DNA of 62,998 nucleotides from Bdellovibrionales bacterium RIFOXYD12_FULL_39_22 (GTDB taxonomy: Bacteria; Bdellovibrionota; Bacteriovoracia; Bacteriovoracales; Bacteriovoracaceae). Location of the stretch: NCBI GenBank assembly GCA_001770205.1, contig MEQL01000023.1, positions 1-62,998 on the forward strand, read 5' to 3'. A program made the position numbers and the translations under genes. The notes under the pieces are model-generated. The model made no database searches. It worked only from the letters and a program-made list of their open reading frames with translations, and was not told where the DNA came from. Shown here piece after piece: positions 1-62,998 of the stretch (position 1 is its first letter; each line of letters opens with the position of its first letter).

Positions 1-146
1 AGGGCCATCTTTCGATGGCCCTTTTTGTCTAAGTTCAAAGACTTAGTCCCCTTTGCAGGGGTGCGAATATGGCAGGGCCATCTTTCGATGGCCCTTTTTG
101 TCTAAGTTCAAAGACTTAGTCCCCTTTGCAGGGGTGCGAATATGGC
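1..146. repeat. Tandem duplication of a 73-bp tRNA-downstream unit (two identical copies, 1-73 and 74-146)
   Basis: AGGGCCATCTTTCGATGGCCCTTTTTGTCTAAGTTCAAAGACTTAGTCCCCTTTGCAGGGGTGCGAATATGGC occurs twice back to back; a third copy is at 21273-21345. Confidence 0.95.
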
Positions 147-155
147 GGGAGCGAA
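74..155. repeat. att-like direct repeat, left junction (includes the 3'-terminal 13 nt of tRNA-Asp)
   Basis: 82-bp identity with 21273-21354; ends in TGGCGGGAGCGAA, the reverse complement of the tRNA 3' end including CCA. Confidence 0.9.
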
Positions 156-339
156 AAAAGACGTACCCGACACTCAACCAATTGATAATCTGATGGAAAT
201 TCTAAAACAGATGGCAACTAATGTAAAGATTAGGGCACTATTTGTAAAATATCAGAGTTTTTCTGGCCAAAAGTAAATTTTGTGCAATCATATATAATTG
301 AAGCTTAAATTATTTTTGCGTTTTTTTGAGGGAGAGGCA

Positions 340-570
340 GTGCTATATCCGGAAAGTTCTTTGGAATATTGGAGTGTAAAATATAATTTACGCGTAAGAG
401 AAAAAACATGTGCCTCTTGCAAAGAAATCTTTAGGACAACTATTCCAATTTTGATTAGAGGTTATGCTGGCCTTGAAACGCCAACTCATGAATGTGGAAG
501 ACAATACAACTCAGCAGTTTTCACCCCGATCACAGAAGAAGCGAAAAATTCTTGGAGCCAAGTATTCTAA
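340..570 (+). CDS. Small hypothetical protein, possible zinc ribbon
   Basis: GTG at 340 after GAGGGAGAGG; CASC and HECG motifs. Confidence 0.55.
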   Translation: MLYPESSLEYWSVKYNLRVREKTCASCKEIFRTTIPILIRGYAGLETPTHECGRQYNSAVFTPITEEAKNSWSQVF

Positions 571-573
571 GTA

Positions 574-1173
574 CTATTTGCCTTTGTAGTATTTCAAATT
601 GTACAGTGCTCTTCTGAGTGAAGCTCTAAAACTTTTTGGTAAAACCAACTCAGACACAGCTTTGGTGACAGTACTTTCAAAAGTACGAAAGAAACCTCTC
701 TTTGTCGCAGATTCTGGATAAAAACCTTTTTTATCTGCACCGTTACCGCCAGAATTATTTTTGGTAAGTTCTACACTTTTTTTAGCCATAGTTCTCATTG
801 AGTAGAGTACCAGTCGCATTGACTCCTCATACGTAGTGGTTCGATCTGTTGAGTCTATTGAGATATCAACTTTTCCTTTGTCATCAATCTCAATCGAGAA
901 TTTTATATCTAATAACTCATTTTTGCGGACGTTATCATCATCAGGGCCACCCAAATGTCCCCATAAAGTGCCTGAAGGTAAGTCAACTTTAATAATTACG
1001 ATGAAAGGCATTTTCTCTTTACGACCTTCTCTAAGATGGTAATGATCCCTATTTGCGATTCGAAGATTTTTTAATAACTGACCATGGTCCTTGTCTGTGT
1101 ACGAGTGTTGGTCAAATTTTAATACTGCTAAGTTTGTTCTCATTTTCAACTCCATTTGTTTTGCGCCCATCAT
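574..1173 (-). CDS. Hypothetical protein
   Basis: 199-aa ORF; no recognised motif. Confidence 0.6.
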   Translation of the reverse strand: MMGAKQMELKMRTNLAVLKFDQHSYTDKDHGQLLKNLRIANRDHYHLREGRKEKMPFIVIIKVDLPSGTLWGHLGGPDDDNVRKNELLDIKFSIEIDDKGKVDISIDSTDRTTTYEESMRLVLYSMRTMAKKSVELTKNNSGGNGADKKGFYPESATKRGFFRTFESTVTKAVSELVLPKSFRASLRRALYNLKYYKGK

Positions 1174-1393
1174 TGGACTAAGTTTATAGGTTATTCTATG
1201 ACGTATTGCGCGAAATGGCCCGATTATGGGACTATAATTATTCTAACATTAACTTGCGGCCCCGCGTCAAGTAGTTGATAATAAACAGGTAGTAGTGTGA
1301 AAAAATATATTTTATTAATTCTATTGATTGAAAATCTAGGCTTCTACAAATTATAGCAACTAATTTTTAACACTACGGAAAATTGATAGAAAT

Positions 1394-1933
1394 TCAGTTC
1401 ATATAGTAATTTTCAATTTTTCGTATGTGGGTACAACCAGGAATGATGGTAATAATGATCGCAATAGCCAAACCAAAGAATACGTTTATGGCCAGAAAAA
1501 TTTGACCGGCGTGTTTACTAAAGTTCCATACATCATAGACTAGAAAAGAAAAAAGAATAAGAGCTACTGGTCTAGTTAAAAGTATAAAATACAAAAACAA
1601 AGAATAGAAAAATTTTTGGCTGAAAGTTTGTATCTTTTCTCGCAAGATATCTCTATATCGCCTAGTGAATATACTAATAGCGAAAACAAGATCCGCTATT
1701 CCAACTATCACCCCAATTAGTTGAATGATTACTATGCCAACTGAAGGGAAGATAAAACCTATTAACTGTGAAATAAGAGAACCGATGATAACTTCAAAAA
1801 CAGTTACCATTATGACTAGCTTCAGAGTTTGTACGCTTCCAATTACACCATTGAATGATATGGGCCTTGTGTTCTCTTCAAGTAAAGTGGTTGGTGCGGT
1901 ATTGGTTACTTCTTTCAAAAATTTTTTATACAT
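1394..1933 (-). CDS. Multi-pass membrane protein, DUF805-like
   Basis: About 4 hydrophobic helices; RRYRD after a TM segment resembles the DUF805 RRLHD motif; C-terminal IPG. Confidence 0.6.
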   Translation of the reverse strand: MYKKFLKEVTNTAPTTLLEENTRPISFNGVIGSVQTLKLVIMVTVFEVIIGSLISQLIGFIFPSVGIVIIQLIGVIVGIADLVFAISIFTRRYRDILREKIQTFSQKFFYSLFLYFILLTRPVALILFSFLVYDVWNFSKHAGQIFLAINVFFGLAIAIIITIIPGCTHIRKIENYYMN

Positions 1934-1990
1934 TACCTGTTCCTTTTTTTATTTATATTTTAACAGGTGATGATATTTTAGTTAAGAGCG

Positions 1991-2028
1991 AAACCTTTCA
2001 AGATACATTTGTACCTCTATAGATACAA
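1991..2028. repeat. Left inverted repeat of the recombinase cassette
   Basis: AAACCTTTCAAGATACA-TTT-GTACC-TCTAT-AGATACAA; matches the reverse complement of 3297-3335 (17-bp perfect core plus GTACC and AGATACAA blocks). Confidence 0.85.
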
Positions 2029-2031
2029 AAT

Positions 2032-2226
2032 TTAAATATTCTCAACGCAATGGTCATCAAGAAGACGCTGTTCAAGGTAATCGATCTCCGTAAGTGTTTC
2101 ATAATATTTTGATAGTATTTCAGGCGTGGCAATATTTTCAAGAATCAACTTTTCAAATTGAGCTTTTTTGAATCGTTGAATATGCAGATTCCCAGTTAAA
2201 TATTGCCGAGAAAATTTTGAATCCAT
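2032..2226 (-). CDS. Small hypothetical protein inside the IR-bounded cassette
   Basis: 64-aa ORF with GGAGG RBS; the stop abuts the left IR. Confidence 0.55.
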   Translation of the reverse strand: MDSKFSRQYLTGNLHIQRFKKAQFEKLILENIATPEILSKYYETLTEIDYLEQRLLDDHCVENI

Positions 2227-2359
2227 CTATTTATTATCCTCCAGATGCGAGGTAAAAGCTCATAGTTTTTTCAAAAGCATTCTATTGAAAGTTATGGAGA
2301 ACTGAAAAATAGCGAAAAATCTTTGGGCCTTTTTTGCCAAACCTATTGATAATTTCAAA

Positions 2360-2569
2360 ATGAGATTAGATGTAAAAAGTGAAATTGAAGATTACGGGAT
2401 GGTTGAAATGGTTTTTGAAAAATCAGTGAAGAATGGCCGCAACTACTACGAGTTGATTAGTTTTGGCATAGAGAATGATATTCAAGTTTCTCCCGAGGAA
2501 GTTGATCTAGAGGTCTTGTATGCCGTGATGTTGGCCGTACCATATGAGGTTTTAGATGAACGGTTATAA
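2360..2569 (+). CDS. Small acidic hypothetical protein
   Basis: 69-aa ORF overlapping the start of the recombinase gene. Confidence 0.55.
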   Translation: MRLDVKSEIEDYGMVEMVFEKSVKNGRNYYELISFGIENDIQVSPEEVDLEVLYAVMLAVPYEVLDERL

Positions 2570-3278
2570 ATTTGAAACAGCAAGCAACATCGTTGAACTA
2601 AACACTGGCCTACAAGGCGTAATCAAGAAAATAGAAAAAGAAGTATTGAAAAATAACATCAGTTACAATCAGCTCAAATATGTTTTTCGTATTGTTAGAA
2701 AAAAATGCAAACTTGAGCAAGATAAGCAGCGTAAAAAGCTATATGAATTGCCAACTCAAGATGAAATTTGCCGGTTCTATGAGGGTATGAAAAATCCTGT
2801 CTACAAATTACTATTTGAGACTTTGCAGGGTACCGGGATCAGGGTTGGTGAGTTAGTGGCAATCGAAGTTTCAAATATTAATTTGAAAGAAAATACAATT
2901 TTTATAAAAAATGGAAAAGGTGGCAAGGATCGAGTAGTTGTCTTTGGCAATACTCTAAAGGACAAACTAGCACTATATTTAGATGGCCACAAAAAAAATA
3001 GATTTCTCTTTCAAAGTAGTAGAAACAAAAACTACTCGACGAGAGGGATGCAGCTTCTGTGTCAAAGATATAAAAAGATTGCTCATATAGAATGCCACTT
3101 CACTTGTCACACTTTCCGCCATCTGTTTTTCACGAATCTGGCACATAAGGGCATAAGCAAAGAAAATCGGATGATCATCGCCGGCCACTCATCTGAAAAA
3201 GTTCAAGACATCTATACGCATTTGAGTATCAATGGGATTAAAGATGAAATCATCGCGGTATTAGATCGTATCTCTTGA
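2556..3278 (+). CDS. Short tyrosine recombinase (XerC/D- or Fim-like catalytic domain)
   Basis: Catalytic motifs TGIRVGEL (R), GKGGKDR (K), HTFRH (HxxR), AGHSS (H), IYTH (Y); 240 aa with a very short N-terminal region. Confidence 0.93.
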   Translation: MNGYKFETASNIVELNTGLQGVIKKIEKEVLKNNISYNQLKYVFRIVRKKCKLEQDKQRKKLYELPTQDEICRFYEGMKNPVYKLLFETLQGTGIRVGELVAIEVSNINLKENTIFIKNGKGGKDRVVVFGNTLKDKLALYLDGHKKNRFLFQSSRNKNYSTRGMQLLCQRYKKIAHIECHFTCHTFRHLFFTNLAHKGISKENRMIIAGHSSEKVQDIYTHLSINGIKDEIIAVLDRIS

Positions 3279-3296
3279 GATACGGAAAGTGTTGTA

Positions 3297-3335
3297 TTGT
3301 ATCTTCGGCGGTACTGATTGTATCTTGAAAGGTTT
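3297..3335. repeat. Right inverted repeat of the recombinase cassette
   Basis: TTGTATCT-TCGGC-GGTAC-TGAT-TGTATCTTGAAAGGTTT; an extra palindrome CGTATCTC-TT-GAGATACG at 3267-3284 shares the GTATCT motif. Confidence 0.85.
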
Positions 3336-3364
3336 TTGCCTTATAGAGTTAGGAGGAAGTGCCG

Positions 3365-3667
3365 ATGTTAATTTGTATGAAATTAACTCTTGATAAAAAC
3401 CTAGAAAATCTATTGAAGAAAAACAATCTCAATATTCCAAAACTATCAACGGTGACCGCAATTTCAAGACAGACTTTAGCAAACTGGATCGCCGGCCAAA
3501 AACCAAGAAATATCGAGCAAGTAAAAATCGTGGCTGATTTTTTTTGTGTCTCGATGGAGTATTTGTGCTTTGGTGAAGAAAATTCCCCTGTAAATCCCAT
3601 CCAGAAATACGACAATGAAATCAATGCCGGGGTTTACGAAGTTGTATTGAGAAAAGTCCGAAAGTAA
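3365..3667 (+). CDS. XRE-family helix-turn-helix transcriptional regulator
   Basis: LSTVTAISRQTLANWIAGQKP...VADFFCVSMEYLCFG is a classic HTH_3 pattern; AGGAGG RBS at 3351. Confidence 0.9.
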   Translation: MLICMKLTLDKNLENLLKKNNLNIPKLSTVTAISRQTLANWIAGQKPRNIEQVKIVADFFCVSMEYLCFGEENSPVNPIQKYDNEINAGVYEVVLRKVRK

Positions 3668-3675
3668 TTTTTAAA

Positions 3676-3730
3676 ATTGGAGAGAATATGCACAAAATGA
3701 TTAAGTGGCCGAGTTTTATATTTATTTGGA
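3676..3730 (+). repeat. 55-bp direct repeat copy 1 (RBS plus first 14 codons)
   Basis: 53/55 identical to 4790-4844. Confidence 0.9.
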
Positions 3731-4764
3731 GCAGTATTGTTTTTAGTATGCTGATATTGCTTATGCCCACTACAGTTCAGGCTTTTTCAGTAAGACCCGA
3801 TAAATATAAAATCACTTATGAGTATGAGGTTACTACGATTGGTACGAATGACTATACTTCGCTAGATGGAGAGGGATATGAAGGTGTAGGGCGTCAGAAA
3901 ATTCTTGAATATGATATTGACCCTGTCAGGGTGAGCGAGTTGGGAATCGATCTTTTTTGGAAACAAATGAAACTAAAAATATTCTATAAAGATAATAAGT
4001 TTTTATTTCCTGGTGGTAACAATGCAACAACAACTGCGGTTAAGTCGTTCGGGCTTGATGAGAAATACAGTTATGCACTTGGAACATTATTTACAATCAA
4101 CAACATAGAAGTAGAGGTAGAGCATCACGCCTTCTCAACGGGGACGGTTACCACAAAAGATGTAAGTGCTGACGTAGCCGGAAGAGAGGGGACTGTTATC
4201 TCAAAAGACCACTATAAAATAGATTATACTTCTCTAATCTTCAAATATTTCATTGATGATAAAGTATATACGCGTTTCAAAATGCCGATGTCCGTTGATT
4301 TAATAAGTTTTACCGTTCCAAGAATTCCTTATACGTTTAAAGTACTCGATGAGTCTCTTCAGTATGTTTATCAGAGTGAGGGCAAGCCACAGCTAATAAC
4401 AATTAATACAATATTTATAAACCCATTGGCTGCAGAATTCAGAACCAATTGGAATGATCAAGGGAATAGGCTGATCCTTGGGTTTAATATGGGTATTGGT
4501 GCCTCCTCATATTCCTTTCTAGATGCAACCAATAAAAAGGAAAATAAAATTGATCCTGCAGTATCATTAAAAATGTACGGTAGCTATCGCCACGAGTTTG
4601 CAACATCGTGGGGTACATTTCAAGGAAATGCAGGGGTGTTACTAAAATATCAAAGTTTTAGTATAAAAATGGATCAAGGGAGTAGGGTCGGAGATAAAAC
4701 CACAACGATTGATGCTCTCGATATAATTTTTACTGGAAATATAGGCATAAGTTATCTTTTTTAA
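3688..4764 (+). CDS. Secreted protein, probable outer-membrane beta-barrel
   Basis: Signal peptide (..TTVQA/FS), amphipathic strands, C-terminus GNIGISYLF. Confidence 0.7.
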   Translation: MHKMIKWPSFIFIWSSIVFSMLILLMPTTVQAFSVRPDKYKITYEYEVTTIGTNDYTSLDGEGYEGVGRQKILEYDIDPVRVSELGIDLFWKQMKLKIFYKDNKFLFPGGNNATTTAVKSFGLDEKYSYALGTLFTINNIEVEVEHHAFSTGTVTTKDVSADVAGREGTVISKDHYKIDYTSLIFKYFIDDKVYTRFKMPMSVDLISFTVPRIPYTFKVLDESLQYVYQSEGKPQLITINTIFINPLAAEFRTNWNDQGNRLILGFNMGIGASSYSFLDATNKKENKIDPAVSLKMYGSYRHEFATSWGTFQGNAGVLLKYQSFSIKMDQGSRVGDKTTTIDALDIIFTGNIGISYLF

Positions 4765-4789
4765 AATTTACTCACTGAGTAATTCTAGC

Positions 4790-4844
4790 ATTGGAGAGAA
4801 TATGCACAAAGTGATTAAGTGGCCGCGTTTTATATTTATTTGGA
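4790..4844 (+). repeat. 55-bp direct repeat copy 2 (RBS plus first 14 codons)
   Basis: 53/55 identical to 3676-3730. Confidence 0.9.
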
Positions 4845-6298
4845 TTGTTATTTTTTTTAATGTGGGAAGTTATGCAAAAGACACTAAAGAGTTGCTTGAG
4901 ATAAAATCATTTTTAAAGCGGTATGACATCGGGATTAATCAAAAGCTTAATGTTAGCAAGCTAGATTCTATGTGTCAGACTATAGACGATTACAAGTCAG
5001 CCCCATTCCATACTGGATGGGAGTGTCAGCCTAATAATTCTACTGTTGATAGGTTTGTTATTCATCGTTATCTCGGAAGCGCATATCCTCATTGGTTCGT
5101 GATTGGATTTTCTGCCTGTAGAGAAAAAAAACAAAAAGAAGAACGTGTGAAATGTTCGTGCGAAAAAATAAAACAAATTGTCGGTGATAAAAAAAATGCT
5201 AAGTTGGGTTGTCCTGAGATTATTGAGGGGAGTTTTGTTGAAAATAATGAAGAGTGGTCAGTAAGTGGTATTACCAATACTCCAGATACAACAACTACAA
5301 TGGTTAGTATAAGTAATAATGGTCCAGGTATCGAAGAGCTAATTAAAATTGAAAGACGGTTGATTGAGTTGGCGGCAATGGGTGGGCTTAATAGTAGAAA
5401 TGATTTTGATCACTTCTATAACACAATAGATAAAACACATCCTGCTTTTTCCAGGGCAATAAAAGAAAAAACTAACGGAAATTTATATCTAGAAGACATA
5501 AAGACAATTTGGAATGATAAGGAAAAAATGTGGTCAATTATTTCGAAAATAAATAAACCGGATATCTCTGTGGCAGAGGTCCGTGCTGTAAAGATGGAAA
5601 ATGACGTAGTCGATTATTACGACCAATGCTTTATGGGTGGAGTATTTGGCCTAAAAAGCATAAACAGAAAAGAACTAAATAATAATGACTTGCTCTCAAT
5701 AATTGAAAGCTGTAAAAAAATCATACATCCAAAGTTGGACGAACTAAAAAATAAAAAAATTGAAGATGCTAATTTGATTGCCTGTACTTTTGGAATGCAC
5801 CAGTTTTCTGCGGAAGTTTACTACACAACAAGAGATGTAAGTGTTGATGCGGCTGATGCTTTGAAAGCGAATATTACCAAAATATTGGGAAGACCATCTT
5901 GGTTTTGGGAAGATTTTGTTAACGAGAGCTGCAAAAAATTAGAAGAAAGTCCATCTAAGGACAAAGATTTTTCACGATATTTAAAATTATGTCAAAAGAT
6001 TTCATATGTAGCCTTGACGGATCTTGGATTTGCAATTACTGAGCAAGTTGAAAAAGAGGTTGCCGAATTCTGTTTAAGTTTCCCTGAAAAACCAACTGAG
6101 CAAATAGCAAATATCATTAGTGATTATAGGAATTTTGATCACGGTTCTTGCCTTGTGGGAACTAGGTTTGTCAAAGACGTTTATAATAAATACAAAGACA
6201 ATTCAAATTTTAAAGAAGCATCGGATAAAACAATTGCAGCGCTTACAAAAAAAGATAAGTGGACCTGGGAAGAGTACGAAAACGTTTATTGCAAATAA
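4802..6298 (+). CDS. Secreted cysteine-rich hypothetical protein
   Basis: Signal peptide (..GSYA/KD), many Cys, 498 aa. Confidence 0.75.
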   Translation: MHKVIKWPRFIFIWIVIFFNVGSYAKDTKELLEIKSFLKRYDIGINQKLNVSKLDSMCQTIDDYKSAPFHTGWECQPNNSTVDRFVIHRYLGSAYPHWFVIGFSACREKKQKEERVKCSCEKIKQIVGDKKNAKLGCPEIIEGSFVENNEEWSVSGITNTPDTTTTMVSISNNGPGIEELIKIERRLIELAAMGGLNSRNDFDHFYNTIDKTHPAFSRAIKEKTNGNLYLEDIKTIWNDKEKMWSIISKINKPDISVAEVRAVKMENDVVDYYDQCFMGGVFGLKSINRKELNNNDLLSIIESCKKIIHPKLDELKNKKIEDANLIACTFGMHQFSAEVYYTTRDVSVDAADALKANITKILGRPSWFWEDFVNESCKKLEESPSKDKDFSRYLKLCQKISYVALTDLGFAITEQVEKEVAEFCLSFPEKPTEQIANIISDYRNFDHGSCLVGTRFVKDVYNKYKDNSNFKEASDKTIAALTKKDKWTWEEYENVYCK

Positions 6299-6749
6299 GA
6301 GAGAGACCGCTGAAATTTTTTACGTTAGCTTTAGCGGCAATCTTGTTTTTTTGTGCTTCAAATCGTCATTCTGTACATCTGGCCGCCAACAATCTTTAAT
6401 TGTAGTCGGCAATATAAAAAATTGTCATACTGAAGCTGTGATTTCTAGTAGGATCAATACCAAGGAAAATCCGGTAACAACCCTTGGCATATCTTGCTGG
6501 AATTCACAGCCACTAATAATAACACTAACAAACAATTTGATTTTTTATGCTGTAATTGTAATTGGCCTATCGGGGCAACACATACATTTTCCAAAATAAA
6601 TATATGCACGATTTTCGTGTAGGCGATCTTCTATAACTTCGCTTTTGATTTTGGGGTAGCGAAAAAGTAAGTGTTTTTCAGCACAAAATAGAAAAAAGGT
6701 TATCATTTTGGGAGAGATCGTTCGCTATCTGGGATATTTTGCGAACTCA

Positions 6750-7076
6750 CTAATCGCTGGTTAATGTTACAGTCCAACCTCTTCTTTTTATTTCATCGAC
6801 AAGAGATTTCAGGCTTGCCGATTGTAAGACATCATCTTTTTCTTCAGTGCTAACTTCAGGTAGATCTTTGTTTGTTTCAAGATAAAGTTTTTTTAGAGCT
6901 TCCCAGTTTTTTTTATTCATTTTTCCAGACTTATGAGTAACGTACCAAAAACCACCTTTGCTAAGCCCAATTTTCTTTCCAACAACACCTTTCGTCAAAG
7001 GAATCTTGCGAAGCATTTCTAGTATAAGTTCAGTGCCAAGATCAATCATTTTTTGCTCGGATTTTTTTTGCTTCAT
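6750..7076 (-). CDS. Probable HTH DNA-binding regulator
   Basis: LTKGVVGKKIGLSKGGFWYV resembles an HTH; AGGAG RBS; divergent from the replication operon. Confidence 0.6.
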   Translation of the reverse strand: MKQKKSEQKMIDLGTELILEMLRKIPLTKGVVGKKIGLSKGGFWYVTHKSGKMNKKNWEALKKLYLETNKDLPEVSTEEKDDVLQSASLKSLVDEIKRRGWTVTLTSD

Positions 7077-7249
7077 TTTTTACCACTCCTTTTTACTATT
7101 AAGATAAATGTTAATGCCCGGTACGGTATTTGGACAAGTAAAAAATACAATTGGTTGTCAAAAAATTGACTTTGGTTCGATAAGATAGTACAAGGTCTAA
7201 TAAATATCGAACCCAATGAGGTGTGGTTCGACCCAGAAGGAGGGAAATA

Positions 7250-7528
7250 ATGAACACAAGAAAAGCATTAGTTTTGCACCCGAGATATCAACAAATGCCG
7301 TACAGAAGAAAACGTAAGTTGATAATAAAGGCATCTAGAGGCTTAGAACGCAATAACGAGATGGTTTTTGATGAAAAAAAAGAGTTGATAAAAAAAGTTA
7401 TCCTTCACTTGGGATTTCCTTCTTGTTCGGGGCTTGCCCTTTTTTTGTCATACGTACCACCAGATCCGTCATTAAGATTGGTGATAAAAGCTCGACGTAG
7501 AAAAATCAAACCAGTTTATATGCACTAG
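7250..7528 (+). CDS. Basic hypothetical protein, first gene of the replication operon
   Basis: ATG 7250 after AGGAGGG; Arg/Lys-rich. Confidence 0.5.
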   Translation: MNTRKALVLHPRYQQMPYRRKRKLIIKASRGLERNNEMVFDEKKELIKKVILHLGFPSCSGLALFLSYVPPDPSLRLVIKARRRKIKPVYMH

Positions 7529-7538
7529 GGGTATTCAT

Positions 7539-9215
7539 ATGAAGTTAGGAAAAGCCGGACTTGATTCAGGTCAAGAAAGCACTATTGACCCAGATGATGA
7601 TTTTTCAATTATTGACACTGTTGATGAAGAAAGGCAAGGACCAGAGTGTGAGCAAGAAAAAAATCAGGTAGAGTCGTTAAGTGCTACTACGGAATATAAT
7701 CAATCAAACGAATTTAAAGAGAGTCAGCATTTAGACACAGTTTCTCAGACGAAAACACCAAATACTGAAACAGCTCTGGCAGTACTCGAAAAAAAGCAAA
7801 TATCATATCAAGATAAATGTAGATTGGTAGAATTGGCATCGAAAGCGTTGGCCAGTAGATATGATCTTAAATACCGCCAAAAAGTAGGGATCATAAAAAA
7901 ATGCATTAAAAGACTAGACTTCATTTCGACTAAGGGACTGGAAATTTTCTCATCATTTGTAAAAGTATCGACTTCTGATTCTTATGAGATGGAGAAAGAG
8001 GGGGTGAATAAAGAGTTGAGGAGCTTTATTGGGAGAGTTTCATTATATCGAGATGTTGAGGGAAAAGATCATAACCATTTAATTTATATTGATAACGAAA
8101 ATAAGTGTCAGGGGAGATTAGAGCTATCTACAATATTGCAGGTACTAACGTCAAATGAAGAACGGCAAAATTTAAAGCAAAATAGGATTTGTACCTGCCA
8201 TTTTGAATTCTCACCACACAAAAAAAACTTTTTTGGTTTGTCGGCAAGCTATCTTCCGGTCTTTAATACATATCAGCCTCCAGAGTGGAGAAAAGATGAA
8301 TACTATTGTGGCACTAGGTTGCCGGTAGAAGAAAAGTGTCCTGAAATCTATGTTGTTTTTTTTGAGCATTTGCTAAACGGAAACAAAGAATCAATTGATT
8401 TTCTAATTTTGTGGATGGCATTTAGTTTGATTGGCCGGAATCCAACTATGCTTGTAGCAGTTGGCGCAAAAGGTGTCGGCAAGACGTTGTTGTTTGAAAT
8501 GATTTTGCGATTACTTCACGGCGTTGGCAATTCTGTAGCTGCCAGAGATCAGTTTTTTAAATCTCAATTCAACAGTCAGATCAGCGGATGTACTTTGATT
8601 TATTTCGATGAAATATTTATCCCTCAAAATGCAAAAAATGAAATCAATCGATTAAAACTTATTGCCAATGAATTCATTGAAGTTGAAGCAAAAGGTGTGT
8701 CAGCGACAAATATTAGAAATTATGCAAACGTTTACATTACCTCCAATCACTACAATGGTATACCTCTGGAAAAAGATGATCGACGGTTATCTATTCTTGA
8801 GATTACTAATACCAAGATTATAGACAATCCAGAACTAAAAACTAGAATCAATGAGTTGAGTGATCCAGATAATATTTCAAAGTTGGGCAGATACTTGCTT
8901 GGCCTTAATGTAACCAGGGAGCAGGTGGAAAAAAACCTGGTTTCGGTGACAAATAGTTTAATTGAAGAGGCAAATCTCGCTGAATGGGAATCCTGGGTTA
9001 TTAACGAATGGGTTGTGCAAAATCGCCATTTGTCTAATATCACGATCAAAAATTTTCAAGATGATTGCAGAATGCGTTTTCCTGACTTGACTCCTCCTGG
9101 GCATACAAAGCTTGAAAACCTATCAAAAAAATATCCAGGTAATTTTATTTTGAAAAAAAGGCCATCGAGTTGTGGGGGCGATCGTTACTTCGAATTCCCT
9201 CCACCGGAGTCGTAA
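7539..9215 (+). CDS. Superfamily-3 replicative helicase (DUF5906/D5-like primase-helicase ATPase)
   Basis: Walker A GAKGVGKT, Walker B IYFDE, motif C ITSN, DRR arginine finger, FNTY..P upstream motif. Confidence 0.85.
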   Translation: MKLGKAGLDSGQESTIDPDDDFSIIDTVDEERQGPECEQEKNQVESLSATTEYNQSNEFKESQHLDTVSQTKTPNTETALAVLEKKQISYQDKCRLVELASKALASRYDLKYRQKVGIIKKCIKRLDFISTKGLEIFSSFVKVSTSDSYEMEKEGVNKELRSFIGRVSLYRDVEGKDHNHLIYIDNENKCQGRLELSTILQVLTSNEERQNLKQNRICTCHFEFSPHKKNFFGLSASYLPVFNTYQPPEWRKDEYYCGTRLPVEEKCPEIYVVFFEHLLNGNKESIDFLILWMAFSLIGRNPTMLVAVGAKGVGKTLLFEMILRLLHGVGNSVAARDQFFKSQFNSQISGCTLIYFDEIFIPQNAKNEINRLKLIANEFIEVEAKGVSATNIRNYANVYITSNHYNGIPLEKDDRRLSILEITNTKIIDNPELKTRINELSDPDNISKLGRYLLGLNVTREQVEKNLVSVTNSLIEEANLAEWESWVINEWVVQNRHLSNITIKNFQDDCRMRFPDLTPPGHTKLENLSKKYPGNFILKKRPSSCGGDRYFEFPPPES

Positions 9216-9243
9216 ATGATTCTTTTGGCGAATTGCTACTTGT

Positions 9244-9276
9244 TTTCCCCAGTTCCCCGCTTCCCCGCTTCCCCGC
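9244..9276. repeat. Iteron-like array TTCCCC(AG/GC) x4, candidate replication origin arm
   Basis: TTCCCCAG TTCCCCGC TTCCCCGC TTCCCCGC; inverted copies at 9902-9926. Confidence 0.7.
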
Positions 9277-9324
9277 TACTTCGGCGGGAAGTTTGGTTAC
9301 TGTAATTTTACAGGAGTTATTTTT

Positions 9325-10170
9325 GTGAAGACGTTAGAGAAGTTTTTTTCAGCTTTATTTGATCCAGGTGAACTGGTTTGTTTTTCAAAAAATAAGTATG
9401 GGACAAGAGTTTACTATGTTTCTAGTTACTGCCCTTACTTTTTTGGACTTTTTGGCATCAACCCTTGTACTTATCGTAAAGGGATATATGTTACAGCTTT
9501 TAGAAGTTTTCTAATTGAGTTTGATGATAGATCACTCAAGGCCCAATACGATTTTGCCAAGGAGATCGGGTTACCATATACGACAATAGTTTATTCTGGC
9601 CATAGGTCGCTCCACTTTATAATTAGTCTCGCCACCGCTCTTCTTAGTATTGCTGACTATAAGGAAACAGCAATACGATTAATGCGAGCTGTGCCAGGGG
9701 CAGACAAGTCAACAAAAGACCCTTGTCGCTTTAGCAGGGCACCAATGGCCCTTAGAGAGGATACTGGAAAAGTTCAGGGTATCGTAGAAATCAAAGAACG
9801 AATTCCAAACGACTACTTTTTTCAGTGGCTAGACAGCAGAGCACCTGCACCGGCTAAAAAGGAAGTCGCCGCTAAGAAAATATACACAAAAGCATTCAAT
9901 GAGCGGGGAACTGGGGAAACGGGGAAAAATATAAAACTAACCCAGCTACCCCCTTTTGTTTATCGGCGATTACTTGAAGACCGGGAATCACCAGACGAGG
10001 GGCGTAATAATTTTTGGCACTGGATTGGACATTGGTGCCGCAAAAAAGGTTTTGATGTTGAAGATGCTGTAGACCAACTTGAATATTACTTTGATGAAGA
10101 GGGTGACTTTAGGAGGGATGAGTGGAAACGGGCAATTGAAAATGCATATGTCTATCATACTGACAACTAG
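9325..10170 (+). CDS. AEP-superfamily primase/polymerase (RepB-primase-like) with a PriCT-like C-terminus
   Basis: FLIEFD (motif I), YSGHRSLH (motif II), D..KDPCRFSRAP (motif III), C-terminal GRNN helix; AGGAG RBS. Confidence 0.8.
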   Translation: MKTLEKFFSALFDPGELVCFSKNKYGTRVYYVSSYCPYFFGLFGINPCTYRKGIYVTAFRSFLIEFDDRSLKAQYDFAKEIGLPYTTIVYSGHRSLHFIISLATALLSIADYKETAIRLMRAVPGADKSTKDPCRFSRAPMALREDTGKVQGIVEIKERIPNDYFFQWLDSRAPAPAKKEVAAKKIYTKAFNERGTGETGKNIKLTQLPPFVYRRLLEDRESPDEGRNNFWHWIGHWCRKKGFDVEDAVDQLEYYFDEEGDFRRDEWKRAIENAYVYHTDN

Positions 10171-10268
10171 ATCGATGTAGCAAAAAATATGAGCTGAGAT
10201 TTGAATTGAATTCCATCCTCAATAACGAGGATAGGATTTTTATTAACTTTTTTCCAAAGGAGGAAAAA

Positions 10269-10616
10269 ATGAATGTTGAAGATTGTGATATTGAAAGTGG
10301 AATTTATATTCCATTTCGACGAATTGAAGGCGGAGCACTTTTTAAGAAAATGTTTGATGAAATTGTTGCTGGGGTAGATCGGCATAAAGATGACCTTTAT
10401 TGTTACACCGGCGACATTGATTCATATCGAGTAATAGATATTGTTCAGGAGGTCTATTATAAATTTTATGAGAATTCGCATTCATTAGAATCAAAAGAAC
10501 TGGTTGCGACGTTACCAGAGTTCGTAGGTGCTTTAAGACGATACGATTCAAGAAAAATCGATATTGATTTGAAGTATGAAATATTGAGTGCAATGGTGTG
10601 TGCTTTTATTAGGTAG
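10269..10616 (+). CDS. Hypothetical protein
   Basis: ATG 10269 after AGGAGG. Confidence 0.6.
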   Translation: MNVEDCDIESGIYIPFRRIEGGALFKKMFDEIVAGVDRHKDDLYCYTGDIDSYRVIDIVQEVYYKFYENSHSLESKELVATLPEFVGALRRYDSRKIDIDLKYEILSAMVCAFIR

Positions 10617-10706
10617 TTTAAGCTTTGCAAAGTAGATGGTTTTTTGAGTATTTCGCTTCATTCCTCACAGAGGGAAGAAATTAATAATTTTTACAAGGAG
10701 AATAAA

Positions 10707-11141
10707 ATGAAAAAATTAATTGCAAATTTTGATTTTCACGCAAGAGTAATCGGAGTAGAGGCTTCAATATGTAAGATAAACAAGGCAGTTGTTAAGGAGG
10801 TTCAGAAAAAAGAAAAGAAAATTTTTTTGGAAAAAGGAAAAATAAACTATGGGTTGATTTATCGCATTTTTGACCGTAATTGGCAAAAATACAAGCCACT
10901 AGACTGTTATCAACTTGTTCATATTAGTGTTGAATTAACAGAATTATCGTATCAAATTGCCAGAAAATCTAGATTCAAATTTTCGGGAAATTGCTGGTAT
11001 AAAATAAACTGTCTGTTGATGCTTGCATTTTTAGAAAAATGTAATGTTAACAAATTGTTTAAAGAGCTTCAGCGAGATGACAAACAGCTAGTCCAAGCAA
11101 TAAAGGATGGTGAAATCGATCCATTAGATTTGCAAGCGTGA
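10707..11141 (+). CDS. Hypothetical protein
   Basis: ATG 10707 after AAGGAG. Confidence 0.6.
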   Translation: MKKLIANFDFHARVIGVEASICKINKAVVKEVQKKEKKIFLEKGKINYGLIYRIFDRNWQKYKPLDCYQLVHISVELTELSYQIARKSRFKFSGNCWYKINCLLMLAFLEKCNVNKLFKELQRDDKQLVQAIKDGEIDPLDLQA

Positions 11142-11234
11142 GGTATCGATGCTTTCCTTTTTGACAAAGTTTAAAATAAACTGGGCCTTTTCAAACAAGC
11201 CTCGGCAAATTAGAAGTCGCAGGAGAGATTTGTA

Positions 11235-12542
11235 ATGCGATTTGAAAAAAGAACAGTCAAATCAACGGGCGAAACTTACTATAGTTTCGTCCTGTTTGAT
11301 CCAGAGACAAACAAACGAACGAGAATTTCTAGAGAGGATACTAGAAATAGATTTGGCAAAGATATCACAACAGAGGAAGAAGCTATTCGATGTCTTGGTC
11401 TACTAGAGGCCGAAGTTGATTCTGCAAAAGCAAGATGCATCAAGCGCTTGACTTGGAAGGATAAGTATTACAGTTTTGGCAGATTGTTGGAACTATATGA
11501 ATCAAAAAGAAAAAGGAAAGCTCCGAACTCTTACAAGAATAATGTTTTTTACCTGAAGTATTACGTACTACATTATTTTTTAAATATTAAAGAATTGAAC
11601 AATATCAATCTCTGGTATGATCACTATGAAGATTTTAAACTTTGGCTTGAAAAAGATGCTTGCCTAGTCCGAAAACCACAGCAAAAAATTTCATATGCTT
11701 CGAAGAATCACTCAATCAAGGCATTGAACGTGTTTATGAGGCATCTCAAAGAAGAAAATGTTATTACTGAGGTAAAAATATTAGAGGCCTTTGAAGAGCA
11801 TCTGCTTAATGAAAGAACTGCAGATGATCTGGTTATTTTTGAACAGATGGTAAAAATAGAGCAATCGCTTAGAATAGATGGTAATCACCAAGAGGCAGAC
11901 TTCTATCGTTTTCTATACTACACAGGATTGCGCTTCAACGAAGCGATTGGCATTAGCTTTGTTGATCTTTATCAGGGCGATTTAGAAAATGGCCTTTTGA
12001 AAAATTTGATAGACAAAAATAGCATCAAATATTTTGGTTACTTGTTACTTGATAGTCAGCCAGCGGCCCAGAACAGAGCGCAGAGAGATCCAGTTACATT
12101 GAAAGTTCCTCGCAAGCCACTAAAGGGCCGCAAGAAGATTTCGGAAAAAAACTGCCGGATTATTCCAATCATAGATAAAACTACTTGGAATCTCTTAGTG
12201 ATGAGGGCCAAGCAGCAATATGATCTATATCAAAAAGGAAGTTATGGCAGTGATAAAAAGGATTACTTGCTTTTTGACTGCCTTAGCAAGGCCACCAGTG
12301 CTACCAGACTTAGAGAGGCCCACAAAAAAGAAAAACTTCGATACAAATGTTGGCATCTTTTGCGGCATACGAGGGGTACACTTTTGTTCGGAGAAACAGG
12401 GGACCGGGAATTGTCAAAAATGTGGCTCGGCCATAGCTCCAATAAAGTCTTCGAAAAATATAACCATACCTATCAACAGATGGTCAGAGGTGCAAAAAAA
12501 TCAACCAGAGAACGTGATGGCCTTGGGTTGGAGATGGTGTGA
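11235..12542 (+). CDS. Phage-type integrase (tyrosine recombinase with an N-terminal arm-binding-like region)
   Basis: YTGLRFNEA, HLLRH, WLGHSS, EKYNH catalytic motifs; 435 aa. Confidence 0.92.
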   Translation: MRFEKRTVKSTGETYYSFVLFDPETNKRTRISREDTRNRFGKDITTEEEAIRCLGLLEAEVDSAKARCIKRLTWKDKYYSFGRLLELYESKRKRKAPNSYKNNVFYLKYYVLHYFLNIKELNNINLWYDHYEDFKLWLEKDACLVRKPQQKISYASKNHSIKALNVFMRHLKEENVITEVKILEAFEEHLLNERTADDLVIFEQMVKIEQSLRIDGNHQEADFYRFLYYTGLRFNEAIGISFVDLYQGDLENGLLKNLIDKNSIKYFGYLLLDSQPAAQNRAQRDPVTLKVPRKPLKGRKKISEKNCRIIPIIDKTTWNLLVMRAKQQYDLYQKGSYGSDKKDYLLFDCLSKATSATRLREAHKKEKLRYKCWHLLRHTRGTLLFGETGDRELSKMWLGHSSNKVFEKYNHTYQQMVRGAKKSTRERDGLGLEMV

Positions 12543-12548
12543 TTTATG

Positions 12549-12968
12549 TCAGTTTTTAACAGGGGTAGATATATTTATAGGAATCCTTTTCAGAATTTCC
12601 TTTTGGATAACGGGGTGAAACTCTTCATACATTGCATTATTTCTTACATTGTTTTTTTCTTTTACTTTATCTTTTGTAATTCTAAATTCAGAATCATCAA
12701 TCCATTTTACCGACCTTTTGATTTTAACAATTTTATCACTTGTTATTTCATTATCCAAGATGATCGAAATCCCCTTTATAATTATATCTGGAGATGATGG
12801 GGAGAATGATTTTATGTAGACAATATCACCAACTTTTAATGATTGTATCATCTGATGCAGCTCAAGTGCTTCAGTCTCTTTCCATATGATTCCAATAATA
12901 CCCTCGTTCTTGAATTTACCTGATAAATCTTCTTTGTCAAAATGAGCGCCAATCCCGTAAATTGTCAT
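12549..12968 (-). CDS. Stand-alone PUA/EVE-like domain protein
   Basis: GIIGIIW...IQSLKVGDIVYIK...IKGISII...RSVKW pattern resembles PUA-superfamily domains found N-terminal to Mrr/McrB-type enzymes. Confidence 0.55.
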   Translation of the reverse strand: MTIYGIGAHFDKEDLSGKFKNEGIIGIIWKETEALELHQMIQSLKVGDIVYIKSFSPSSPDIIIKGISIILDNEITSDKIVKIKRSVKWIDDSEFRITKDKVKEKNNVRNNAMYEEFHPVIQKEILKRIPINISTPVKN

Positions 12969-13352
12969 AAGTTATTCCTGGTATAATTTAGTAGTGGCAA
13001 TATATCGGTTTATTTTCGGTGAGCTTTATTGAAAAGATATGGAAGTAATTTACTCTTTTGATATAAATTTGTCAGGCCATGAAAATATTTGCACCTGTTG
13101 TTTTTTTTGTAAAGTTATTTTCTCTGATTCCGAACAGAATTTGAAAATAGGCAAAGAGGTCAATAGTAGCAATTGGTGAAGTTTTCAGTCTTAGTCTGAA
13201 TTGTTTTGCTATTAATTTTCTCAGATGGTGTATTTACTCATACCCAGACTCTGAAAAAATCCAGCACAATCTCTTCAAGACTGGTCGAGAAGGTAAATGA
13301 AAGTAAACGATATTCAAAAAACGTAACGAATGGTTTGTTATTTGGTGGTTAT

Positions 13353-14387
13353 ATGAATAATAGAATTGAAGTGGACTATGTCCATCATCTCAGTCTTTTA
13401 GAGGGGAATGAATTTCAGGCTGAAATTGAAAAATTGTTGAATAATACATTTTGGGATTTTCAAACAATTATTGGGGATTCTGGTGATGGCGGAACAGATG
13501 GATTATATGATGGTAACACGATCCTTTGTTGTTGTTATGGCTTAAAAACTGTTGGGAAAAAACTTTCTGACGCAGATAAAAAGCAAAAGGTTATAATCAA
13601 ATTTACAAACGATATTAAAAGAGTGCTTGAGATGAGGACTAGCGGGAGAGGAAAAAACAAAAAATATGAACATAGCGAGAATAATATTCTTGGAGATATT
13701 TTAGGAGAAAGAATTAAAATCAAACAATTAACCCTAATTGTTAACTACTACGATAACTCACTAATAGGTAGATTAAATGATATCTTTGATGAGTTAAAGC
13801 AAAAATCACAACTAAATTTTATAAGCCCTAAATGCACACTTGTTATACATGGCCCTGAAAAGATATATAGTTTGTGTAATATTACAGAAAATGATTTGGT
13901 CCGATTAAAATATAAAAAAATATTGTCCATACTTGAAATGGCAGTTAGTGCTGACCGACCAGTTGATTTGCTAGAGCAATCAGACCTTAAAGAATATGAA
14001 GAAAAAATAAAATATTTAGAAGAAAACTTTTGTGATACTGAAGAAAAACGCCAAACACTTGTTGATTACAAAAATGACAATCTTGAAGCCTGGTGCCGTT
14101 ATATAATATTTATGCAAAAACTAAAAAAAGAAGCACCTCGAATATTTGAGAAAGCAATAATACAAGGCAATAACGTGTTAAAAGAAATGAAAAATTTGAT
14201 TTTTGGAAAAACATTGGATCCATACGAAAAAATCGAAAAGTTTGAAGAAAAGCTAAAAGACAAATGGGTAAAAATATTTGACAATAATGAAAATGATAAA
14301 ATTCAAGATATTATTAATATGGATTGTGCCAATTTAATAGGAACCTGCCCGCTAGATTGGCGAGATAATAGGAAAAAAAGTGCATAA
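13353..14387 (+). CDS. ABC three-component/Lamassu-type effector with an N-terminal restriction-endonuclease-like domain (LmuA-like)
   Basis: FQ..I..L...F..FQ...GDGGTDG...CYG motif; helical C-terminus ending LIGTCPLDW; overlaps the next gene. Confidence 0.7.
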   Translation: MNNRIEVDYVHHLSLLEGNEFQAEIEKLLNNTFWDFQTIIGDSGDGGTDGLYDGNTILCCCYGLKTVGKKLSDADKKQKVIIKFTNDIKRVLEMRTSGRGKNKKYEHSENNILGDILGERIKIKQLTLIVNYYDNSLIGRLNDIFDELKQKSQLNFISPKCTLVIHGPEKIYSLCNITENDLVRLKYKKILSILEMAVSADRPVDLLEQSDLKEYEEKIKYLEENFCDTEEKRQTLVDYKNDNLEAWCRYIIFMQKLKKEAPRIFEKAIIQGNNVLKEMKNLIFGKTLDPYEKIEKFEEKLKDKWVKIFDNNENDKIQDIINMDCANLIGTCPLDWRDNRKKSA

Positions 14388-14901
14388 CAATCTTATATCA
14401 TTTCTGAAAAGCAAAAATATTAAGATTGATCTTAATGAGGACAGGATAACTAAATTAGTAGATTTGGATATCGAATTAAAAACAACAATTCTTTTAATTG
14501 TTGTTGATGTTTTTGGTAAAAGCTCCAATAACTCCAGTAGAAAAATTATTAACCGCAATTATTTAAAGCTTTTGTTATATCTCGCATTGAATCCTCTGGA
14601 ATTAGAAAATGTATGCAGGCTCAAGAGTGCTTCCTCTGGTACGTTTTTTGAGCACTTAACTGGACTGGAAACGTTCTATAAAACGTGGAGTTATTTTGAA
14701 AAAGTGTTCACTTTTCTTAAGGTCCAGGGGGTTTTTAAAGAAGTTTCAAAAACGCAAATAGAGTTATGCGACAAAGGTGTAACAGCGTTAGAAATATTAA
14801 ATACAAAGATAAAAGACCAATCGTTGTTTGTTGATCAATTTAACGCTTTGATTGAATTTAAGAATATGAAATTGAAATTATCAGATCTTGGAGTAAAATG
14901 A
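14380..14901 (+). CDS. ABC-3C middle component (LmuC-like, winged-helix-like)
   Basis: 173 aa, translationally coupled between the effector and the ATPase; FLKVQGV...IELCDKG resembles a wHTH wing. Confidence 0.65.
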   Translation: MHNNLISFLKSKNIKIDLNEDRITKLVDLDIELKTTILLIVVDVFGKSSNNSSRKIINRNYLKLLLYLALNPLELENVCRLKSASSGTFFEHLTGLETFYKTWSYFEKVFTFLKVQGVFKEVSKTQIELCDKGVTALEILNTKIKDQSLFVDQFNALIEFKNMKLKLSDLGVK

Positions 14902-16946
14902 TTCAAATTGAGAAGCTAGAAATTTTTGGTGAATCTGAAAATGGAAAATTTTGTGGCGACATTAATTTTTGTCCAGGCCTTAATGTTATTAATGCTGTAA
15001 ATGGATATGGGAAGACTTTGATTTTTTCGGGAATAATTTGGAGTTTAGGACTAGAGCAATATTTGACGAACCTTCCTAATGATTTATCAATTTGGAGCGA
15101 TGCTGTTGTAGATAGGGTTCAGCTGAAAGATGGTAAGCAATATATTGTTAAAAAGTCATTAGCTGCACTAACATTCATCACTGAGGACAAGACGCGTATT
15201 AGGTTAACAAGATCAATTATTGGGGGCGATAAAGAAACAGTTTTATGTGAAGAGCTTGGCCAGACGAATGATTCTGAATCGCAAAAAGTTAAGAAGCAAT
15301 TCAACCTTTATACATCTAGGCAAAAAACATTTTCGAACGAAAACATTAGCTTGATGAGAAATATATACAAATGGGCTGGGATTGATTTTTTGGAAGTATA
15401 CACAAGGTCTGGTGATAGCCGAATTTATTTAGAGAACTTAGCTCCATATTTCATTATTGCTCAAATGGGTGGATGGAATGACCTGTTCGCTGATCAGGTT
15501 CGAAAGTATGGAATTATAGAGATTGATCAAATTGCGTTTGAGCATATCCTCAATTTGAAGGGTTATCTTCAAAAAAGATTGGCTAAAATTAAATATGATT
15601 TGAATAATTCTATGTTTCGAAGTGAGTTGTTAACAATTTTGTTAAAAATTAATGAGTTGATAAGCAAGTTTAGCGACGATAGCCTTTCGGTTGCAACAAA
15701 AAACTTGGAAACACTCATTAAAGAATATTCTGACTTTTCTATTGATAATTATTTTGAAAAAAAATTTAATTTTGTATTTGCGAAAGAAAAGGAGAGGTTA
15801 ATCGATTCTCAAAAATTAATTTATAAAAAAATTGATCTTACCGAAGAGAACAATCCAGAAATTAAAAAGAGCAGTGGGCTTGATGAAAAACGGGAGAAAT
15901 TACTGGTCCTCAAAAAAGAACGTCGTGAAATTGATGAAAAACTTGATTTCGTGAATAGTCAGCTTATCGATGATTCTGTAGCGATTAGAGAAGAACGAAC
16001 AAAATTGAACTTATACACAAACTTAAAAATTCTAAAGAAAGATGGGGTAGGCCTTTTACAAGAAAATTATTGTTGTCCAACCTGCACACAAAATGTAAAT
16101 CCAGAGCGATATGATGTAAAAAATCTCAATGAAAGCGATGTTGAGTTGTCTGTAGAAATAAAAAAAGTAGAAATTTCCGCACTAACGACTTCCCTAGAGA
16201 AAAGAAACCAACAGAGGAATAAACTTTTGGAATTTCGAGAATCAATACAAGGCGAGATAAAAAAATTTGAAGAAGAATTTAAAACTCTAGACAACTCCTT
16301 TTCAATCAATAAGCGTTACTTGTTGGAATGTTCTGCAAAGTTATCTGAAATTCAAAGCGAAATTGATAAGCTTGATAACTTTAAAACAAAAACGGAAACA
16401 GTTCAGAATGAGTTAAATCAAAAAATAAAGGATATTTCCGGGCACATGGAGAACAAAGAGCTTCAGATAAAGGAACAAGAAATTTTAATTGTCAAAAAGT
16501 TTAATCAAAAATTCATTGAATATGTTGAGAAGATACAGTTAACTGCTTTTAAGCTTGATACCTCTGGCGTAGAACATAAGAAAATAACAATTGATGAATC
16601 TAATGATTACATTCCTTTTCTGGACAATAAACCACTAAAAAGATATTGCTCAGCTAGTGATCAAAGTAAAATAATATTTGCATATTTACTTGCTATGCAA
16701 TCAGTTGCCTGCCAGCGAGATGGAGCAAATCACTTAGGATTTACTCTATTTGATGAACCCATCCAACAGAACCCAGGTGGAGAATATCGATCAACCATAA
16801 TTGATTTTTTTTCCTACCTCAGCAAAAGTACCGAGGGGCAAATTATAATTTTCACAAAGTTAGAAAAAGGGGAAGAAGATAAGCTAAGTTCCTCTTCTTT
16901 TTTTCAAGATTTGACGGGAAAAAGGTTTTTAAAAAATTGTTCCTGA
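14898..16946 (+). CDS. SMC/Rad50-like ABC ATPase with zinc hook (LmuB-like)
   Basis: Walker A NGYGKT, Q-loop IAQ, coiled coil with CPTC hook, signature SASD, Walker B LFDEP, GQIIIF strand. Confidence 0.88.
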   Translation: MIQIEKLEIFGESENGKFCGDINFCPGLNVINAVNGYGKTLIFSGIIWSLGLEQYLTNLPNDLSIWSDAVVDRVQLKDGKQYIVKKSLAALTFITEDKTRIRLTRSIIGGDKETVLCEELGQTNDSESQKVKKQFNLYTSRQKTFSNENISLMRNIYKWAGIDFLEVYTRSGDSRIYLENLAPYFIIAQMGGWNDLFADQVRKYGIIEIDQIAFEHILNLKGYLQKRLAKIKYDLNNSMFRSELLTILLKINELISKFSDDSLSVATKNLETLIKEYSDFSIDNYFEKKFNFVFAKEKERLIDSQKLIYKKIDLTEENNPEIKKSSGLDEKREKLLVLKKERREIDEKLDFVNSQLIDDSVAIREERTKLNLYTNLKILKKDGVGLLQENYCCPTCTQNVNPERYDVKNLNESDVELSVEIKKVEISALTTSLEKRNQQRNKLLEFRESIQGEIKKFEEEFKTLDNSFSINKRYLLECSAKLSEIQSEIDKLDNFKTKTETVQNELNQKIKDISGHMENKELQIKEQEILIVKKFNQKFIEYVEKIQLTAFKLDTSGVEHKKITIDESNDYIPFLDNKPLKRYCSASDQSKIIFAYLLAMQSVACQRDGANHLGFTLFDEPIQQNPGGEYRSTIIDFFSYLSKSTEGQIIIFTKLEKGEEDKLSSSSFFQDLTGKRFLKNCS

Positions 16947-17058
16947 TTCCATTTTAGCAAGTACTTCTGAATTCAATTTTCAATTGAGTTAGTAGACTCA
17001 CTGTTACGTAGCCGAACACAACTAATAGAGTTTAATTGGCAGTTTCCCCAATATTTTC

Positions 17059-18144
17059 TTAAAGGAGGGAGCTTATTATTTCAAATGGGTTTTTGGCAAA
17101 ATCCTCAAAAGATTTATTTGTATAATTTATCGAAGAGGCTCCAAGAAAACGTTCATATCTATATTTTTCATCAGCACAAATGCTAGGTTTTTTATCTTTG
17201 TAATGATTGATTACTGTAAAATGTAATTGGGATCTTCTATTAACTTGGGCGCGCTTAAGCAAATATTTTATGTGAATATCAGCATCAGGGAAGGAGTAAC
17301 CACAGAAAATAATGTGTTTAACCTTTCTAAGTATGTTATCTGCTTTATTCCAAATCTCACCAAGAAAAACATTATTCATATCCTTGTGAAAAGACGGTGG
17401 GATAATAATTGGAGAGTATATTCCGTCACATTCTTTGCACGCAGCATCTTCAAAATTTGTAATAAGTTTTGTTACAACCCCTTTCTCTTTGGGAGTTATT
17501 TCCAACTCGTTGCAGGTTGGACAAAAAAGCCAATTTAGTGATCCATGTAACTTTAGGAGATAAACATTCTTCGAAAGCTTGGGGCGTTTCCAGTCATCGG
17601 GCCAATTAAAGTTTCTAAAATCTACGCCGTAGTTAAGATCGACCGAATGGAACTTATCTGTGAGAGCATTATCAATAAGGATATCGTAGTTAGTAGAAAT
17701 AAAGGCTGTCTTCTTCAATAGATTTGCATTTAATAACTGCCCCACAAGCTGTTTGTGGATTGTTGTTGATGTTTTAAGCTTTTGATCCAGTGTTTTTGCC
17801 ACAAGAAATACTAGGTGCTGAGCGATCGTACGGAGACGTCCACTATTGGAAGCACGGTTTTCAAGATCAAAATCCTTAAAGGATTCTTTTCGTAATAGAC
17901 CGAGATCAATCATACCAAGAACTTCTTCAAATGTTGGGAATATGATGTTTTTTAAATTTTCTTTTTTATCAATTTCAATATTAAACATAGAATTAAAAAA
18001 TGTTGCAAGTTCCCGATCCATTTCATTCGAGTTTTTTTGAAATTCATTAGAGGAAAAGTAATCATAAAATAATTCACCCTGGAGAGGAGCGCCTTCTGCT
18101 TTTGAAGCACCTGCGCCTAAAAAAATTGCAACATCAATTGTCAT
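17059..18144 (-). CDS. SIR2-like (SIR2_2) NAD-consuming protein
   Basis: FLGAGAS, STNYD, KLHGSLNW, CPTC/CKEC zinc site, IIPP, GYSFPDAD. Confidence 0.9.
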   Translation of the reverse strand: MTIDVAIFLGAGASKAEGAPLQGELFYDYFSSNEFQKNSNEMDRELATFFNSMFNIEIDKKENLKNIIFPTFEEVLGMIDLGLLRKESFKDFDLENRASNSGRLRTIAQHLVFLVAKTLDQKLKTSTTIHKQLVGQLLNANLLKKTAFISTNYDILIDNALTDKFHSVDLNYGVDFRNFNWPDDWKRPKLSKNVYLLKLHGSLNWLFCPTCNELEITPKEKGVVTKLITNFEDAACKECDGIYSPIIIPPSFHKDMNNVFLGEIWNKADNILRKVKHIIFCGYSFPDADIHIKYLLKRAQVNRRSQLHFTVINHYKDKKPSICADEKYRYERFLGASSINYTNKSFEDFAKNPFEIISSLL

Positions 18145-18200
18145 AGTAATTTCCAAATTACGTTTTGAAATGATTTTTTTAAAATTTCTTGATTTAGTTG

Positions 18201-18464
18201 TTAATTACACTCTGAGATTCTATGATCGAATGATGTTATATCGGGAGATTGTCCTTGCTTTGTACATAATTGATTGGCCTCTGTAATGTTTGAGGCTTCC
18301 AAAACGACTACCATGTGATGTTCGTCAATAAAATTTTTCAATTTATCTTTAAAAGAATAATTGCACTTACAGGTAAGTTTGGTTGTTTCTTTTGGTTGTT
18401 CCATTTTTGGTGTGGCGCAGGAAGCAAGGAGTGATAATAAAATAACAAGACTAAAAAGTTTCAT
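18201..18464 (-). CDS. Small Cys-containing lipoprotein
   Basis: Lipobox LLASC. Confidence 0.75.
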   Translation of the reverse strand: MKLFSLVILLSLLASCATPKMEQPKETTKLTCKCNYSFKDKLKNFIDEHHMVVVLEASNITEANQLCTKQGQSPDITSFDHRISECN

Positions 18465-18530
18465 AATATCCTTATGTGAATAAAAGAGGTTAATAATTTA
18501 TCATTATATCAGACAAAAGTTTTTTTGCGA

Positions 18531-18971
18531 TTATATTTTTTTCCTAAAATACACAACTCTTTCTGTTTCTTTAAACCCCCAGGCATTGTGCGCCTGTATC
18601 GAAATATGATTTTCAATACCGCAGTCTGAACAAATTTCTTTATACCCATTGGCCTTTCCCCAGACTTCTAGTTTCTCAATGAGGGTATTGGCAATTTTGT
18701 TTCTACGGTGAGATTGATCTACCCAAATTCCCTCCGCAAAGAGTACTGGTTGATGTTCACAGCCATTGGCATATTTTCTGATACACGCTTCAAGAAAACC
18801 AATGAGATTTTTGTTTTCATCTTCAACAACAAAACAGAGAAATTCTTTATCGTTGAATGATGTTGATATGTCGGTAATATGTTTTTCTATTGTAGAAGGC
18901 CAAAGTTTTTGTCTCAAAGTGGCCCACGCCTGGATATCTCTTGTTGATGCTGATCGAATTTTGAAATTCAT
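18531..18971 (-). CDS. aac(6')-I: Aminoglycoside 6'-N-acetyltransferase-like GNAT (AAC(6')-I family)
   Basis: LRQKLWP, YANGC, EGIWV, SD...N..S...H, GFKETERVVYFRK are typical of the AAC(6')-Ic/Iy-type subfamily. Confidence 0.8.
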   Translation of the reverse strand: MNFKIRSASTRDIQAWATLRQKLWPSTIEKHITDISTSFNDKEFLCFVVEDENKNLIGFLEACIRKYANGCEHQPVLFAEGIWVDQSHRRNKIANTLIEKLEVWGKANGYKEICSDCGIENHISIQAHNAWGFKETERVVYFRKKI

Positions 18972-19086
18972 TTTTTCCTTGTAAGTCTAAAAGTTAACGC
19001 ACTTCTCCGGTCACTATGAACCATATACCTTTTTATAAGGCTTATACGCTGATTTTGGGTAATTAATCTGTTTATAGAAAAAGTAT

Positions 19087-19830
19087 TCATTTTTTCAGAT
19101 TCAATGATTGTTCATTTGCCCTAAGATATTCTTCAACATCGTTAAAAACAGGGAAAAGATTTTCATTCGGATATGAACCAGGTCTGATTCTTGGCCACCT
19201 GCGTAGATAATATGGATGACTTTCAATTCTTTTATGATTGGTACTTGCAAACAATTTCATATTAAATTCTTTAACAAACTCTATATTCCCCTCAATTTTA
19301 TTTTCTTTTCGGTTTTTTTCAATTTCAGTTACAAGGTGTTTTAGCATATCTCTACAAAAGGAAAAAATCAGGTATTTTTTTTGGTTCAAATATTTACTAA
19401 ACTCTACCTCTTGTTTTTCTATCAATCTGAAGACGGCTTGAACTCTAAAAATGACAATTTCATTTAAATAGTCAATCGCCCTAGAATCTGGAATGTCTAA
19501 CTCTCTTAATTTTTCCCAAAGCTCATAGGGAAGGATTTTTCTATCTAAATGTCCAACTGTTTGTTTAAGTCCATGACACCTCCCTATTCTTGTTAGCTGA
19601 GAACTATGCAAATAAGTCAGGAAAGGAATTTTGCTTAATTGGTTTTGAATTCGAGATAATTCCTTTGTGTATTTTCTGCGGTTATAAAAAAACTCGTAAT
19701 ATGGTCTTATCATTAAAATGAAAACTGCTAGTAAGGATCCAGTTCCAACATTTTTTAGTATCTTGAAGTAGTTGATGGTACTTGCAAAGTGCGCGGTATT
19801 ATCTACTATGTCTGAAAGCATTCTGTTCAT
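19087..19830 (-). CDS. Single-pass membrane hypothetical protein
   Basis: N-terminal hydrophobic helix GSLLAVFILMI followed by RRK; AGGAG RBS. Confidence 0.65.
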   Translation of the reverse strand: MNRMLSDIVDNTAHFASTINYFKILKNVGTGSLLAVFILMIRPYYEFFYNRRKYTKELSRIQNQLSKIPFLTYLHSSQLTRIGRCHGLKQTVGHLDRKILPYELWEKLRELDIPDSRAIDYLNEIVIFRVQAVFRLIEKQEVEFSKYLNQKKYLIFSFCRDMLKHLVTEIEKNRKENKIEGNIEFVKEFNMKLFASTNHKRIESHPYYLRRWPRIRPGSYPNENLFPVFNDVEEYLRANEQSLNLKK

Positions 19831-19868
19831 TTACTTTCTCCTTGATCAGTTCAGTTTTTACTCGTTCA

Positions 19869-20666
19869 TTAGGATTCATAAACTAGGTTTTTATCTTTAA
19901 ACTGATCTATTAAACTACTAACTGAACAACAGTATTTGAAAGTCCAATAATATTTCTCCCATATTTTTTTATCTTTCTCAAAAAGTTCCAAACATTTATG
20001 GAGAAATTGCATTGCCCGCATTGCCTGTTGGTCAGCACTAGCATTTAAATTTTTCCTTGTTGGTGAATTATCAATAAATCTACCGTAATTTATAAAGTAA
20101 CGGTCTAAATGATCTTTTATATATAAATCTGTTTTAATATCTACTATTGAACCTGAATTGGTTACTAACAAATCTTGAATTAATATATATGGCAATGAAT
20201 GATTGGTATTTTTTTCTGCACCTAGATATGCTTTTAAATATCCGTCTCCAAAAATAACGCCATTTTTATGAAAGCATTTGCCTCTCGAAATGAACCCCCT
20301 GATTAAATAATTCCATTTCCATAGGATTTCCCATTGCATCAAGGCTAATTCAATGGATAGTAAATTGAATGCAATTGGGATTGCTGGGTATGAAACTATA
20401 ATTGAATCTGATACAACTATACATTCAAATCCATTTTCAAGTATTTCTTTATCACTGTCTGATATATCTGGTAATGAACCAAACAGTTTGTTTTTTTCTT
20501 TTTTGTCTTCAAGTTTTTTCATCGTCTCCAATATTTTTTTGACACGCATAAATTTGTCATAATCGACACCAATTTCATTAACTTCATTTGTGAAGCCCTG
20601 AAGGTCTATATATGCCACTATCCTATCTTCAAATTCACTTAACTTATTTTCCATGGTCATTTCCAT
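19869..20666 (-). CDS. Class III nucleotidyl cyclase-like protein
   Basis: VAYIDLQGF (first metal Asp), VVSDSIIVS (second Asp), IRGFISRG, IFGDGYLKAY; start uncertain (20654-20705). Confidence 0.7.
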   Translation of the reverse strand: MEMTMENKLSEFEDRIVAYIDLQGFTNEVNEIGVDYDKFMRVKKILETMKKLEDKKEKNKLFGSLPDISDSDKEILENGFECIVVSDSIIVSYPAIPIAFNLLSIELALMQWEILWKWNYLIRGFISRGKCFHKNGVIFGDGYLKAYLGAEKNTNHSLPYILIQDLLVTNSGSIVDIKTDLYIKDHLDRYFINYGRFIDNSPTRKNLNASADQQAMRAMQFLHKCLELFEKDKKIWEKYYWTFKYCCSVSSLIDQFKDKNLVYES

Positions 20667-20717
20667 TTTAGATTTTATACTGTTCGGAAGTTTACCAACC
20701 ATCAAGTTTTGAGATCC

Positions 20718-21239
20718 CTAATAAAAAAAGCGCCAGCCAAAATCTAATCCTCCAACTCCAGCCCGAGGATCTTGTTGTAAAGCATTTGCATAGACTCTGA
20801 TTATTAATGGAGGCCAAATTATCCATTCCATGAAGGCACTAAATCCTCGATTTCGATCTAAAGAATTCATTGCATAACCAAATCCCATTTTATATGACAA
20901 AAATCCTTTCCCAAGGTAGCAACCGATATTGAAAGACATAATATAATTAGTCTGACCAGGCCATTTGCCCGTATCATTGAATTTTACCATTTTCAGCATT
21001 GGATTAAATGTAAAGGCAACACTTTTAAAATTTAAAAAACGATAATCATAATCAATGCCATATCCAAGTTCACTAAACGTTGCTCCAGTGTGAATATTTT
21101 TATCTGGGCTATTCAGGGAATAAAATCCTGTTAGATACAGTCCATAAGATGACTTATATTTATCAACTGGACTTTCGTACGATGAATATGCTGTTGTTGA
21201 AAATAAAATGAACAAGGTCAACGCAATACATTGCTTCAT
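20718..21239 (-). CDS. Small outer-membrane beta-barrel-like protein
   Basis: Signal peptide; amphipathic strands; C-terminus GGLDFGWRFFY. Confidence 0.65.
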   Translation of the reverse strand: MKQCIALTLFILFSTTAYSSYESPVDKYKSSYGLYLTGFYSLNSPDKNIHTGATFSELGYGIDYDYRFLNFKSVAFTFNPMLKMVKFNDTGKWPGQTNYIMSFNIGCYLGKGFLSYKMGFGYAMNSLDRNRGFSAFMEWIIWPPLIIRVYANALQQDPRAGVGGLDFGWRFFY

Positions 21240-21269
21240 TCTAAAAACCCCTCGTACCCCTGAAAATGC

Positions 21270-21298
21270 AAAAGGGCCATCTTTCGATGGCCCTTTTT
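21270..21298. terminator. Bidirectional intrinsic terminator downstream of tRNA-Asp
   Basis: AAAAGGGCCATC-TTTC-GATGGCCCTTTTT hairpin with A and T tails. Confidence 0.8.
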
Positions 21299-21354
21299 GT
21301 CTAAGTTCAAAGACTTAGTCCCCTTTGCAGGGGTGCGAATATGGCGGGAGCGAA
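21273..21354. repeat. att-like direct repeat, right junction (overlaps the intact tRNA)
   Basis: 82-bp identity to 74-155. Confidence 0.9.
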
Positions 21355-21418
21355 GGGGCTCGAACCCTCGGCCTTCTGCGTGACAGGCAGACGTTATAAC
21401 CAACTTAACTACGCCCCC
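21342..21418 (-). tRNA. tRNA-Asp (GTC)
   Basis: Reverse complement GGGGGCGTAGTTAAGTTGGTTATAACGTCTGCCTGTCACGCAGAAGGCCGAGGGTTCGAGCCCCTTCGCTCCCGCCA: 77 nt cloverleaf, anticodon GTC, TTCGA loop, encoded CCA. Confidence 0.97.
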
Positions 21419-21505
21419 AAAAAATTTAACAAGTTGATGTTTTGAAGAATATATGGAGATTTGCCATTTTCGTCAAGCAAAAAGATCGGTGTAGATCGCT
21501 GCTAT

Positions 21506-22063
21506 TTATTCAATTGTTATTTTGGCGTTTTCAATAATGGCATCAAATTTATAGCCCGAACCAATATCTTTTCCATAAGTGATTTTGCCGGTAACAATGA
21601 TGGTCTGCCCCACCTTTACTTCTTGGCCGGCAGTAACAATAAGATCATTAGTGCCCTCTTTTCCACTGCCATCCTGGATATGTATCCAGTTCGTCCCCAT
21701 AATTTGGCCATTAAATTTTACTACCTTGCCTCTGATCTTTATCTCTTTCCCGGCCAAAGTTGCTTGTAGAGTATAGGCTTCTTCTACTGTCTGGCCTCCT
21801 TCGATCCTGGGAATAGATCCGGCCTCGACTTTCGTGGCAGTATTTTGCGCATGCATGTCAGTGGCCCCGCTATTACCAATAGACGGATGTCCTGGCGGTA
21901 ACTCTCCGCCATTTGTAGTATCTTGTGCCGGTGATGCACTTGTTGAGGAAACTTGGTTGCTATTTATTGGGTCTGCCTGCTCTACCTTAAAATCCTTCTT
22001 GCACGAAGCAAGAAGGATTGCAAATGCAAATAATAGGGCGAGCAGTAATTTATTACTGTCCAC
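21506..22063 (-). CDS. Lipoprotein with a C-terminal OB-fold domain
   Basis: Lipobox LLASC; LPPGHP motif; GKVVKFNGQIMGTNWIHIQDGSG...KDIGSGY OB-fold family pattern. Confidence 0.8.
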   Translation of the reverse strand: MDSNKLLLALLFAFAILLASCKKDFKVEQADPINSNQVSSTSASPAQDTTNGGELPPGHPSIGNSGATDMHAQNTATKVEAGSIPRIEGGQTVEEAYTLQATLAGKEIKIRGKVVKFNGQIMGTNWIHIQDGSGKEGTNDLIVTAGQEVKVGQTIIVTGKITYGKDIGSGYKFDAIIENAKITIE

Positions 22064-22286
22064 CGGTCTCCCCCTCTGCTGGAGCAGCTTCTTCCGTCAT
22101 CGGAGTTGCTTCAGCTGGAGCGGCTTCCACTGGCTGTGCTTCCACTGCTGGTGCTTCGGCCGGTGCGGCTTCAGCGGCAGCTTCTACTGCTGGTGCAGTC
22201 TCAGTTGCTGGTTGCTCATCTTTTTTGCATGCTGAAAAGATGAATAGGGCACATAGGGACAACGCTAAAATGGTCTTTAATTTCAT
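22053..22286 (-). CDS. Small Ala/Glu/Pro-rich lipoprotein
   Basis: Lipobox FSAC; low-complexity tail; AGGAG RBS. Confidence 0.75.
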   Translation of the reverse strand: MKLKTILALSLCALFIFSACKKDEQPATETAPAVEAAAEAAPAEAPAVEAQPVEAAPAEATPMTEEAAPAEGETGGQ

Positions 22287-22328
22287 TTTTCTCTCCTGTT
22301 GTTGTTGTTGTCGTTGTTAATATTGTTA

Positions 22329-24113
22329 CTACTTTTCATATGGATCAAAAAATTTCCAATCTGTATAAATGGCCTCTAGTCTTGGGCCAACCAATTGATG
22401 ATAATTTTTAAATAGCTGTTGGCGAGAAGAATCTTTTTGAGCATGCCTTCCAAGCACTCTTAGCGTTTCAATATATGCCAAACCTTGACAAATTGTCTCT
22501 GCATGCATCATCAAAACTTCAACCCTTGCTGGATCTTGCCAAGCTTTCGCATTAAAAATATCTAGCGTATCCGGTTTTAATACACGAAAGAGGAGCATGG
22601 CAATATTTCTTTTAAAACGAAAATGAATCTTTTTAAAATCATCTCCATGTGAAATATCGCTGTGAATAATATTATTTTGTTGTGGAGCTATGAGCATTGA
22701 TTGAACAAATTTAGTTGGATTCTTCAATGTGTCTTTTAGCAAATCCTTCATCGCCATCAAGGCCTGAATTTGTGAAGTCCCCTCGTAGAGAAGTGGTGCG
22801 AAGCTATCGCGATGAAGTCGTTCGGCATCATAATCTCTCATCATTCCGTATCCGCCATGTACTTGAATGGCCTCTTTTGATAGCTTGGTAAATAATTCCG
22901 CTCCATAATATTTTACCAGCGGCGTTCGTCTACGCGTCCACTTACGTGCTTCAAGAAATAGCTTTTCTTCTTCAGAAGAAAATGTCACTTTGTGCCGTTT
23001 TTTAAAGTCTAGCTTTTGATAGATATCAAAATAGACGGCCGTATCAACCATCAGTGCGCGAAAAGCATCCACTTCAATTTTCATCTCCGCCAGAATTCGT
23101 TTAAGTAGCGGCAGCTCCGCAATAGGACGGCCGAACTGACGACGCTCATTCGCGTAGTTTGTAGCAATTTCTAAACATGCCTGAATGCCTCCAAGTGTCT
23201 GCATTCCCACCGCAATTCGCGCCTCGTTCATTAGATGCAGCATATATTGAAAGCCCTGATGAGGTTCTCCAACGAGTGTCGCCAAACTATTTTCGTAGAT
23301 AACTTCGCAAGTAAATGAGCCGTGAAGTCCCATTTTATCTTCATTTTTTCCGATATAATAGTTGTGCTTACGTCCACCCTTCTCGTCATCAATCCATTCT
23401 TCCGTAAAAAACAGAGAAATACCTTCTAGTCCCTCTGGAGCACCCTTAATTCGTGCCAATACAAAACCAACACCGCCCCCTCCGTTAGAAATAAAACATT
23501 TTGTCCCATTCAATAAATATTTGCCATCTGCTGTTGGAGTAGCGGAGGTTTTAAGGGCCCCAACATCTGAACCAGCACCAGGCTCCGTCAAGCACATGGC
23601 ACCAGATAGTTGGCCTTGAACCATTTGAGGAACAATGCGCTTTTTAGTATCGTCATTACAAAAACGCTCCACCATATCTATGATGGAAGTAAAAAATCCA
23701 AGTTGCACAGTAGATGCCTGGCACGATTGGGCGGTCATCGCAAAAACAAGTAACATCACTGAGGAGGGAGCATTCATTCCTCCAAATTCTCGCTGCGCCC
23801 CTAAGGCAAAATAACCTAATTCCTGGGCCTCGCGATATAAATCCTTGAGCAAATCACTCGGGATGGTTTCGCCATTTTCCACTCTCCCTGCTCCATGGCG
23901 ATCAAGTTCTCGTGCCCGATTTCTCATTGCTGTTGCCGACCATCCGGCAATTGAAGAAAGTAGTTCCTCATAAAATTTAACAACTTCTTCTGGTGACTCT
24001 TGCCCATCTTCGGTGGGAAAAGTCGGATAATATAGTGGAATTAATTTTTTCCAGTCAAAAGCATTTTTAAAGAGCCACTGCCATTCGCTGGAATCAGTGT
24101 AGTAATTGGCCAT
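22329..24113 (-). CDS. Acyl-CoA dehydrogenase
   Basis: MCLTEPGAGSDVG, LNGTKCFIS, EDKMGLHGS, MNEARI, RRQFG, QVHGGYG, YEGTSQIQ. Confidence 0.95.
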   Translation of the reverse strand: MANYYTDSSEWQWLFKNAFDWKKLIPLYYPTFPTEDGQESPEEVVKFYEELLSSIAGWSATAMRNRARELDRHGAGRVENGETIPSDLLKDLYREAQELGYFALGAQREFGGMNAPSSVMLLVFAMTAQSCQASTVQLGFFTSIIDMVERFCNDDTKKRIVPQMVQGQLSGAMCLTEPGAGSDVGALKTSATPTADGKYLLNGTKCFISNGGGGVGFVLARIKGAPEGLEGISLFFTEEWIDDEKGGRKHNYYIGKNEDKMGLHGSFTCEVIYENSLATLVGEPHQGFQYMLHLMNEARIAVGMQTLGGIQACLEIATNYANERRQFGRPIAELPLLKRILAEMKIEVDAFRALMVDTAVYFDIYQKLDFKKRHKVTFSSEEEKLFLEARKWTRRRTPLVKYYGAELFTKLSKEAIQVHGGYGMMRDYDAERLHRDSFAPLLYEGTSQIQALMAMKDLLKDTLKNPTKFVQSMLIAPQQNNIIHSDISHGDDFKKIHFRFKRNIAMLLFRVLKPDTLDIFNAKAWQDPARVEVLMMHAETICQGLAYIETLRVLGRHAQKDSSRQQLFKNYHQLVGPRLEAIYTDWKFFDPYEK

Positions 24114-24280
24114 TGAACAATCCTTTGTTAGCAATGAACACACAATTCGATTATTTGTGAAATACCAGATTATTTTAACTCACTTAATTTAGAAGCACAA
24201 ATATCTTATCAAAAAAAATAAATGGGCATACAATTATGCTTATCGTTTAAATCTTAAATTCAATTTAGCTAGGAGTTCTT

Positions 24281-27612
<3,332 letters not shown>

Positions 27613-27703
27613 TTCCCGACCAAAGCATTTTACTCTGTGGCCTTTATTCTATTCCAAAAAAATGACACTTAAGATTTGAATTACTTTGTCGATAACAATA
27701 TCG

Positions 27704-28342
27704 ATGAATAGTAATCTTCTAAGTATATTTATTTTTGCCTTCCTGCTCATCTTAATAAATTCTTGTGCCAATACAAGGCCATTTCTTAACATTGATGCCA
27801 ATCAAAAAGAAGTCGATGTTTTTGCAAAAACGGCCGGAGAAAAAGAGTTTAAAAAAGTTGGGACGACTCCCTATAAAGTAGAATTCAATGAATTGCGCAA
27901 AACCATGAATCTTAGCAAAATACCAATGGTTTTTGAGATAAGAAAAGCAACCTACATAACTCGCCAATTTGTAGTCGTTGATATGGGAAGTGCCGATATG
28001 AATTTGTATTTTGAATTAGAAGAGAGTCGCGACCTAGAAGAAGTAGATAGAATGAATAAACTCTCCAGTAGACTTTTTGAGGCACAACGATTAATTAGGG
28101 CAAAAAATTATAACGACGGAACCAAGCTACTTGCAGAATTAGCGCAAGAATATCCCTACGCATCTATCGTCTATGAACTACAAGGCGGCCTTTACTATCT
28201 AAAAAAAGAGATGCAAAATGCGTTGGATGCTTTCTCTACGGCCTTAAAGTATGATCCGAAAAATGTAGTGGCCTTTAGAATGAAACGTTTCTTGGAAGCA
28301 AAGCTAAACGTTACCAGGCCATATCAGGAGGAGAAACGATGA
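27704..28342 (+). CDS. PEGA-like plus TPR lipoprotein
   Basis: Lipobox INSC; VGTTP...IRKATY PEGA-like motif; C-terminal TPRs (ALKYDPKN); ATGA overlap with the next gene. Confidence 0.75.
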   Translation: MNSNLLSIFIFAFLLILINSCANTRPFLNIDANQKEVDVFAKTAGEKEFKKVGTTPYKVEFNELRKTMNLSKIPMVFEIRKATYITRQFVVVDMGSADMNLYFELEESRDLEEVDRMNKLSSRLFEAQRLIRAKNYNDGTKLLAELAQEYPYASIVYELQGGLYYLKKEMQNALDAFSTALKYDPKNVVAFRMKRFLEAKLNVTRPYQEEKR

Positions 28343-30312
28343 AGGCCAATAGCGACGCTTTCTTAAAAACCATCTTCCTCTCTTTACTTTTAACTTTTCC
28401 GCTTGTCGCCCTGGACAATGGGCAAGCATCTGTAGAATGGCAAAAAATCCTTTTGGAAGAAAAAATTCAAGGCCATTTACAAAATCTAATTTCAACCATC
28501 TTATTAAAAAATGAATTCACCGTAGTTGCCACTGTCAAAGTAGAATCCCCAGAGCTAACTGATCTTGCGAGTAATGATTCTGAGGGGGAAAATCAAAATA
28601 ATAGTAATAGTGGAATAAAATTTTCAGATATACCGGCCAGCGTTGATGGAGGAGATGACCTAATCTTATTAGAAAAATTGGGGATAGCAGCACCATCATA
28701 TCCTAGCGAAACTCAGGATAAAGCATCACCCATGCTCTTGCAAAATAGCATTAAGGAGCAGGCCGAGTTACTCTCCAAGTTTGATCTCTTTAAATTTATC
28801 ACTGAAGTTTCTATTCGAATCATCATCGACGAAAAAGTTGATAATGCCAAAAAAGATGCTGTAAAAAAACTGCTCTCGGAACTCTCCTTAAAATTTGGAG
28901 AGTTTCAAGCGACTATTGAAACTAAATTTATGGCACTAGACTTTTCAAGCGAACAGGCGCCAATTAAAGAGAAGGTCGTCTGGTGGGAGATACCGCTCAA
29001 ATTTGCCAATGCTCTGGGAATGATTATGGCCGCTATTATTCTATCGATACTAGCGGTTACTCTCTTTAAACGACACCATGCCTTTTTAGAACAGCGCTCT
29101 GAAGATGGAAAATCTGATAACGAGAATAACTCCCAAGCAGAAATTGATGCGGTCACTGCGCTACAAGGTAGCAGTGTCGGAGGCCCTGCCGCAACAGCAG
29201 GAGGAGGCAGCGGAGAGACAAATAATTCTTCGCAATCTTTTTTAAAAAAGGAGAGCGGCCCAGAACGATTTAAAAATTTACTTAAAGAACATCCAAGTCG
29301 CGCCGGCCTATTGATCAAGCGTTGGATCAAGATAAAATCTCCCAAAAGTAGTTGGGGATTATCTCTTATTACGTCTCGCTTAGAAACTAAAGAATTGGCA
29401 TCAATTTTTAAATTGGTTTCAGAGCAAGAACGCAACGAATGGCGACGATTAATTTCTCCTCTAAATTCCAGCGAAGAGTCCGAGGCAGAGTTATTTGTTG
29501 AGGCCCAAATAATGGAAGAATTGCTATCCACTTCGATGCTACCCTTAGAGGCAAACACTCTTCTTTCTTCTCTTTCTATAAAAGATGCTGTGGAATTATC
29601 CTCTAAAAATCTAAAGGTGGGAGTTCTTTTAATCAACAGTATGAATACTCAATTTGTCACATCCCTACTGGCCGGACTGGGGGCCGATACCGTTGCTAAG
29701 CTAATAACCGAAAGTATGAAAGTCACCTCCGAAATCCTTCCTCGTCTTTTTGAGGATATCCGTGGCGAATTAGAAGCAAAATTACAGCGGCCAGAAAAAT
29801 CTCCTTTTATAAAGAGAATTGCCGAACTAATTCCTACTGCCACCCTAGAATTGGAATATGAATTTTGGAATGTTCTAGTTGCAAATCGAGAATTTGCTGC
29901 AATTCAAGAAATTTCTAAAAGCTACTTTCCTTCTCTGTTAATGTCTCAACTTCCTCTTCCTCTTGTTCGACAAACACTAGTAGCATATCCCAAAGCAAAA
30001 CGAATTGAATTTTTCATTTCGCAAGATGCAGATCTACGCAAATTATATATCGACTCTTTTTGCCAAGAGGGATCAAAACTTCGAGAATTACTTGATTTAG
30101 ATATTGATACTATTGAGCGCAATCAGATCTTGGCCCGCAGGATCAAACGCAACGCTAACGAAATTATCAAGGACTTTTACGATTTTAGTCGTCAACTACT
30201 AAGACAAAATCCAGATCTTCAAGACAAAGCACAAGACACAGTAATATCTTGGTTAGAGGAACTCCAAAATAGCGTCCAAGGAACAAAGCAAAAAACAAAA
30301 CTTGCCGCTTAA
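28339..30312 (+). CDS. Putative FliF(RBM3 + C-tail)-FliG fusion protein
   Basis: Signal peptide; split RBM3-like segments LEEKIQGHLQNLI..FTVVATVKV and ITEVSIRIIID..VKKLL..G..IET..F; one TM helix; FliF-C-like EHPSRAGLLIKRWI; then FliG N/M/C-like helical repeats. Confidence 0.65.
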   Translation: MKANSDAFLKTIFLSLLLTFPLVALDNGQASVEWQKILLEEKIQGHLQNLISTILLKNEFTVVATVKVESPELTDLASNDSEGENQNNSNSGIKFSDIPASVDGGDDLILLEKLGIAAPSYPSETQDKASPMLLQNSIKEQAELLSKFDLFKFITEVSIRIIIDEKVDNAKKDAVKKLLSELSLKFGEFQATIETKFMALDFSSEQAPIKEKVVWWEIPLKFANALGMIMAAIILSILAVTLFKRHHAFLEQRSEDGKSDNENNSQAEIDAVTALQGSSVGGPAATAGGGSGETNNSSQSFLKKESGPERFKNLLKEHPSRAGLLIKRWIKIKSPKSSWGLSLITSRLETKELASIFKLVSEQERNEWRRLISPLNSSEESEAELFVEAQIMEELLSTSMLPLEANTLLSSLSIKDAVELSSKNLKVGVLLINSMNTQFVTSLLAGLGADTVAKLITESMKVTSEILPRLFEDIRGELEAKLQRPEKSPFIKRIAELIPTATLELEYEFWNVLVANREFAAIQEISKSYFPSLLMSQLPLPLVRQTLVAYPKAKRIEFFISQDADLRKLYIDSFCQEGSKLRELLDLDIDTIERNQILARRIKRNANEIIKDFYDFSRQLLRQNPDLQDKAQDTVISWLEELQNSVQGTKQKTKLAA

Positions 30313-30328
30313 TAAATCATAACCAGAT

Positions 30329-31267
30329 TTAAAAAAAGACACCCAGTCCAATCTTATCGCGAGGAGCATCTTTGGGATATAATACCTTAATAATTACTCT
30401 TCGATTATGCCGCCGATTTTCCAAAATGGGTTTTCCCAATCCATTAACCTCAGAATAAAGCGGCCTGGCCGATCCAAAGCCGACGGCCACTAATCTCTCT
30501 GGAGGAAATCCTGCCCGTTCAAATTTACGCAAAACATAGGCCGCACGCACGGAGGATAGTTCCCAATTAGAAGGATAAATTTTGCTATTTAATGGCACAC
30601 CATCGGTATGGCCTTCTATCATAATGGGAAAGTTATATCCGGCATTTTTAATTATATCGATTAAAAAATCAATTGACTCTTCTACCTCTCGATCCGGCGC
30701 CACATGGCCTGATTCAAAAAAATTCGAGGAGGTAAAAACAATTTCTAATCCTTGCTCATAGCTAACGGTCACTGTTTTTGAAGAATCAGAAAACTCTTTT
30801 ACTGAGGCCAATAGCTGCTGCATCTGCACTTTTTCTTGTTCGGCCTTTTCCTTTTCTGCTGCTGATTGTTCTAAATCTTGTTTTTGCATCTCTTCACTTT
30901 GCTCACTAGTGCTAGTCGGCGAAGCTGCTTCTGATTGATCCACCATTTCTCCCACAATAGGTTCTAGTACTCGCTCGTTTTTCTTGCCTTGTTTGGTACT
31001 TTTTTGTGAAGCAGAAACATCCACTTCCCCTTTCTCTCCAGAATCCTCAATTAGCGAACCATTAAAATAGCGGGCCATCTCCTGCGCACGCTTTTGAAAT
31101 ATGGGATCTTCATAATTGGCAAAACCCACCAATAAAATGAAAAAACAGGCCATCAGCGACATTAAATCAGCGTAAGAGGTTAACCATGTTCCTTCGGTGT
31201 TGGCCTTGGCCGATGATGAATCATCTAATACTCTGCGTCTTTTTTTTCTCACACTTTGCTCAGTCAT
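30329..31267 (-). CDS. motB: MotB/PomB-family stator subunit
   Basis: WLTSYADLMSLMACFFILL with the channel Asp; OmpA-like IEGHTD, SNWELSSVRA, NRRV. Confidence 0.93.
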   Translation of the reverse strand: MTEQSVRKKRRRVLDDSSSAKANTEGTWLTSYADLMSLMACFFILLVGFANYEDPIFQKRAQEMARYFNGSLIEDSGEKGEVDVSASQKSTKQGKKNERVLEPIVGEMVDQSEAASPTSTSEQSEEMQKQDLEQSAAEKEKAEQEKVQMQQLLASVKEFSDSSKTVTVSYEQGLEIVFTSSNFFESGHVAPDREVEESIDFLIDIIKNAGYNFPIMIEGHTDGVPLNSKIYPSNWELSSVRAAYVLRKFERAGFPPERLVAVGFGSARPLYSEVNGLGKPILENRRHNRRVIIKVLYPKDAPRDKIGLGVFF

Positions 31268-32067
31268 TATCTACCTGCCCTGACACTTTTCCAATCTAAC
31301 CGACTAGATGGAAGTAAGTAGGAATTTAATATCTCGGCCAATAAGATGGGATTAGTTTTTTCTAAGATTAGTTCTACTCCTCGAATAATAATTTTATTTT
31401 TTACAAAAACCTCTTCCGATGAATCGAGCAAGTTTTCACCTACTGGTAAAATGACCATATTTGAAATAACCGCACCGTACAGGGTGGTTATCAAGCAAAT
31501 TCCCATGGCCGGGCCCATTGTTTTCATCGCATCTTTTTCGCCTAAACTTCCTAAGAGAACAATCATTCCAATAGTTGTTCCCATCATTCCAAAGGCCGGA
31601 GGATATTTGGCCAATGACATAAAACGATTAGCGTCCTTAACGTACATACTATTTAAATTCTGGGCCCGCTCATCTAAAATTTCTAACAACCGATCGGCCT
31701 CTGCCACTTCATCAACAATAAGCTGTAGTGACTCTCTTAAAAATGCATCTTTTACGTTGGGAAGTATTTTTTCTAATGATGTTCCCGTGCGATAATCTTC
31801 ACAAACTTGCATTAGCTCTTTGATGGTGACGGCATAATCGGCACGTTTAAAGCGCAGCACTCTACTAAAAAATACTTTTACTAGGCGCAGTACTCGGTCA
31901 AATTGTAGCGCTATGGCCGAAGAAACGATAGAACCGCCCACTACGATGAAAATAGAAATTAAATCAAAAAAAACTTTGATTCCACCTGAATTTTGCGCCG
32001 ATAGCTCCAAGCTGAAATAGAGAACTATCGATCCAGCAATCATTGCTAGCACGGCATATATATTCAT
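31267..32067 (-). CDS. motA: MotA/PomA-family stator subunit
   Basis: IVVGGS, DAFLRESLQLIVD, PAFGMMGTTIG, MGPAM..LITTLYG; 266 aa. Confidence 0.93.
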   Translation of the reverse strand: MNIYAVLAMIAGSIVLYFSLELSAQNSGGIKVFFDLISIFIVVGGSIVSSAIALQFDRVLRLVKVFFSRVLRFKRADYAVTIKELMQVCEDYRTGTSLEKILPNVKDAFLRESLQLIVDEVAEADRLLEILDERAQNLNSMYVKDANRFMSLAKYPPAFGMMGTTIGMIVLLGSLGEKDAMKTMGPAMGICLITTLYGAVISNMVILPVGENLLDSSEEVFVKNKIIIRGVELILEKTNPILLAEILNSYLLPSSRLDWKSVRAGR

Positions 32068-32124
32068 ATTCTAACTCCCTTCATAAACTCCTTACGGATA
32101 CAAAATAGATACAACCTAATTATA

Positions 32125-33780
32125 CTAGAACAATCCTCCCAGTGACAGTAGGAAGGAGTCTCCCTGTATAAGCAATTCTCCATTTGTATCATTTCGCACA
32201 AGATCTGTTTTGAAATACTCGCCAGAAAAAGTTGGACGAATTCCAAAGTAGCGGCGAAAAAAATTAAAGCGATATTTCACACCATATGAATATCCATTTA
32301 ACCCCTCTCCACCAACAGAAATTGGATAGCGAAAAAGCAACTGAAGTGAATGCGAATACAGCTCCAATGCTGGCCCCAATTCTGGCCATAATATCGAAGA
32401 AGAATTCAGTTGTACTCCTTCCCAAATTCGATTTAGTGCAAAATAGTCAAACCTCGACCAATCAAGGCCACCAAAAATATAAAAATAGCGAAAAAGTGAG
32501 CTGGCCCAAACTACTTCAAAAGATAGTCGATCTGGTGGAGTTTTAGGTTCCGTGGATAAAAAACTTACATAAGAAAGCTTAACTCCCCAAAGATCTGGGA
32601 AACGTACATTGGGCCTTCTAAAACGCAAAAAACCATATCCCCCAAGTGAACGTAACGACGCATCCACATTAACAATCCCCAAAGATATTACGTTTTCTTG
32701 TAAAAACCCCAAGGTTCCAATCATCCAAAACTTCCATGGCCCAAAAAAGGAAAAATCATTTTGATAGAAACTATTTGCCTGCGAGGTCGATTTTCCAACG
32801 TTCCAGGTCTCCTCCGCTCTTTTGGCCACATTCCTCGCATCGCTCTTAGAATTTTCTTCCTCGTTTTGTAAGGCCAGCGCTGTTTCTATTTTATCTTGTC
32901 TGCTCGTAATCTCTTCAATAGGAGGCGCTGTTTCTCCATTCTTTATTTGTTTTATGCGACTGTTTTGTTCATCTATTTTTAATATAATCAACTTGCCCTT
33001 GTTATCAATCTGTTCGCTTAATTTTTTTTCCACCCGCCGCCGCTTTTGCTTAGACATATCTATATCAATATCGCGATCAACTAGTAGGTCATATAGGTTT
33101 AGTCGTTGCTTCATCTTTTCTAACTTAACAGCGGCCGCAGCTGGAGAGAGTTGTGAAATGGCAACAGTTTCGGCCTCAATGTCAAGATTACTGGCCTCTC
33201 CTAAAAAAGAGTTACTAACCTCTTTGGTGATCTCTTCTTGTTTTTTTAATTCATTTCTAATTTCGGCAACTCTCTTTTCTGCTTCTAATTTGAGAGGTAT
33301 TTCATTATCTTCTACAAATTTTTTCCCAAAAATAAATTCGTAGAGCGCAAAACGTAATCTCGATACAATCTGATCGCGCGGAACCCAAATTTTACGCAAA
33401 GATTTAACTTGTTTGACGGCCACTCCTTCAAAAAGAAAAAGTTGCAACCGATAATACTTCCCTATTCTCTGGGTACGAATTTTATATTTTAAAATAAATT
33501 GTTCTTCGATATTCTCCGGAAAAAATAGTGGTACTTTATTAAAAACCAAAAGATATTTTTGTGAACGCAACACTACATCAATAACATTCCGCTTGAGTTC
33601 ACGACGAAGGCCATCCAAACTATCTGGTAACTCACTATCAAATAAAAAAAGCGGTGGATTCTCTGATACCCTATTTTGCTGCTCAACTTTTTGCCCATAT
33701 GATTGTGCGGGCCATCCAACAATAAGATAAAATAGCACGACAAATCGCAAAGTTGTTCTAAAAATAAAACAATACCTCAT
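32125..33780 (-). CDS. Secreted protein with a coiled region and C-terminal beta-barrel-like domain
   Basis: Signal peptide (..AQSYG/Q); amphipathic strands; ends LSLGGLF; co-oriented upstream of motAB; start uncertain. Confidence 0.65.
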   Translation of the reverse strand: MRYCFIFRTTLRFVVLFYLIVGWPAQSYGQKVEQQNRVSENPPLFLFDSELPDSLDGLRRELKRNVIDVVLRSQKYLLVFNKVPLFFPENIEEQFILKYKIRTQRIGKYYRLQLFLFEGVAVKQVKSLRKIWVPRDQIVSRLRFALYEFIFGKKFVEDNEIPLKLEAEKRVAEIRNELKKQEEITKEVSNSFLGEASNLDIEAETVAISQLSPAAAAVKLEKMKQRLNLYDLLVDRDIDIDMSKQKRRRVEKKLSEQIDNKGKLIILKIDEQNSRIKQIKNGETAPPIEEITSRQDKIETALALQNEEENSKSDARNVAKRAEETWNVGKSTSQANSFYQNDFSFFGPWKFWMIGTLGFLQENVISLGIVNVDASLRSLGGYGFLRFRRPNVRFPDLWGVKLSYVSFLSTEPKTPPDRLSFEVVWASSLFRYFYIFGGLDWSRFDYFALNRIWEGVQLNSSSILWPELGPALELYSHSLQLLFRYPISVGGEGLNGYSYGVKYRFNFFRRYFGIRPTFSGEYFKTDLVRNDTNGELLIQGDSFLLSLGGLF

Positions 33781-33874
33781 ATCAGGAGGATAACTGAACC
33801 AGACAATATCAACTACCATTGGCAAAATATTCCCCTTCTATCATTGGCCTGAACATCATGGGATAATTGTTAGC

Positions 33875-34567
33875 ATGAGTAGATATAATAAATTGCTAAC
33901 CTTTTTTTCCAAGAAAAAATTATCCACTGGCGAAGAAGACGCTCTAAATCGCCTTATCCAAAAGTTTCAAGACGCAGAACTACTTGCGGGCCCAACAGCT
34001 CAAACTTCTTGCTCTATTTTGGAACAGGAAAAAATTGAACTTCCATCTGACTCTTCCTTTCCTCCCCCGTTGCCTCAAGGCGTGGCAACCGCAAATAAGG
34101 CCGTGACAACTGCCAAGAACCAACCCGAACCTCTCCCACCACTTCCTGCAGTGCCCACAAAAAAATCCAAAAACAGGCGGGAAAAAAAAGTGCCCGGACC
34201 TAGACATATGACGATATCAAGCAACTCCGCAAATGACCTCCGAGAAATTTTAAAGAAAAATTTTAACACCTCTAATATTCAAATTTCTCGTTACGCCGAC
34301 AATGAATCTATGTTGACCACGGTACATTTTGAACGACAAGAGAACTTTTCGGCAGAAGAAATTCGCATTTTAGAAGAACTCCTCGTACCTTTGCGAGGGC
34401 AAATTAAAAAGTTTGCCGGCGAATTAGATTTTGTAAATCCACTAACTAAAGAGAGTCTTGCTAACCAACTTACTTTTGTTATAATTCTCCCTCTTGACTT
34501 ACCTACTCCTGGGGCCTCTTCCTCCAAAAGTCGAAGAGTGTCGGCCTCTGGCGCAGATACCACATGA
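33875..34567 (+). CDS. Hypothetical protein with a Pro-rich linker
   Basis: 230-aa ORF with an ATGA overlap to the next gene. Confidence 0.6.
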   Translation: MSRYNKLLTFFSKKKLSTGEEDALNRLIQKFQDAELLAGPTAQTSCSILEQEKIELPSDSSFPPPLPQGVATANKAVTTAKNQPEPLPPLPAVPTKKSKNRREKKVPGPRHMTISSNSANDLREILKKNFNTSNIQISRYADNESMLTTVHFERQENFSAEEIRILEELLVPLRGQIKKFAGELDFVNPLTKESLANQLTFVIILPLDLPTPGASSSKSRRVSASGADTT

Positions 34568-35208
34568 AAAAAAAGTTTATCCTAAAAATCTTTTACCTGA
34601 TAATCACCATTTTTATCTTTGCTGCCCCCTTAATGGCAGAAAATAAATCTGCTTCTCCCTTTGCTCCACTCTTATCCGGACGAATGGGCGTATCCATGGT
34701 CAGTTTTGCCCAAGTTGCATCCTCTTCCGAAGGAACTGCCACCGAAAGCGTTGCCGCCGCCCCGGAAAGCGGAAGTATCTCCACCACTATTGCCTCTATA
34801 CAATATGAAATTTTCCAAAACAATACTCGCTCATTTTTTTTTAACGGCGTAGGATCAATCTCCACTACCAGTCTAGACAAGTATTACGCCATTGGCCTAG
34901 GTATGAATTGGTATCTAAACGGCGCGGCGGCCCTGGCCACCTTTTTAGATAGTGGTATGAAAATTCAGATCGTTCCTAAAATTCGTTATTACGCTGGAAT
35001 TGATGTACTCGGACGCTATCTGGCCTACACAACCAGTACCGAAACCCGTGGAGATGTGGGTTTTGAAATTGGCGGACATCTTGGGGCCATCTATGGTATC
35101 GACGACATTCGTGGAATAAAAGCAGAGGCCGGAGTCTTTCAAGGCGTAGGAATTGAAACCAGCTCTACCAATATTCAAATTATGCTGGGTGGAACTTATT
35201 TCCTATAG
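34564..35208 (+). CDS. Small outer-membrane beta-barrel protein
   Basis: Signal peptide (..PLMA/E); about 8 amphipathic strands; ends GGTYFL. Confidence 0.75.
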   Translation: MKKKFILKIFYLIITIFIFAAPLMAENKSASPFAPLLSGRMGVSMVSFAQVASSSEGTATESVAAAPESGSISTTIASIQYEIFQNNTRSFFFNGVGSISTTSLDKYYAIGLGMNWYLNGAAALATFLDSGMKIQIVPKIRYYAGIDVLGRYLAYTTSTETRGDVGFEIGGHLGAIYGIDDIRGIKAEAGVFQGVGIETSSTNIQIMLGGTYFL

Positions 35209-35218
35209 CATCTTAATT

Positions 35219-38200
35219 TCAATCCGAAGGAATGGGAACTGCGCAGCGAACTCCGGTGGCACCTCTAATTTGATCAATTAATCTTCCTAAATTAAGCGTA
35301 TAGCGCGAAGAGGCATTGGCCGACCAATTATAACCGGAGAGAAATGTCATATAGCTATTAACCGTATTATTAAGAGGTAAAACATAAAATCCTCCATCGT
35401 TAGGAAAAACATAAGTTGCTCCTGCAATAATGGGTGTTTTCCAAGTCATAATCATATTATCATCAGGACTTGTTCCCCCACAACTATCCCCACTACAAGA
35501 GAGACCTAATCCCAAAACAGGCGAGAAAAAATTGGCATTATTAAAATTTTTCCAATCATAAAAGGTTGTTGACGGAGCAGTTGCAATACCAACTGCTGAA
35601 AACTCTAAATAGTTCCCATCACCATTTCTTAAGTTCTCTTTGTTTGCAGCATCTATTGAAGGTATTATATCCGCAGTACAAGTTGTTAAGTTACAAAAAA
35701 TTTGATCTGAGTTTAACTCTTCTATATTCCCCGTCATATCCTGGATACCATATCTAGATTGACAATTTCGTGATCCCCAGGTTCCGTTAGACCCCGTGCG
35801 CAGGGCCCTTGAAGCATTTGTGTTTACACTGGTCAAAGTACCAGGATATCTGTCATCACTGTAGTCGTTGTTGGCAAAATTTCCACCTTTTAAATTGGCA
35901 TTGCAATAGGTATCTGTACCGCTACCATCTTCCACGCTTCTGATTGCTACCCCACTCCCATACATATATCGTGGAGCTGTGTAACTGGCCGCAAGTCCAG
36001 TAGCACGCTCTCCCCAATCCTGTGCACGCCAAGCAGCGGCAGAAATAAACTCTTTCCGGCGCAAAATACGTTTCCCATACTCTACAGCGGTGGAGTTGGT
36101 TGTGATATTTATTTTTGTTCCCTGACAAATTCGCCAAGCGGCGGTGGCCTGGCCAATATAAACAAGAGGTGGAAGATAAGCACGATTTGATGCTATTTTC
36201 TCTGCATTGGCCTCAACTCTATCCAGCGAAACATCCGCAATTCTTTTCCAGCTTGCTCCAGGTGTCTCTACAAAAGGGTCTAATCCTTGAATTGAACAAT
36301 AGGGATTGTCCCTACGATAATAAACGGTATATTGATCGGCCACCGCTACTGGATCACCTGTTCCCAAGCAAGCACCACCACTACAGCCAGTGGTGGAAAA
36401 ATTACAACCCACTTCAAAACGATCAACTAACAAGTCATGCAACATATCGTAGTAGCGAGGAGATCCTGGCCCTGTCTGGCCATCCTCTAAAACAGATGCC
36501 AGGCCGTTATACTCACACTTATAGTTGTCGCTGGGCAAAATAGGCCGATGCAATATCTCACACATCTCTTTATTGGCCATCATCCTATGCATCAAGGCCA
36601 TATTCTCCGGAGGTAGTATGACACGAACTACACTAGGATGAGTGTTGGCCCCACTGTAAAAATTAAGTTCAGTTCCATCATAATCGACCACCACTTTAAA
36701 CCAATAGGTCGTTCCCGGGGCCATTCCAGGTAACTGCACCATCTGGCCATCAATAGCAACAGAGCCAAAAACGATCTCATATTTACTAACCCCAACAGAA
36801 ATAGGGATGGTGGCCACTTCTGTGAAAGGCCCACTTTCCGAAATAGTTGAATAATAGACCTTCTGAGTTACCAATCCTCCTGCTGCAAAGTCTGAAAGTG
36901 GTCTGGTACTACCATATATGGAAAAAGCGTCCCATTTAAGACGAATAATTCCGGAGGTACTTCCCGCTGGATCCTCGCGATAATTTCTAGTTAACGGATC
37001 AAGTGACTCTGCGATAACTGCACCATTTGCAAGGCCAGAAGTCTTCGGCCCAATAGCAAAAATATCATCCCAGCCATTGTGTCGTAATTCTGGATTAGTG
37101 GTTTTACAGGAATTATCTGTTGCGACTGCCGAAGCATTAACTCTAAAAATTTGTCCCTCACTATTTTGATAATAGGTAGAAATACCAATTTGATAGTTTG
37201 TTGCAAAAAATGGTAGGCCCACAAGAGCATAGGATGTCTCTAATCCACCGGCCAAAATCATCACTTTATGATAAACACTCTCTGCGGTGTCACTGATAGC
37301 ATCTGCAAAACTAAATGCACTGCTTCCATTATACTCGGCAGCACTATCTTTGTAGAAAACTTCATAATGGGTGAATACTCCATTATTAGTCGGACGATCC
37401 CAACTAATCTCCAGCGAATCAAAAGTTTGATTTTCACATAAATTTTTTATTCCGCTAAAATCAGGGGCCGTATAAGTAGGTTTACCACAACGAACCACTT
37501 GCCACAAAATTGTGCGCGGTCCAAGGATAGGATGTAACGGCGAAGACGAATATGGTTTCAATACAAAACAAACTGTCTGATCCGTACGAACACCTGACAC
37601 CTGAATCGAGGTTGATTTAGTAGAAAGTGGAGTGGAAGAATCGATATATATACCATTGGGATTAGCGGAAGAGTAGGCGGTAATTTGAGATTGTATCCCA
37701 GATAACGAATCATTGTTGTCGATAGGGTCTCCATTACTATCAACACGAAATAAACGATACTCGTTAAAGGCGCCGGAAGCACTATCAGCGGCATACCAGC
37801 TAAGGATTAAAGAAGTTAATCCTATTGTCCCTTCCGGTTGTGTAATATTATCGCGCAATCCATCAAAAGGAGCTACCGGCGGCGTAGTCGTAATCAAAGA
37901 TGATTGATTCTGTCCCAACATGTCAGACCCCGAACATTGATCAGAACTTCTACAGGCCACCACATAAACGTAATAATTAGTATGTGGATCGAGTCCACTA
38001 ATCCGGCCTTGCAAGTAGTCAGAGGTTAAAGTAGCTTTGCGATATAATTCATCCTTTGCAGGATCTACTGGCCGTGCTTCTTTTAAAGCATAAAGACGAA
38101 ACTCGCTACAAGCAACACATGCCGGCCAAACGACATCCGCTTTGGTAAAACCATCAACATTATTCGGAATAGTGGCCGAAGTAATCCCATCAAACTCGAT

Positions 38201-38992
38201 TGGCCGATCCGTCAGCGTCTTAGCAAAAATGTACTTCTCATTTAATTCAAATTGATTTGGTGATGCCGAATTGCGTGCACGCACTGTTATATAATGGCCC
38301 TCTCCTGGAACTAGCGGGATAGAAGAACCCAAAATATATTCTGCTGCCGAAGGATTATTTAGCGACACTGTGTAAACATTATTGGCCAAATTATCCATCA
38401 ATTGCGCTAATGTATTAGCGTAATATATGTAGTAACCGGAAATACTATGATCAGAAGAAAAAACATCACCAATTATGATTGTTGGCCGAGAAGCAGGAAT
38501 CCATTGAAGCTTCAGTTGCGTCATGGCCTCTACCCCGGGCATATTACTCACTAACTGCAGTCCTTCAAAAACAGGAAGATGAAATGGAGCTGTGGAAATA
38601 ACTATGCCGTCAGTTCTCTCACTGTAGATATCATTTTCTACATCGTATGCTTGCATACTTATGTGATAAGCAGTATTGACTCGCAAGTCACTGATGGTCA
38701 AAGAAAGCAGGCCCTCTCCATCAACGACCAAAGTTTCCGCGGGAACTGAGGCGGCAGGAACCGTACCGCCATTTAGAAAGGCGTGATAATAGTAACTGCC
38801 AGATCCACCTGTTGCGCCCTTAAATTTAATCATTATCTTGGTATCAGAAATATATTTACCAGAACTTATTCCTGTCAAACTGACACTCTTAACCGCCACT
38901 TCTTCTGCCTTATTCGCCCCACTTTTGCGAATTGAACCAACACACGACAACAGAAGCTGAGACGAAATTATAGCAAAAATTAATATTTTCAT
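35219..38992 (-). CDS. Large surface lipoprotein: FN3-like repeats plus a C-terminal FGE-sulfatase/C-type-lectin-fold domain
   Basis: Lipobox LLSC; repeated P.F.G...L.W...Y..Y modules; DRFEVGC, CQSRYGIQDMTGNIEE, terminal GVRC. Confidence 0.8.
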   Translation of the reverse strand: MKILIFAIISSQLLLSCVGSIRKSGANKAEEVAVKSVSLTGISSGKYISDTKIMIKFKGATGGSGSYYYHAFLNGGTVPAASVPAETLVVDGEGLLSLTISDLRVNTAYHISMQAYDVENDIYSERTDGIVISTAPFHLPVFEGLQLVSNMPGVEAMTQLKLQWIPASRPTIIIGDVFSSDHSISGYYIYYANTLAQLMDNLANNVYTVSLNNPSAAEYILGSSIPLVPGEGHYITVRARNSASPNQFELNEKYIFAKTLTDRPIEFDGITSATIPNNVDGFTKADVVWPACVACSEFRLYALKEARPVDPAKDELYRKATLTSDYLQGRISGLDPHTNYYVYVVACRSSDQCSGSDMLGQNQSSLITTTPPVAPFDGLRDNITQPEGTIGLTSLILSWYAADSASGAFNEYRLFRVDSNGDPIDNNDSLSGIQSQITAYSSANPNGIYIDSSTPLSTKSTSIQVSGVRTDQTVCFVLKPYSSSPLHPILGPRTILWQVVRCGKPTYTAPDFSGIKNLCENQTFDSLEISWDRPTNNGVFTHYEVFYKDSAAEYNGSSAFSFADAISDTAESVYHKVMILAGGLETSYALVGLPFFATNYQIGISTYYQNSEGQIFRVNASAVATDNSCKTTNPELRHNGWDDIFAIGPKTSGLANGAVIAESLDPLTRNYREDPAGSTSGIIRLKWDAFSIYGSTRPLSDFAAGGLVTQKVYYSTISESGPFTEVATIPISVGVSKYEIVFGSVAIDGQMVQLPGMAPGTTYWFKVVVDYDGTELNFYSGANTHPSVVRVILPPENMALMHRMMANKEMCEILHRPILPSDNYKCEYNGLASVLEDGQTGPGSPRYYDMLHDLLVDRFEVGCNFSTTGCSGGACLGTGDPVAVADQYTVYYRRDNPYCSIQGLDPFVETPGASWKRIADVSLDRVEANAEKIASNRAYLPPLVYIGQATAAWRICQGTKINITTNSTAVEYGKRILRRKEFISAAAWRAQDWGERATGLAASYTAPRYMYGSGVAIRSVEDGSGTDTYCNANLKGGNFANNDYSDDRYPGTLTSVNTNASRALRTGSNGTWGSRNCQSRYGIQDMTGNIEELNSDQIFCNLTTCTADIIPSIDAANKENLRNGDGNYLEFSAVGIATAPSTTFYDWKNFNNANFFSPVLGLGLSCSGDSCGGTSPDDNMIMTWKTPIIAGATYVFPNDGGFYVLPLNNTVNSYMTFLSGYNWSANASSRYTLNLGRLIDQIRGATGVRCAVPIPSD

Positions 38993-39005
38993 AACTTGCT
39001 CCCAG

Positions 39006-42000
39006 TTAATCCTCTGTCACATCTACCGCACATCGAACCGCCGCGGCCCAACCTTCATTTGGTCTAGAAATTATATCTGATGAAAAACGGCCGGCCCCAG
39101 AACCACTGTCCCACTTGCCCCCGCTATACATATAGCGAACAAAGGTATTGGGGACTATATTGTTTAGAGAGATGATTAATCTGTCACTGTTATATGGGAA
39201 AGTAACATACGTCGCCCCCGAGGACTTGGCGGTTATCAACTTATTATCGTCGTCTGGTTGAATATCACACGTACCACTCGCACAGTTAAGCGAAAGGCCA
39301 AGTGCTGGTGAAAAATAATTTGCATTAATGGGGCTAGCGTATTGCCATTCCGCAGTTCCCGTTACCGAAGTGGCCAAACCAGTAGCAGAAAATTCCAAGT
39401 AATTTCCATCCCCATTTTTCAAAGTCTCTTGTGCTACGGCATCTAGTGGAGTGGTAACATTGGCGCTACAGGTAATATTTGGACTATTATATTCACAATA
39501 AACTTGGTCAGAAGTCATATCCCAAGCATTTCCAATCATGTCTTGCAACCCATAGCGAGATTGACAATCCTTACTGCTATAAGCTCCATTAGAACCAGTT
39601 CGTAAAATATATATAGAATCCGCGGGATCTGCTGCCCCCGGATAACGATCGTTATCCTCAAAAGTATCCAAAGGCCAATTTCCACCTTTGTTATTATTAT
39701 TACAAAAACTGGTAGTGGTGTTGCTGGTATATTCAACCGTTGTTATATCGTAATGATTTCCATAAATATAGCGCGGCCCTGTCAAACTTTGGGCCGGCCC
39801 CGTGGCCGCTGCTCCCCAGGGATCTGAACGCCAAGCGGCAGCTGCAATAAATTCTTTCTTGCGTAACATCCTTCTATTAAAACTTGATGCCTCTCCATTG
39901 GTAGTAAGCGAAATAGAAGTACCTTTGCATAAGTTGTATCCTCCTAACTCTTGAGTGATACGCATCAGTGGTGGTAAATAGGCCCGTGTTGAGACAATCT
40001 CTTCTGCCGCTGCTTCAACAACCACTGCCCCCAATCCATTTATCTCTTTCCAATTTGAGCCACTAGGAGAGTTTTGCTGCATGGAGCAGTAGCCATTATA
40101 ACGATTATAATAAATTGCCCCTTGAACGGCAGAATATCCCAAGGTTAACGGGTTACCAAGGCCAATGCAGGGTGCAGAGACTCCTCCAACTATGCAGTTA
40201 ACTTTTCTAAAGTTGCAACCATTTTCAAAACGATCAATCAACATATCATTTTGAATATCATAATAGTGAGTTCCGCCGTCTAATATGGAGGTAAGTCCGT
40301 TAAATTCACAACGATAATTACTTTCTTCATCTACACTCTTATGCAGCATTGCACACATCTCTTGATTGGCGATCCAGCGATGCATCAAGGCCATATTATC
40401 TGGCGGCAAAATAACTCTGGCCACTTCGGGATGTGTACTCGTGGCATGAAATGCCAGATCTACCCCGTCAAATCTTCCAATAATTTTGAACCAATATTTT
40501 ACTCCAGGAGTCATTCCTAAAAATGCCACCATGGCCGCACTATTATCCGATCCTAAAATAAGTTCATATTTGGAAGTTCCATACACCGTTGGGACCGAAG
40601 CAATGTGCACAAAAGAACTACTGTCTGTTGCCGAAACTGATGACGCATACACCTCATAAGAGACAGAACCGGCGGCAGCAAAATCCGAAAGCCTTAGTGC
40701 CGAATTAGGGATACCAAAATCTTTCCAAACTAACCTTATAATCCCACTGTTACTTCCGGCAATATCCTCTTTATAGTTTTTCGTTACAGGATCAATAGAT
40801 TCTCGCACTACTACTTTTTGAGCGGAATCCAAAACCAGGCCAGAAGTTTTTGGCCCAATTGCAAAAATGTCATCCCAACCTCCATGAACTAATTCTGGAT
40901 TTGAGGTAATACAAGCATCGGTTGCAACCTTAGAATTATTTACTCGAAAAATACCACCTATTCCATTGTCATAATAGGTGGAAACCCCAATTTCATAGGC
41001 AGTACTAAATGCCGGAAGATTTCTTATTTCATAGGGTAACGCCACTTCTGCGTCTACTACGATACGATGGTAAACACTATACTCGTCGTCTGCAATCGCG
41101 TCGTCGTAACGAAAATCGTCATGGCCATTTTCATAGACGGCATCCTTTAACTTATAAAATATTTCGTAATGAGTAAAAATACCACTTGATGGCCGAGTCC
41201 AATTAATCGATAGAGAGTTAAATGTTTGATTCGTACAAGCAGTATCCACTCCATTAAAATCAGGAGCAGCATAAACAGGCTTTCCACACCTAATTACTCT
41301 TGAACTTAAAGTACGCGGGCCACTGGGGTGTGCCGGAGAAGTAGAATACGGCAAAAGAACAAAGCAAGAGGTTTCATCCGTTGGTAATCCCGCAACCTTT
41401 ATACTCGTGGAGGCAACATTAAGTGGTGTGGCAGCATCAATGTATGCGCCACTTGGGTTTGATGAAGAGTAAATTGTAATCTGTGACTGAACTCCCGCAA
41501 GTACAGGGTTATTATCCACGGCCTCTCCATCTTCTTTCACCCTAAATAGTCGGTACTCGTTAAAAACTCCGCTCGCGGTATCCGCCGGCAACCACGACAG
41601 TGTCAAAGTGGTCAGTCCAACAGTACCTGCTGGTTGTGTTATACTTTGAATACCATCGAAGGGAGAAACAGGAGGGGTAGTGGTAGCATCGCGATAGATA
41701 TTGTTCCCCATAACATCTTCTCTCTCTGAACAACGGGCAGCATCTCTACAGGCCACAACGTAGATGTAATTGGTAGTATGCGGAATTAATCCACTGATTC
41801 GATGAGAAAGTGTCGTTGACTCCAACGTGGCCATTAAAAATGCACCATCTTTATCAGGATCGACGGCCCGCATCTCATTTAGCGCATATATCCGAAATTC
41901 ACCACAGGCAGTGCAACTGCCCCAAGAAACATCTACCTTAGTAAAACCATCCGTGTTGCTGGGAACTACGGCGGCCTCAATACCGGAAAATTCCATTGGA

Positions 42001-42824
42001 CGATTCAAGAAAGTTTTGGCAACAACGTAATGCTCGTTTAACTCATATTTGCTAGGACTCGCGGAATTTTTGGCCCGCATAGCGATATAGTAAGTTGCTC
42101 CTGGAGTTAGTGGTGTCGATTCACCCAAAATGTATTCTGCGGCAACAGGGTCAGAAAAAACAATGGGTGCCGCTTCCGCAACATCTGCAGAGTGTAATTT
42201 GGTGAAAAGTTCATCTAAGGAGGTAGCGTAATAAATGTAGTAACCGGAGATAACATGCTCGCCAGAAAATGGGTCACCGATAATTATATCCGGAGAAACT
42301 GCTGGAATCCACTGCAGCTTTAATTGTGTCATAGCAGCAACTCCCGGCATATTAGCAGCAGTTGCCACCCCTTCAAAAACTGGTAAATGGTTGGGAGCGG
42401 TCGAAACAATTATCCCTTTGGTTCTATCGCTCAGTTTATCATTGTCTACGTCGTAGGCCAGCATGCTTATGTGGTAAGCGGTGTTGACGCGCAAATCACC
42501 AATTTCCAAATAAAGTTCTCCATCCGAATTCTCTCGCAACAGTTCAGATGGTATCGAGACTGAAGGCTCCGTGCTACCGTTTAAATAGACCCGATAGTAG
42601 TAAACTCCGGAACCACCGGTGGCAGCGTTAAACTTAACCATAATTTTAGTATCCGAAATATATTGGCCAGAAGTAACCCCGGCAAAGGATAGCGGCTTGG
42701 TGTTTACCAGCTGTACCTTGTCTGTCCCACTCTTGCGAATAGAACCGACGCACGAAACAAGCAGTGTTGTAACCAGCAAAATAATTATCGACAAAACGGT
42801 AGTAAAAATTTTATTTGCGCTCAT
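39006..42824 (-). CDS. Large surface lipoprotein, tandem paralogue of 35219-38992
   Basis: Lipobox LVSC; colinear with its neighbour (SCVGSIRKSG, YISDTKIM, WDDIFAIGPKTSGL); CQSRYGLQDMIGNAWD, terminal VRC. Confidence 0.8.
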   Translation of the reverse strand: MSANKIFTTVLSIIILLVTTLLVSCVGSIRKSGTDKVQLVNTKPLSFAGVTSGQYISDTKIMVKFNAATGGSGVYYYRVYLNGSTEPSVSIPSELLRENSDGELYLEIGDLRVNTAYHISMLAYDVDNDKLSDRTKGIIVSTAPNHLPVFEGVATAANMPGVAAMTQLKLQWIPAVSPDIIIGDPFSGEHVISGYYIYYATSLDELFTKLHSADVAEAAPIVFSDPVAAEYILGESTPLTPGATYYIAMRAKNSASPSKYELNEHYVVAKTFLNRPMEFSGIEAAVVPSNTDGFTKVDVSWGSCTACGEFRIYALNEMRAVDPDKDGAFLMATLESTTLSHRISGLIPHTTNYIYVVACRDAARCSEREDVMGNNIYRDATTTPPVSPFDGIQSITQPAGTVGLTTLTLSWLPADTASGVFNEYRLFRVKEDGEAVDNNPVLAGVQSQITIYSSSNPSGAYIDAATPLNVASTSIKVAGLPTDETSCFVLLPYSTSPAHPSGPRTLSSRVIRCGKPVYAAPDFNGVDTACTNQTFNSLSINWTRPSSGIFTHYEIFYKLKDAVYENGHDDFRYDDAIADDEYSVYHRIVVDAEVALPYEIRNLPAFSTAYEIGVSTYYDNGIGGIFRVNNSKVATDACITSNPELVHGGWDDIFAIGPKTSGLVLDSAQKVVVRESIDPVTKNYKEDIAGSNSGIIRLVWKDFGIPNSALRLSDFAAAGSVSYEVYASSVSATDSSSFVHIASVPTVYGTSKYELILGSDNSAAMVAFLGMTPGVKYWFKIIGRFDGVDLAFHATSTHPEVARVILPPDNMALMHRWIANQEMCAMLHKSVDEESNYRCEFNGLTSILDGGTHYYDIQNDMLIDRFENGCNFRKVNCIVGGVSAPCIGLGNPLTLGYSAVQGAIYYNRYNGYCSMQQNSPSGSNWKEINGLGAVVVEAAAEEIVSTRAYLPPLMRITQELGGYNLCKGTSISLTTNGEASSFNRRMLRKKEFIAAAAWRSDPWGAAATGPAQSLTGPRYIYGNHYDITTVEYTSNTTTSFCNNNNKGGNWPLDTFEDNDRYPGAADPADSIYILRTGSNGAYSSKDCQSRYGLQDMIGNAWDMTSDQVYCEYNSPNITCSANVTTPLDAVAQETLKNGDGNYLEFSATGLATSVTGTAEWQYASPINANYFSPALGLSLNCASGTCDIQPDDDNKLITAKSSGATYVTFPYNSDRLIISLNNIVPNTFVRYMYSGGKWDSGSGAGRFSSDIISRPNEGWAAAVRCAVDVTED

Positions 42825-43126
42825 ACGTTCCTCATCGACACACTGGCGCAATATCTTAACCGGCCCAGTGCCATCAATGACGATATTCTATGCCTGAAAT
42901 GCCCCCAAATTGTTGCGCACATAATTTTCAATAAGTTGCCCACTTCGAATCAAAGAAAAACTTATCTAAACTGCCCAGAAAAGTTGGCAGTCTTACTTTT
43001 TTTTAGGCCACTAAATACCCAGTATAAACAGTTCAACTATTTGAAAATAAGCAGCAAGAACAATAGACGCATCTTCTGGCCAAAATAACGGTAATATTGA
43101 GGGTGATTACTGACGAGGAGATCTTC

Positions 43127-46100
43127 ATGAGAAACTATTTACTCTCAATACACTCGGTGATGCTTTTAGTGATGCTGGCCATCTTGTCAGCATGTAAACT
43201 TGATCCCAGTGTGGCAGTCTCTGCCGGTAAAAGCACCCCCGCCTCGCTTTCCCTTACTGGCCACGAATTAGGAGTTAGAGAAACTGGTGAAGAATTTGAT
43301 TTTTCTATCACTTTAAAAAATAACGGCAACGTCGCAGCAAAAGAGCTAAAATTAATCACTCAACTTTCAACGCCCTTCACTTTTAAAGATGGTGAATATC
43401 CTGGTACAGGCGGTGACTGTCACAACCAGGTGGCCGGCAATGACGAATGCACAATCGTGGTTACCTTCAAAAGTGAAGAAGATGGTGAATACCTCACCGA
43501 TTTAAGTTTCTCCTACAATGACGGTGTAGAAATAAAGAAATCTGCCAACACCCTCCGGCTGCAAACTAAAACCAAGGCAAAATTGGTAGTCCGTACAATG
43601 ACGGAAGAAGATCAACTGACCAGCTTCAACTTTGGGATTAAATCACTTGGAACTTCTCATTTGCAAACACTTTATCTGGTAAACGAAGGAAGCTTTGATG
43701 CAACCATCATTGCTACTCCCGTAATGAGCGCACCTATCATCTATAACGGTAATGGTGTGTTTCCAGGATTAGGTGGAAGCTGCGGAGGAATCGTGGCCGG
43801 TAATAGCTCTTGCTCCATCATCGTTGCCTTTGCACCAGAAGTAGTTGGGCCCGAGGCCAGAAATCTCAATTTGCAATACTCTGACGGAGTTGGAAACATC
43901 ACTACCTTAGGATACGCCATCTTTGGAATAAGTGCCAATCTGCGCGGCAACATCGTCTTCGATGACGGAGAGGCCTACCAACTTGGCAACTATCCAATAA
44001 ACACCCCCAGCAACGGATACGTCTATCAGGTGGTGGTAAATAACACTCGAGAAATTGATTCTATCAATTTAACAGCGTCTCTCTCGAATCTATCCGATTT
44101 CAGTTTTTTAGGAGGGAGTTATCCCGGCCTTGGCGGCAACTGCAGCACCACTTTAGCGTCACAGTCAAATTGCTCTATCTTTCTCTCGTTCCATCCACAA
44201 AGTTTAGGGATTAAAGAGAGTATTCTGCGCATAGATTTTAATGACAATAACGAACTTGACCCACAAAATAGTTTTTCCCAAATTATCTACAGCGGAAATG
44301 GAGTAAATCCTGGAAACTTGCAGGTAACACTTGAATCCCCTTCTACCGTTTTTGAACTACTAGAATCTGGAGGAGTCGAGAGCAAAACCTTTATGCTGAG
44401 GAATGTTGGAAGTTACAAAGTATCAGATATTCGCGCCGGAGAGATGCCCTCTCCCTTCTTATGGGACGGAGGAACCTGTTTTGCCACCAACGCGCTTATC
44501 GCTCCCAACGGAACTTGCACTATCGTAGTGAAATTTGCACCAACCATTGCCGGCAGTTTTTCGACTCCGCTACCGTTAATCTACAACGGCGGACAAGGAG
44601 AAACATCTACCTCCGCTATCATCATTTCTGGAAGTTCTTCGGCAGTTGGTAAATTGACCACTACACATTCCGAGATTGGCACTGATCTGGTAATACCGCC
44701 ATCGATGTTCGGAGCGATCACTAGCGATTACACCATAACGCTAGAGAATATTGGAGAAGCAGTTGCCTCAGAGATAACTTTCCCCTTGGCCACCGATATT
44801 GCTCCTTTTGAAGTGGTTAGCAACAATTGTGGGACGGCCCTAAATGCTGGTGCCAGTTGTCAATTTGTTATCCATTTCTCCCCAACTACCGCTGGCCAAT
44901 ACACCAGATCTTTCTACATCAACTACAATAATCAAATACGCCTAAGCAGTCGCCTCTTCTCTCTTGTCTCTTCCGCACTCTCCGCGGCAACATTTGATTT
45001 ATCTCCGACAACTTTGGATTTAAAAGGGGCCAATGTTGGTGATACCGTAAGTGATTTCATCACCCTCACTAATCTGGGTACCGCTAGTGCAACGGGAATA
45101 ACGGCCGTAAATATTGCGCCACCTTTTTCCATTGTTCCAGGCGGCACATGCCTTTCGACTTCCAATTTTGTCCTTCCTCAACTGAGGCCAGGATATTCCA
45201 ACACCTATGACATTGCTTGTACTTTACGGGTGAATTTTACACCCTCGGCCTTAGGTGCCTTTAATGGTGAAGTGGCCTTCTCTTTTTATAACGGAGAGGC
45301 AACTGTTACTTCTGGAACGATCATATTACAAGGTCTGGGAGCAAATCTGGGAAAGCTAGATCTTATCACCCCAACTTTAGGCCCAGGTACCGGGCTTGAT
45401 TTGAATGAGGGTAGTCTATATATGGGGGCCGCAGCACTTAATACAGACGCTTTACAAATTTTTACCTATAGAAATTATGGGGCAGCAAATGCCACCAACA
45501 TCTCACTCTCTGCTCTCTCGGCCCCTTTTTCATATACCGCCGATACATGCAGTGGCGCAACTATCATGCCAAATGGAACTTGCCAATTCACCGTGGCCTT
45601 TCATCCAACAATTAGAAACTACACCCTGAATAATAATCTGTGGCCCTCCATCATTACATTAAATTTTGATGACGGCCTTGAGGCCAAATATAGACGAATT
45701 CTTCTAACCGCCACCGCCAACAACCCTCCCGACATTACTATAGAGGATATCGATGGGGCAGGATCATACGATTACGGCGACGTGGCCGTTAATGTGGCCA
45801 CGCTGCGTGGATATAAAATTAAAAACAATGGCGAAACTGCCGCCACAGGACTTTCTGTCTCCTTGCTAAACATTAGTGACATGCCCTACAGTATAAAAAA
45901 TAGTAATTGCCAAACGTCACTAAGCGCCAAGGCCAACTGTACTTTCAATGTAGAATTTCGGCCGGCACTACAAACTTCATTCATCTCGCAAATTAACACC
46001 ATCTACAGCAATAATAGCGGAGGACAAATACTACCTACAACCTTTGCCATCAGAGGAAACGGCGTAAATCCAGTAGCAGTTATGTCCACCTGGAACGATA

Positions 46101-47347
46101 TATACGCCGCCAGTGACACCGACAGTGGATCTGTACATCTTGGCTGGAACGCCATGACAACTCCTTCCGCCATCACCTTTACTAAATATAATATTTACCG
46201 CGCAGAGACCCCTCTTCCGATTTCCACGGCCGACCTGGCCGCTGGAGGATTTCTTCTGGCCAGTGTAACTGCCGCTAGTAGCAGCTACTACGACACCGAC
46301 CCTTCTCTAGAACTAGGAAAAAGTTATTACTATACCATTCGCCCCATCTACGGTACTGCTCCCGAAACACTAGTAGAAGTTGATGCTGGAGATGTTAGTG
46401 CTCAAATAAAAATTACCATTCCCCCACCCAACATGAGTTTGGTACATCGCTGGATAAGCAACATTGAACAATGTGCCCTAATGGCCAGAGATGTCGATAA
46501 AAATAATAATTTTCGCTGCAACTATGCCGGAATTGATAACAAAGATGGATTCCTTGATCAAGGATATGATCTTTTTGTTGATCGATACGAAACATCTGTT
46601 AACGTAGCTGGTGATGGACAAAGTGTCCCGGCCGTTTTACCTAGTGGCAGACTTAGTCAGCTAGCGGCCAATACCCTTTGCCAAACAATGGAAGAATCAA
46701 TTAATGGATCACTCTATCAAAAACGTCTTCTTCGTCGAACAGAACAAGTTGTGGCCTCCTCCTGGCCGTCAACATTGCTTGATGCTGATAGAGAAAAAAT
46801 TGAAAATGGAACAGTAAGCGGGGCCTGCGCCAATACGCAGACCGAGATTCAAGTGGCCGGCAGTAAGGCCCTCTGCGTCTCTCGTTATGGCATCTACGAT
46901 ATGATCGGCAATCTATGGGAATGGGCATCAGATAGAACTAGTAATGGCATAGGAGTCGCTACTAGTCTTGACCCGGACAATACGGCGATCATAGGAATAT
47001 TTGTCGGAGGTATAAATGCTGGTGCTATTATCAGTAATGCCACTTGTTTTTCGACTGTACTGGGCTCTCCTCGACCGATTTCTGGTGGAGTATGTATGAA
47101 TGACAGCATGGCCATAGCTTCCTTGGGCACGAACAAACTAGAAGGAGACTACTACTGGCCGCCTATTGGCAGTGGCGGCAAAGGTGTGCGCGGCGGAGGG
47201 GGACTAGGAATCAGTGTTACCGATCCCTTTAAAGGAAAATCTGGCCGTTATACTGTTGATTGGTACACCCCTATTAGCCCCACTACCGAAGTTCCTCTTA
47301 CTCACTACCTATATACCGGCGGCAGATGTGGGTTTGCAGTCCACTAA
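43127..47347 (+). CDS. Large surface lipoprotein: Ig-like (ASH/choice-of-anchor-D-type) repeats, FN3 and a C-terminal FGE-sulfatase/CLec domain
   Basis: Lipobox LSAC; repeated L.N.G...A..I.....PF......C...L.....C...V.F.P modules; CVSRYGIYDMIGNLWEW, terminal GGRC. Confidence 0.82.
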   Translation: MRNYLLSIHSVMLLVMLAILSACKLDPSVAVSAGKSTPASLSLTGHELGVRETGEEFDFSITLKNNGNVAAKELKLITQLSTPFTFKDGEYPGTGGDCHNQVAGNDECTIVVTFKSEEDGEYLTDLSFSYNDGVEIKKSANTLRLQTKTKAKLVVRTMTEEDQLTSFNFGIKSLGTSHLQTLYLVNEGSFDATIIATPVMSAPIIYNGNGVFPGLGGSCGGIVAGNSSCSIIVAFAPEVVGPEARNLNLQYSDGVGNITTLGYAIFGISANLRGNIVFDDGEAYQLGNYPINTPSNGYVYQVVVNNTREIDSINLTASLSNLSDFSFLGGSYPGLGGNCSTTLASQSNCSIFLSFHPQSLGIKESILRIDFNDNNELDPQNSFSQIIYSGNGVNPGNLQVTLESPSTVFELLESGGVESKTFMLRNVGSYKVSDIRAGEMPSPFLWDGGTCFATNALIAPNGTCTIVVKFAPTIAGSFSTPLPLIYNGGQGETSTSAIIISGSSSAVGKLTTTHSEIGTDLVIPPSMFGAITSDYTITLENIGEAVASEITFPLATDIAPFEVVSNNCGTALNAGASCQFVIHFSPTTAGQYTRSFYINYNNQIRLSSRLFSLVSSALSAATFDLSPTTLDLKGANVGDTVSDFITLTNLGTASATGITAVNIAPPFSIVPGGTCLSTSNFVLPQLRPGYSNTYDIACTLRVNFTPSALGAFNGEVAFSFYNGEATVTSGTIILQGLGANLGKLDLITPTLGPGTGLDLNEGSLYMGAAALNTDALQIFTYRNYGAANATNISLSALSAPFSYTADTCSGATIMPNGTCQFTVAFHPTIRNYTLNNNLWPSIITLNFDDGLEAKYRRILLTATANNPPDITIEDIDGAGSYDYGDVAVNVATLRGYKIKNNGETAATGLSVSLLNISDMPYSIKNSNCQTSLSAKANCTFNVEFRPALQTSFISQINTIYSNNSGGQILPTTFAIRGNGVNPVAVMSTWNDIYAASDTDSGSVHLGWNAMTTPSAITFTKYNIYRAETPLPISTADLAAGGFLLASVTAASSSYYDTDPSLELGKSYYYTIRPIYGTAPETLVEVDAGDVSAQIKITIPPPNMSLVHRWISNIEQCALMARDVDKNNNFRCNYAGIDNKDGFLDQGYDLFVDRYETSVNVAGDGQSVPAVLPSGRLSQLAANTLCQTMEESINGSLYQKRLLRRTEQVVASSWPSTLLDADREKIENGTVSGACANTQTEIQVAGSKALCVSRYGIYDMIGNLWEWASDRTSNGIGVATSLDPDNTAIIGIFVGGINAGAIISNATCFSTVLGSPRPISGGVCMNDSMAIASLGTNKLEGDYYWPPIGSGGKGVRGGGGLGISVTDPFKGKSGRYTVDWYTPISPTTEVPLTHYLYTGGRCGFAVH

Positions 47348-47354
47348 ATTAATT

Positions 47355-48443
47355 CTAAAACTTTACAACTCCCACTGCCGCAACGGTGGTGATATTATCT
47401 TCGATTTCTTCGTACAACATACCTAACACTTTTTGCTTATATGAGGCGATCTGATAGATCAGCGATAATTCTAATTTATCAGATAAAAAACCAACCCGTA
47501 GTGCATACTCGGAAATATCTCTATCTTCCGCTGAAATATCTAAATCAGTAGTGTACGCTAATGTCCCTATTTTAATTTGCGGAGTAATAAAAAAGTTTTG
47601 CATAAGAAACAACGACAATTCAAACCCATACTCTGTTAATTTATTTTCTACCTCTTCAGCATAATCTTTTTCGCTATCTTGCTTTAACTTGGCAATCAGC
47701 TCTATGTCATTTTGCGCCCACACCAATTCCGCCTCAACACAACTGCGTTCCCCAATCGCCCATTCCCCATCTTGCACCGGTGCCCGCAAGAGATAGGATA
47801 AATCTAAACTGGTTCCCTGGCGCCCTCCTTCGCGAAAATCGCTATACCCAATTGATGCTACGAAATGAGAAAAAGAGATTTTCTGCTCAGAGATTCCAGC
47901 GGTAGCAGAAGAATTACTATCTAATAAAAAGCGGCCACCAAAATAGAAAACGGAAGAGCGAAAACTACCACCAAGGCCCATGGTATTTTGGATAGCTTCG
48001 ATATCTGGCATACCTTCAAATTTTTCAGAAGAGCTCTCATATTCCGCACCTAAAGCAAAACTATCACTCAAGCGCCACCCCAAATAAAGGGCCGTCTCCG
48101 TAACCTTATAATCAATGGCCGGGTTATCAAGATTTTTATATTCACGATTGCCAGTATGATAGCTGGCATCTATCGAAAATTTATCTACGTTTGCAAAAAG
48201 ATATGGAATCATTGCTGACTCATTTATTTGCGACACTTCGCTTCCATCTTGTTTATTAGAAGTAGAAATAACTAAGTATTTCGCTCCTAGGCCATTTCTC
48301 TTTGACCAAGCAGTGGCCAATGAAGAGTTATTCGTTTCTAAATTATGTCGTCTGCTGTAGGGAGTAATGCTTCCGGCCCAAAGCTGTTGATTAAAAACAA
48401 TGGCCCCCAAAAAAAAGGGCAAAACTCGCGCAAATAAATTCAT
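47355..48443 (-). CDS. Outer-membrane beta-barrel (porin-like) protein
   Basis: Signal peptide; many amphipathic strands; terminal Phe (GVVKF). Confidence 0.75.
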   Translation of the reverse strand: MNLFARVLPFFLGAIVFNQQLWAGSITPYSRRHNLETNNSSLATAWSKRNGLGAKYLVISTSNKQDGSEVSQINESAMIPYLFANVDKFSIDASYHTGNREYKNLDNPAIDYKVTETALYLGWRLSDSFALGAEYESSSEKFEGMPDIEAIQNTMGLGGSFRSSVFYFGGRFLLDSNSSATAGISEQKISFSHFVASIGYSDFREGGRQGTSLDLSYLLRAPVQDGEWAIGERSCVEAELVWAQNDIELIAKLKQDSEKDYAEEVENKLTEYGFELSLFLMQNFFITPQIKIGTLAYTTDLDISAEDRDISEYALRVGFLSDKLELSLIYQIASYKQKVLGMLYEEIEDNITTVAAVGVVKF

Positions 48444-48677
48444 CTTTTCTCCATTTTATTTTATTTTATTTTATTCTATTCGCAATATACTCGATACTCC
48501 CTATCATTTTATTTCATGCCTAGAGTGAGAACAATCTTTTTTATGGCCTAATACCCAAGACCTCTTTCTTGACCATTGCGCTCAGGATCTGCCCAGACAA
48601 TATCCTCGTTGACAGTCTCCAAATATTTTTATGTACTCTTGCTAACCTCACTTTCACTTAATCGGAGCAATTGATAT

Positions 48678-49994
48678 ATGATTAATCGATACGACTCTGC
48701 CGAAATCAGCTATATCTGGAGCGACGAATTTAAATTTAAAACATTTCTCCGCGTTGAATTGGCCCTCCTTCGCGCTCTTGAGAGTAATCAAATTATTCCA
48801 CCGAATATTGCTAACGAAGTGGAAAAAAAGGCCCAAATTAATCCTGCCCGCATAGATGAATTGGAATTACAAACGAAGCATGATGTTATTGCTTTTTGCT
48901 CCTCTATTACTGAACAACTTCCTGCTTCTGTTGGTAAATTTTTTCATTACGGTGTAACTTCTTCTGATATCATTGATACTTCTCTATCTCTCCAAATGCG
49001 CGCCTCACTGGAACTAATCGAGAGCAAACTAGTAAAAGTACTCAGCACTCTTAAACATCGCGCACTAGAGTCCAAAAATATTATCTCTATTGGAAGATCT
49101 CATGGAATGCATGCGGAACCTTTAAGTTTTGGCCAGAAATTACTAGGCCATTATTGTGAATTTAAGCGACGTCATGACGATCTAATAACCTTTATGCAAA
49201 CAGAATTAACTGCCCAATTTTCAGGCGCAGTGGGGAACTACACCATTCTCACCCCAGAAGTTGAACTGCAGGCCGCGGCGGCCTTGGGACTTACCGTTGA
49301 AGAGCTATCAACCCAAATTATCCCCCGCGATCATATTGCCAAAGCAGTCTCAATCGGTGCCATGATCGCTGCGGCCATAGAACGCCTAGCGGTAGAAATC
49401 CGCCACCTTTCACGCTCAGAAGTTCAAGATGTAGCAGAGGGATTTTCGAAAAAGCAAAAAGGCTCTTCAACAATGCCTCACAAGAAAAACCCCATCTCTT
49501 CTGAAAATATCTCGGGCCTTGCCCGCGTAATTAAATCGCATCAGGCAATTGCGCTAGAAAATATTGTGCTCTGGCATGAACGCGACATCTCTCATTCCAG
49601 CGCAGAACGGTTATATCTGCCTGATCACTTTGGACTACTTTACTATGCGCTGGGAAGATTAGACGACATGCTAACTAATTTAACTATCAATAAAGAAAAA
49701 ATTGAAAGCAAAATTGCCATCGACTTTAGCTATCTATCCAGTTATTTTTTACATTTAATTATTACCGAATGCGAGATAACTCGCGAAGCGGCCTATGAAA
49801 TTATCCAAAAAAGTTCTTTTGAACTATCTCCTCAAGAAAAGTCCGAAAATAATCTAAAACAATTTATAGATAAGTTAGAGAACAATCTGGCACTCGCTAA
49901 AGTAAAGTACAAACTGCCTTCTCTAGATTTAGAAAAAATTCGCAGCATCTATACCAAACAAATCGACAAAGTATTTAATCGCGTTCTTTCTTAG
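48678..49994 (+). CDS. purB: Adenylosuccinate lyase
   Basis: MINRY, TKHDVIAF, HYGVTSSD, GRSHGMHAEP, GSSTMPHKKNP, WHERDISHSSAER. Confidence 0.97.
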   Translation: MINRYDSAEISYIWSDEFKFKTFLRVELALLRALESNQIIPPNIANEVEKKAQINPARIDELELQTKHDVIAFCSSITEQLPASVGKFFHYGVTSSDIIDTSLSLQMRASLELIESKLVKVLSTLKHRALESKNIISIGRSHGMHAEPLSFGQKLLGHYCEFKRRHDDLITFMQTELTAQFSGAVGNYTILTPEVELQAAAALGLTVEELSTQIIPRDHIAKAVSIGAMIAAAIERLAVEIRHLSRSEVQDVAEGFSKKQKGSSTMPHKKNPISSENISGLARVIKSHQAIALENIVLWHERDISHSSAERLYLPDHFGLLYYALGRLDDMLTNLTINKEKIESKIAIDFSYLSSYFLHLIITECEITREAAYEIIQKSSFELSPQEKSENNLKQFIDKLENNLALAKVKYKLPSLDLEKIRSIYTKQIDKVFNRVLS

Positions 49995-50036
49995 GCCTGG
50001 CCATTTATAATGGCCAACCCTTTAAGCGCATCGCTC

Positions 50037-51266
50037 TTATTTTTCTCCCCACTCGACAGTTAAGGCAACTAAGGTCTCTAGTGATTTATGCATGCCATCT
50101 AGCGATATCCACTCATATCGCCCATGATAGTTGGAACCACCTACAAATATATTCGGCGTTGGCACTCCCATAAAAGATAATCTGGCACCATCCGTTCCTC
50201 CCCGAACTGGTTTTATGCGCGGAGTAATCCCGACTGATTCCATTGAACGCAACAATTTTTTCATCACCTGAGGATGTTTATCTATCACAATTTTCATATT
50301 GCGATATTGCTCTCTAAACTTAAGAACAATCTGCGCCAACGGATATTTTTTCTTTTTCTCCTCTACAATAGCGGCCATTAACTCTTCCATTCCATGCATT
50401 TTGCTAAGATCATGATCTCGGACAATCCCTCTAATTGAGGCCTTCTCAACACCTCCACTTACACTCATAATGCCAATAAATCCTTCATGCTTTTCGGTCG
50501 ATTCGGGTAGCATATTTGCCGGCCAAGCAGCTATGATGTCGGAAGCAATAATAACAGCATTGGCCATTTTATTTTTTGCACTCCCCGGATGAACGCTCTT
50601 ACCACTAATTTCAATTGTCAATTCATCGGCATTAAATGTTTCATTTTCCACAAACCCTACTAAGTCGCCATCAACGGTGTAAGCGGCCTCTGCGGCAAAG
50701 CGCTTAACATCAAAATGATCCATTCCACGGCCAATTTCTTCATCCGGAGTAAAAGCAAAATATATTGGCCCATGCTCCCAAGTTTTCTTTTGTAACAACT
50801 CCACTAATGTCATAAGAATTGCTACTCCCGCCTTATTATCCGCTCCTAGTAAAGTATCTCCGCTAGCGGTTACAATATCGTGCCCTTTGTAGTCCGCTAG
50901 TTCAGGAAAATGTTGAGGCGATAAAATGACATCGTCACTTATTTTGATATCGCCTCCCGAATAAGCACTATGTCGCTTGGGCCTTACATTTTTTCCCGAA
51001 GCATCCTCGGCAGTATCCAAATGGGCCAAAAATCCAATGGCCGGAATATTGGCGGCCGTCTTTTTACTTCCCTCAATAGAAAAATATAAATATCCCCGAT
51101 CAAGATAGGAATTTTTCACTCCCAACTCCTCTAACTCTTTTTGTAATTCTCTGGCCAATAGCTCCTGTCCGGAAGAAGACGGAACAGTAGAACTTTTACT
51201 ATTTGCCTGAGTATCAATCTTTACATATTTTTGGAAACGATTCCAAAGTGACTCTTTCATCTCCAT
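50037..51266 (-). CDS. pepT: Peptidase T (M20B tripeptidase)
   Basis: RFQKYVKIDTQ, AHLDT, LLGADNKAG, FTPDEEIGRG, RGGTDG. Confidence 0.96.
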   Translation of the reverse strand: MEMKESLWNRFQKYVKIDTQANSKSSTVPSSSGQELLARELQKELEELGVKNSYLDRGYLYFSIEGSKKTAANIPAIGFLAHLDTAEDASGKNVRPKRHSAYSGGDIKISDDVILSPQHFPELADYKGHDIVTASGDTLLGADNKAGVAILMTLVELLQKKTWEHGPIYFAFTPDEEIGRGMDHFDVKRFAAEAAYTVDGDLVGFVENETFNADELTIEISGKSVHPGSAKNKMANAVIIASDIIAAWPANMLPESTEKHEGFIGIMSVSGGVEKASIRGIVRDHDLSKMHGMEELMAAIVEEKKKKYPLAQIVLKFREQYRNMKIVIDKHPQVMKKLLRSMESVGITPRIKPVRGGTDGARLSFMGVPTPNIFVGGSNYHGRYEWISLDGMHKSLETLVALTVEWGEK

Positions 51267-51409
51267 AATAAGCTCTCCTTTAATTTATTATTATTGGCGA
51301 AAATTATCGGGTAGAAAAATTGATTATACAAGAGCGAGATTATTTCCACTGGCCCTAGGCCATAAGTAACGATATTATTTGTTAATCAGGCCTAGGCCTA
51401 AAAACAAGG

Positions 51410-52720
51410 ATGTTTTTTATGCTATCAGTTCTTTTTAATCCTAGAATGCTAGTAACGCTGCTCATGGCGTTTTCTTCTGGAATTCCTTTGGCACTAACCA
51501 GCTCCACTTTACAGGCCTGGATGACTGAAGAGAAAATCGACATTGGAACCATGGGAATTTTTTCACTAATCGCCTTGCCATATTCGCTAAAATTTCTATG
51601 GGCACCACTAATTGACCGCTACGTTCCACCACTTTTAGGAAGACGGACTGGATGGATTTTAATTGCTCAACTAATGCTGGCCCTTTCTATCGCGGCCATG
51701 GGCTTTATTCCCCCTTCGGCCATGGTTTCCTACTGGCCCTTGGCCCTCGTTCCTCTTTTAGTCGCTTTTTTTAGTGCCTCTCAAGATATTGTTGTTGATG
51801 CTTATCGAGCAGATCTACTTACTCCTAAAGAGCGAGGTTTTGGATCGGCCTTATACGTTACCGGCTACCGAATTGCCATGCTAGTTTCTGGCGGCGTTAC
51901 GCTAATTTTAGCGGATCATATGCCCTGGAAATCAGTTTATCTGATTATGTCTGCCACTATGATAGTAGGAATTTTGGCCTCAATTTTTGCCCCTGAACCT
52001 GCCCAGTCGGTGGCAACTCCCAAAACACTAAAAGATGCCGTGGCCCTACCCTTTATAGATTTCTTCACGAGAAAGGGAGCATATGAAATTTTAGTTTTCG
52101 TCCTCCTATATAAAATGGACGTTGTCATGACGGTTGCCTTTACTACAAAGTTCATGATGGATCTTGGTTTTTCTAAAACCGAAATTGGAATCGTCTTTAA
52201 ATTTTTTGGCCTTTTTGCCACTTTGGGAGGAACTTTACTTGGTGGTGCGGCGATGGTGCGACTCGGATTAAAAAAGTCCCTATGGTTATTTGGCATCACA
52301 CAAGGCGCGGCCGGATTAACCTTTATGTGGCTGGCCACCCAAGGAATGCAAAAATCTATCAATCTATTTGAGATCATAAAAAATTTCTCCGGCCTAACAT
52401 TTTCTTTTTTGGAAGAACTAGGAACGATTGATCCCCTCATGGTCAGCTCTATCGCCATAGAAAACTTTTGCAGTGGGATGGGCAACGCTGCCTATTCTGC
52501 TTTCCTTTTAAGTTTATGTTCTAAAAAATTCAGCGCAACCCAATTTGCGCTGCTAACCAGTTTAATGGCCGCCTCACGTACTATCATTCAAACACCATCA
52601 GGGTACATTCAAGCGGCCGTGGGTTGGCCGATGTATTATCTAATTGCCACCCTGATTGCAATTCCCAGTTTATTGATGCTTTTGCGCTATGATAGGTGGC
52701 ATAAATTAGATGAAGAATAA
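51410..52720 (+). CDS. ampG: Muropeptide MFS transporter
   Basis: FSSGIP, LKFLWAPLID, ASQDIVVDAYR, ATQFALLTSL. Confidence 0.93.
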   Translation: MFFMLSVLFNPRMLVTLLMAFSSGIPLALTSSTLQAWMTEEKIDIGTMGIFSLIALPYSLKFLWAPLIDRYVPPLLGRRTGWILIAQLMLALSIAAMGFIPPSAMVSYWPLALVPLLVAFFSASQDIVVDAYRADLLTPKERGFGSALYVTGYRIAMLVSGGVTLILADHMPWKSVYLIMSATMIVGILASIFAPEPAQSVATPKTLKDAVALPFIDFFTRKGAYEILVFVLLYKMDVVMTVAFTTKFMMDLGFSKTEIGIVFKFFGLFATLGGTLLGGAAMVRLGLKKSLWLFGITQGAAGLTFMWLATQGMQKSINLFEIIKNFSGLTFSFLEELGTIDPLMVSSIAIENFCSGMGNAAYSAFLLSLCSKKFSATQFALLTSLMAASRTIIQTPSGYIQAAVGWPMYYLIATLIAIPSLLMLLRYDRWHKLDEE

Positions 52721-54646
52721 TTATATTGTCTGCGGTTTCTTCTGCGTGAAGAGTGAAACCACAATCAATACCAAAAATCCAAGAGGTATTGTTACAATTG
52801 CCGGCTGACTAAAAGGGACAATGGCCATGGCCGGATCTATCCCGTAAACATCCTTGTATGCCTGCGCACTCAACAATATCCAAGATAAAGAAGAGAGCAT
52901 TCCCACCAAAATGGCCGAAGATATTCCTTCCTTAGTTGTCTTACTCCAAAAAAGCAACATGACCAAGGCCGGCAAATTGGATGAAGCGGCAATGTTGAAG
53001 GCCCATCCCACTAAAAAGTTAACATTCATTTTGGCAAACAAGATACCTAAAATAATGGCCAATAGTCCCACTGCAATAGAGGCAAATTTGGCGGAACGAA
53101 CTTTTTGAAAATCATCCATATCAATCTTCAGATAGTTGCTCATGATATCATGCGCGACAGCTCCGCTGGCGGCCATAATTAATCCGCTAACCGTTCCCAA
53201 TACGGTAGTAAATGCCACCGCTGAAATAATGGAAAAAAGTAGTTCATTAAAACTTCTGGCCAATAAAGGTGCGGCCATATTTGAATCCGACACATCCATA
53301 GTCCCACTAGTCATGGCCCCTAGTCCTAAAAATAGTGTCAGAACGTAGAAAAAGCCAATGGCCGCAATCCCCACTACCGTGCTCTTGCGAGCACTAATCT
53401 GATCTTTTACGGTGTAATAACGAATTAAAATATGAGGAAGCGAGGCCGTTCCACAAAACAGGGCCAACATTAGAGAAAGAAAATCTAACTTATCAGTTAA
53501 TTTTTTGCTCCTTACTTTTTTAAAAGTTGGACTCGATCCCGGTGTCATGAAATCGCTTCCAGGAGATGGACGCTGATAATAGACTGTAGTGGCCGTACCA
53601 TCTTGCTCCATAATTTTATCGCTACCCCACAAAATGACATTAGAGCTTTGCATCGTCTGAATAAAAGATAGTGGCCCCAATGGCCCCGTCTCTTTGACTC
53701 CCCCTGGTAGCGCATATGCATAACCAACTGGACTTAAATCTCCTTGGCCTTCTCCTTTCCCATGCGGTTTTCCGTTGGCCATTTTTCGGCCATCTTTGTA
53801 AGCAACCATCGTCTGGGTTTCAAAATATTTATCACCTTCTTCCTTACGCCAAACACTCACCTCTCCACTGGTTTTATCCAATATACGAACGTAGGGTTTA
53901 TCTACCCAGCCCTCTGATGGAGGGATCAATTCTCGCTGTGCATCTCCTGGTAGTGGTATTACCTCCGCACTAGAAAGATCATGTTTAAAGATTTTAACAG
54001 GTGTACCATCAGATTTTTTTGGTTCAGTAGAAATCCCTCTATTTAAAATCATAATAGTAATAACAAAACACAAACAAACAAGTAACGAACCTTTGATGAA
54101 CTGTACCCAAGTAGTTGAGACCATTCCAGCAGTAACCACGATAGTGATAACAACCAGGCCAACAATAATTACTCCGACGTAATGGGGAAATCCTAAAAGT
54201 GGTTGCACTAATGCCCCCGCTCCAACCATTTGTGGAATTAGATAGAAAATACTAACAACCAAAGTACTGATTGCAGCAGTAAGTTTGATGCTCCGAGAAT
54301 TAAATTTGTTATCTAGCGCATCAGCAAAAGTGTAGCGTCCAAGACGCTTAAGTGGTTCCGCAATAATAAATAGTGCAACGATCCAGCCGGCCAAGTAGCC
54401 AATCGAGTACAAAAATCCATCATACCCAAAAAAAGCAATCATTCCACAAATACCAAGAAAAGATGCCGCCGAGAGATAATCTCCCGCAAAAGCAATTCCA
54501 TTTACTGCCCAGTGAATTGTTCCTCCGGCAGTAAAGTATCCCTTGGATGATTTTGCTTTGGCCCCGAGATAGAAGCTAATTCCCAAAACAACGCTGATGA
54601 AGGCCAGAAAAATTATTATTGCTACTGGTGATGATGAGTGAATCAT
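52721..54646 (-). CDS. actP: Cation/acetate symporter (SSS family)
   Basis: NGIAFAGDYLSAASFLG, YLIPQMVGAG, GTASLPHILIRYY; long extracytoplasmic insertion. Confidence 0.9.
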   Translation of the reverse strand: MIHSSSPVAIIIFLAFISVVLGISFYLGAKAKSSKGYFTAGGTIHWAVNGIAFAGDYLSAASFLGICGMIAFFGYDGFLYSIGYLAGWIVALFIIAEPLKRLGRYTFADALDNKFNSRSIKLTAAISTLVVSIFYLIPQMVGAGALVQPLLGFPHYVGVIIVGLVVITIVVTAGMVSTTWVQFIKGSLLVCLCFVITIMILNRGISTEPKKSDGTPVKIFKHDLSSAEVIPLPGDAQRELIPPSEGWVDKPYVRILDKTSGEVSVWRKEEGDKYFETQTMVAYKDGRKMANGKPHGKGEGQGDLSPVGYAYALPGGVKETGPLGPLSFIQTMQSSNVILWGSDKIMEQDGTATTVYYQRPSPGSDFMTPGSSPTFKKVRSKKLTDKLDFLSLMLALFCGTASLPHILIRYYTVKDQISARKSTVVGIAAIGFFYVLTLFLGLGAMTSGTMDVSDSNMAAPLLARSFNELLFSIISAVAFTTVLGTVSGLIMAASGAVAHDIMSNYLKIDMDDFQKVRSAKFASIAVGLLAIILGILFAKMNVNFLVGWAFNIAASSNLPALVMLLFWSKTTKEGISSAILVGMLSSLSWILLSAQAYKDVYGIDPAMAIVPFSQPAIVTIPLGFLVLIVVSLFTQKKPQTI

Positions 54647-54930
54647 GACTGTTGCCCTCCGTTACCTGTTTTTTTACAAAGCTTCATGTAAATAACCGCT
54701 AAAACTAATGCTAAGACGATAAGAAAAAAACCGTAACTAACAGAGAGATTAAGTCCAAACAAAATTTCTCCGCCCATACGTTCTGGAAAAAAAGAGCTCA
54801 AGGCCATAAAACCGGCATAGGCGGCAACATATATGACAAACAAAAATGCCCCTATACGTGAATTGTATTTCACGACCAACTCATCCTCATGCTCTTTTGG
54901 TATTTCCGATTTAAAATCAAGACTGCCCAT
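54643..54930 (-). CDS. DUF485 (YjcH-like) small membrane protein
   Basis: Two TM helices; ATGA overlap with actP, the conserved pairing. Confidence 0.85.
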   Translation of the reverse strand: MGSLDFKSEIPKEHEDELVVKYNSRIGAFLFVIYVAAYAGFMALSSFFPERMGGEILFGLNLSVSYGFFLIVLALVLAVIYMKLCKKTGNGGQQS

Positions 54931-55033
54931 GGCCCCTCCTAATTGAGACACATTTTTATTTTTATCTTGCCGATAATAAAATCAAACCTCATTATTACGG
55001 TAGAGCATATTTGTTGATAACTCAATACAATAA

Positions 55034-57544
55034 ATGAAATTTAGATTAAAAAATTTTCTCCTCAATATCGTCTCGCCGGCCATCGTCGCAATTGCTCTTT
55101 TTGAAATTTCTATTTTCGCAATCTTCATACCGGCCATGCGTACAGCACTGATTGAAAAAAAGAGAGAAACCATTCGAGAATTAACTCTTGTGGCGATAAG
55201 CGAACTAGATGAATTACACAAAAAAGAGATTGCCGGCCTAATTTCTAAAGAGGCGGCCCAAAAACTGGCACTTGAGCAAATTGGTAATATTCGTTACGGC
55301 AGCGAAAACAAAGATTATTTTTGGGCCACAGATGAAAAGCCGATTATGCTAATTCACCCCTACCGCCCCGAACTCAACGGACAAGATGTTTCTAACTATG
55401 CCGATCCGGCGGGAAAAAAACTTTTCTTAGAATTTGTTCGCGCCGTAAATAAGGATCAAAGCAACGGCCAGGCATATATCGACTATCTATGGCAGTGGAA
55501 GGATGATCCTAGTCGAGTAGTTCCCAAACTATCATATATCAAAAAATTTGCGCCTTGGGGATGGATTATCGGAACCGGCATATACGTAGAGGACGTAGAC
55601 GAAGAGATTGCGCAAATCACTCAAAAAAACATTTGGGTGACGGCCGTTATCTCGGCGTTACTGATTCTCTTAATGGCCTATATGGCCAAACAGGCCATTA
55701 ATTTGGAAAAAGATCGAGAAAAAGTGGCAATGGCACTTAAAACTTCCGAGAACAAATATCGCTTGCTGGTTGAATCCAGTATTGAGGGCATTGCACTTTG
55801 TGTCCACGAACAAATTATCTATGCCAACAAAGCTCTGCAAGATATGTTGGGTTACTCTCAAAATGAGCTGTTAAAATTATCTATCTCCGATATTATCGCC
55901 GGCCCCTCGCTCAACTTAATTGGTAAAAATGGCCACAGCGATATCCCCGATAAGATCTCCTTACGCAGTAAAACAGGTACTCCTTTGGAGGTAGTGGTTA
56001 GCTACTCCGAAATGAATTTGGAAGAAAAAAATGGTGAAATTTACACTTTCAAAAATATCGCCCACCGCAATAAGCAAACGGAATTTTTATCGCAAATGCT
56101 CAATGAACTACAGCACTCTCTTCTAATGCCCAGCTCTCCGGTAGAACAGTTTGTTCGCCCCATTGCCGAATGTGCCCTAGATACTCCGATAAAAAAGGCC
56201 ATCGAAATTATTTCCAAATCTCAGGCCCGCGCTATTTTAGTTAAAACACCTTCTGGTGAGCACATCGGAATTATTACTGATCACGATCTGCGTAATCGTG
56301 TCTACTTAAAAAATTATGACTTAAACCATCCGGCCTCCAGCATCATGACCTCTCCCATCGTGGCCATCTCCAAAGATGCGCTGCTCTTTGAGGCAACGAT
56401 GATGCTACAGTCTCGAGACATTCATCACCTAGCGGTAACCGATAAAGAAGGAAAAACTATTGGCCTAATTAGTACCGATGAAGTTTTACAAACACAAAGA
56501 CATCCGGCCTCTATCCTTCTTAAGGAAATGCAAAATTCCACAACTTCTGATTTAATCATTGGCCACTATAAATGTCTTCCCGCTCTAGTAAGTGCACTGC
56601 TTGACAATGATGCTAAAATTGAAAGTATCACTAGAATCCTCTCCTCTACTGCGGATACCATGGCCGCTAAATTTTTAGATTTTGCTGACGACCAACTGGG
56701 GCCGCCCCCGGCCAAATTTGCTTTTGTTGTTTTTGGTAGTGAAGCACGCGGGGAGCAAACCATGCGCACAGACATGGATAATGGAATTGTCTTTGAAGAT
56801 GTTGCTCCCGAAAAACTAGAAGCAACACAAAAATATTTTTTACAGATGGGAAAAAAAGTTTGCGACTGGCTACATGAGGCCGGTTACGATTACTGTCGAG
56901 GCGAAGTCATGGCCATGAATCCAAAATGGTGTCGCCCACTAGCTAGCTGGAAAAAATATTTTTTCGACACCATCTCGGCAGCTAATTCCAATGAGCTGGC
57001 AGAAATTCATGTACTCTTTGATTTTCGCGCAATTTATGGCGACACTACTTTAACGGCCAATTTGCGCCAATCACTAGACTCTATGCTAACCAACGCTCAC
57101 GCTTTCTTTTTTGTCTTGGCGCAAATCACTCTACAATATCGGCCACCATTGGGATTTTTTGGCAATCTACAAACCGAGGCAAAAGACAATAATAGTCCGG
57201 CACTAAATGTAAAGGCCGCTCTTTTACCTATAATAAATTTTGCGCGCATATACGCCCTAAAGCATGGCATCGAAGAAACTGGAACGCTAGCACGTTTGGC
57301 CACTTTGCACAAAAAAGGAGTACTGGCCGAATCCAGTCTTCTCGAACTAAATCAGGCCTTTAGTTTTTTACTCGGAATTCGCTTACAACATCAGGCCAAT
57401 CAAATTTTGTCCAAAAAAGAGGCCGACAACCTCATAGAACTTGAAGAGTTGACCCAAATAGAAAAAACAATGTTAAAAAGAATTTTATCCGACATCTTGG
57501 TCTTTCAATCTCGCGTAGATCGCGACTTCGCCCGAACAACTTAG
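55034..57544 (+). CDS. Transmembrane sCache_2-PAS-CBS-DUF294 nucleotidyltransferase-like protein
   Basis: TM, Cache motifs (RYG..DYFW..HPY, WGWIIGTGIY), TM, PAS, CBS pair (GIITDHDL, HHLAV), NTase GSEARGEQTMRTDMDN, DUF294_C. Confidence 0.88.
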   Translation: MKFRLKNFLLNIVSPAIVAIALFEISIFAIFIPAMRTALIEKKRETIRELTLVAISELDELHKKEIAGLISKEAAQKLALEQIGNIRYGSENKDYFWATDEKPIMLIHPYRPELNGQDVSNYADPAGKKLFLEFVRAVNKDQSNGQAYIDYLWQWKDDPSRVVPKLSYIKKFAPWGWIIGTGIYVEDVDEEIAQITQKNIWVTAVISALLILLMAYMAKQAINLEKDREKVAMALKTSENKYRLLVESSIEGIALCVHEQIIYANKALQDMLGYSQNELLKLSISDIIAGPSLNLIGKNGHSDIPDKISLRSKTGTPLEVVVSYSEMNLEEKNGEIYTFKNIAHRNKQTEFLSQMLNELQHSLLMPSSPVEQFVRPIAECALDTPIKKAIEIISKSQARAILVKTPSGEHIGIITDHDLRNRVYLKNYDLNHPASSIMTSPIVAISKDALLFEATMMLQSRDIHHLAVTDKEGKTIGLISTDEVLQTQRHPASILLKEMQNSTTSDLIIGHYKCLPALVSALLDNDAKIESITRILSSTADTMAAKFLDFADDQLGPPPAKFAFVVFGSEARGEQTMRTDMDNGIVFEDVAPEKLEATQKYFLQMGKKVCDWLHEAGYDYCRGEVMAMNPKWCRPLASWKKYFFDTISAANSNELAEIHVLFDFRAIYGDTTLTANLRQSLDSMLTNAHAFFFVLAQITLQYRPPLGFFGNLQTEAKDNNSPALNVKAALLPIINFARIYALKHGIEETGTLARLATLHKKGVLAESSLLELNQAFSFLLGIRLQHQANQILSKKEADNLIELEELTQIEKTMLKRILSDILVFQSRVDRDFARTT

Positions 57545-57568
57545 TTTAATATAATAGTGGGTGATATT

Positions 57569-58342
57569 ATGAGAATACTTTTAATCGGCGACATTCATGG
57601 GGATATCCATCATCTCCCTCAAAGACTGGCGCTAATGCGCTCACAATTTAGAGTTAGTGCTGCTATTTGTCTCGGTGATTTTGGATTTTTTCCAGATATC
57701 TTCGCAACTCTTTCGGAAGAATCTTTTCATTTACCGATTCCGCTCTACACCATCGATGGCAATCACGAAGACCACCACTGGCTGGCACAAATGGCCGCAT
57801 CTGGTGCGATCGAAACTTGGCGCACTTCTTACAATCTAATCTACCAACCCCGAGGCAGCGTTGCCCAAATTGGCAATAGTACCGTGGGCCTTTTGGGAGG
57901 AGCGCTAAATATTGACCGTCCTCAACAGATAGACAACTTTTCTAGTGTCTCCAATACAATTTCGGCCACACAGCGATTATCTGCATCCTCGGCCTTCAAC
58001 CACTTCCACCCCGAACTTATCGTCACTCACTCCTCTCCGGCCGGAATTGGTGTCGGAATGTGTGGAGAGCTAGCACTTAAGCAAAGTATCACCAATCATG
58101 TTGTCAGTGTAGGTTTTGATCCCGGGCCAGATAATGATTGCGGAGAAATTGAATTGGCCAACCTATGGCACTCTTTAGAACAGAAACCGGCAGTTTGGGC
58201 CTTTGGACACTTTCATAAATTTCATGAAACAAAAATAGAAGACACAACTTTTGTCTGTGTTCCTATGTTGTCAAAAAATAGTATCTGGCCAATCATAATG
58301 TGGGATAGTGATGAAAAAAGAATAATCATCATAAAACAGTAA
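57569..58342 (+). CDS. Calcineurin-like metallophosphoesterase
   Basis: GDIHG, LGDFG, DGNHE, THS, GHFH. Confidence 0.92.
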   Translation: MRILLIGDIHGDIHHLPQRLALMRSQFRVSAAICLGDFGFFPDIFATLSEESFHLPIPLYTIDGNHEDHHWLAQMAASGAIETWRTSYNLIYQPRGSVAQIGNSTVGLLGGALNIDRPQQIDNFSSVSNTISATQRLSASSAFNHFHPELIVTHSSPAGIGVGMCGELALKQSITNHVVSVGFDPGPDNDCGEIELANLWHSLEQKPAVWAFGHFHKFHETKIEDTTFVCVPMLSKNSIWPIIMWDSDEKRIIIIKQ

Positions 58343-58433
58343 AAAGTTTTAATTAATCAGTACTCCAGATCCATAGGTGCTCGGTATTAGATAAGTGATA
58401 AAATCAAGGGATATCAAGAAACCGTTAACTGCT

Positions 58434-58703
58434 CTAATAACAATCAACTAACACTCGCCGAGTCTCTTCGCCAATCCAACGACAAGAATCAGTAAGTTCA
58501 TCCCACTCTACGATCTGACACTCCTGAATTTCCATACAAATATTACGTGATGCTCGGCTATTGTCTTGAGCAACCACCTCGCAAATTGTTTGACAATCTT
58601 CGAAGGCCAGGCCGCTCACATTTTCCATATTTGCTTCCGCTAAAACCGAAAGAGAATTTAAAGAAAGTAATCCACAAACTAATCCTTTCAAACTGTTTTG
58701 CAT
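58434..58703 (-). CDS. Small secreted Cys-rich protein
   Basis: Signal peptide; 6 Cys in the mature part; AGGAGG RBS. Confidence 0.65.
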   Translation of the reverse strand: MQNSLKGLVCGLLSLNSLSVLAEANMENVSGLAFEDCQTICEVVAQDNSRASRNICMEIQECQIVEWDELTDSCRWIGEETRRVLVDCY

Positions 58704-58931
58704 AATGCCTCCTAAGTTACATATATCCCAACCTTACCGGAGATATATACATCTTTTAAGCATTTTATTAAGTGCCTATAAATTTTTCATGGCCATCTTG
58801 CAATCTCTCGCACTCTGTTAGCTGACTATAGATGAATTCGGGATTTTTAAGATTACCTATTAACTAACCAAAATAGTTCATCAATTGATATATCGCTAAA
58901 CAAGAGATACTATTGGATCAGGGAGTGTTCT

Positions 58932-59354
58932 ATGAAAAAAATTATCCTCTTCACAACGACAGTACTGCTTTTGACAAATTGTTCTACAACGACCAACAAG
59001 CAAGACAAAAGTTATGCCTCAAGACTCAATGGAAATAACGTCTCGGTACATACTGTTGTCGGTGGAATCATTCCCATTAGCACCAAACATAAAAATACTT
59101 CAATTAGTGGCCGAGCTATTACAAAAAAAGGCGATAATATTCTTCCGGTTAGATTTTGCGAAGTAGCGCTAATACAAAAAGATGTTGAAATTACTTCGGC
59201 CAAATGCGATCACGAAGGAAAATTCACATTAAATGGAAAAATAGATGATGGGCCTTATCAATTAAAAATTACCAACCAGACAAAAAATAATCAAACCAAG
59301 AATATTCGAGTGGAAGGATTCGACATCTCTCTTGGTGAACTTCTTGTGTTTTAA
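58932..59354 (+). CDS. Lipoprotein with a transthyretin/carboxypeptidase-regulatory-like beta domain
   Basis: Lipobox LTNC; ISG...V.L...D..G.F...G.Y.L pattern. Confidence 0.7.
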   Translation: MKKIILFTTTVLLLTNCSTTTNKQDKSYASRLNGNNVSVHTVVGGIIPISTKHKNTSISGRAITKKGDNILPVRFCEVALIQKDVEITSAKCDHEGKFTLNGKIDDGPYQLKITNQTKNNQTKNIRVEGFDISLGELLVF

Positions 59355-59483
59355 AGCTGCCAGGCCACCATTTTATGACAAAACGATAAAAACAGAGGTG
59401 AGGTAGTGAGAGCATCCTCTATTGAAATTCGTTTATTGAAGTTCTATGGCCAGAAATACCTGATAACGGGCCACTTGCTAAAA

Positions 59484-60387
59484 CTACTTAACTGTTTTTA
59501 CGACGCGACAGTTTATTGTTTTAAGCAAATAGGAAGAAATTATATCAACAGGTAACGAACCCATTGCCAATACATTATCACTAAAACATTTTTCAGAATA
59601 TTTATCTTTTAGCTGTTCTTTAATCTGCTCTCGTAACTTTTTAAGTTTTAAAAGGCCATAATAATATGTGGGAGCTTGGCCAGGTTGTTCAAAAGTATAT
59701 CTGCGTAATTCCAATCCGGCCATTACTGGAGAGACGCCTAGTTCTTTTGTAAAGACTTCTACTACACGTTCTTGTTTTATTTTGCCAAGTTGAAGACTCT
59801 GATAAATATAATTCTATCTCTTTTTTGAGAGAATAATATTTCTTATGATTTTTAAATTTGGCCTCTCTAAAAAGTATTCGGTTTTTATACGCTTCTAGTA
59901 GTGGTTTGTATTTTTCATGCCCATTTACATAGGCCTTAAAGCGGTCTACTGCGGCCTTTTTCCTCTCCGTTGGTGATTGATTATTAATTAATTCTTGCAA
60001 CCCACTAAAAATTGACTTGGTTGCCGAGTAAAACGGAATGTCTCCATATTTCTCGTTAATTTTTAATCCTACCAAAGCATTGTCAACTGACTTTTGCAAA
60101 ACCTGTAAATCCATTTTGTAATTTACATCAGTTACTGATTTAATTTCATTTTTTAATCGTTTTTTTCATTTAGCATAAAACACCAAATCCTTTGTTTCCA
60201 TATCATTTTCAAAATTAACTGCCATGGAATCAAACTGAGAGTAACCTAAACTTGACGCTGTTTCTGGTGAGTCTTTAGCGATATCCATCGTAAATTCTTC
60301 GGCAATTTTGTTTGACTTTAGTATCCAGTCTTGAGCATAACTATTAATAGAAATAATACAGAATAATGCGGAGGTTAATTTTTTCAT
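59484..60387 (-). pseudogene. Decayed DUF885-family gene
   Basis: Signal peptide and SPETASSLG; in-frame TGA at 60166-60168; frame change near 59790 into the DUF885 C-terminal motif ELRRYTF..PGQAPTYYYG; the middle of the protein is missing. Confidence 0.8.
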
Positions 60388-60524
60388 TACGTACCCCTTA
60401 CAGACATAATGTCTTTAAAAATTATTGATTGATTGAAAAAGTATAATTATAAATTTTGGAATAACAAGAGTAATCACAAATTATAATGAGCAGATCTCAC
60501 CGAGATAGCTTCGGTAGCTTTGGC

Positions 60525-61277
60525 CTAGCGCATAAGTTCCACCTCTCTCGGTGACAATTCGAAATGCTCTGCCCAACTAGAAATTAGATTATCAACAGGA
60601 ATTGTTAGTTTATAATACTTATTAAAAAAGGTCGTCACATTTTTTAAATCTCGCAGGAGCAATTCCATACCCAAATGATTATCTACCGCATCGATCTTAA
60701 CAGACTGGGGAAAATCTATGATAGTTATTTTCTCATTTTCATCACACAAAATGTTATATGGCGAAAGGTCTCCATGCACAATTCCAGCATTGATAAAAAT
60801 TGTCATATTATGCAGAATCGTTTTATAGATGCGTTCGGGATTTTTCAAATTACTTCTCCACTCACCCAATTTTGTCGAGACATTGTTCTCATCGCGACAG
60901 CACTCCATCATAAACGAGCGAACTCCTTCGGTAATAACTCTCGGAACATTTGCCCCAAATTTATGAAGTCGTCTTAAAGTATTAATCTCGCGCGAATGCC
61001 AGAAGTCTTCTTCCAATTCTTTTCCAAAGGAACTTTTATTCTTTATTGCCCGGGCCTCGCGTCGATGAGACTCAAACATCGTCATGGTATAATCAGTGCG
61101 ACATTTAAAACTACGTTCATCGGCCTCTTTGAAGATCTTTATGGCACGATATTCTTCACCTAATAATGCCAAGTAAACTTGCGCCTCCTTTCCGCTACTG
61201 AGAGGTCCCAAAATTGTATCTACGTGGCCTTCCTCTAAATATGTGGCCAAAATATCGTCATTTGTAATATTAACCAT
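60525..61277 (-). CDS. RIO1-family serine/threonine kinase
   Basis: LSSGKEAQVY, AIKIF, VHGDLSPYNIL, IIDFPQ, LLRDLKN; likely start ATG 61277 overlapping the GNAT stop. Confidence 0.9.
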   Translation of the reverse strand: MVNITNDDILATYLEEGHVDTILGPLSSGKEAQVYLALLGEEYRAIKIFKEADERSFKCRTDYTMTMFESHRREARAIKNKSSFGKELEEDFWHSREINTLRRLHKFGANVPRVITEGVRSFMMECCRDENNVSTKLGEWRSNLKNPERIYKTILHNMTIFINAGIVHGDLSPYNILCDENEKITIIDFPQSVKIDAVDNHLGMELLLRDLKNVTTFFNKYYKLTIPVDNLISSWAEHFELSPREVELMR

Positions 61278-62046
61278 GATTACTCCAATGTCTTCTAATT
61301 CCTGCCAGTGTGCAGCCGTTACTCTCGAAAACTTTGGCCATTGCAATATTTTCTACATGGGTTGATCCCCAATATTTTGTTGCCCCGAGCTTGGTAATCT
61401 CTTCCAGCCCTTTAGCATGTAGAATTTTTGCCCAACCCTTTTGGCGAAAAGAGGAGGTTACTCCTATATACCCCAGTGTTCCCTTTTTTGGCTCATCAGA
61501 AAAAATATCTGGAAGAATAATTCCAACTATCTGCTTATCAGTCGTAGCAACTTTCCATGCCGTTGCGTAGGGTTGACGATAGTTTTCAATAAGCTCTGCA
61601 TAGGCCTCTGAGACAGGTATTTGCAGATCTTCGGTAGGATCCTTGACTCTAATATCCTCTAAGATATTTAACAATATATCGAGATCAAGCTTGTTTAATT
61701 GTTCATACTCAAATAAATCACAATATGGCGATTTATAGTTAACAATATCTTTGAAAAAATATTTCTTTTCATAAAGAATTTTATAACCAAGTGTTGGTAA
61801 AAGCGCTTCGTATTCTTTGCTCTCTTCTTTTTTCCAGCTCATGAAATGCACTAGTACATTAGGATGTCGTTTTTTTACTTCTTCGAACAAACTTACTGCA
61901 ACTTCCTCCTTTTCTCCGTCAGAGAATATTTCCAAATTTGTACCAACAAAATGGCGTGAACTGGTTAATGTTCCGTATAATTTTCCAAGACAATTTTCAT
62001 CCCGATCTAATGCCATTAGACCGCCGGCAAATGTTTTAACTTCCAT
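61270..62046 (-). CDS. GNAT-family acetyltransferase
   Basis: YIGVTSSFRQKGWA motif A; ST..EN..M..VFESNG motif B. Confidence 0.85.
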   Translation of the reverse strand: MEVKTFAGGLMALDRDENCLGKLYGTLTSSRHFVGTNLEIFSDGEKEEVAVSLFEEVKKRHPNVLVHFMSWKKEESKEYEALLPTLGYKILYEKKYFFKDIVNYKSPYCDLFEYEQLNKLDLDILLNILEDIRVKDPTEDLQIPVSEAYAELIENYRQPYATAWKVATTDKQIVGIILPDIFSDEPKKGTLGYIGVTSSFRQKGWAKILHAKGLEEITKLGATKYWGSTHVENIAMAKVFESNGCTLAGIRRHWSNHG

Positions 62047-62357
62047 TTAAGCTCCAAGTTAATTGCAATAACAATTAACACAAACAGATTAACTGCAATT
62101 GCATTTTTAATTTAAATTTTTGCGATTTTTATCAGTAGGCAGTCTGTTACTTACTCGAAGTAGAAGAGGCCACTTTTTTTATAATAATATTTTTCATAAG
62201 GTAACCTCCCATTGTTGTTTTAATTGATGATTCATTAATTTAAAGCAAGTCCATGCTTTAGTCAATTACTCATCTCGACTAATTCTAAAAAACCTTTAGC
62301 ATTCTTAACTTATTTGTCGAGGTGACCCGTTATAAATTTTTTGCTCCACTAATTTTT

Positions 62358-62749
62358 TTAAAATAAAATTAGCAGTATATTTTTGTTTCCTATGGACTTT
62401 TTTTCAACTTCTTCATCAATAAAAGAATTTATTGCAACAATAACATTCTCCGTAATAACCGATTTTGATTTGGTGCGCGTTGGCGTCTTGCTCAACTCCT
62501 CTGAACTTAGATGAACATATCGATTAACGGTATTCCCTGAACGATGATGCTTTTGAGAAATTTTATTGATACTTAAGTTTTTAACAGAAAAGTCTTTTCT
62601 AATTTTATTAACTTGATCCATGCGAAGCATCCTTACCTCCAGGTTTTCTATTCTCTATATAGAATAACCTACGAGGGAAAACTCCGATTGTTTTGGTCAG
62701 GTTCGCAGTTTTATAGGGCCACACCTCTCATTTTTATACGGCGATTACT
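62358..62749 (-). pseudogene. IS21-family transposase (IstA) 5' remnant with a probable left end
   Basis: MLRMDQVNKIRK...SINKISQKHHRSGNTVNRYV HTH typical of IstA; truncated at 90 aa; upstream repeated TATAAAA(A/C)TG boxes resemble IS21 ends. Confidence 0.65.
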
Positions 62750-62752
62750 AAT

Positions 62753-62968
62753 GCCTCCCACACAAAAGATTATTTCCATATTGCAGGATATAATTGGGGC
62801 CCTGGAAATATCGATGAATTGCCACAGGGTAAAAAACTCATTGATGATTTTAACAAGCACTCCAATGGCAAAATGAAGCTTTTAATAGTAGGTCGAGGAT
62901 ATTTATCTGGAGAATTTATCACCTATATTAAGGGACTGTCAAAAAATAACTGCTCATTCTTAAGATAG
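62753..62968 (+). pseudogene. Possible DDE transposase fragment (IS4/IS1634-like)
   Basis: Start-less frame reads ..GYNWGPGNIDEL...KLLIVGRGYLSGEFI.., resembling the PGN...hhDRG.S motif but lacking the Asp, then stops. Confidence 0.35.
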
Positions 62969-62998
62969 ATCTTGGCCTCGTATGAATATTATGATTTA

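Follow-up and report, generated by a model that had tools for sequence, protein, structure and literature searches.

In Salmonella and Vibrio, engineered or spontaneous fusions of the flagellar motor proteins FliF and FliG still assemble into rings, as described in the cited parts of two reports (PMC6079021, PMC11481574). A natural FliF-FliG fusion occurs in the Chlamydiaceae; in the sections cited here (Bergeron 2016, PMC4768692) it measures approximately 330 aa, comprises RBM2 and an RBM-like domain, has no SpoIIIAG-like (RBM3) domain and carries a cytosolic part that resembles FliG-M only. The same sections link it to the injectisome and describe no MotAB (PMC4768692). The Bacteroidota type 9 secretion/gliding system is presented, in the excerpt cited, as a GldLM motor with a GldJ/K/N belt (PMC13104615). 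In the literature searched, we found no description of a cassette that joins a FliF-FliG fusion to MotAB as reported below, for what looks like an undescribed envelope machine made from flagellar motor parts in a bacterium of predatory type, which has a normal flagellum as well.

The window, that is, the whole stretch of DNA analysed, comprises 62,998 nt of contig MEQL01000023.1 (GCA_001770205.1) from Bdellovibrionales bacterium RIFOXYD12_FULL_39_22. An earlier note had placed a block of ORFs between fadA and a purB-like gene, and the ORFs and coordinates hold: eleven ORFs lie between fadBA (fadB/fadA by Pfam) on one side and the purB-like Lyase_1/ADSL_C gene on the other. The Pfam names assigned in the block are MotA_ExbB, MotB_plug with OmpA, TPR, fn3 and HYDIN-type Ig, with FGE-sulfatase weak. 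None of the 49 window ORFs scanned (15 + 34) matched a flagellar Pfam family, and no gene for fliM/N, export gate, rod, hook or filament is seen among them, in agreement with the note, which recognised no fliM/N, rod, hook, flagellin or export genes in the window. The genome holds two intact paralogous cassettes.

The 657-aa protein encoded at 28339..30312 (+), here called FliFG, had been read as FliF/FliG-like. This identity could be confirmed only by family profile and structural model, given that the single sequence matches no Pfam family and gives no meaningful NCBIfam or PDB match. At E<=0.001 there are 312 representative relatives, of which 126 reach E<=1e-30; most are full-length matches of 620-750 aa. 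A profile built from 78 members matches FliG in the PDB (E 7.2e-8 for 3ajc, and 1.6e-5) as well as the FliF TM2-tail (E 0.044). With hhalign, the family aligns to 19 canonical FliG over the M and C domains (probability 84%, E 7.6e-6) and to 18 canonical FliF over 281 columns (86.8%, E 4.3e-6), an alignment that stays colinear between RBM3 and the C-tail and places family positions 27-317 on FliF 237-555; because these probabilities are 84-87% and not above 95%, the homology carries some caution. The AlphaFold (AF2) model (pLDDT 83.6) retrieves FliG/FliF entries as its top 10 in Foldseek, full-length FliG with probability 0.99-1.0 at an E of only ~3e-3. In VIA, model residues 335-637 align to Salmonella FliG 4-329 (Z 10.6, 287 residues) and the periplasmic domain to Salmonella FliF 231-438 (Z 10.5, rmsd 3.2 A over 93 residues). 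OsmC-fold entries also reach a VIA Z of 8.8, hence the RBM3-type fold alone is not unique. Look-alike clusters in the Atlas carry FliG_C, FliG_M and YscJ_FliF_C, and 11-20% of the members of the nearest clusters carry FliG models. Identity to canonical FliF and FliG is very low (9-15%). The window protein passes none of the FliG_N, FliG_M and FliG_C Pfam models, most relatives fail them too, and the same is true of the FliF models; at E<=0.01, Pfam assigns MgtE_N to 29 of 70 family members and FliG_M and FliG_N to 1 each. Together, the profile, model, hhalign and VIA comparisons show that FliFG is a naturally occurring protein in which the latter half of FliF (RBM3, TM2 and FliG-binding tail) is joined to a complete FliG.

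FliFG opens with an N-terminal hydrophobic segment, followed by an RBM3-like periplasmic domain with a conserved hairpin insert (residues 28-222; 28420..29004, +), which is assigned by VIA, hhalign and conservation. A TM segment (residues 223-245), a disordered linker and helices like the FliF C-tail (residues ~303-334) lead to FliG N/M/C-like domains (residues ~335-640), and this cytoplasmic part (29341..30309, +) is assigned by profile against the PDB, VIA and hhalign. RBM3 is a ring-forming module of FliF, and the domain here keeps an insert motif, D-Y-I-x-F-S-K-L-G-L-E-A-P (K113, G115, P119). W329 falls in the part of FliFG that aligns with the tail of FliF; the canonical alignment has a conserved Trp in that tail, W557. 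The last domain contains a torque-helix-like motif, G578-S-K-x-R582-[DE]-x-x-[DE]-x-[ED]588, into which its best-conserved residues fall (G578 90%, R582 82%, E/D588 87%). In E. coli FliG, the torque-helix residues facing MotA are R281 and D288/D289 (PMC12505986). D588 of FliFG aligns with an invariant Asp of the 19 canonical FliG, and the canonical torque-helix Arg is displaced by a 3-residue insert in FliFG. The EHPQ motif (E138-H139-P140-Q141), invariant in the 19 canonical FliG, aligns to S-K-N-L in the window protein and to a stretch of the family that is not conserved; EHPQ(R) in the FliG middle domain is a contact site for FliM. RBM1/RBM2 (YscJ_FliF, PF01514) are absent from FliFG, whose periplasmic part spans ~195 residues and aligns from FliF residue 237 onwards, and a whole-genome search for them finds only canonical fliF on contig C39. 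The earlier note's "minimal core" of a rotary motor is thus matched in its FliF, FliG and MotAB parts but not in RBM1/RBM2 or EHPQ.

Convergent with the fusion gene are motB (30329..31267, -; 312 aa) and motA (31267..32067, -; 266 aa), which PDB, NCBIfam and Pfam matches all support as flagellar-type. MotA_ExbB, MotB_plug (8.5e-11) and OmpA (3.5e-12) score above their cut-offs. MotA gives full-length PDB matches to 6ysf ("Chemotaxis MotA protein", 3e-31) and 8bri (PomA, 8e-26), and its best NCBIfam matches are PomA/MotP, below the equivalog cut-offs (PomA 123 against 341 bits). MotB, which matches MotB/PomB in the PDB, consists of a TM segment with Asp34, a plug and an OmpA-like peptidoglycan-binding domain, and a "sYAD" motif is conserved across 20 module MotBs. 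The module MotAs keep the [ED]xYR[KR]GE loop, and most keep R93, which aligns with PomA R88; the E98-equivalent position is poorly conserved. In a MotA tree, the window-type stator splits from the genome's ExbB/TolQ group with support of 100/100, and no clean module clade was resolved in that tree. The MotAB pair is a flagellar-type, PomAB-like, peptidoglycan-anchored stator paralogue that belongs to the FliFG cassette.

The remaining genes encode envelope proteins or doubtful members. Upstream of FliFG, a 218-aa lipoprotein with weak TPR Pfam matches (27686..28342, +; lipobox Cys27, ...LINSC) overlaps the fusion gene by 4 bp and is translationally coupled to it. The gene is as the note had it, apart from its start: 27704 is an internal ATG of an ORF that begins at 27686. 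The profile of its family (A6) finds consensus TPR proteins, and the family's N-terminal consensus "SNPExAxIF...IGKTP" resembles the PEGA motif. Three proteins described as barrel-like, of 566, 214 and 362 aa, do have signal-like N-termini and a C-terminal F or L. The first, p566 (32125..33825, -), is in an apparent operon with motA-motB and has an N-terminal domain, a charged linker and a C-terminal part like an outer-membrane barrel; it has no PDB sequence match, and an Atlas structure search with residues ~335-566 aligns to OMP_b-brl clusters, which is a lead only. The second, p214 (34564..35208, +), also like an outer-membrane barrel but small, is Gly/aromatic-rich, ends in FL, has no PDB or Pfam match, and is usually encoded directly upstream of the lipoprotein gene in other loci. 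The 362-aa protein (47355..48443, -; C-terminal F) and a 230-aa Pro-rich ORF without signal peptide (33875..34567, +) have no family match and no homologue in the other loci compared, so both are only doubtful members of the cluster. A similar-sized gene occupies the position of the 230-aa ORF in other loci.

Three giant lipoproteins complete the block, of 1257 aa (35219..38992, -; lipobox LLLSC), 1281 aa (39006..42851, -; LLVSC), a paralogue of the former, and 1416 aa (43097..47347, +; ILSAC). Pfam assigns fn3 to the first two, and the third carries choice-of-anchor-D/HYDIN-type Ig repeats (NCBIfam choice_anch_D 2.7e-57; Pfam HYDIN_VesB 5.8e-38). Similarity to FGE-sulfatase, the family of GldJ/GldK, is weak at the C-terminal ends: a fragment of the 1416-aa protein scores 24.2 bits against a cut-off of 23.3, the 1281-aa protein scores 18.2-20.5 bits, under that cut-off, and the 1257-aa protein has no FGE-sulfatase Pfam match but a C-terminal domain with the motif SRYGIQDMTGN. 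Compared with FGE in the PDB, the giants reach E ~0.1 over 33 residues, a similarity at motif level only, and a mixed profile search for FGE-type similarity found nothing. What is seen of the proposed "giant adhesins" is a lipobox, Ig/FN3 repeats and weak FGE similarity at the end; adhesion is a candidate role for these lipoproteins.

Linkage was counted over 34 FliFG loci, with MotAB counted within the fetched DNA. The lipoprotein gene adjoins the fusion gene in 33 of the 34, p214 is present in 23, MotAB in 21, p566 in 19 and giants in 14; p566 occurs in 8/10 stretches that cover the fusion gene and both upstream extensions. This co-occurrence across Bdellovibrionota, giant lipoproteins included, answers the note's call for a synteny check. 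Gene order is conserved over several families of the phylum, with giants-p566-x-p214-lipoprotein-FliFG in the ~710-aa FliFG subtype, and other genomes encode giant homologues between their stator and rotor genes. Reading frames are open and full-length in nearly all FliFG hits. All five genomes checked have one MotA at least 45% identical to that of the window per FliFG locus, on the same contig (7 loci and 7 MotA genes, 45-51% identity, 0.75-18 kb apart), and their other MotA homologues are at most 30% identical. The stator is tied to FliFG, not to flagellar genes, in 7/7 loci. Locus L036 (5.4 kb flank) is without MotAB where its closest relatives have it. PilZ proteins and response regulators are seen in some loci.

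The same genome has canonical fliF and fliG on another contig, the separate set that the note had asked about, together with fliM, flhA and 8 flagellin matches, and a whole-genome FliG_C search gives matches only on contigs C39 and C4. FliFG was found in 39 and FliG_C in 261 of 301 sampled genomes of the phylum, and FliFG is patchy inside genera whose members all have FliG_C, for example 3/7 against 7/7 in one genus (g43). Given this full separate flagellar kit and the fusion in only 39/301 genomes, FliFG is not the rotor of the flagellum. No non-flagellated carrier, a case that the note had asked to include, turned up among the 301 genomes: a canonical FliG_C match accompanies FliFG in 39/39, and independence from the flagellum is accordingly no more than probable. 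The best explanation of these data is a conserved, self-contained cassette that is separate from the organism's flagellum.

On balance, we think it probable that the cassette encodes a stator-driven envelope machine, made from flagellar motor parts, that acts on outer-membrane barrels and giant lipoproteins. Judging from sequence, we infer that FliFG assembles into an inner-membrane ring and rotates. MotA5B2-type ion-driven units would push its FliG-like cytoplasmic domains through the charged helix, with K580/R582/E588 set against MotA R93 and neighbours. The RBM3-like periplasmic ring with its conserved hairpin collar could then hand the motion to the TPR lipoprotein and barrels, which would relay it to the giant outer-membrane lipoproteins. 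Since export gate, rod, hook and FliM/FliN are all missing from the cassette, the output would not be a filament; the machine would move, display or remodel proteins of the envelope or surface, with gliding-type transport of adhesins, contact with prey or another function as candidates. The earlier note's observation is confirmed and its interpretation partly supported.

The same parts might instead form a non-rotary force transducer or sensor, in which MotAB works in the manner of Tol-Pal, TonB or Agl systems, the cytoplasmic FliG/MgtE_N-like repeats serve as a scaffold, regulatory or ion-sensing domain, and energy is passed to the barrels and lipoproteins with no ring turning continuously. 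This would suit the MgtE_N matches, found in place of FliG models in 29/70 family members, the absence of the FliM-binding motif, the single RBM and the regulators within some loci, and outer-membrane barrels with a TPR lipoprotein do resemble Tol/Glt-type envelope complexes. We nevertheless regard it as unlikely, because the stator is of PomA/MotA type with a plug-bearing MotB and is split from the ExbB/TolQ type at 100/100, FliG keeps all of its three domains, colinear with the retained tail of FliF, conservation in the last domain peaks at the torque-helix-like stretch, and RBM3 is a ring-forming module in FliF.

We consider it decidedly improbable that the cassette is an accessory of the flagellar motor, in which FliFG, the TPR lipoprotein and the barrels would add a further scaffold or ring to the base of the flagellum and so bring in more stators or build the envelope structures of a high-torque motor. 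In favour of this role, each of the 39 carriers is flagellated and this genome encodes six plug-bearing MotAB pairs. Some high-torque motors have their stators scaffolded by TPR proteins and lipoprotein disks, and in a relative several MotAB pairs reportedly serve one flagellum. However, only 39 of 261 FliG_C-positive genomes carry FliFG, patchily within genera, and no flagellar Pfam family appears among the ORFs scanned in the window and a subset of other loci, where most neighbour genes were compared only with the module's own families. The flagellum has no equivalent of the giant lipoproteins encoded between the rotor and stator genes, we know of no place for a second FliG ring in the motor architecture, and it is in Balneolota and Bacteroidota that the look-alike clusters of the Atlas occur most often. 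That the block is a decaying duplicate of flagellar genes without present function is hardly credible: the very low identity to FliF and FliG and an internal TAA interrupting one module MotA (genome G109) would fit, but nearly all hits are intact, 312 relatives share the conserved motifs, gene order persists over several families, and this genome keeps two undamaged copies of the cassette.

The stator-driven envelope machine that we favour resembles the flagellar motor core in several respects. FliFG has the RBM3-like domain, TM2 and FliG-binding tail of FliF and the same FliG N/M/C order with a charged helix in the last domain, and the cassette pairs a PomA-like MotA with a plug-bearing MotB that has the OmpA domain and TM Asp. 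It differs in that FliFG is one polypeptide instead of two, without RBM1/RBM2 and the EHPQ motif, and in having as partners a TPR lipoprotein together with barrels of the outer membrane and giant lipoproteins. The motor proposed here, MotAB acting on a FliG-like ring, is unlike GldLM. In the Agl-Glt gliding complex of Myxococcus, AglRQS is TolQR-like and there is no FliG-like rotor, which is a further difference from the cassette. By analogy, the two may be alike in encoding a stator-like motor together with TPR lipoproteins, barrels of the outer membrane and a surface protein. Going by the cited sections of its published description (PMC4768692), the Chlamydiaceae-type fusion is likewise natural, combines a shortened FliF with a FliG-like part and occurs in a context without the flagellum-building gene set, and FliFG is set apart from it by its 657 aa, the retained RBM3 without RBM1/2, the FliG N/M/C domains and the linked MotAB. 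The Salmonella and Vibrio fusions, as described in the cited parts (PMC6079021, PMC11481574), contain full-length FliF in a normal flagellum, whereas FliFG is natural, truncated and stand-alone. In concept, and as far as the excerpt describes it, the cassette is similar to GldLM with GldJKN in coupling an ion-driven inner-membrane motor to outer-membrane-associated lipoproteins (PMC13104615). The same review also covers the Myxococcus Agl-Glt machinery, to which the cassette may come close (PMC13104615).

The block between 27.7 and 48.4 kb consists of 11 ORFs and is flanked by fadB/fadA and a Lyase_1/ADSL_C (purB-like) gene. It contains a 218-aa PEGA/TPR lipoprotein (27686-28342(+)) with the lipobox LINSC and weak TPR matches, whose ORF overlaps by 4 bp that of a 657-aa protein (28339-30312(+)), hereafter FliFG. 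Convergent to FliFG lie motB (30329-31267(-)) and motA (31267-32067(-)), for which Pfam MotB_plug, OmpA and MotA_ExbB are all above cut-off. Upstream of motA, in the same orientation, lies the gene for an envelope protein of 566 aa (p566, 32125-33825(-)); two ORFs diverge from it, one of 230 aa and one for a barrel-like protein of 214 aa (p214, 34564-35208(+)). After p214 come three giant lipoproteins of 1257, 1281 and 1416 aa (35219-38992(-), 39006-42851(-) and 43097-47347(+)) with FN3 or HYDIN-type Ig/choice-of-anchor-D repeats, and beyond these a 362-aa barrel-like protein. Among the 49 window ORFs scanned, flagellar Pfam families have 0 matches. The GC content of the block (0.38–0.45) is in line with that of the housekeeping genes on either side, whereas the window's first ~20 kb have 0.31–0.39; on these grounds a recent horizontal island is rejected. 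The GC-poor region itself (1-21000) resembles an integrated mobile element or a defence island, and carries two phage-integrase-family genes (2556-3278 and 11235-12542), a DUF5906 protein (7539-9215), a SIR2_2 protein (17059-18156) and many family-less ORFs.

As a single sequence, the 657-aa protein has no meaningful family or PDB match, a word-index homologue search returned only the protein itself, and the single-sequence AlphaFold2 model is unusable (pLDDT 40). An exhaustive HMMER scan finds 312 relatives at E ≤ 0.001, which mostly have 620–750 aa and align end to end. A 78-sequence FliFG profile searched against the PDB recovers Thermotoga FliG M+C (E 7.2e-8) and Salmonella FliG (E 1.6e-5), and weakly FliF TM2 with the C-tail (E 0.044). 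The profile also scores weakly against one canonical (ordinary flagellar) FliG or FliF sequence (prob 26% and 0.5%), and this comparison was replaced by a profile-profile one, for which canonical sequences of the phylum, 19 FliG and 18 FliF, were aligned. Family columns 386-592 then match FliG 126-331 (prob 84%, E 7.6e-6), and columns 27-317 run colinear to FliF 237-555 (prob 86.8%, E 4.3e-6), which comprises ring-building motif 3 (RBM3), TM2 and the FliG-binding tail. With the alignment, AlphaFold2 reaches a pLDDT of 83.6; the best ten PDB rows from Foldseek for this model are all FliG or FliF entries, at E values of only ~3e-3. VIA-align matches the model to Salmonella FliG (Z 10.6, 287 residues, model 335-637 to chain 4-329) and to FliF residues 231-438 (Z 10.5, rmsd 3.2 Å), the comparison rows being 8.8 for an unrelated OsmC-fold and 6.0–6.5 for injectisome PrgK/EscJ. 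On the strength of the profile, profile-profile and model matches, the protein is a remote but genuine FliF(RBM3-TM2-tail)::FliG fusion, and the family profiles and AlphaFold2 model bear out the 'FliF/FliG-like' description of the earlier note.

FliFG is no standard member of the FliF or FliG family. It does not pass the Pfam FliG and FliF models, and among 70 relatives Pfam reports MgtE_N in 29, FliG_M in one and FliG_N in one. RBM1 and RBM2 are absent, and the EHPQ motif, invariant in the 19 canonical FliG, is not kept. A conserved feature peculiar to the family is a hairpin motif, DYIxFSKLGLEAP, inserted in the RBM at the place of the beta-collar in FliF. W329, within tail-like helices, is also a conserved family feature. 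At the position of the torque helix, the charged FliG helix facing MotA, the family has GSKxR[DE]xx[DE]x[ED], with E/D588 aligned to the invariant Asp of canonical FliG and the canonical Arg falling next to a 3-residue insert.

Compared with solved chains, MotA matches over its full length 6ysf, 'Chemotaxis MotA protein' (E 3e-31), and PomA (E 8e-26). Its R93 aligns to R88 of PomA, [ED]xYR[KR]GE is common to the MotAs of the module (FliFG, MotAB and their partners), and MotB combines a plug and an OmpA-like domain with a TM Asp that lies in SYAD. By the scheme described in PMC12505986, the pair looks like a flagellar-type stator and not a generic ion transporter. The window MotB also has a ~65-residue acidic Ser/Gln/Lys-rich insert between plug and OmpA domain (residues ~77-142), which is absent from the other 19 module MotBs.

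We compared 36 stretches around FliFG homologues from phylum genomes and from Bacteriovoracaceae, Halobacteriovoraceae and Bdellovibrionales MAGs. Once two rows that were second views of the same contigs had been dropped, these made up 34 different loci, among them the window and its paralogue. Counted from jackhmmer families, a lipoprotein gene adjoins FliFG in 33/34 loci, the exception being a 368-aa FliG-only form; p214 is found in 23, MotA and MotB within the fetched DNA in 21, p566 in 19 and at least one giant in 14. Where MotAB is missing, the flank is in most loci shorter than 6.1 kb on one side or both. At one locus (G018) MotAB lies ~21 kb off on the same contig, and another (L036) has 5.4 kb of flank on the expected side yet no MotAB. 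A ~710-aa FliFG subtype, for which longer flanks were available, shows the order giants-p566-x-p214-lipoprotein-FliFG, with no MotAB within ~14 kb upstream.

Five of the genomes with this subtype, searched with the window MotA, hold seven MotA genes of 45–51% identity for seven FliFG loci, in equal numbers per genome, and their next-best homologues are ≤30% identical. All seven lie on the same contig as their own FliFG, 0.75–18 kb apart, and in the long-distance cases directly beyond the giants. In the MotA tree the module MotAs are not resolved and a long-branch clade falls within them, so the term 'dedicated stator' rests on this per-genome match. Rotor and stator genes thus bracket the giant lipoprotein genes, and the giants are part of the unit, not chance neighbours. 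The conserved co-occurrence within Bdellovibrionota on which the earlier note had staked its proposal is thereby found.

Some loci have additional content. The FliG-only form (L028:3464-4570(+), on contig C5 of G018), which has neither a periplasmic part nor a neighbouring lipoprotein gene, adjoins motAB upstream of giants in a ~25 kb supercluster ending with a full FliFG, and a similar form of 371 aa occurs in G090. In one locus the gene of a PilZ-domain protein (L051:8120-9184(+)) separates motB from the lipoprotein gene, and elsewhere a receiver-ankyrin protein (L023:4836-6335(+)) and a hybrid histidine kinase (L023:7471-9438(+)) both lie between FliFG and motB, which hints at c-di-GMP or phosphorelay control.

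For the envelope partners, profiles of p566 and p214 find nothing meaningful in the PDB. The C-terminal domain of the giants has the motif SRYGxxDMxGN, present in only four ORFs of the genome: the three window giants and a 695-aa lipoprotein on contig 61. Pfam FGE-sulfatase matches this domain at or just below threshold; as a single sequence it reaches only E ~0.1 against FGE, and as a mixed, poorly aligned profile it gave no match.

The genome, 94.6% complete, has a fliF adjoining fliG on contig 39, and fliM, flhA and eight flagellin-domain matches elsewhere. Its MotA/ExbB-family genes number 13, and a plug-bearing MotB accompanies six of these. The separate canonical fliF/fliG for which the earlier note had suggested looking is thus present, and FliFG/MotAB as the sole rotor and stator of the organism is rejected. 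A second FliFG cassette lies on contig 55 (L016, 56551-76550), 0.6 kb from the contig end, and encodes a 245-aa PEGA/TPR lipoprotein, a 738-aa FliFG (L016:16462-18678(-)), a p214-like gene, and then proteins of 3965 and 1734 aa without the FGE-like motif, the former with a lipobox and no Pfam match. The closest MotA paralogue (42% identity) is on contig C7, 2.8 kb away from the contig end; the gene after it encodes a HEAT-repeat protein, which hhalign rejects as FliG-like. Contig 31 (L032, 60000-79999) may harbour a further module, the third and a more distant one. The stretch encodes a paralogue of the PEGA/TPR lipoprotein (L032:98-703, E 7.7e-27 to the family), an NHL-repeat protein of 1235 aa and a response regulator. 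Its motA-motB pair has no OmpA match, and after the pair comes a protein of 588 aa whose resemblance to FliG_C is faint (hhalign E 0.0039, prob 8.6%). On contig 39 (L031, 124000-141999), the genes around a plug-bearing motAB pair, its MotA 34% identical to the window MotA, encode proteins of 1713, 1032 and 1063 aa that have no Pfam match, and a weaker PEGA/TPR-lipoprotein paralogue (119847-120533) lies 12 kb away. A 143-aa ORF on contig 4 (L003:1495-1926(-)) is little beyond a FliG_C domain (55 bits, above cut-off); most genomes of its family have 3–5 FliG_C matches, so FliG_C paralogues beyond canonical fliG are common in the lineage.

FliFG occurs in 12/41 close relatives and in 39/301 genomes sampled across the phylum, patchily within genera; these genomes are related to one another and the counts are given without a statistic. 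By family, the numbers are 22/67 (f1), 5/20 (f4), 3/18 (f13), 5/34 (f14), 2/12 (f15), 1/6 (f28) and 0/35 (f9). As 261 of these 301 genomes have FliG_C, the flagellum does not need the module. Non-flagellated lineages, which the earlier note had proposed to include in a synteny test, yielded no carrier: comparing the tables by eye, all 39 FliFG carriers are FliG_C-positive and FliFG is found in 0/40 FliG_C-negative genomes. A role as a flagellar accessory appears improbable to us.

Tentatively, and with less than even confidence, we read the module as a second kind of FliG-MotAB rotary motor, in which a filament-less FliF-FliG ring is spun by its own stators and rotation passes through a periplasmic collar and the TPR lipoprotein to outer-membrane barrels, driving the giants as a conveyor, for gliding or for prey handling. 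From the parts list, homologies and linkage we infer that FliFG would form an inner-membrane ring, like RBM3 in FliF, and that peptidoglycan-anchored PomAB-like units would push its FliG-like domain. In the periplasm, ring and hairpin collar would engage the PEGA/TPR lipoprotein and the two barrels, and the giant Ig/FN3 lipoproteins may be load or track. Complex prediction for the FliFG periplasmic part and the TPR lipoprotein scores 0.25 and 0.07 against a mark of 0.32. A non-rotary Tol/Ton-like transducer or sensor built from the same parts is unlikely, if still worth considering. One of the seven matched MotA genes (in G109) has an internal TAA; that the module is a decaying duplicate we regard as very improbable.

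To our knowledge, FliG and MotAB work together only in the flagellum. If the rotary reading is true, bacteria would have an envelope machine of a new type, in which a conserved rotor-stator pair stands alone and serves different output parts. It would also be a natural 'minimal motor' in which to study torque in the absence of export apparatus, switch complex or filament. The language-model Atlas gives, as leads only, look-alike clusters of 500–720 aa with FliG_C, FliG_M and YscJ_FliF_C, most commonly from Bdellovibrionota, Balneolota, Pseudomonadota, Elusimicrobiota, Bacteroidota and Myxococcota, which would fit a distribution that reaches outside this phylum. With related fusions in several phyla, the motor could be either the flagellar motor's ancient sister or a product of its repeated re-use; either would bear directly on the origin of the flagellar motor, a question for which the cluster is a concrete object.

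The cluster is a candidate gliding motor/adhesin system in some Bdellovibrionota lineages, not a universal one, given that FliFG is absent from most sampled genomes and from all those of one well-sampled family. The SRYGxxDMxGN domain of the giants recalls the GldJ/K lipoproteins, which have an FGE-sulfatase-type fold; the similarity is weak. In a 2026 review, the gliding motor and adhesins of Bdellovibrionota are called unidentified, and the GldLM motor is proposed to push GldJ/K (PMC13104615). In the full-text literature outside subscription-only papers, we found no account of such a FliF::FliG-MotAB module. The nearest published case found is the chlamydial FliF-FliG fusion, which is much shorter (PMC4768692).

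Follow-up and report, generated by a model that had tools for sequence, protein, structure and literature searches.

The protein encoded at 28339..30312 probably serves as the rotor subunit in a motor of flagellar type that works outside the flagellum. Within the window (the whole stretch of DNA analysed, 62,998 nucleotides) this open frame of 657 codons on the plus strand encodes a single chain of 657 aa in which, as comparisons of sequence profiles and of a predicted structure support, the RBM3 domain of FliF, a transmembrane (TM) helix, the FliF tail and FliG follow one another. Its most likely role is that of a non-flagellar, non-switching rotor driven by the neighbouring stator: in this predatory Bdellovibrio-like host the fusion protein, together with MotA, MotB and a set of envelope proteins, looks like an undescribed rotary machine made from flagellar motor parts.

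To our knowledge the flagellar rotor occurs solely within the flagellum, where it is built round the type III export gate, and no description of a natural FliF(RBM3)-FliG fusion module was found in the literature. If our reading is true, then the flagellar torque generator has a second use, with a MotAB stator of its own and Sec-exported partners only, and without an export-gate seat or a switch site. The fusion would offer a minimal system for ring assembly and stator-rotor coupling, with a 1:1 stoichiometry set by the fusion itself, and would bear on the origin of the flagellar motor, namely on whether a rotor-stator pair can exist without an export apparatus.

Domain map and conserved columns of the fusion protein

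The start ATG of the rotor gene overlaps the stop codon of the PEGA-TPR lipoprotein gene upstream by 4 nt (ATGA): the two genes are translationally coupled. The host genome carries two intact copies of the fusion gene, the second with a contig end close by and no MotAB in view. Exactly two segments of the protein are hydrophobic (residues ~6-26 and 218-246; 19-residue Kyte-Doolittle mean >1.6), and its parts are arranged as follows.

28339..28416 (+): residues 1-26, signal-peptide-like or TM1-like segment (hydropathy; model helix 4-27)
28420..28542 (+): residues 28-68, first RBM3 half, helix 32-51 and strand 60-68 (profile; VIA-align)
28543..28797 (+): residues 69-153, insertion at the FliF beta-collar position (hhalign, opposite the FliF collar region)
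28798..28941 (+): residues 154-201, second RBM3 half, strand 154-164, helix 169-181 and strand 192-198 (model; VIA-align)
29002..29076 (+): residues 222-246, TM helix equivalent to FliF TM2 (hydropathy; profile and hhalign alignment)
29077..29247 (+): residues 247-303, charged Gly/Ser-rich linker, predicted disordered (pLDDT <50 for 262-301)
29248..29334 (+): residues 304-332, FliF C-terminal tail motif, RF...P..A..L[IV]K.W[IL] (profile alignments)
29341..29526 (+): residues 335-396, FliG N-domain-like (VIA-align)
29536..29838 (+): residues 400-500, FliG middle-domain-like, EHPQ not kept (VIA-align; profile to 3ajc; column counts)
29845..30294 (+): residues 503-652, FliG C-domain-like, charged helix 579-590 (VIA-align; column counts)

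The motifs quoted in an earlier note on this DNA are all located where it had placed them in the 657-aa translation, and the quoted segments coincide with conserved columns of the family: LEEKIQGHLQNLI (residues 39-51) and FTVVATVKV (60-68) in the first half of RBM3, ITEVSIRIIIDEK (154-166) and VKKLL (175-179) in the second, EHPSRAGLLIKRWI (317-330) in the FliF tail, LASIFKLVSEQER (353-365) in the N-like domain, VGVLLINSM (427-435) and LLAGLG (443-448) in the M-like domain, and YFP (529-531), LMSQLP (534-539), VRQTL (543-547) and the helix SKLRELLDLDID (579-590) in the C-like domain. Column counts given here come from the family alignment of 137 sequences.

When tested against FliF, the periplasmic RBM3, a homologue of the S-ring portion of FliF, proves to be split between its first and second strands by an insertion, a putative collar; the first half matches FliF 257-304 / 273-320 in profile comparisons. 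The 85 residues of the insertion are modelled mostly with low confidence (pLDDT <50 for 78-128), and it is shorter than the collar of FliF and has its own conserved motif, D-[YF]-[IV]-x-[FL]-S-K-[LF]-G-[LI]-[ED]-A-P at 107-119 (K113 in 134/137, G115 in 117/137, P119 in 124/134). RBM1 and RBM2, which the earlier note had reported missing, are indeed absent: the match to FliF begins at FliF 230, corresponding to residue 28, straight after the signal-like segment, and the PF01514 (YscJ_FliF) model run genome-wide found the canonical gene only. Compared with FliF, the fusion protein probably has one TM helix left after the predicted signal cleavage. The tail motif aligns with the Vibrio FliF C-terminal tail (8z4d), with Salmonella FliF 466-558 and with FliF of its own phylum up to residue 560, and is conserved at W329 (134/137), F311 (120/137) and R/K310 (132/137): the FliG_N-binding motif of the FliF tail, conserved Trp included, is present, the binding itself being putative.

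Three ARM-like FliG domains (N, M and C) stand in order after the tail. A charged helix had been placed by the earlier note at the torque-helix position, and the alignment agrees: K580 falls on the Arg of the FliG helix and D588 on its Asp/Glu, and the charges are conserved (K/R580 in 104/136, R/K582 in 113/137, E/D583 in 134/137, E/D588 in 135/137), the torque helix being taken as numbered in FliG of E. coli and Thermotoga. The EHPQ motif, described there as unrecognisable, is no easier to recognise in the family: its position reads KNLK in this protein, and columns 423-426 hold E/K/D, N/D (His in 14/137), Pro (59/137) and E/D (Gln in 9/137). The MFXF hinge is not kept in the aligned columns, which read [YFN][FL]P[SA], with P531 invariant (137/137).

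Similarity to FliF and FliG

The open frame is no product of chance: when 1.84 billion representatives were searched exhaustively with HMMER, 312 relatives were returned at E<=1e-3, 126 of them at E<=1e-30, and most are full length (620-750 aa). Unlike canonical FliF and FliG, the fusion protein goes undetected by the canonical Pfam models: as a single sequence it gave no match in Pfam, NCBIfam and PDB searches and no Pfam or NCBIfam flagellar model at E<=1, it lies below the curated Pfam score for the FliF and FliG models, and the FliG_C and YscJ_FliF_C models run genome-wide missed its gene. Across the genome PF08345 found canonical FliF only, and PF01706 found the canonical fliG plus a 143-aa protein, the fusion gene not being among them; nor did any FliG model appear in 32 relatives at E<=0.01.

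Profiles give a different picture of the family. Searched against the PDB, the profile of 137 sequences matched FliG 3ajc (E 4.8e-10), the FliF-FliG fusion of Vibrio (8z4d, E 1.3e-8, with four stretches aligned collinearly), FliF 8z5s (E 2.2e-3, covering the start of RBM3) and FliF 6scn (E 0.026, covering TM2 and the tail). In hhalign comparisons, columns 43-331 aligned with residues 244-560 of 31 same-phylum FliF sequences (prob 86.9, E 4.2e-6) and columns 296-583 with residues 19-305 of 31 same-phylum FliG sequences (prob 93.8, E 1.8e-7), so that both of the similarities claimed by the earlier note are found at the level of profiles. The sequence signal of RBM3 taken by itself is modest (E 2.2e-3 by profile; the comparison with a single FliF was not significant), and in the FliG N-domain the registers of hhalign and of the structural alignment differ by about one ARM repeat.

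The AlphaFold (AF2) model of the fusion protein has a pLDDT of 84.2. The top 10 Foldseek rows for this model are all FliF or FliG entries, and VIA-align, which compared it with 48,161 PDB representative chains, placed FliF RBM3 at ranks 1-3 (Z 10.8, 10.7 and 9.8, with rmsd 3.6-3.9 over 94-99 aligned residues) and gave the next four ranks, 4-7, to FliG (Z 9.3-8.7). The earlier note had proposed such a check of the monomer, and had staked its reading on profile or structure searches returning FliF RBM3 and FliG: both similarities are present. Residues 28..201 match FliF 230..438 (rank 1: Z 10.8, rmsd 3.9, 99 aligned; Z range 10.4-10.8), and residues 335..637 match Salmonella FliG 4..329 (Z 10.2, 283 aligned), with close matches also to H. 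pylori FliG_M (Z 8.8, rmsd 2.5, 79/80 aligned) and T. maritima FliG_C (Z 7.7, rmsd 2.5, 89/89 aligned). The RBM fold is a common one: OsmC-like proteins come next at Z 8.3, and PrgK, EscJ and SpoIIIAG at Z 6.7-7.5. Identity to canonical FliF and FliG in the structural alignments is 7-14%.

The fusion protein thus has in common with flagellar FliF a divided RBM3, a TM helix and a FliG-binding tail with Trp, and with FliG the domain order and the charged helix; it differs from both in being one polypeptide without RBM1/RBM2, and from FliG in the loss of EHPQ and the replacement of the MFXF position by an invariant Pro. By the earlier note, FliF-FliG fusion mutants can still rotate. Engineered fusions (full-frame in Salmonella; Vibrio, PDB 8z4d/8z4g) are likewise single chains with a 1:1 ratio, and assemble rings (PMC6079021; bioRxiv 10.1101/2023.02.06.527414). 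The engineered chains, however, hold full-length FliF with RBM1/2 and operate inside the flagellum, whereas the natural fusion is truncated and stands outside flagellar clusters.

Neighbouring genes, linkage and distribution

The genes around the fusion gene in the window encode a lipoprotein, a stator and envelope proteins, as listed here.

27686..28342 (+): PEGA-TPR lipoprotein, likely start Met7, lipobox Cys27 (homologue domains: PEGA in 21/51, TPR_2 in 38/51)
30329..31267 (-): MotB-type stator subunit with plug, TM helix with Asp in YADL, and OmpA-like peptidoglycan-binding domain
31267..32067 (-): MotA-type stator subunit, flagellar PomA/MotP kind with four helices
32125..33825 (-): 566-aa secreted protein with a C-terminal aromatic residue
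33875..34567 (+): proline-rich protein of 230 aa, no signal peptide
34564..35208 (+): small beta-barrel protein of the outer membrane, 214 aa (Pfam OMP_b-brl in 5/39 homologues, best E 6.8e-6)
35219..38992 (-): giant FN3-repeat lipoprotein of 1257 aa whose C-terminal domain is Cys-rich and conserved (Pfam fn3 5.1e-14)
39006..42851 (-): giant lipoprotein of 1281 aa, paralogue of the 1257-aa giant (Pfam fn3 5.1e-17)
43097..47347 (+): giant lipoprotein of 1416 aa containing eight Ig repeats of the choice-of-anchor-D / ASH type

The stator is of the flagellar type: MotA has four TM helices and both the PxxG and the Pro motif, while the plug, the channel Asp and the OmpA-like domain are present in MotB, features that the stators of the module and of the flagellum have in common. 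MotB matches Pfam MotB_plug (8.5e-11) and OmpA (3.5e-12), and the NCBIfam MotD/MotB models below their cut-offs; MotA matches Pfam MotA_ExbB (3e-16) and, also below cut-offs, NCBIfam PomA (9.5e-36) and MotP (2.4e-35). The profile of the MotA subfamily matched Clostridium MotA (4.8e-49) and PomA (2.6e-40) in the PDB. While the Arg equivalent to PomA R88 is kept in 7/8 aligned members of the subfamily, the acidic partners of the conserved PomA/MotA Arg are at other positions, which counts against our reading.

The protein at 32125..33825 has no Pfam or NCBIfam family; its homologues adjoin MotAB in 16/80 loci, and from its sequence it is a probable outer-membrane protein of the cluster. For the 230-aa proline-rich protein no homologue was found in related loci (13 fusion loci and 80 MotA-anchored loci). 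The module at 27686-35208 thus brings the fusion, the TPR lipoprotein, the outer-membrane barrel, MotA and MotB into one neighbourhood; its gene order in the window is split across both strands, and the genes of three giant FN3/Ig lipoproteins adjoin it.

In 12/13 related loci the gene immediately before the fusion gene is that of the TPR lipoprotein, which is also labelled in 42/80 loci anchored on the window's MotA subfamily, and the small barrel gene adjoins the TPR gene in 8/13 and is labelled in 34/80. MotAB is inside the fusion locus in 7/13 and not in view in 6/13 (which counts against the association), and the fusion gene is found within 10 kb in 53/80 of the MotA-anchored loci. Homologues of the 1281-aa giant are labelled in 32/80. 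The fusion gene is present in 5/5 tested genomes that have giants and no fusion gene in the locus, where its distance from MotA is 16.6-17.8 kb, on the far side of the giants, provided that both are on one and the same contig record.

Within the bacterial family the fusion gene occurs in 33/91 genomes, its presence being split within genera, and FliF_C in 7/7 sampled genomes. The host genome is flagellated by its genes: the canonical fliF/fliG pair is on another contig. Compared with the flagellum, the module has as partners a PEGA-TPR lipoprotein and outer-membrane barrels; the cluster is without fliM/fliN, no export-gate, rod or hook genes lie nearby, and the ORFs of the window show no flagellar Pfam family other than MotA/MotB. 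The five MotAB pairs of the host genome count against our reading: the fusion is one candidate for the rotor that the window's pair serves.

Alternative explanations and proposed function

The cytoplasmic half could be an Mg2+-sensing or regulatory domain of the MgtE-N type that resembles FliG through a shared superfamily only. MgtE_N is the sole, if weakly matched, Pfam family in relatives (13/32 at E<=0.01, three above the gathering score), MgtE N-domains are among the fold matches (2oux Z 5.5, 8gpv Z 4.1), ARM-like helical repeats are common to the two, and the MgtE N-terminal domain presumably belongs to the same Pfam clan as FliG. The FliG matches are nevertheless stronger and span all three domains in order, the fusion protein has no CBS, channel or MgtE transporter domain, the torque-helix charges and FliF tail motif of the flagellar proteins are conserved, and a MotAB pair is encoded alongside: we regard an MgtE-type domain as highly improbable. 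Very low identity to canonical FliF and FliG and the loss of RBM1/2 might also be expected of a decaying fliF-fliG duplicate without present function, but decay is scarcely credible for 312 representative clusters, mostly full length, with invariant or near-invariant columns, intact ORFs, synteny conserved across dozens of genomes and two intact copies in the host.

A static, membrane-anchored FliG-like scaffold or decoy, which parks or regulates stators or senses the ion-motive force with no rotation of a ring, seems unlikely to us: a fused FliG with a conserved charged helix could bind MotA without rotating, and the C-terminal -AA of 79/137 family members hints at controlled proteolysis, fitting a regulator, but a decoy needs neither a ring-building RBM3 nor a conserved periplasmic loop motif, nor dedicated outer-membrane and lipoprotein partners, and the fusion has its own stator pair adjoining it in most loci. 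We think it very unlikely that the fusion belongs to the real flagellum of these predators as an accessory or alternative part of its rotor (an extra ring, or a second type of rotor for the sheathed polar flagellum, with one of the several flagellar MotAB pairs as its stator). The flagellated host, with its canonical FliF/FliG and five MotAB pairs, and an adjoining stator of the flagellar PomA/MotP kind would suit such a part; yet RBM1/RBM2 are missing and hence any link to the export gate, motAB are the sole flagellar genes in the window, the fusion is patchy where FliF_C was found in every genome sampled, and its constant partners are Sec-exported envelope proteins.

Returning to a rotor outside the flagellum, we infer from homology that the fusion protein forms a ring that rotates and does not switch. 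Through RBM3, fusion proteins would assemble as an inner-membrane ring in which the ratio of FliF to FliG is fixed at 1:1, and the FliG_C ring would expose its conserved charged helix to the loops that neighbouring PomA/MotP-type MotA5B2 units extend into the cytoplasm; with these units held on peptidoglycan through MotB, ion flow through the MotB Asp channel would turn the ring. Since RBM1/2 are absent, a type III export gate would have nowhere to sit, and the load of the ring would therefore have to come via the Sec pathway. Given the lack of an EHPQ(R) site, the invariant Pro at the MFXF hinge and the lack of fliM/fliN, switching of the CheY/FliM type is improbable, and the ring probably works without that route. 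Output would most likely be passed in the periplasm to the PEGA-TPR lipoprotein and the small outer-membrane barrel, and in the host lineage may reach the three giant FN3/Ig lipoproteins; candidate outputs are gliding over surfaces, the moving of adhesins or some other task of the envelope.

A link of the module to gliding is our hypothesis. In its fullest form, which we consider doubtful, the module would be an undescribed rotary envelope machine, free of type III export, rod, hook and filament, whose ring turns Sec-exported partners and in Bacteriovoracaceae so drives the giants, with their FGE-like end domains, along or across the outer membrane: the missing gliding motor and adhesin set of Bdellovibrio-like predators, operating in the manner of the GldLM/GldJK belt of Bacteroidota. 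A bolder version still would trace the module back to a rotor-stator pair that predates union with the export apparatus. In Bacteroidota GldLM pushes a GldJKN belt, according to a review (PMC13104615). The gliding/T9SS motor of that phylum, in which the GldLM stator works on the outer-membrane lipoproteins GldJ/K/N, and the module have in common an ion-driven motor of the 5:2 type encoded with outer-membrane lipoproteins, but the module has no GldL/GldM homology and would have a large FliG-type rotor ring. The C-domains of the giants are weakly FGE-sulfatase-like, below every threshold (20.5 bits for the 1281-aa giant, against a cut-off of 23.3; 22.2 bits for the 1416-aa giant), a likeness to the GldJ/GldK fold, which we take to be the FGE-sulfatase fold.

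Among the giants, the C-domains of the 1257-aa protein and its neighbour are 48% identical. NCBIfam returned for the giants only choice-of-anchor D (choice_anch_D 2.7e-57 in the 1416-aa giant, which also matches Pfam HYDIN/VesB Ig at 5.8e-38), plus weak matches with E above 1e-5: for the 1416-aa giant, a repeat of the DUF11 type and a model of an antiporter subunit, which is unrelated; for the 1281-aa giant, a model of threonine ammonia-lyase (E 0.095), likewise unrelated. Counting against our reading, the family of the giants' C-domain is wider than that of the fusion: it occurs in 65/91 genomes, and in 35/58 of those without the fusion.

The fusion gene and its surroundings

The fusion gene encodes a single chain of 657 aa, and its ATG shares four bases with the stop of the gene upstream. 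All segments quoted in the earlier note – which had read this ORF as a natural FliF(RBM3)-FliG rotor lacking RBM1 and RBM2 – were found at the expected positions. Because the protein has two hydrophobic segments only (residues ~6-26 and 218-246, in its own numbering), the predicted topology places ~190 residues in the periplasm after a signal-like or TM1-like N-terminus, then one TM helix, and ~410 residues in the cytoplasm.

Features of the fusion gene and its neighbours in the window (coordinates, strand, description)
27686..28342, +, PEGA-TPR lipoprotein gene, upstream of and translationally coupled to the fusion gene; among homologues (n=51), PEGA in 21/51 and TPR_2 in 38/51
28339..30312, +, fusion gene, ORF of 657 aa
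30292-30312, +, 3' end of the fusion gene; the encoded protein ends in LAA
30329..31267, -, MotB, downstream and convergent; MotB_plug 8.5e-11, OmpA 3.5e-12, YADL in the TM
31267..32067, -, MotA, downstream and convergent; MotA_ExbB 3e-16
32125..33825, -, 566-aa secreted protein of no family
33875-34567, +, 230-aa proline-rich protein inside the cluster, without signal peptide
34564..35208, +, 214-aa outer-membrane barrel; OMP_b-brl in 5/39 homologues
35219-47347, -, - and +, three giant lipoproteins (1257, 1281 and 1416 aa) whose repeats are of the FN3 or the choice-of-anchor-D/ASH Ig type

The families of MotA and MotB are the only flagellar ones found among the window's ORFs. For this stator pair the top NCBIfam models are MotD/MotB and PomA/MotP, every one below its cut-off; a profile of the MotA subfamily matches solved flagellar stators (Clostridium MotA, 4.8e-49; PomA, 2.6e-40). 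The Arg aligned with PomA R88 is kept in seven of eight subfamily members, and the positions of its acidic partners differ. The 230-aa proline-rich protein has no homologue in 94 related loci (blastp). At the other end of the window, positions 1-18200 have a GC content of 0.31-0.36 (vs ~0.42 further on) and carry two phage-type integrases, a DUF5906 protein, a SIR2-like protein and many ORFs of no family; a mobile or defence island that has integrated here is the probable explanation.

Relationship to FliF and FliG

Searches with the fusion protein alone were uninformative. Pfam gave no family at E<=1, NCBIfam nothing relevant, phmmer against the PDB nothing relevant (top match titin, E 0.54), and a word-indexed search returned only a fragment of 427 aa that matches the query exactly; AF2 on the single sequence reached a pLDDT of 40. 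When 1.84 billion representatives were searched exhaustively with HMMER, relatives at E<=1e-3 numbered 312, of which 237 reached E<=1e-10 and 126 E<=1e-30; they are mostly of 620-750 aa and aligned end to end, the top one being 35% identical. Of 150 listed relatives 137 were taken into an alignment (A2), those omitted being mostly shorter or partial rows plus one of 568 aa. A Pfam scan of 32 relatives found a FliF or FliG model in none at E<=0.01; MgtE_N, a member of the FliG clan, was weakly matched in 13 of the 32, and in three of these the match exceeded the gathering score.

Against all PDB sequences the A2 profile matched Thermotoga FliG-MC (3ajc, E 4.8e-10, profile 399-574) and, in four collinear stretches, a Vibrio FliF-FliG fusion (8z4d, E 1.3e-8): profile 25-73 to FliF 273-320, 182-316 to FliF 462-596 (TM2 plus tail), and then the FliG N-domain followed by FliG M/C. 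Further matches were Salmonella FliG (E 1.1e-6), Vibrio FliF (8z5s, E 2.2e-3, the start of RBM3) and Salmonella FliF (6scn, E 0.026, profile 226-315 to 466-558). Comparison of the family with the genome's own single FliF by hhalign was not significant (E 0.15), and that with its single FliG was weak (E 1e-4, prob 58); the signal became clear only once each side of the comparison was represented by an alignment. With 31 FliF and 31 FliG of Bdellovibrionota genomes, the genome's own included, family columns 43-331 matched FliF 244-560 (prob 86.9, E 4.2e-6), a span that takes in the start of RBM3, the collar region, RBM3b, TM2 and the C-terminal tail, and columns 296-583 matched FliG 19-305 (prob 93.8, E 1.8e-7), these E-values applying to one pairwise comparison.

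With A2 as input, AF2 gave a model of mean pLDDT 84.2 with 437 residues at >=90; its low-confidence parts are residues 78-128, 204-213 and 262-301. Foldseek returned nothing at E<=1e-3 for this model, and its ten best rows were all FliF or FliG entries; a second look at that list aligned model 335..637 with Salmonella FliG 4..329 (Z 10.2, 283 aligned). VIA-align, run independently of Foldseek over 48,161 PDB representatives, put the RBM3 of Salmonella FliF at the top (Z 10.8, rmsd 3.9, 99 aligned, model 28..201 to FliF 230..438), with Vibrio FliF in the next two places (Z 10.7 and 9.8). Next came Aquifex FliG (Z 9.3), Thermotoga FliG-MC (Z 8.8) and Salmonella FliG (Z 8.7); H. pylori FliG_M was aligned over 79 of 80 residues (Z 8.8, rmsd 2.5) and T. 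maritima FliG_C over 89 of 89 (Z 7.7).

The RBM fold is common, and a structural match on its own is therefore no proof of FliF ancestry: OsmC-like proteins appear from Z 8.3 down, and other ring builders follow (PrgK, Z 7.5; EscJ, Z 7.0; SpoIIIAG, Z 6.7). FliF ancestry is supported by the profile matches at the same place, by an insertion at the collar position – it lies between strand 60-68 and strand 154-164, the exact place of the FliF beta-collar – and by the collinearity of TM2, tail and FliG. For the FliG N-domain, hhalign and the structural alignment differ in register by about one ARM repeat; preferring the latter, we would place this domain in the model at about residues 335-396. The PDB profile matches, hhalign, the structure matches of the AF2 model (FliF RBM3 at ranks 1-3, FliG next) and the collinear order together support the reading of RBM3 fused to FliG, and the earlier interpretation as a FliF-FliG fused rotor protein is supported in the form of a distinct fused variant.

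Retained and missing features and a possible mode of action

Conservation was counted over the columns of A2 (137 sequences). The FliF tail motif is kept (R/K310 in 132/137, F311 in 120/137, A322 in 109/137, K/R327 in 130/137, W329 in 134/137), as is the charged helix (K/R580 in 104/136, R/K582 in 113/137, E/D583 in 134/137, E/D588 in 135/137). K580 aligns with an Arg and D588 with an Asp/Glu of the FliG torque helix, which, with the charges conserved, bears out the assignment of this helix to the torque-helix position. The two losses noted earlier are also evident: RBM1 and RBM2 are missing, there being no room for them because the FliF match begins at residue 28, and the FliG-M EHPQ motif is not recognisable (His in 14/137). 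Where FliG has its MFXF hinge, the family shows [YFN][FL]P[SA] instead, and the Pro is invariant (137/137). The fusion protein is most likely a distinct variant, a member of neither the FliF nor the FliG family, that works like a flagellar rotor; it is filed separately because it lacks RBM1/2 and a FliF Pfam score on the one side, and EHPQR, MFXF and a FliG Pfam score on the other.

Beyond the domain composition, conserved columns and gene linkage observed for the fusion gene, we infer a mode of action. RBM3 would build a ring, and the fused FliG ring would present its charged helix to MotA; with the MotB Asp channel and peptidoglycan anchor, the MotA pentamer would turn and drive the ring. 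If the loss of RBM1/2 means that there is no export gate, then the load of the ring must be Sec-exported. Reversal by the CheY-FliM route would be unlikely, since there is no EHPQ, no MFXF and no fliM or fliN nearby. That the fusion protein serves as a non-flagellar rotor is, in our judgement, a good deal more probable than the contrary. Full-text literature searches turned up no account of a FliF-FliG fusion that is natural and non-flagellar, nor of its module, i.e. the fusion gene with TPR lipoprotein, outer-membrane barrel and MotAB. In the passages searched, a MotAB phylogeny that separates flagellar from generic stators (PMC12505986) does not mention the fusion or module context, PMC13277936 does not treat a natural fusion or module, and a gliding review (PMC13104615) states that the Bdellovibrio gliding machinery remains unidentified.

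The otherwise disordered periplasmic insertion holds a conserved motif (D107 in 96/137, K113 in 134/137, G115 in 117/137, P119 in 124/134); one might guess from these columns that it is a docking peptide, with the TPR protein the obvious candidate for binding it. When the periplasmic domain (28-205) was co-folded with the PEGA-TPR lipoprotein (28-218), the score was 0.03, which weighs neither for nor against such binding. The C-termini across A2 are small residues (-AA in 79/137, -VA in 22, -AS in 11). The LAA of the fusion protein resembles the end of the ssrA tag, and the rotor might be turned over in a controlled way through a cytoplasmic C-terminal degron.

Distribution, gene order and the giant lipoproteins

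The genome carries canonical fliF and fliG on contig 39, and five MotAB pairs: the window's and four others on contigs 7, 31 (two) and 39. The pair on contig 7 comes nearest to the subfamily found in the window (E 4.4e-97); neither a fusion gene nor giants occur within ~10 kb of it. The fusion gene is present a second time, with 24% identity, on contig 55 (73042-75108, -; locus L016:7382-10982), with its own PEGA-TPR gene upstream and a barrel gene downstream. A 2370-aa protein comes next; MotAB is not seen there, but the contig ends 1.3 kb beyond. A 143-aa stand-alone protein on contig 4 (L002:1495-1926, -), away from flagellar genes, reaches the Pfam FliG_C cut-off (55.1 bits).

Across 13 related loci the TPR gene is directly upstream of the fusion gene in 12, the barrel adjacent in eight and MotAB present in seven. 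With the MotA subfamily as anchor, 379 relatives were found in species-representative genomes, and the best 80 loci, nearly all labelled Bacteriovoracaceae, Halobacteriovorax, Bacteriovorax, Oligoflexia or Bdellovibrionales, were used. Within 10 kb of MotA in these 80 loci, many of which stop at contig ends, the fusion gene occurs in 53, TPR in 42 and the barrel in 34; giants whose top match is the 1281-, 1416- or 1257-aa protein occur in 32, 20 and 11, respectively. Several loci display just three giants, MotA and MotB; the fusion gene is present in all five such genomes tested, 16.6-17.8 kb from MotA and past the giants if on the same contig, a placement that the coordinates fit in 5/5. The giants there thus lie between rotor and stator genes; in the window they adjoin them.

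The distribution is patchy: the fusion occurs in 42/301 genomes of the phylum (E<=1e-10) and 33/91 of the family (E<=1e-20), with genera split; FliF_C is present in all seven family genomes sampled. Architecture varies as well (L023, L042, L046, L047, L096, L102; L088, L091, L092, L097, L105, L106). Some forms, of 355-416 aa, consist of the cytoplasmic part only and match profile 271/299-634, which covers the tail motif and the FliG part; an ORF of 511-516 aa that belongs to no known family precedes some of these. As candidate supplier of the ring part missing from the short forms (355-368 aa), this ORF shows no Pfam family and an hhalign E of 0.41. Forms of 750-866 aa with an extra N-terminal part occur in Oligoflexales and Pseudobacteriovorax. 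Look-alike clusters of 500-620 aa in the ESM Atlas have members carrying FliG_C, FliG_M and YscJ_FliF_C, their commonest recorded phylum being Pseudomonadota, Elusimicrobiota, Balneolota, Bacteroidota or Myxococcota, and proteins of 220-240 aa carry YscJ_FliF_C alone; we treat these look-alikes beyond the phylum as leads.

All three giants share a Cys-rich C-terminal domain of ~480 aa, found in 65/91 family genomes (30/33 with the fusion and 35/58 without, the genomes being kin and not independent). This domain scores 22.2 and 20.5 bits against Pfam FGE-sulfatase (cut-off 23.3), which is matched at E<=0.05 in three of nine members; its profile reaches FGE/SUMF1 in the PDB only at E 0.2-0.5, below threshold, and phmmer with one C-domain found no PDB match. 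The FGE-sulfatase fold is that of GldJ/GldK of the Bacteroidota gliding machine. NCBIfam gave no GldJ/GldK match: no model for the 1257-aa giant, an unrelated threonine ammonia-lyase model only (E 0.095) for the 1281-aa giant, and choice-of-anchor D, a DUF11-type repeat and an unrelated antiporter-subunit model for the 1416-aa giant. With the FGE-like signal under thresholds, identification as GldJ/GldK was rejected, and the possible likeness through an FGE-sulfatase-like C-domain is retained as a lead, not a finding. More copies of the C-domain lie on contigs 36, 54 and 61.
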